Source: Bugula neritina (lineage: Eukaryota; Animalia; Bryozoa). From it: a DNA stretch of 24,814 bases. Each line of letters begins with the position of its first letter. Within the stretch, counting starts at the first letter, position 1. A program made the translations under genes and the position numbers. The stretch spans positions 1 to 24,814 of the forward strand of contig CAXIUT010000016.1 in assembly GCA_964035545.1 (NCBI GenBank), in the 5' to 3' direction. The notes beneath the pieces are model-generated. The model worked only from the letters and a program-made list of their open reading frames with translations, did no database searches and was not told the DNA's origin. Shown here piece by piece: positions 1 through 24,814 of this stretch.

Positions 1-86
1 CCAACCCCAACCCCAACCCCAACCCCAACCCCAACCCCAACCCCAACCCCAACCCCAACCCCAACCCCAACCCCAACCCCAACCCC
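1..86. repeat. Left telomere, (CCCCAA)n
   Basis: Perfect CCCCAA tandem repeats from base 1, ending ...AACCCC|TTGAAC. C4A2/G4T2 is the Tetrahymena-type ciliate telomere repeat. Confidence 0.98.
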
Positions 87-759
87 TTGAACAAAGAGAT
101 AGATATCTTAGATTATTGATATATATTTGATTCTATCAAAATTAATTTATTGATATGATAAAGTTGATGAAAAGGTCTCAATACTATAATTACATGAATA
201 AAAGATAAATAAAAGCAATGAAAAATTCTCAAGAGAGATACTTCAACTATGAGTTATAAGATTAGAATTACTTGATAATCAAATATTCTCATCTCCTATT
301 GCTAGTTTTTACCTAGAAGTAATATTTATGAAGCTTAAAATGCGTAATTTTAGTCATCATTGGATCGATTTTTTTTAAAAAAACTTCGAAAAAAGAGTTT
401 CTGTTGCATGTAAAAAGATAAGATTTGACAAAATCTTAACAAATTAGAGTATATTCATGATAAATAAGTGATAAAAGGGTCTAAAATTTGATAAATATGA
501 TCTAAAAATATTCAAGAAATCATCGTAAAACAAGATAAAAACCTACAATTTAGACAAAAAAGATTAGCTGAGACTCCAGGATAGATAAAAAGATGAATAA
601 TTTATTGATCAAAGAATCATGATGATTATTTGGTCTTATAAATTAGTTTTGATTGATATGAATATATAAGTAAAATAGATCTTAGTTTATTAATTATCAT
701 TTCAAAAATATCTTATTAAAAATTCAATAGGTTAAAATTAGAATCAAATTTACGATAAA

Positions 760-3700
760 TCAATTAAAGCCTTTTTCAAAAATGTCCTTACTATCCTGAC
801 CAATATATTCAACTACAATGACAGAATCGTCCATTCCTTCTTGATCTTTTGACTTCTTCTTCACCACAATACTATCGTCAGGAAGAACTTTTGACTGATT
901 ATTTCTATGCCTCTTGATGAGAATTACTGCAATTACCAGAATAATAATTAGTGCCACTCCACCAGCTGCTGCTCCAATCATCATACCCATACCAGATGCT
1001 CCTTCTTCTCCTGCATTTTCATTATCTGATGGTGTCTGAGCGTCACTTATTGCTGTTATTTCTGTCCCTGTTACCTAGTAATCTGTTCCTGGTAAACCTT
1101 AAGCCAATCCTGCTGATAAAGTTTATGCTGCTTCTTCAGGTGTAGTTTATCCATCAGGATCAGCAGTTCCTTCAAGGATAGTAGAACCATTCCTCAGATC
1201 TTTGAAAGTAATAGCATTTGTGTTGTTTGTTGACTGTTTAAGAATCGAAAGAATGGCTCGAATAATACTAAAGAGGTCAGCTAGAATTGTATCAAGATCA
1301 ACTGCTATAACTATCTTGAAACTGACATAATTATTGACCTGACACTTCCATTTCTTTCTAGTATATCCATCGATACAAGTCAAACAGTTTCTCTTAGATC
1401 CTTTGCAAGTTAGACATGGAGATTTACATTTAAGACAGCGACCTCTATTTGATCTTCTTTTCAAAGTATATCCTTCAGCACAGCCAGTACATACAGATCG
1501 ACTCTTGCAAGTAGTACACTTAGTTTTGCAGCTTTAACAAGTTCCATCAGTTGAGTTAACATAGAATCCTTTCTCGCAAATGATGCATGACTTAGGATTA
1601 TAAAGAGCACACTGAAGGCAGTTTGATTTGACTGGACATTCTTAGCATGTAGCTCCTAACTGTTCAGTTAACAAATATAATTTAAGACCTTGTCCGCAGC
1701 CAGTACAAGCATTATCGGCATTACATGTGAGGTTGGCAGTACACTGACCAGTTGCTTGGGTCAGAATAACTCCTTTTTAGCATTGTGTGCAGAACGTAGG
1801 TTGACCTGGAGCACATTTAATACAAGGTAACTCGCATTATTGAACACAGACTCCAGTTGTATCAGCAACATATCCATCGAAACATTCGCTACATCCATTT
1901 TGATCGCACTAAAGGCATTTATCAGGACATTCCAGACAGTATCCATCAACAAGTCGAAGTCCTTAGTTACAAGTAGTACAATCTATGATTCTGGCAGGGT
2001 TGCAACTGCTGCAATTGATAGCACATCCCACACAAATACCATTCGAATCAGCACTAAATCCACTTATACATTCAGTACAGATAGTACTATCAGTGCAGTT
2101 AAGACAGTTATCACCACAAGGTTAACAACCAGCAGCTCCCATGAACTCAGTTGGTGGACAAGTAGTGCAGTTAGTTGATGAGAAAGTGCAGGCAACACAC
2201 TCATCAGCACATTCTTCACAAGTTTAGAGTTGCTAGTTGAAGAAACTTCCTTGGAAGCAAGTTGAACATTTAGTCGAGTTATCAGATTAGCAAACTTGAC
2301 ATCCAGGAGCACAACTACGGCAAGTGGAAGTAGTTGCTTAGAAGGCATAACCTTAAATACAAGCTGTGCATTAGCAATTAGTGCAGCCAGGAGCACAAAC
2401 TTTGACTTCTCCATCTTAAACCTATGATCTGTAGCTTCCTGATTGTTCATTGTTGAAAGAAGCTTAAATTCCATTGATTTCTTTGAGATGAACTTCTCTG
2501 ACTTCTGGAGTGCTTGTAATTTTAGTTTAGTTATACAAGTAGCTGATGCCTGCACTATTGGTAATGACTCTTGACTTAGACCATACTCTGTCAGATGGTA
2601 AAGTAGTTGATCCATGATAGGCTTCCATCATCATAGCATCTCTTTAAATGTAGAAAATATATTAATTTTAAAGGGATCCTGATGTTGGAGTTCTCATATA
2701 TACAAAGATTTCAGTTAGTGAGAAACTTGTTTGATCTACAAACTTAATTGTATCAACAGGATAAGAGATGCTTATCGATGTCTTTTAGGTGTAGTTGATA
2801 TGATAAAGCTCAACTTTATGAGTAATTTAGTAACTAGCATAAATTCTGATGTATCTTCCAGCTATAAGAACTTTAGTTAATTTTGGAGACACTTGTATTT
2901 GAGGAGTGTTGTTGAAGGCTTTTTCTGAATAGTTGAAACAACTTCCTAGAACTCCATTATTATCAGTAAAAGCAAAGACTTATCCGACACTATTTGATCC
3001 AGAACCATAACTAGCAGTTACCATCACTCGATTGCTATAAGAGTAAATATCACTACTGATATCAAAAGTAGTATCATGAGTATAGATACTTGTAAAGGCA
3101 TTAGTTGTTGAGCTGTATTTCCAGATAGATGGGCCATTACTTTCCAAAATATAAGTAAGTTCTTTATCTATCTTTTTCCAAGAAAGAGAAGCTGGAATAG
3201 TGATAGGAATCTGACTAGAAGTAGAAACTATTTTCAAAAGAAGAACTCCCACTCTGACTCTAGTGCAATCTTCTGACATTCCCCAAGTCTAAGTCGTAGT
3301 ATGAGGAGATACACCAGCTGTAGTCAGTTAATCACTGATATCTGCAGTAAAATCAAAGGTTTTAGAAACACTATTGAAGGTGTAAATTTTGTAACTAATA
3401 GTAGTTGAGACTTAAACTTTAATAATTTTACACTTCTTGTTCTGATGTACAACAGTGCAGATACCATTGACACTGAAAGTACTTTCTACTGTATTTGTTG
3501 ATGTACTGTTATCTTAAGTGATCACTGTGAAGTTAGTAATAGAACCATCATTCCACAAGTAAGTCCAGTAGAAGTCATTTGAAGATGACTCATGATATTC
3601 TAGATGTTGTGGCTAATTGAAGGTTATATAAGCATTATTGACTTTTTTCTGAACTACTCTGTTGGTAAGAATACTTCCATAATCCAATCCTTTGACCATC

Positions 3701-6700
3701 AAATTAGTCACTATGTTTGAGCTACCATCTGAAGTATTATAAACGAGTAAAGCCACAAGTTTATTATTCTAACTTGAGTCAATAGCCAATCTCTTGAAGC
3801 TAAACATTTATAAAGCTGAAGAATCGTATGTTAATTCCAATAAACTTCCGAAAGTAAGGTTTCTATAACGAAGGAAAACAACCATATTGTTAACTATTTG
3901 ATAAGCTTCTTAGATATAGAACTTGGGATCTCTAGTTGGATAGTAAGATGAGTCGTTTCTCATAATGATGAAGTTGTCAGTAAGATCCATTGAAGTACTA
4001 GTTTTAGTTTAGTTGAGAGTTTATAGAATACGAGTTGGATTACGGAAAATCAGATCTGTTATGGTCTTTTGAGTGTAATATACTTTCTTAAAGATAACAT
4101 TGTTAATATCGTTTCTTCTGACAATAGAACTCCAAGAGACTGTTTTTGTAGTATTAGAGTAGTTGAAACCAAAAGTATTAAGAGATGGAGAGTAGATAAG
4201 CTCTATTCCACTGACATCAGCGAAGTTTTATTCAATGATTCCATTAACATCAACTCTTCCTACAGTTGAAAAGCTTGTAGCTTCATTGTTAAACACAAAT
4301 ATGCTGAGGTTAGTCATCAAAGTGTACAAATCAGTCGCAAAAGAGTAAGAAGTATTTCCAAGTACATTTGAGTTAGCTCCATGAGCAATGATTTTATCTC
4401 CTTAACTCTTGATCTTGTAAGTTTGATAACTAGGGAAAGAATAGAGTTCACTAAAGGTTGTAGTAGCTTGATTGTATTTATAGAGTTTATTATTAGAGAT
4501 ATGATACATCAGATCTTGTGATGAAGATTGATGATTCCATCCTGAGTTGAAGCTCACTGCTGTCATAGATGTCCAATCAGAACTAACTTGATAGATAGTA
4601 GTTTGCTTAGTAGAATATTGGAAGTATTTGATGATACTACAGTCTTCACTAACTGATAGAGATCTTGACAGTTCACCTCTATTTATTGATGGGAATGCTG
4701 AAACAAAGTTGATTTATCCAAGTATACTAAAGGTTAAAGAAGTTCTATCCCATCTTAAGAGTCCAATTGAATTAACATTTTCATTAACTACAATACTACA
4801 TGATAAGCTACCTGTTGATCTCACTAAATAAGTCCATTTTCCAGCTTTTGTAACACTATATCTTGATGACTTATAAGTTGAAGGATCTGCTTCAGTAACA
4901 TTGTCTGTACCTGCAGATCTATTGAAGACTTGCAATTTGAACTAAGTTTGATTACTACTATGAACGATGTTCAAATCTTCAAACTTTTCTGATAAAATAA
5001 GTATATGTTAGATAGAATAGCTAAGTTTATTATCTTCAGTTGATTCTTGAAGGTAGTAAAGAGACTATGATTTTATTTCAGGTTATGGTTCATAGGCAAC
5101 TGCTGATGTAATGTCTGTAAGGTTAGTGATCTCAATACAGCTAGTAGTATAGCTCAATCCTGGAATTCCTTGAGCCAATCCTTACTTCAAAGTATCAGCC
5201 ATTTGATAGATATATCCTGATGAAGTAAGACTTCCCTCCAAGATAGTATGAGATCCATTATCTGATTAGACAATTGATTCGAAAGTAACATCTTCAGCAT
5301 CAGTTGATGGTTATCCAATGATAGTTAACAATCCAACAACAATAGAGTCAATATTGGCTAAAACAACTGAAGCATTATTTTCTGATAGGCAAAATTTGAA
5401 TCCAACAAAGATGCTATTTTGACATTTCCATCCTTTTTGAATAAAGCCATCAACACAAGATGTGCATCTAGTTAATGATCCAGCACATGTTTTACAAGGT
5501 TATCGGCAAGCAATACATTTACCTTCAGTAGTGCCACTCATGAGAGTATATCCTTATGAACAACTCATGCAACTAGTTTATCCTTTACATGTAGAACAGT
5601 TAGAGTGACAGGCAACGCAACTACCAATCGCAGAGTTGATATAATATCCGCTTTAACAGATATCGCAGTACAAAATATCTATGTTGTTGCATTGAAGGCA
5701 GTTAGAAATATTAGGGCAAGGATAACAAGTTGGTCCTTCTACTTCAGTCACTAAATAGTAGTTAAGACCTTGTCCACATGAAGTACAAGTGAAAGCTGCA
5801 CTGCAAGAAGTGTTGAAGATACATTTACTAGTTGTAGAGTTAACAAACGATCCTTTTTGACAGCTAGTACAGTTGTTTGGCTGGTTATCTACACAAGTTA
5901 CGCAAGGTAGGTGACATTTTTTGACACAAGTACCATTAGAGTTGAGTCTGTAACCATCTTAGCAAGTAGAACATTCATTATCAGCACATTATAAGCATCT
6001 ACTTGGACATCTTATGCATGAACCATTGAATTATTGCATTCCTTGACCACAGCTGAGACATTGAGTGATGTTATTAGGATCACAACTTGAACATTAAAGT
6101 GAACATCCTCGACATGAACTGTTATCAGAAGTTAGAGTAAATCCAATATCACACTCATCGCAAGATGATAGACTAGAACAAGAAAGGCAGTTTCTAATAA
6201 GGCAATCAGTACAAACCCCACTATCAATAAACTGTTTCGATGGACATGATGTGCAGTTATTTGATACAACAGAACAAGTAAGACAACTTGGCTAACAACT
6301 ACCACAACTGAAGTCAGTACTATTCCAAACAGTGCTAGTGGAACAAGCTGTGCAGTTAGAGGGGTTACTAGCTGAACATTAAATACATCCAGGAGCACAA
6401 GCTTTGCATGATGAAGAACTTTGATCATAGGCATATGCTTCGATGCAGGCAGTGCAGTCACAACTAGTACAACCTGGAGGACAGAATTTTACTTATCCAC
6501 CTTAAACTTACGAAGTTACAGAACCATTGTTTTATGAGTTGAAAATGACTTCTTCAGCACTAAGTTAGCGTATATTGACAATTCTTTTCGCCTAAGTTGT
6601 GCTAGATTGATCTAAAGTTTCATTAAAAACAAAAGTTTTTCCAACATTATTGATAACAATACGAGATTTGACCCAATTTACATTAGAATTTAAAGAATCT

Positions 6701-9700
6701 TACATTGTCAGAACATTTAAGATTTTACTATTATAGGCAAAATAATAGACATAGACAGTAGAAATAGTAGTTCTCACATAAAGATACTCATCTCCAAGAT
6801 TCCAATAACTGTTATCAAGTGCTGATATTTCCCATGTCGGGAATTTAATACTTGTATTAGTATGTTCATAATAGTTAATATGATATAGATCTACTTTTTT
6901 GACAATAGTTCCATTTTTCAGTGAATATTGACCAACTACGAGTACTTTACTCAATTTTGGTGAGTGTTTGAGTTCATAAAGATCAAGCCATGTTGATGAA
7001 GAGTATTCGAAACATTTTTCAAGACTATTGCTAGTATGAATATAGTTAAAAGCTTGAATTGTAGCATCATTGTTGGTAGGATCTTTAGATGAAATAACTA
7101 ACCGGTTATTCCATGAATATAACTTACTCCAAAAGTTTAAAGCGACTGCTGGTGTGTATACTTTGCTAAAATTATCTGAATACTAACTGTATTTCCATAA
7201 GGAATTATCACTTTTTTCCATTATATATGTAACATTGTTATCAGTTTTTGACAAATTAAATGATGCTGGCAATGTGAGAGGAACATATTGATGGTAAAAT
7301 GACCTTTTCAAGATAACTTATTTTATTTTAATTCTTTTGCAATCTTCAGAAACTGCCCATTCTGAACTGTCAGCAAGGTCACTTGCAGTATAAGAAGATA
7401 TTTTAAAAGTAATGTCTGCTTCTCCAAGCATATTAAAGTTAGAATCATATGATCGCACTTTGAAGACACTACCTGTGCTGCTGATTTGACATTTATAGAT
7501 CTGGCATTTCCTATTTTGAAGCATTATACTACAAGTTCCTTAAGCAACGAAATTACTTTAGACCAAGTGATTTGTTGTACTGTTTTCAGCTACCTTGGTT
7601 CTAAAATGACTGGTCTGTGTAAGATGGCTGATATAAGTCCAATAGAAGTCATCATCCAAAGAATAAAATTCATCATGAACTGGTTATTAAGTATTTATAT
7701 AGTCAGAAGATTATTCTTAGGGGATAACTCTGTTTGCTGCCACACTTCCATACACAAATTAAGAAGCAATATAGGTCTAACTATCAGCTGAACTGTTGGA
7801 AAGAATAAGACCTACCAGTTTGTTATTATAACTCGTGTCAATGCCCAGATATCTGAAGCTAGAAAGTTTTTGCTTTAATATACTTCTTTCAGAATCAGAT
7901 ATGTTTGAATCAGCATCAAGTAAGTTTCTTTGTCTCAAAAATACCATGTTATTACCAACGATTTCATAAGCCTCTTCAATATAGTCATGATAAGATACAG
8001 CACTTGGATGATACCAAGAATCATTTCTGAGAAGAAGATATTTATTAGTCAAAACTATCCTTTTAGGCTTGTAGAATGATGATATTCCTAGTTGAGTTTG
8101 AAGGAAACGATCTGAACTTCTAAAACCGATATCATATATCTTGCCTCTTGTGTAATCCACTCGTTTGAATACAACTTTGTTTATTGATCCTCTTCTATAG
8201 ACAGTATTTCCTCCGAATTGAGTTGATTGAAGATTATCAGAATAGTTCAAACCGAAGATTGTTAGATCAGGTGAGCAAAGTAGTTAGATTGCACTTTCAT
8301 TTGATAGACTCTATTCGATTATTTAGTTGACATTGACTACATCAATATTTGGTATGTTTGTTACTTGATCTTTAAAGGCATAAATACTGAGGTTAGTTCG
8401 AATTGTGATAATATCCGGTAAACTTTCAATATAACCTGAGTTAGCAGCTGAAACAAGTATATTTAAGTTTGCACTCTTGATTTTGAATGTTTGGTAGCTT
8501 GGGAAAGAGTAAATCTCATCAAATGAGTTAGTATTTTTGTTAACTTTGTAGAGTTTATTACTGAAAACATGGTACATTAGATCATCTGAAGAAGCTTGAA
8601 GAGACATACCAGAGTTAATAGTTAATGGAATTAAAACTAATTGATCGTTCATGTGATAGAAGGAAATGGTCTTGTTCAAATGTTAGAAAGATAATAATGA
8701 ACAATCTTAACTGACTTTGAAAGCAACTTACAATTCTTCTAAAGCTATTTCTAAAGTTGTTGCAGCAGTAAAACTGTTTGAAACAAAGGTACCCATCAAA
8801 CTTTTAAAAGACTTCATATTTTAACTCCATTTTAAGAGACCAAGTTTACTTAACTCAAAGTCAAATACAAGAGAACATCCAAGACTAGTACTAGAACTAA
8901 CAACATGACGCCATGTATTTTAGAAAGCTGCTTTATATGTTGACATCTGATAAGTTGATTAATCTGATGAGTTGAAAGACATATTGTTACTGTTAGATCG
9001 ATTTAAGACTTTTAAGGTAAACTATGTCTTATTTAAGGTTGAGGTTTCAATATTTTCTAATTCTAAACTTTAGAATTTAGGTGAAAAGATTAGCTTTTTA
9101 TCTGCTGAAGAGTTCCGGAAACCAGCAAGAGATGATGAAGTAAGTTCAGGTTATGGAGCATAAGGTCACTCCAATTATAGTAGTAGAGTTGGTGTGGTTT
9201 GAACCTGAAGAGTTGGTGTAGTTGTTAGAGGTGGAGTTAGTGTGGTTGTAGTTGGAGTGGTTTGAGCCTGAAGAGTTGGTGTAGTTGGTGTAGGTCGAGT
9301 TAGTGTGGTTGTAGTTGGAATGGTTTGAACCCGAAGAGTTGGTGTAGTTGTTAGAGGTGGAGTTAGTATGGTTGTAGTTGGAGTGGTTTGAGCCTGAAGA
9401 GTTGGTGTAGTTGGCATAGGTGGAGTTAGTATGGTTGTAGTTGGAATGGTTTGAACCCGAAGAGTTGGTGTAGTTGTTATAGGTGGAGTTAGGTAGTTGG
9501 AATGGTTTGAACCTGAAGAGTTGGTGTAGTTGGCATAGGTGGAGTTAGTGTGGTTGTAGTTGGAGTGATTTGAACCTGAAGAGTTGGTGTAGTTGGCATA
9601 GGTGGAGTTAGTGTGGTTGTAGTTGGAGTGGTTTGAACCCGAAGAGTTGGTGTAGTTGTTATAGGTTGAGTTAGGTGAAACTTGGTCACTTAGTGATCTA

Positions 9701-12700
9701 TAAACCCATTCTTTGACAGCGTAAGTGCCATTCACAGTAGTATTGCAGAGAGTTAAGGCTGTAAGTGGATATCAGGATTGGGATCTATTCCAAGCTCTTT
9801 AAATGAGAGGACATCTGATAGATAAGAATTTGCATTTGTATTTGGGCTATTAGAGAAGTCATCAACAAGAATTCTTTCTCTCATAAAAATGATTTCATTT
9901 TCTACTATTTAATAAGCTTGTTCTACAAGTTTTTGAGTTGTCCAGTTGCTATAGTAAGTATCGTTCCTGACCAATATAAATCTTTCGTCCATGACAAGTC
10001 GTGTAGCTGGTCTCCAACTAACATAAGAATTATTAACTGTCTTAAGGAAAAGTTCAGGTTCTCTGAAGTTGAGGTCATTAATCTTGTTTTGTATATAGTC
10101 TACTTTTTGAACAACAAGTGTCTTTGAGTGACTGGCCTTTGGGTTGTCTCCTAGTAATAAGATGAATTTGAATAATTATATCTTTTGGTATGTGTAATTG
10201 TAAGTTTAATTAGTGTAGTTAAGACCAAAAGAAGTAAGTTCAGGAGAACACAACAAGTCGATGTCAATCCAAGGTCCATAATAGTTTTATCCTTTGATTC
10301 CATTGACTTGAACCTTTTCAATGAAAATAAGATTAGCTCCATTATCATTGAAGACATAAATACTTAAGTTTGCCTAAAGAACTTTAGTGTAAGTATAATA
10401 AGTATCAATGACTTTTGTTTCAGTTGCATAGACTATAAGTCTTCCTGATGCTCCTTTGATTTTTAAAATTTTGAAGATTTTCTGGGAAGGAAAAGAGAAG
10501 GCTAAAGTTTGCATAGTTTCTATTGAACTTATAGAGTTTGGATGAAGATACAAAGTAAATTAGATCTTAACTAGCAACTTAAGGATTCCATTAAGAAGAA
10601 GAAGGAGGATTAACTGCAGACACATACATCCAGTTGGTGCTTGCTTGATAGAGAGTCATCTTTATGTTGAGTTTGTTGAGTTTGAAGTATAATTACTTGC
10701 ATTATTCTTCTTTTCAGTGAAAGATATAAGCGAGCAGTCTTCATTTACCATGAACTCATTTTTAAATCATGTATAGCTCCATTATCCGAACTGAAAGTAG
10801 TCAAAGGGAAGGTTCCAAGGACAGTCAACCCAGTTTTATTCCACCTGAGAAGGCCTATTTGTAAAGTTATTTCATCATAAATGACAGAACAACTAAGGCT
10901 ATCATTAGAACTAACTACATAACGCCACCTACCAGAGTAAATCGTTTAATAAGTAGATAACTTGAAAGTAGTAGGATACCAGTTCATGGCATCACCACTG
11001 TATGAGTTAGCTGATCTATTGAGCACGTTCAACTTGAACTGAGACTAGAAGCCGTGATGTGTAATTTCTAAATTTTAGAACTTAGAAGAAAGAATCAACT
11101 TATTATCAGCTTCAGAATCTTTTAAGAAGAAGAGAGTTGAAGTTTTCATCTAAGGCGATGATGATGTGTTGTAGTTGGAGTGATTTGAACCTGAAGAGTT
11201 GGTGTAGTTGGTGTAGGTGGAGTTAGTGTGGTTGTAGTTGGAGTGGTTTGAACCTGAAGAGTTGGTGTAGCTGGTGTAGGTGGAGTTAGTGTGGTTGTAG
11301 TTGGAGTGGTTTGAGCCTGAAGAGTTGGTGTAGTTGTTATAGGTGGAGTTAGTGTGGTTGTAGTTGGAGTGGTTTGAACCCGAAGAGTTGGTGTAGTTGT
11401 TATAGGTTGAGTTAGGTGAAACTTGGTCACTTAGTGATCTATAAACCCATTCTTTGACAGCGTAAGTGCCATTCACAGTAGTATTGCAGAGAGTTAAGGC
11501 TGTAAGTGGATATTCAGGATTGGGATCTATTCCAAGCTCTTTAAATGAGAGGACATCTGATAGATAAGAATTTGCATTTGTATTTGGGCTATTAGAGAAG
11601 TCATCAACAAGAATTCTTTCTCTCATAAAAATGATTTCATTTTCTACTATTTAATAAGCTTGTTCTACAAGTTTTTGAGTTGTCCAGTTGCTATAGTAAG
11701 TATCGTTCCTGACCAATATAAATCTTTCGTCCATGACAAGTCGTGTAGCTGGTCTCCAACTAACATAAGAATTATTAACTGTCTTAAGGAAAAGTTCAGG
11801 TTCTCTGAAGTTGAGGTCATTAATCTTGTTTTGTATATAGTCTACTTTTTTGAACAACAAGTGTCTTGAGTGACTGGCCTTTGGGTTGTCTCCTAGTAAT
11901 AAGATGATTTGAATAATTATATCTTTGGTATGTGTAATTGTAAGTTTAATTAGTGTAGTTAAGACCAAAAGAAGTAAGTTCAGGAGAACACAACAAGTCG
12001 ATGTCAATCCAAGGTCCATAATAGTTTTATCCTTTGATTCCATTGACTTGAACCTTTTCAATGAAAATAAGATTAGCTCCATTATCATTGAAGACATAAA
12101 TACTTAAGTTTGCCTAAAGAACTTTAGTGTAAGTATAATAAGTATCAATGACTTTTGTTTCAGTTGCATAGACTATAAGTCTTCCTGATGCTCCTTTGAT
12201 TTTAAAATTTTGAAGATTTTCTGGGAAGGAAAAGAGAAGGCTAAAGTTTGCATAGTTTCTATTGAACTTATAGAGTTTGGATGAAGATACAAAGTAAATT
12301 AGATCTTAACTAGCAACTTAAGGATTCCATTAAGAAGAAGAAGGAGGATTAACTGCAGACACATACATCCAGTTGGTGCTTGCTTGATAGAGAGTCATCT
12401 TTTATGTTGAGTTTGTTGAGTTTGAAGTATAATTACTTGCATTATTCTTCTTTTCAGTGAAAGATATAAGCGAGCAGTCTTCATTTACCATGAACTCATT
12501 TTTAAAATCATGTATAGCTCCATTATCCGAACTGAAAGTAGTCAAAGGGAAGGTTCCAAGGACAGTCAACCCAGTTTTATTCCACCTGAGAAGGCCTATT
12601 TGTAAAGTTATTTCATCATAAATGACAGAACAACTAAGGCTATCATTAGAACTAACTACATAACGCCACCTACCAGAGTAAATCGTTTAATAAGTAGATA

Positions 12701-15700
12701 ACTTGAAAGTAGTAGGATACCAGTTCATGGCATCACCACTGTATGAGTTAGCTGATCTATTGAGCACGTTCAACTTGAACTGAGACTAGAAGCCGTGATG
12801 TGTAATTTCTAAATTTTAGAACTTAGAAGAAAGAATCAACTTATTATCAGCTTCAGAATCTTTTAAGAAGAAGAGAGTTGAAGTTTTCATCTAAGGCGAT
12901 GATGATGTGTTGTAGTTGGAGTGGTTTGAACCTGAAGAGTTGGTGTAGTTGGCATAGGTGGAGTTAGTGTGGTTGAAGTTGGAGTGGTTTGAACCTGAAG
13001 AGTTGGTGTAGTTGGTGTAGGTCGAGTTAGTGTGGTTGTAGTTGGAGTGGTTTGAACCTGAAGAGTTGGTGTAGTTGGCATAGGTGGAGTTAGTGTGGTT
13101 GTAGTTGGAGTGGTTTGAACCTGAAGAGTTGGTGTAGTTGGTGTAGGTCGAGTTAGTGTGGTTGTAGTTGGAGTGATTTGAACCTGAAGAGTTGGTGTAG
13201 TTGGCATAGGTGGAGTTAGTGTGGTTGTAGTTGGAGTGGTTTTGAACCCGAAGAGTTGGTGTAGTTGTTATAGGTTGAGTTAGGTGAAACTTGGTCACTT
13301 AGTGATCTATAAACCCATTCTTTGACAGCGTAAGTGCCATTCACAGTAGTATTGCAGAGAGTTAAGGGCTGTAAGTGGATATTCAGGATTGGGATCTATT
13401 CCAAGCTCTTTAAATGAGAGGACATCTGATAGATAAGAATTTGCATTTGTATTTGGGCTATTAGAGAAGTCATCAACAAGAATTCTTTCTCTCATAAAAA
13501 TGATTTCATTTTCTACTATTTAATAAGCTTGTTCTACAAGTTTTGAGTTGTCCAGTTGCTATAGTAAGTATCGTTCCTGACCAATATAAATCTTTCGTCC
13601 ATGACAAGTCGTGTAGCTGGTCTCCAACTAACATAAGAATTATTAACTGTCTTAAGGAAAAGTTCAGGTTCTCTGAAGTTGAGGTCATTAATCTTGTTTT
13701 GTATATAGTCTACTTTTTTGAACAACAAGTGTCTTTGAGTGACTGGCCTTTGGGTTGTCTCCTAGTAATAAGATGAATTTGAATAATTATATCTTTGGTA
13801 TGTGTAATTGTAAGTTTAATTAGTGTAGTTAAGACCAAAAGAAGTAAGTTCAGGAGAACACAACAAGTCGATGTCAATCCAAGGTCCATAATAGTTTTAT
13901 CCTTTGATTCCATTGACTTGAACCTTTTCAATGAAAATAAGATTAGCTCCATTATCATTGAAGACATAAATACTTAAGTTTGCCTAAAGAACTTTAGTGT
14001 AAGTATAATAAGTATCAATGACTTTTGTTTCAGTTGCATAGACTATAAGTCTTCCTGATGCTCCTTTGATTTTAAAATTTTGAAGATTTTCTGGGAAGGA
14101 AAAGAGAAGGCTAAAGTTTGCATAGTTTCTATTGAACTTATAGAGTTTGGATGAAGATACAAAGTAAATTAGATCTTAACTAGCAACTTAAGGATTCCAT
14201 TAAGAAGAAGAAGGAGGATTAACTGCAGACACATACATCCAGTTGGTGCTTGCTTGATAGAGAGTCATCTTTTATGTTGAGTTTGTTGAGTTTGAAGTAT
14301 AATTACTTGCATTATTCTTCTTTTCAGTGAAAGATATAAGCGAGCAGTCTTCATTTACCATGAACTCATTTTTTAAAATCATGTATAGCTCCATTATCCG
14401 AACTGAAAGTAGTCAAAGGGAAGGTTCCAAGGACAGTCAACCCAGTTTTATTCCACCTGAGAAGGGCCTATTTGTAAAGTTATTTCATCATAAATGACAG
14501 AACAACTAAGGCTATCATTAGAACTAACTACATAACGCCACCTACCAGAGTAAATCGTTTAATAAGTAGATAACTTGAAAGTAGTAGGATACCAGTTCAT
14601 GGCATCACCACTGTATGAGTTAGCTGATCTATTGAGCACGTTCAACTTGAACTGAGACTAGAAGCCGTGATGTGTAATTTCTAAATTTTAGAACTTAGAA
14701 GAAAGAATCAACTTATTATCAGCTTCAGAATCTTTTAAGAAGAAGAGAGTTGAAGTTTTCATCTAAGGCGATGATGATGTGTTGTAGTTGGAGTGATTTG
14801 AACCTGAAGAGTTGGTGTAGTTGGCATAGGTGGAGTTAGTGTGGTTGTAGTTGGAGTGGTTTGAACCTGAAGAGTTGGTGTAGTTGGTGTAGGTCGAGTT
14901 AGTGTGGTTGTAGTTGGAGTGATTTGAACCTGAAGAGTTGGTGTAGTTGGCATAGGTGGAGTTAGTGTGGTTGTAGTTGGAGTGGTTTGAACCTGAAGAG
15001 TTGGTGTAGTTGGCATAGGTGGAGTTAGTGTGGTTGTAGTTGGAGTGGTTTGAACCCGAAGAGTTGGTGTAGTTGTTATAGGTTGAGTTAGGTGAAACTT
15101 GGTCACTTAGTGATCTATAAACCCATTCTTTGACAGCGTAAGTGCCATTCACAGTAGTATTGCAGAGAGTTAAGGCTGTAAGTGGATATTCAGGATTGGG
15201 ATCTATTCCAAGCTCTTTAAATGAGAGGACATCTGATAGATAAGAATTTGCATTTGTATTTGGGCTATTAGAGAAGTCATCAACAAGAATTCTTTCTCTC
15301 ATAAAAATGATTTCATTTTCTACTATTTAATAAGCTTGTTCTACAAGTTTTTGAGTTGTCCAGTTGCTATAGTAAGTATCGTTCCTGACCAATATAAATC
15401 TTTCGTCCATGACAAGTCGTGTAGCTGGTCTCCAACTAACATAAGAATTATTAACTGTCTTAAGGAAAAGTTCAGGTTCTCTGAAGTTGAGGTCATTAAT
15501 CTTGTTTTGTATATAGTCTACTTTTTTGAACAACAAGTGTCTTTGAGTGACTGGCCTTTGGGTTGTCTCCTAGTAATAAGATGAATTTGAATAATTATAT
15601 CTTTGGTATGTGTAATTGTAAGTTTAATTAGTGTAGTTAAGACCAAAAGAAGTAAGTTCAGGAGAACACAACAAGTCGATATCAATCCAAGGTCCATAAT

Positions 15701-18700
15701 AGTTTTATCCTTTGATTCCATTGACTTGAACCTTTTCAATGAAAATAAGATTAGCTCCATTATCATTGAAGACATAAATACTTAAGTTTGCCTAAAGAAC
15801 TTTAGTGTAAGTATAATAAGTATCAATGACTTTTGTTTCAGTTGCATAGACTATAAGTCTTCCTGATGCTCCTTTGATTTTAAAATTTTGAAGATTTTCT
15901 GGGAAGGAAAAGAGAAGGCTAAAGTTTGCATAGTTTCTATTGAACTTATAGAGTTTGGATGAAGATACAAAGTAAATTAGATCTTAACTAGCAACTTAAG
16001 GATTCCATTAAGAAGAAGAAGGAGGATTAACTGCAGACACATACATCCAGTTGGTGCTTGCTTGATAGAGAGTCATCTTTTATGTTGAGTTTGTTGAGTT
16101 TGAAGTATAATTACTTGCATTATTCTTCTTTTCAGTGAAAGATATAAGCGAGCAGTCTTCATTTACCATGAACTCATTTTTAAAATCATGTATAGCTCCA
16201 TTATCCGAACTGAAAGTAGTCAAAGGGAAGGTTCCAAGGACAGTCAACCCAGTTTTATTCCACCTGAGAAGGCCTATTTGTAAAGTTATTTCATCATAAA
16301 TGACAGAACAACTAAGGCTATCATTAGAACTAACTACATAACGCCACCTACCAGAGTAAATCGTTTAATAAGTAGATAACTTGAAAGTAGTAGGATACCA
16401 GTTCATGGCATCACCACTGTATGAGTTAGCTGATCTATTGAGCACGTTCAACTTGAACTGAGACTAGAAGCCGTGATGTGTAATTTCTAAATTTTAGAAC
16501 TTAGAAGAAAGAATCAACTTATTATCAGCTTCAGAATCTTTTAAGAAGAAGAGAGTTGAAGTTTTCATCTAAGGCGATGATGATGTGTTGTAGTTGGAGT
16601 GGTTTGAACCTGAAGAGTTGGTGTAGTTGGTGTAGGTGGAGTTAGTGTGGTTGTAGTTGGAGTGGTTTGAACCTGAAGAGTTGGTGTAGCTGGTGTAGGT
16701 GGAGTTAGTGTGGTTGTAGTTGGAGTGGTTTGAGCCTGAAGAGTTGGTGTAGTTGTTATAGGTGGAGTTAGTGTGGTTGTAGTTGGAGTGGTTTGAACCC
16801 GAAGAGTTGGTGTAGTTGTTATAGGTTGAGTTAGGTGAAACTTGGTCACTTAGTGATCTATAAACCCATTCTTTGACAGCGTAAGTGCCATTCACAGTAG
16901 TATTGCAGAGAGTTAAGGCTGTAAGTGGATATTCAGGATTGGGATCTATTCCAAGCTCTTTAAATGAGAGGACATCTGATAGATAAGAATTTGCATTTGT
17001 ATTTGGGCTATTAGAGAAGTCATCAACAAGAATTCTTTCTCTCATAAAAATGATTTCATTTTCTACTATTTAATAAGCTTGTTCTACAAGTTTTTGAGTT
17101 GTCCAGTTGCTATAGTAAGTATCGTTCCTGACCAATATAAATCTTTCGTCCATGACAAGTCGTGTAGCTGGTCTCCAACTAACATAAGAATTATTAACTG
17201 TCTTAAGGAAAAGTTCAGGTTCTCTGAAGTTGAGGTCATTAATCTTGTTTTGTATATAGTCTACTTTTTTGAACAACAAGTGTCTTTGAGTGACTGGCCT
17301 TTGGGTTGTCTCCTAGTAATAAGATGAATTTGAATAATTATATCTTTGGTATGTGTAATTGTAAGTTTAATTAGTGTAGTTAAGACCAAAAGAAGTAAGT
17401 TCAGGAGAACACAACAAGTCGATGTCAATCCAAGGTCCATAATAGTTTTATCCTTTGATTCCATTGACTTGAACCTTTTCAATGAAAATAAGATTAGCTC
17501 CATTATCATTGAAGACATAAATACTTAAGTTTGCCTAAAGAACTTTAGTGTAAGTATAATAAGTATCAATGACTTTTGTTTCAGTTGCATAGACTATAAG
17601 TCTTCCTGATGCTCCTTTGATTTTAAAATTTTGAAGATTTTCTGGGAAGGAAAAGAGAAGGCTAAAGTTTGCATAGTTTCTATTGAACTTATAGAGTTTG
17701 GATGAAGATACAAAGTAAATTAGATCTTAACTAGCAACTTAAGGATTCCATTAAGAAGAAGAAGGAGGATTAACTGCAGACACATACATCCAGTTGGTGC
17801 TTGCTTGATAGAGAGTCATCTTTTATGTTGAGTTTGTTGAGTTTGAAGTATAATTACTTGCATTATTCTTCTTTTCAGTGAAAGATATAAGCGAGCAGTC
17901 TTCATTTACCATGAACTCATTTTTAAAATCATGTATAGCTCCATTATCCGAACTGAAAGTAGTCAAAGGGAAGGTTCCAAGGACAGTCAACCCAGTTTTA
18001 TTCCACCTGAGAAGGCCTATTTGTAAAGTTATTTCATCATAAATGACAGAACAACTAAGGCTATCATTAGAACTAACTACATAACGCCACCTACCAGAGT
18101 AAATCGTTTAATAAGTAGATAACTTGAAAGTAGTAGGATACCAGTTCATGGCATCACCACTGTATGAGTTAGCTGATCTATTGAGCACGTTCAACTTGAA
18201 CTGAGACTAGAAGCCGTGATGTGTAATTTCTAAATTTTAGAACTTAGAAGAAAGAATCAACTTATTATCAGCTTCAGAATCTTTTAAGAAGAAGAGAGTT
18301 GAAGTTTTCATCTAAGGCGATGATGATGTGTTGTAGTTGGAGTGATTTGAACCTGAAGAGTTGGTGTAGTTGGTGTAGGTGGAGTTAGTGTGGTTGTAGT
18401 TGGAGTGGTTTGAACCTGAAGAGTTGGTGTAGTTGGTGTAGGTCGAGTTAGTGTGGTTGTAGTTGGAGTGATTTGAACCTGAAGAGTTGGTGTAGTTGGT
18501 GTAGGTGGAGTTAGTGTGGTTGTAGTTGGAGTGGTTTGAACCTGAAGAGTTGGTGTAGTTGGTGTAGGTCGAGTTAGTGTGGTTGTAGTTGGAGTGGTTT
18601 GAACCCGAAGAGTTGGTGTAGTTGTTATAGGTTGAGTTAGGTGAAACTTGGTCACTTAGTGATCTATAAACCCATTCTTTGACAGCGTAAGTGCCATTCA

Positions 18701-21700
18701 CAGTAGTATTGCAGAGAGTTAAGGCTGTAAGTGGATATTCAGGATTGGGATCTATTCCAAGCTCTTTAAATGAGAGGACATCTGATAGATAAGAATTTGC
18801 ATTTGTATTTGGGCTATTAGAGAAGTCATCAACAAGAATTCTTTCTCTCATAAAAATGATTTCATTTTCTACTATTTAATAAGCTTGTTCTACAAGTTTT
18901 TGAGTTGTCCAGTTGCTATAGTAAGTATCGTTCCTGACCAATATAAATCTTTCGTCCATGACAAGTCGTGTAGCTGGTCTCCAACTAACATAAGAATTAT
19001 TAACTGTCTTAAGGAAAAGTTCAGGTTCTCTGAAGTTGAGGTCATTAATCTTGTTTTGTATATAGTCTACTTTTTTGAACAACAAGTGTCTTTGAGTGAC
19101 TGGCCTTTGGGTTGTCTCCTAGTAATAAGATGAATTTGAATAATTATATCTTTGGTATGTGTAATTGTAAGTTTAATTAGTGTAGTTAAGACCAAAAGAA
19201 GTAAGTTCAGGAGAACACAACAAGTCGATGTCAATCCAAGGTCCATAATAGTTTTATCCTTTGATTCCATTGACTTGAACCTTTTCAATGAAAATAAGAT
19301 TAGCTCCATTATCATTGAAGACATAAATACTTAAGTTTGCCTAAAGAACTTTAGTGTAAGTATAATAAGTATCAATGACTTTTGTTTCAGTTGCATAGAC
19401 TATAAGTCTTCCTGATGCTCCTTTGATTTTAAAATTTTGAAGATTTTCTGGGAAGGAAAAGAGAAGGCTAAAGTTTGCATAGTTTCTATTGAACTTATAG
19501 AGTTTGGATGAAGATACAAAGTAAATTAGATCTTAACTAGCAACTTAAGGATTCCATTAAGAAGAAGAAGGAGGATTAACTGCAGACACATACATCCAGT
19601 TGGTGCTTGCTTGATAGAGAGTCATCTTTTATGTTGAGTTTGTTGAGTTTGAAGTATAATTACTTGCATTATTCTTCTTTTCAGTGAAAGATATAAGCGA
19701 GCAGTCAGTCTTCATTTACCATGAACTCATTTTTAAAATCATGTATAGCTCCATTATCCGAACTGAAAGTAGTCAAAGGGAAGGTTCCAAGGACAGTCAA
19801 CCCAGTTTTATTCCACCTGAGAAGGCCTATTTGTAAAGTTATTTCATCATAAATGACAGAACAACTAAGGCTATCATTAGAACTAACTACATAACGCCAC
19901 CTACCAGAGTAAATCGTTTAATAAGTAGATAACTTGAAAGTAGTAGGATACCAGTTCATGGCATCACCACTGTATGAGTTAGCTGATCTATTGAGCACGT
20001 TCAACTTGAACTGAGACTAGAAGCCGTGATGTGTAATTTCTAAATTTTAGAACTTAGAAGAAAGAATCAACTTATTATCAGCTTCAGAATCTTTTAAGAA
20101 GAAGAGAGTTGAAGTTTTCATCTAAGGCGATGATGATGTGTTGTAGTTGGAGTGGTTTGAACCTGAAGAGTTGGTGTAGTTGGTGTAGGTGGAGTTAGTG
20201 TGGTTGTAGTTGGAGTGGTTTGAACCTGAAGAGTTGGTGTAGCTGGTGTAGGTGGAGTTAGTGTGGTTGTAGTTGGAGTGGTTTGAGCCTGAAGAGTTGG
20301 TGTAGTTGTTATAGGTGGAGTTAGTGTGGTTGTAGTTGGAGTGGTTTGAACCCGAAGAGTTGGTGTAGTTGTTATAGGTTGAGTTAGGTGAAACTTGGTC
20401 ACTTAGTGATCTATAAACCCATTCTTTGACAGCGTAAGTGCCATTCACAGTAGTATTGCAGAGAGTTAAGGCTGTAAGTGGATATTCAGGATTGGGATCT
20501 ATTCCAAGCTCTTTAAATGAGAGGACATCTGATAGATAAGAATTTGCATTTGTATTTGGGCTATTAGAGAAGTCATCAACAAGAATTCTTTCTCTCATAA
20601 AAATGATTTCATTTTCTACTATTTAATAAGCTTGTTCTACAAGTTTTTGAGTTGTCCAGTTGCTATAGTAAGTATCGTTCCTGACCAATATAAATCTTTC
20701 GTCCATGACAAGTCGTGTAGCTGGTCTCCAACTAACATAAGAATTATTAACTGTCTTAAGGAAAAGTTCAGGTTCTCTGAAGTTGAGGTCATTAATCTTG
20801 TTTTGTATATAGTCTACTTTTTTGAACAACAAGTGTCTTTGAGTGACTGGCCTTTGGGTTGTCTCCTAGTAATAAGATGAATTTGAATAATTATATCTTT
20901 GGTATGTGTAATTGTAAGTTTAATTAGTGTAGTTAAGACCAAAAGAAGTAAGTTCAGGAGAACACAACAAGTCGATGTCAATCCAAGGTCCATAATAGTT
21001 TTATCCTTTGATTCCATTGACTTGAACCTTTTCAATGAAAATAAGATTAGCTCCATTATCATTGAAGACATAAATACTTAAGTTTGCCTAAAGAACTTTA
21101 GTGTAAGTATAATAAGTATCAATGACTTTTGTTTCAGTTGCATAGACTATAAGTCTTCCTGATGCTCCTTTGATTTTAAAATTTTGAAGATTTTCTGGGA
21201 AGGAAAAGAGAAGGCTAAAGTTTGCATAGTTTCTATTGAACTTATAGAGTTTGGATGAAGATACAAAGTAAATTAGATCTTAACTAGCAACTTAAGGATT
21301 CCATTAAGAAGAAGAAGGAGGATTAACTGCAGACACATACATCCAGTTGGTGCTTGCTTGATAGAGAGTCATCTTTTATGTTGAGTTTGTTGAGTTTGAA
21401 GTATAATTACTTGCATTATTCTTCTTTTCAGTGAAAGATATAAGCGAGCAGTCTTCATTTACCATGAACTCATTTTTAAAATCATGTATAGCTCCATTAT
21501 CCGAACTGAAAGTAGTCAAAGGGAAGGTTCCAAGGACAGTCAACCCAGTTTTATTCCACCTGAGAAGGCCTATTTGTAAAGTTATTTCATCATAAATGAC
21601 AGAACAACTAAGGCTATCATTAGAACTAACTACATAACGCCACCTACCAGAGTAAATCGTTTAATAAGTAGATAACTTGAAAGTAGTAGGATACCAGTTC

Positions 21701-23790
21701 ATGGCATCACCACTGTATGAGTTAGCTGATCTATTGAGCACGTTCAACTTGAACTGAGACTAGAAGCCGTGATGTGTAATTTCTAAATTTTAGAACTTAG
21801 AAGAAAGAATCAACTTATTATCAGCTTCAGAATCTTTTAAGAAGAAGAGAGTTGAAGTTTTCATCTAAGGCGATGATGATGTGTTGTAGTTGGAGTGGTT
21901 TGAACCTGAAGAGTTGGTGTAGTTGGCATAGGTGGAGTTAGTGTGGTTGAAGTTGGAGTGGTTTGAACCTGAAGAGTTGGTGTAGTTGGTGTAGGTCGAG
22001 TTAGTGTGGTTGTAGTTGGAGTGGTTTGAACCTGAAGAGTTGGTGTAGTTGGCATAGGTGGAGTTAGTGTGGTTGTAGTTGGAGTGGTTTGAACCTGAAG
22101 AGTTGGTGTAGTTGGTGTAGGTCGAGTTAGTGTGGTTGTAGTTGGAGTGATTTGAACCTGAAGAGTTGGTGTAGTTGGCATAGGTGGAGTTAGTGTGGTT
22201 GTAGTTGGAGAGTGATCTATAAACCCATTCTTTGACAGCGTAAGTGCCATTCACAGTAGTATTGCAGAGAGTTAAGGCTGTAAGTGGATATTCAGGATTG
22301 GGATCTATTCCAAGCTCTTTAAATGAGAGGACATCTGATAGATAAGAATTTGCATTTGTATTTGGGCTATTAGAGAAGTCATCAACAAGAATTCTTTCTC
22401 TCATAAAAATGATTTCATTTTCTACTATTTAATAAGCTTGTTCTACAAGTTTTTGAGTTGTCCAGTTGCTATAGTAAGTATCGTTCCTGACCAATATAAA
22501 TCTTTCGTCCATGACAAGTCGTGTAGCTGGTCTCCAACTAACATAAGAATTATTAACTGTCTTAAGGAAAAGTTCAGGTTCTCTGAAGTTGAGGTCATTA
22601 ATCTTGTTTTGTATATAGTCTACTTTTTTGAACAACAAGTGTCTTTGAGTGACTGGCCTTTGGGTTGTCTCCTAGTAATAAGATGAATTTGAATAATTAT
22701 ATCTTTGGTATGTGTAATTGTAAGTTTAATTAGTGTAGTTAAGACCAAAAGAAGTAAGTTCAGGAGAACACAACAAGTCGATGTCAATCCAAGGTCCATA
22801 ATAGTTTTATCCTTTGATTCCATTGACTTGAACCTTTTCAATGAAAATAAGATTAGCTCCATTATCATTGAAGACATAAATACTTAAGTTTGCCTAAAGA
22901 ACTTTAGTGTAAGTATAATAAGTATCAATGACTTTTGTTTCAGTTGCATAGACTATAAGTCTTCCTGATGCTCCTTTGATTTTAAAATTTTGAAGATTTT
23001 CTGGGAAGGAAAAGAGAAGGCTAAAGTTTGCATAGTTTCTATTGAACTTATAGAGTTTGGATGAAGATACAAAGTAAATTAGATCTTAACTAGCAACTTA
23101 AGGATTCCATTAAGAAGAAGAAGGAGGATTAACTGCAGACACATACATCCAGTTGGTGCTTGCTTGATAGAGAGTCATCTTTTATGTTGAGTTTGTTGAG
23201 TTTGAAGTATAATTACTTGCATTATTCTTCTTTTCAGTGAAAGATATAAGCGAGCAGTCTTCATTTACCATGAACTCATTTTTAAAATCATGTATAGCTC
23301 CATTATCCGAACTGAAAGTAGTCAAAGGGAAGGTTCCAAGGACAGTCAACCCAGTTTTATTCCACCTGAGAAGGCCTATTTGTAAAGTTATTTCATCATA
23401 AATGACAGAACAACTAAGGCTATCATTAGAACTAACTACATAACGCCACCTACCAGAGTAAATCGTTTAATAAGTAGATAACTTGAAAGTAGTAGGATAC
23501 CAGTTCATGGCATCACCACTGTATGAGTTAGCTGATCTATTGAGCACGTTCAACTTGAACTGAGACTAGAAGCCGTGATGTGTAATTTCTAAATTTTAGA
23601 ACTTAGAAGAAAGAATCAACTTATTATCAGCTTCAGAATCTTTTAAGAAGAAGAGAGTTGAAGTTTTCATCTAAGGCGATGATGATGTGTTGTTTGGACT
23701 GTAAGTAATATTAGAATGAGAACTATTGTTCTGGGCACTAGCTAAAGTAGCTATGATAAGAATCACACCTAGTATCATGATGCTTTTCAT
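760..23790 (-). CDS. Giant (~7,670 aa) type I transmembrane cell-surface glycoprotein, ciliate code (TAA/TAG=Gln); frameshifts in the repeat array are probably sequencing errors
   Basis: Starts MKSIMILGVILIIATLASAQNNSS at ATG 23790 and ends ...DIFEKGFN-TGA at 760-762. Manual reading found no in-frame TGA from 9165 to 763 (~2,800 codons) or from 23790 to 19708. The supplied ORFs starting at 990, 1464, 3279, 4935, 6954, 7524, 8250 and 8679 share one frame and are separated only by TAA/TAG. Small indels between ~9170 and 14470 and at ~19705 shift the frame relative to sibling repeat copies. Confidence 0.85.
916..981 (-). other. Transmembrane helix MIGAAAGGVALIIILVIAVILI followed by a KRHR stop-transfer
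   Basis: About 22 hydrophobic residues with a GxxxG motif, then a positive-inside basic cluster and a ~50-aa tail to the stop. Confidence 0.92.
1048..1335 (-). other. Juxtamembrane SEA-like domain 2 with a G-S-T-I-L motif (putative)
   Basis: NYVSFKIVI-helix(LDTILADLFSIIRAILSIL)-AITFKDLRNGSTILEGTA-helix(PEEAAQTLSAGLAQG)-YQVTGTEITA. The beta-alpha-beta-beta-alpha-beta pattern and the GS hairpin resemble the SEA GSVVV motif. Confidence 0.55.
1342..2397 (-). other. Cys-rich CxxC furin-like/VSP-like repeat stalk 2 (~350 aa)
   Basis: CAPGCTNCQCTACIQGYAF...CKSPCLTCKGSKRNCLTCIDGYTRKKWKC. Colinear with stalk 1 at an offset of about 4.08 kb. Confidence 0.9.
2404..5094 (-). other. Module 2 beta-rich ectodomain (~895 aa), diverged paralogue of module 1
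   Basis: EPQPEIKS vs APQPELTS; FKLQVFNRS vs FTLKVLNRS; SSQDLMYHISNNKLYKY vs SSDDLMYHVFSNKLYKV; YSFPSYQTYKIKS vs YSFPSYQTFKIKS; DFYWTY in both. Confidence 0.8.
5110..5415 (-). other. SEA-like domain 1 (putative)
   Basis: IFVGFKFCL-helix(VVLANIDSIVVGLLTII)-VTFESIVQSDNGSHTILEGSL-helix(MADTLKQGLAQG)-YTTSCIEIT. Paralogous to the juxtamembrane domain. Confidence 0.5.
5422..6483 (-). other. Cys-rich CxxC furin-like/VSP-like repeat stalk 1 (~350 aa)
   Basis: CPPGCTSCDCTACIEAYAY...CKACAPGCIQC...CRQPCKTCAGSLTRCTSCVDGFIQKGWKC. The CxxCxxxCxxC...CxxCxxG[YF] periodicity is typical of furin-like Cys-rich repeats. Confidence 0.9.
6490..9165 (-). other. Module 1 beta-rich ectodomain (~890 aa); its N-half is homologous to the 499-aa repeat domain
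   Basis: Shared motifs with the repeat unit: DKKLIFSPKFQSLE vs DNKLILSSKFQNLE; VVFKRVDY vs LLFKKVDY; LLLRNDS vs ILVRNDT; EEAYEIVGNNMVFLRQR vs EQAYQIVENEIIFMRER. Confidence 0.8.
9185..9672 (-). repeat. 63-bp Asn-rich linker 8 (~8 units, most diverged)
   Basis: Eight NSSGS cores, private variants (STSNNY, CAT codons) and a 7-nt gap near 9492. Confidence 0.9.
11168..11413 (-). repeat. 63-bp Asn-rich linker 7 (4 units)
   Basis: Variant order NN, NN, TS, TN; same as linkers 2 and 4. Confidence 0.93.
12909..13281 (-). repeat. 63-bp Asn-rich linker 6 (6 units)
   Basis: Variant order NN, AN, TN, AN, TN, AN, with the SNFNHT variant shared with linker 1. One extra T near 13241. Confidence 0.93.
14781..15089 (-). 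repeat. 63-bp Asn-rich linker 5 (5 units)
   Basis: Variant order NN, AN, AN, TN, AN. Confidence 0.93.
16587..16832 (-). repeat. 63-bp Asn-rich linker 4 (4 units)
   Basis: Variant order NN, NN, TS, TN; same as linker 2. Confidence 0.93.
18330..18638 (-). repeat. 63-bp Asn-rich linker 3 (5 units)
   Basis: Variant order NN, TN, TN, TN, TN. Confidence 0.93.
20140..20385 (-). repeat. 63-bp Asn-rich linker 2 (4 units)
   Basis: Variant order NN, NN, TS, TN after NSTY. Confidence 0.93.
21883..22210 (-). repeat. 63-bp Asn-rich linker 1 (5 units; the SDQVSP junction is removed by an exact 63-bp deletion)
   Basis: Encodes (NSTY[A/T]NYTNSSGSNHSN[Y/F]NHT)n and joins RSL directly to SNYNHT. Confidence 0.92.
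23734..23790 (-). other. Signal peptide MKSIMILGVILIIATLASA
   Basis: Basic n-region (K), hydrophobic core, and an A-S-A (-3,-1) cleavage motif followed by Q. Confidence 0.85.
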
Positions 23791-24745
23791 ATCTCCTTGC
23801 TTAATAATTATAATGAAATACGCGTCAACTCACGCTATTAAATCCCCATACGACTAAATAACCTAATTCATTCTGATAAATTAACAATCAAGCATATAAA
23901 TAAACCATCATACAACTCAAATTTCTTTTAAATAGTTGATTTTTACTCATTTTTAACTGATTTTGCTAGTTCTTACCTTTTTTTTCAAGTAGGACTTATA
24001 TTTCAAAATTGTTTATTCCAAATAAAATATCAAAAATACACTTTCATTATTATCAACTAATTCCTTTGAAAATGACATTGTATATTTTGTCTCTTACCTT
24101 CTATCTTGATAAAATTTATCTCAAACTAATAAAAAACCACATCTTTTATTCTTTAACATTATTTTTCATAGTAGAGCTTATTTTTTGTAAACTGGCCTTA
24201 AATTGATCATATCAATCAAACTGAAAGAAGACTAAAGATTTCTGTGTCTTCTGGTTGCCTACTTAAGCAAGAGTTTCAGAAAAAGTTAGTTATCAGAATT
24301 AAAAATCAGATCAAATTATAATCAAAGTTTATCTATTTCCAAGTCCAAAATTACTAAGGTGGTTTGCTTTTGATCTTTAAAATCACAAAAAAGTTTAAAG
24401 TTTAAAAGCTAGAAAGATAAGTTTAACTCTTTGGATATCTTCAATTGAGGAATATTGAAGTTTTCCTCTGAATAGCCTGTAACATACTCTAATAATTACT
24501 TTGTATTTTGATTGTTCGTTCAATTATTTATTGTACAGTTGCTGATCAAGAGTATTAATGATGCATCATAGCCTAATTTTTGAGAATTATCAAGATCCCC
24601 AAGAATTAAAACGCTTAAAAGATTCTCTTCATTTACTTATGCCGACTTAAACTTGATATATTATCAAGAATTATCATTGATATCATCAACTATGACTTTA
24701 GTTTTAAGATAAATATAAATTTAACTCATAAACAACATACTAAAA

Positions 24746-24814
24746 GGGGTTGGGGTTGGGGTTGGGGTTGGGGTTGGGGTTGGGGTTGGGGTTGGGGTTG
24801 GGGTTGGGGTTGGG
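24746..24814. repeat. Right telomere, (GGGGTT)n
   Basis: Perfect GGGGTT repeats to the last base. They are the reverse complement of the left end, with the G-strand running 5'->3' towards the terminus, so the molecule is complete. Confidence 0.98.

Follow-up and report, generated by a model that had tools for sequence, protein, structure and literature searches.

The window, i.e., the whole stretch of DNA analysed (24,814 nt), represents a complete 24.8-kb ciliate chromosome capped by telomeres at both ends, which, judged from its sequence, appears to contain just one gene, of very large size, encoding a surface glycoprotein anchored in the membrane. The product is probably a single type I membrane glycoprotein of ~7,675 residues, i.e., a multivalent surface adhesion or coat component with twelve propellers, the breaks in its assembled reading frame being errors.

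Chromosome and gene organization

The chromosome and the overall gene comprise the following features:

1–86: telomere, C4A2 repeats (read directly)
24746–24814: telomere, G4T2 repeats (read directly)
760–23790, minus strand: single coding sequence, ~7,675 codons when the TGA stop is counted (open segments, translations, unit alignment)
23731–23790, minus strand: signal peptide of ~20 aa, hydrophobic core followed by A-S-A-Q (translation)
913–987, minus strand: transmembrane helix (hydropathy; position conserved in homologues)
763–912, minus strand: cytoplasmic tail of 50 aa, charged, no recognised domain (translation)

The giant gene extends from an ATG at 23790 to its last codon at 763–765, followed by TGA (760–762) as sole stop; TAA and TAG occur in frame 86 times within the last 2,801 codons. 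In gene order, a signal peptide, equivalent to those at the N-termini of the homologues, is followed by eight units, two successive modules of A domain, B domain, stalk and a ~105-aa domain, the membrane helix and the tail. This modular architecture had been proposed by a sequence-only reading of the same DNA, and translations and alignments agree with it. The helix at 913–987 is the highest hydropathy window among the C-terminal 2,801 aa and their one strongly hydrophobic helix, while a Pfam search with the 50-aa tail yielded only sub-threshold membrane-segment matches. A tRNA gene scan of the flanks and an Rfam scan were both empty.

Genetic code

TAA and TAG more likely encode glutamate (table 30, the peritrich nuclear code) than glutamine (table 6), to judge from sequence comparisons. 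Over all columns aligned within the protein, the residues opposite TAA/TAG do not separate Glu from Gln; the separation came from conserved context and close relatives. Compared with the related sequence L001, TAA/TAG of the window are opposite GAA/GAG at six of 11 sites and opposite CAA at one. Between the two C-terminal super-repeats, the partner residue is E ten times and Q three times, and GAG of contig L004 corresponds to TAG of contig L005, the two being 99.4 % identical. One conserved Q site (A-Y-Q) disagrees with the Glu reading. A split code, with different meanings for UAA and UAG, was also considered (PMC10553269); TAG sites are too few to discriminate it. Thus, the translation with table 6 suggested in the sequence-only reading gives way to table 30 (UAR = Glu) as the better fit. 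Annotation with table 6 or the standard code, and long-read indels left uncorrected, would conceal or disrupt this gene, and such proteins are therefore probably under-counted in ciliate assemblies.

Array of eight units

The N-terminal part of the gene is a tandem array with the following components:

9166–23685, minus strand: eight units, each composed of an A-type beta-propeller of ~490 aa and an N-glycan linker (repeat finding, unit alignment)
21883–22210, minus strand: linker of the first unit, 63-nt period (Tandem Repeats Finder)
20140–20387, 18330–18640 and 16587–16834, minus strand: linkers of units 2–4 in gene order (Tandem Repeats Finder)
14781–15091, 12909–13283, 11168–11415 and 9187–9674, minus strand: linkers of units 5–8 in gene order (Tandem Repeats Finder)

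The units measure, in gene order, 1806, 1743, 1810, 1743, 1806, 1872, 1741 and 1741 nt (spacings of 1741–1872 nt), and, apart from small indels, only one substitution is seen among their 1.2-kb domain parts. The linker arrays consist of 4–8 copies per unit (3.9 to 7.9 repeats) of the 63-nt period, which in the frame of the flanking domains reads as a 21-aa repeat with five N-x-S/T sequons; the resulting linkers of 84–168 residues are rich in N-x-S/T and devoid of proline. Comparison of a window unit with L001 gave a dN/dS of 0.21 over 444 codons, and the A unit is thus under purifying selection relative to L001.

Repeats of 1.8 kb that are almost identical pose difficulties for assembly, and it is therefore conceivable that the gene is real but its array mis-assembled, so that the actual count of A units, or the length of the linkers, departs from the eight units shown. 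The ~100 % identity of the units, the collapse of the array in short-read contigs and an indel pattern (see below) showing that error-prone long reads underlie the region are all in line with this. However, telomeres cap the contig on either side, and every unit shows a linker copy number of its own as well as a few linker substitutions private to it, which is unlike a simple assembly loop. Moreover, tandem A units with N-rich linkers are also present in the relative L007. Such a mis-assembly is accordingly considered unlikely. Identity among the units is 85 % in L007 compared to virtually complete in the window, so that the eight-unit array cleanly illustrates how rapidly repeats can be homogenised.

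Frame breaks

The assembled frame is interrupted ~20 times by small indels, located in units 1–3 and 6 (counted here from the low-coordinate end); 16 events were mapped in domain parts, and the linkers of units 1 and 3 contain others. Two features summarize them:

19707–19710, minus strand: tandem duplication of GACT, the earliest frame break along the gene (unit alignment; frame change seen)
9773–14464, minus strand: zone of 1-nt frame-breaking indels in units 1–3 (13 mapped in domain parts)

Twelve of the 13 mapped 1-nt indels are located in homopolymer runs, with essentially no accompanying substitutions; positions are near 14464, 14374, 13545, 13368, 11908 and 11868 as well as near 10767, 10664, 10464, 10186, 10109 and 9773. 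At four of four sites compared, all of them in unit 3 (13366, 13540, 14369 and 14464), short-read contigs from four runs of three studies keep the frame and are otherwise identical. The homopolymer context and the frame-keeping contigs suggest that the frame breaks are probably assembly errors.

If the frame breaks were real, the gene would be decaying, its product being at most a secreted fragment of ~1,360 aa without anchor and the rest a dead relic. As assembled, the frame indeed changes at the GACT duplication and at ~19 more sites, and translation would stop soon after the former, which belongs to the third unit from the gene start. Furthermore, none of the RNA runs searched holds the giant gene, and a variant in one copy of eight could be masked in the Logan contigs, where the eight copies are merged into one and rare variants are lost. 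Decay would, however, add substitutions, of which there is one across the eight 1.2-kb domain parts next to indels nearly confined to homopolymers. In addition, the contigs run straight through all four sites in frame, the frame remains open throughout the 2,801 C-terminal codons, which lie downstream of every break, and the unit shows the above purifying selection. Decay is therefore judged somewhat less probable still than a mis-assembled array.

C-terminal double module

The C-terminal 2,801 aa represent a tandem duplicate of A domain (~490–505 aa), B domain (~390–400 aa), stalk and SEA-like domain (~105–110 aa), with 37 % identity between the copies:

7696–9165, minus strand: A' propeller, diverged A copy (paralogue alignments; the query that recovered the family)
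6496–7695, minus strand: B' propeller-like domain, remote A paralogue (hhalign of A versus B)
5431–6495, minus strand: Cys-rich stalk 1, 63 Cys, 29 CxxC (counts; paralogous to stalk 2)
5101–5430, minus strand: SEA-like domain 1, no membrane helix after it (homologue alignment; G-S-H-T-I-L-E-G motif)
3586–5100, minus strand: A'' propeller (paralogue alignments)
2416–3585, minus strand: B'' domain (paralogue alignments, hhalign)
1345–2415, minus strand: Cys-rich stalk 2, 63 Cys, 29 CxxC (Pfam VSP match; counts)
1030–1344, minus strand: SEA-like domain 2, adjoining the membrane (homologue alignment, model topology, fold matches)

Cysteines are concentrated in the two stalks, with only 2–5 in each of the A and B domains. 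The Pfam VSP family (PF03302, cut-off 31.4 bits) matched with 37.7 bits on window:1150-1533 and, in homologues, with 65.3 bits (L003) and 42.1 bits (L002).

Division into two or more separately expressed genes, e.g., a secreted propeller array and a membrane protein starting at A', would agree with the stand-alone family members of ~1,430 aa that begin at the A domain elsewhere, yet is highly improbable. Neither A' nor A'' has its own signal peptide or start context, and they directly continue the frame of the preceding linker and SEA-like domain 1, respectively; no membrane helix comes after SEA-like domain 1, and the interior of 760–23790 contains no AT-rich intergenic spacer, unlike the AT-rich flanks.

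Predicted propeller fold of A and B domains

The A domain is predicted to be a large beta-propeller belonging to no Pfam family. The model was obtained with AlphaFold for a homologue (P0014:1-480) that is 24–30 % identical to the window copies, from a shallow alignment of 20 rows, and is all-beta with a core pLDDT of 80–94, its first 93 residues being poorly modelled. All Foldseek matches of this model in the PDB are propellers, and VIA-align yielded Z scores of 10–12 to the 8- and 9-bladed propellers of eIF3b/eIF2A and DPP4. Matches in the ESM Atlas comprise PQQ, FG-GAP and LVIVD propellers (TM 0.4–0.5), and an ESM Atlas feature search provided a weak lead to a YqgU-like propeller (0.89). The sequence-only reading had left this beta-rich domain unrecognised; this holds with respect to Pfam, but the fold itself is a known one.

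Comparison of A versus B by hhalign (probability 97 %, E 6e-11, 232 columns) indicates that the B domain is a remote paralogue of A. Hence there are twelve related domains rather than the ten counted from the sequence alone, the homology of the copies as such being confirmed. At E values up to 1, no Pfam match was obtained for the A and B pieces of the window, P0014, P0013 or the B piece of L003, and this includes the propeller families WD40, Kelch, FG-GAP, YWTD, PQQ, Sema and Vps10/BNR. Sequence searches of the PDB were uninformative. A sortilin/Vps10 identity of the propeller was rejected, since there is no Pfam match whatever.

SEA-like domain

The SEA-like domain, modelled for a homologue (pLDDT 77), has the element order beta-alpha-beta-beta-alpha-beta. 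In Foldseek the best match of this model is dystroglycan (E 9e-4), followed by the SEA domain of Gpr126 and by IA-2; dystroglycan was also found in the ESM Atlas (TM 0.63), and the MUC16 SEA domain aligned with a Z score of 7.2, with generic ferredoxin-like folds matching no worse (Z 8.7 for ribosomal protein S6). The juxtamembrane domains did not match Pfam SEA (PF01390) at E values up to 1, and a profile search of PDB sequences with the SEA-like domain retrieved nothing relevant.

All seven SEA-like copies compared contain G-S at the modelled beta2-beta3 turn (G-S-V-V-V in L004; G-S-T-I-L and G-S-H-T-I-L in the window). The presence of this motif in every copy at this position suggests SEA-type self-cleavage, by which the protein might be divided into two non-covalently held parts separable under force. 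One may speculate further that the juxtamembrane domain is a true self-cleaving SEA module of ciliates, acting as a mucin-like, force-releasable tether for a lineage-specific propeller array homogenised by gene conversion; this extended interpretation is rather doubtful at present. If it were true, the SEA breakaway mechanism would either be far older than animals or have evolved twice, and the family would be marked out as the surface adhesion or coat system of ciliates using the peritrich code. The domain offers a concrete test case for self-cleaving SEA-like modules outside animals.

Protein family

From the sequence comparisons, the giant protein appears to be an enlarged representative of a small family that has no name, so far found only in a few uncultured ciliates. 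A single-module form of ~1,430 aa is encoded at six other ciliate loci from at least five sources (L002, L003, L004/L005, L006, L008/L010), and consists of signal peptide, A domain, B domain, VSP-type stalk, SEA-like domain and membrane helix. Since the module stands alone in these ciliates, the giant protein can be regarded as an internally duplicated module with an amplified head domain. The suggestion that the family might be undescribed stands insofar as it has no name in profile libraries.

The metagenome locus search for the family was run with a closer alignment set (A5). Patchwork alignments of stop-free pieces (A1, A2, A3) were discarded, as they were misaligned with blades stacked by MAFFT, and a single piece served as query instead. 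An exhaustive phmmer search with a 168-aa piece against 1.84 billion representatives retrieved only 13 short fragments; a word-index protein search with a 168-aa piece, in which the length window leaves out longer relatives, retrieved nothing, and a profile word search with alignment A4 added no new family members. The combination of A/B propellers, VSP-type stalk, SEA-like domain and helix defines a new ciliate surface-protein family without a name in any profile library, which in one species has expanded to a giant of ~7,700 residues with twelve propellers.

Proposed function

As a single type I membrane glycoprotein, the product would enter the secretory pathway by its signal peptide and be anchored by the single C-terminal helix, the 50-aa tail remaining cytoplasmic. 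From the membrane outward, two successive sets of SEA-like domain, VSP-type CxxC stalk, B propeller and A propeller would be followed by the eight near-identical A propellers. The propellers may provide binding surfaces, and the glycosylated flexible linkers may space them as a long multivalent brush. The protein could thereby serve as an adhesive or protective coat component that binds substrate, prey or other cells. The roles of adhesin, receptor or coat put forward in the sequence-only reading are reasonable proposals. The short, poorly conserved tail favours such a coat or adhesion role over that of a signalling enzyme.

Comparison with known surface proteins

Membrane-tethered mucins and other SEA proteins (MUC1, MUC16, dystroglycan, IA-2, Gpr126) share with the giant protein the type I topology and glycosylated repetitive spacers, and a small membrane-proximal domain of beta-alpha-beta-beta-alpha-beta topology, its beta2-beta3 turn containing G-S, is also predicted here. 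As in MUC16, SEA-like modules are repeated within one chain. In contrast to these proteins, the giant protein has no Pfam SEA match, originates from a ciliate rather than an animal and carries propeller heads; its proline-free spacers rich in N-x-S/T also differ from the Pro/Thr/Ser O-glycan repeats of mucins.

In Giardia VSPs, the ectodomain consists entirely of VSP repeats and is followed, beyond the membrane, by a conserved cytoplasmic tail of very short length. The PF03302 stalk, dense CxxC motifs and the type I membrane form are common to Giardia VSPs, protist CxxC proteins and the giant protein. However, the VSP match of the latter is restricted to the stalk (~355 of 7,675 residues), its 50-aa tail lacks the short conserved ending, and Giardia VSPs possess neither propellers nor glycan linkers nor a SEA-like domain.

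Propeller head, disulfide-rich stalk, one helix and short tail recur in the animal receptors of the semaphorin/plexin (Sema-PSI), LDL-receptor (YWTD-EGF) and sortilin (Vps10-10CC) types. None of their propeller Pfam families matches the giant protein, though, and the fold matches point to no particular class of propeller; the likeness is a resemblance in design and no evidence of kinship.

The classical ciliate surface antigens, i.e., those of Paramecium, SerH of Tetrahymena and the i-antigens of Ichthyophthirius, are GPI-anchored and Cys-periodic throughout. The giant protein resembles them in being abundant-looking, repetitive and Cys-containing with homogenised repeats. It differs by confining its cysteines mainly to the stalks and by possessing a membrane helix and a 50-aa tail, by virtue of which the contrast with GPI-anchored antigens drawn in the sequence-only reading is upheld.

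A single-gene chromosome

Telomere repeats are present at both ends of the window, whose 24,814 bp therefore make up an entire linear chromosome. Under the standard or bacterial code every frame is closed within about 200 codons; with TGA as sole stop, open segments of 1,374, 1,797 and 2,801 codons appear on the minus strand. The start and stop codons coincide exactly with the gene limits (760-23790) proposed in the sequence-only reading. The main features are:

1-86, window start: telomere of C4A2 repeats
760-23790, minus strand: coding sequence, ATG at 23790 to TGA at 760-762
913-987, minus strand: strongly hydrophobic membrane helix, after the second C-terminal copy
19707-19710: GACT tandem duplication in the domain part of a unit
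24746-24814, window end: telomere of G4T2 repeats

In the flanks (87-759 and 23791-24745; GC 22-26%) scans for tRNA genes and Rfam families gave nothing, and no ORF exceeds about 107 codons, hence the gene is alone on its chromosome. No expression data were found for it.

Genetic code

Translation with table 6 (UAR read as Gln), as assumed in the sequence-only reading, is disfavoured: the residues aligned with TAA/TAG favour Glu (table 30) in this gene. Between the two C-terminal super-repeats, TAA/TAG in conserved context is paired with E in ten cases and with Q in three. In the comparison with homologues there are six separate sites where TAA falls on a conserved E and one where it falls on a conserved Q; in the closest relative (L001) window TAA/TAG is opposite GAA/GAG at 6 of 11 sites and opposite CAA at one. 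Two metagenome contigs of another relative (L004 and L005, 99.4% identical) differ by GAG versus TAG at one A-domain codon, a hint that TAG encodes Glu there. In the window, the C-terminal part holds 15 TAG codons, too few to separate the reading of TAG from that of TAA. At the site D-S-S-TAG-N-N-K-L in A'', TAG is opposite Y, F or I in relatives, not E. The choice of code alters 86 of the last 2,801 residues and leaves the architecture unchanged.

UAA=Glu (table 30) is the code of peritrichs. Such a code was reportedly described by Sanchez-Silva et al. in 2003. Codes predicted for two peritrich transcriptomes are among the contents of a further report (PMC4967479).

Frame breaks in the assembly

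About 20 frame breaks are present in the gene as assembled, confined to units 1-3 (counted from the C-terminal part) and unit 6. The only differences among the domain parts of the eight units are one substitution, the GACT duplication and indels of 1 nt; 12 of the 13 mapped 1-nt indels lie in homopolymer runs. Units 3 and 1 have further small indels in their linkers. Since indels occur almost without substitutions and nearly always at homopolymers, the breaks probably stem from long-read errors left uncorrected, and not from decay.

Short-read Logan contigs from four runs of three studies were aligned to 13300-14700. At the unit-3 indel sites 13366, 13540, 14369 and 14464 every crossing contig keeps the frame and otherwise agrees with the window, and one contig of 1,604 nt differs from the window by exactly these four gaps. 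For these four sites the check is supportive but not conclusive, because in such contigs the eight copies are merged and rare variants are lost.

Two of these four runs (X3 and X5) belong to other studies with other organism labels; they yielded, at low depth, pieces of the repeat unit that match the window at 100% identity (13300-14700). The repeat-unit sequence therefore recurs outside the source sample, and the same ciliate was probably present in both.

Architecture of the protein

The protein enters the secretory pathway and is anchored by one membrane pass; it carries twelve propellers, eight linkers dense in sequons, two SEA-like domains and two stalks rich in disulfides. A typical signal peptide at the N-terminus is followed by eight units of 1806, 1743, 1810, 1743, 1806, 1872, 1741 and 1741 nt (gene order), each consisting of an A domain of about 490 aa and a linker. 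The linkers, arrays of 4-8 copies of a 63-nt repeat within 9187-22210, are open in all three coding-strand frames. In intact units, one frame is continuous with both flanking domains and yields a 21-aa repeat with five N-x-S/T sequons and a high content of N, S, T, Y and H; an N-rich linker at the equivalent place in a related species supports this N-glycan frame. One alternative frame would read as a Pro/Thr-rich mucin-like repeat and is the one picked up by bacterial-code ORF lists.

The C-terminal 2,801 codons form one unbroken open frame and a tandem duplicate, the copies being 37% identical. In each copy, an A domain of 490-505 aa and a B domain of 390-400 aa are followed by a stalk with 63 Cys and 29 CxxC motifs and by a domain of 105-110 aa. 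The first copy lacks a membrane helix; after the second come the helix and a charged tail of 50 aa.

Propeller domains A and B

Since every window domain contains in-frame TAA/TAG, stop-free pieces served as Pfam queries, and these gave no match for A or B. A phmmer search with a 168-aa A' piece against 1.84 billion representatives retrieved only 13 matches at E up to 1e-3, each a fragment of between 95 and 518 aa. A follow-up search provided a stop-free stretch of 584 aa spanning a whole A domain (P0014). The AlphaFold model of A from this homologue is all-beta (mean pLDDT 65, core 80-94); like the other structure model, it rests on a shallow alignment. Top Foldseek matches in the PDB were all beta-propellers, VIA-align gave Z 10-12 to the propellers of eIF3b/eIF2A and DPP4, and the ESM Atlas returned PQQ, FG-GAP, LVIVD and lactonase propellers at TM 0.4-0.5. 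On these grounds A is predicted to be a large beta-propeller, probably with 7-9 blades, of no named sequence family. Thus, the beta-rich domain described from sequence as unrecognised does lack a Pfam match, but its fold is recognisable.

Profile comparison of A with B (97% probability, E 6e-11, 232 columns) shows B to be a shorter paralogue. The ten homologous domains counted previously hold for the A copies; with B included, the related propeller domains number twelve.

Cys-rich stalk and juxtamembrane domain

A stop-free piece of the stalk matched Pfam VSP (PF03302) above cut-off. The juxtamembrane domain, modelled from a single-module relative (L003) with a 10-row alignment (pLDDT 77), shows the element order beta-alpha-beta-beta-alpha-beta. 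Foldseek ranked dystroglycan first (E 9e-4), with the Gpr126 SEA region and IA-2 next; the Atlas returned dystroglycan (TM 0.63) and also EpCAM. In an exhaustive VIA search MUC16 SEA reached Z 7.2, yet ribosomal protein S6 scored 8.7, and Pfam SEA did not match the domain. It is termed SEA-like in fold and position and is a candidate SEA domain. SEA domains self-cleave at the beta2-beta3 turn. A G-S pair occupies this turn in all seven compared copies (G-S-V-V-V in L004), and self-cleavage there is a prediction, not a finding.

Relatives and evolution

Other sources contain a single-module form of about 1,430 aa: signal peptide, A, B, VSP-type stalk, SEA-like domain, membrane helix and short tail. 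It is encoded by L002 (GC 45%), L003 (36%), L004/L005 (51-52%), L006 (35%) and L008/L010. L002 (1-10091), from another run, is a whole chromosome of 10.1 kb, capped on either side by C4A2/G4T2 telomeres; it has the family member at 5496-9890 and further long open frames upstream, suggesting another ciliate with small multi-gene chromosomes. The window protein represents such a module, duplicated within the ectodomain and with its A head amplified eightfold in front. One search with the single 168-aa A' piece indicated absence of the family from model ciliates.

In L007, from an ENA metagenome assembly, two successive A units (85% identical to each other) are separated by an N-rich sequon linker, so the tandem A-plus-linker layout is conserved rather than an assembly artefact. 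Recent amplification or gene conversion accounts for the near-identity of the eight units. Relative to L001, the unit shows 65% identity over 444 codons with a dN/dS of 0.21, which points to purifying selection. Adaptor remnants are present at both ends of L001 and L007 (Nextera-type) and at the 5' end of L008 (TruSeq-type); terminal residues of proteins called there are thus artefacts.

Novelty and proposed function

None of the component folds is new, and protists commonly have large repetitive surface proteins. The novelty lies in the sequence family of the propellers, in its occurrence together with a VSP-type stalk and a SEA-like domain in ciliates, and in the eight-plus-four propeller expansion; a literature search found no paper describing the window protein. 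The propellers may act as ligand-binding heads, and the linkers, if glycosylated, as stiff spacers that distribute these heads over a long filament. The tails are short and poorly conserved, which would favour an adhesive or coat role over enzymatic signalling. A small-xxx-small pattern is retained where the membrane helix begins in the window (913-987), L002, L003, L004, L006 and L008; it reads G-L-I-V-G-L-V-V-G-L in relatives, is G/A-rich in the window and could permit helix-helix pairing.
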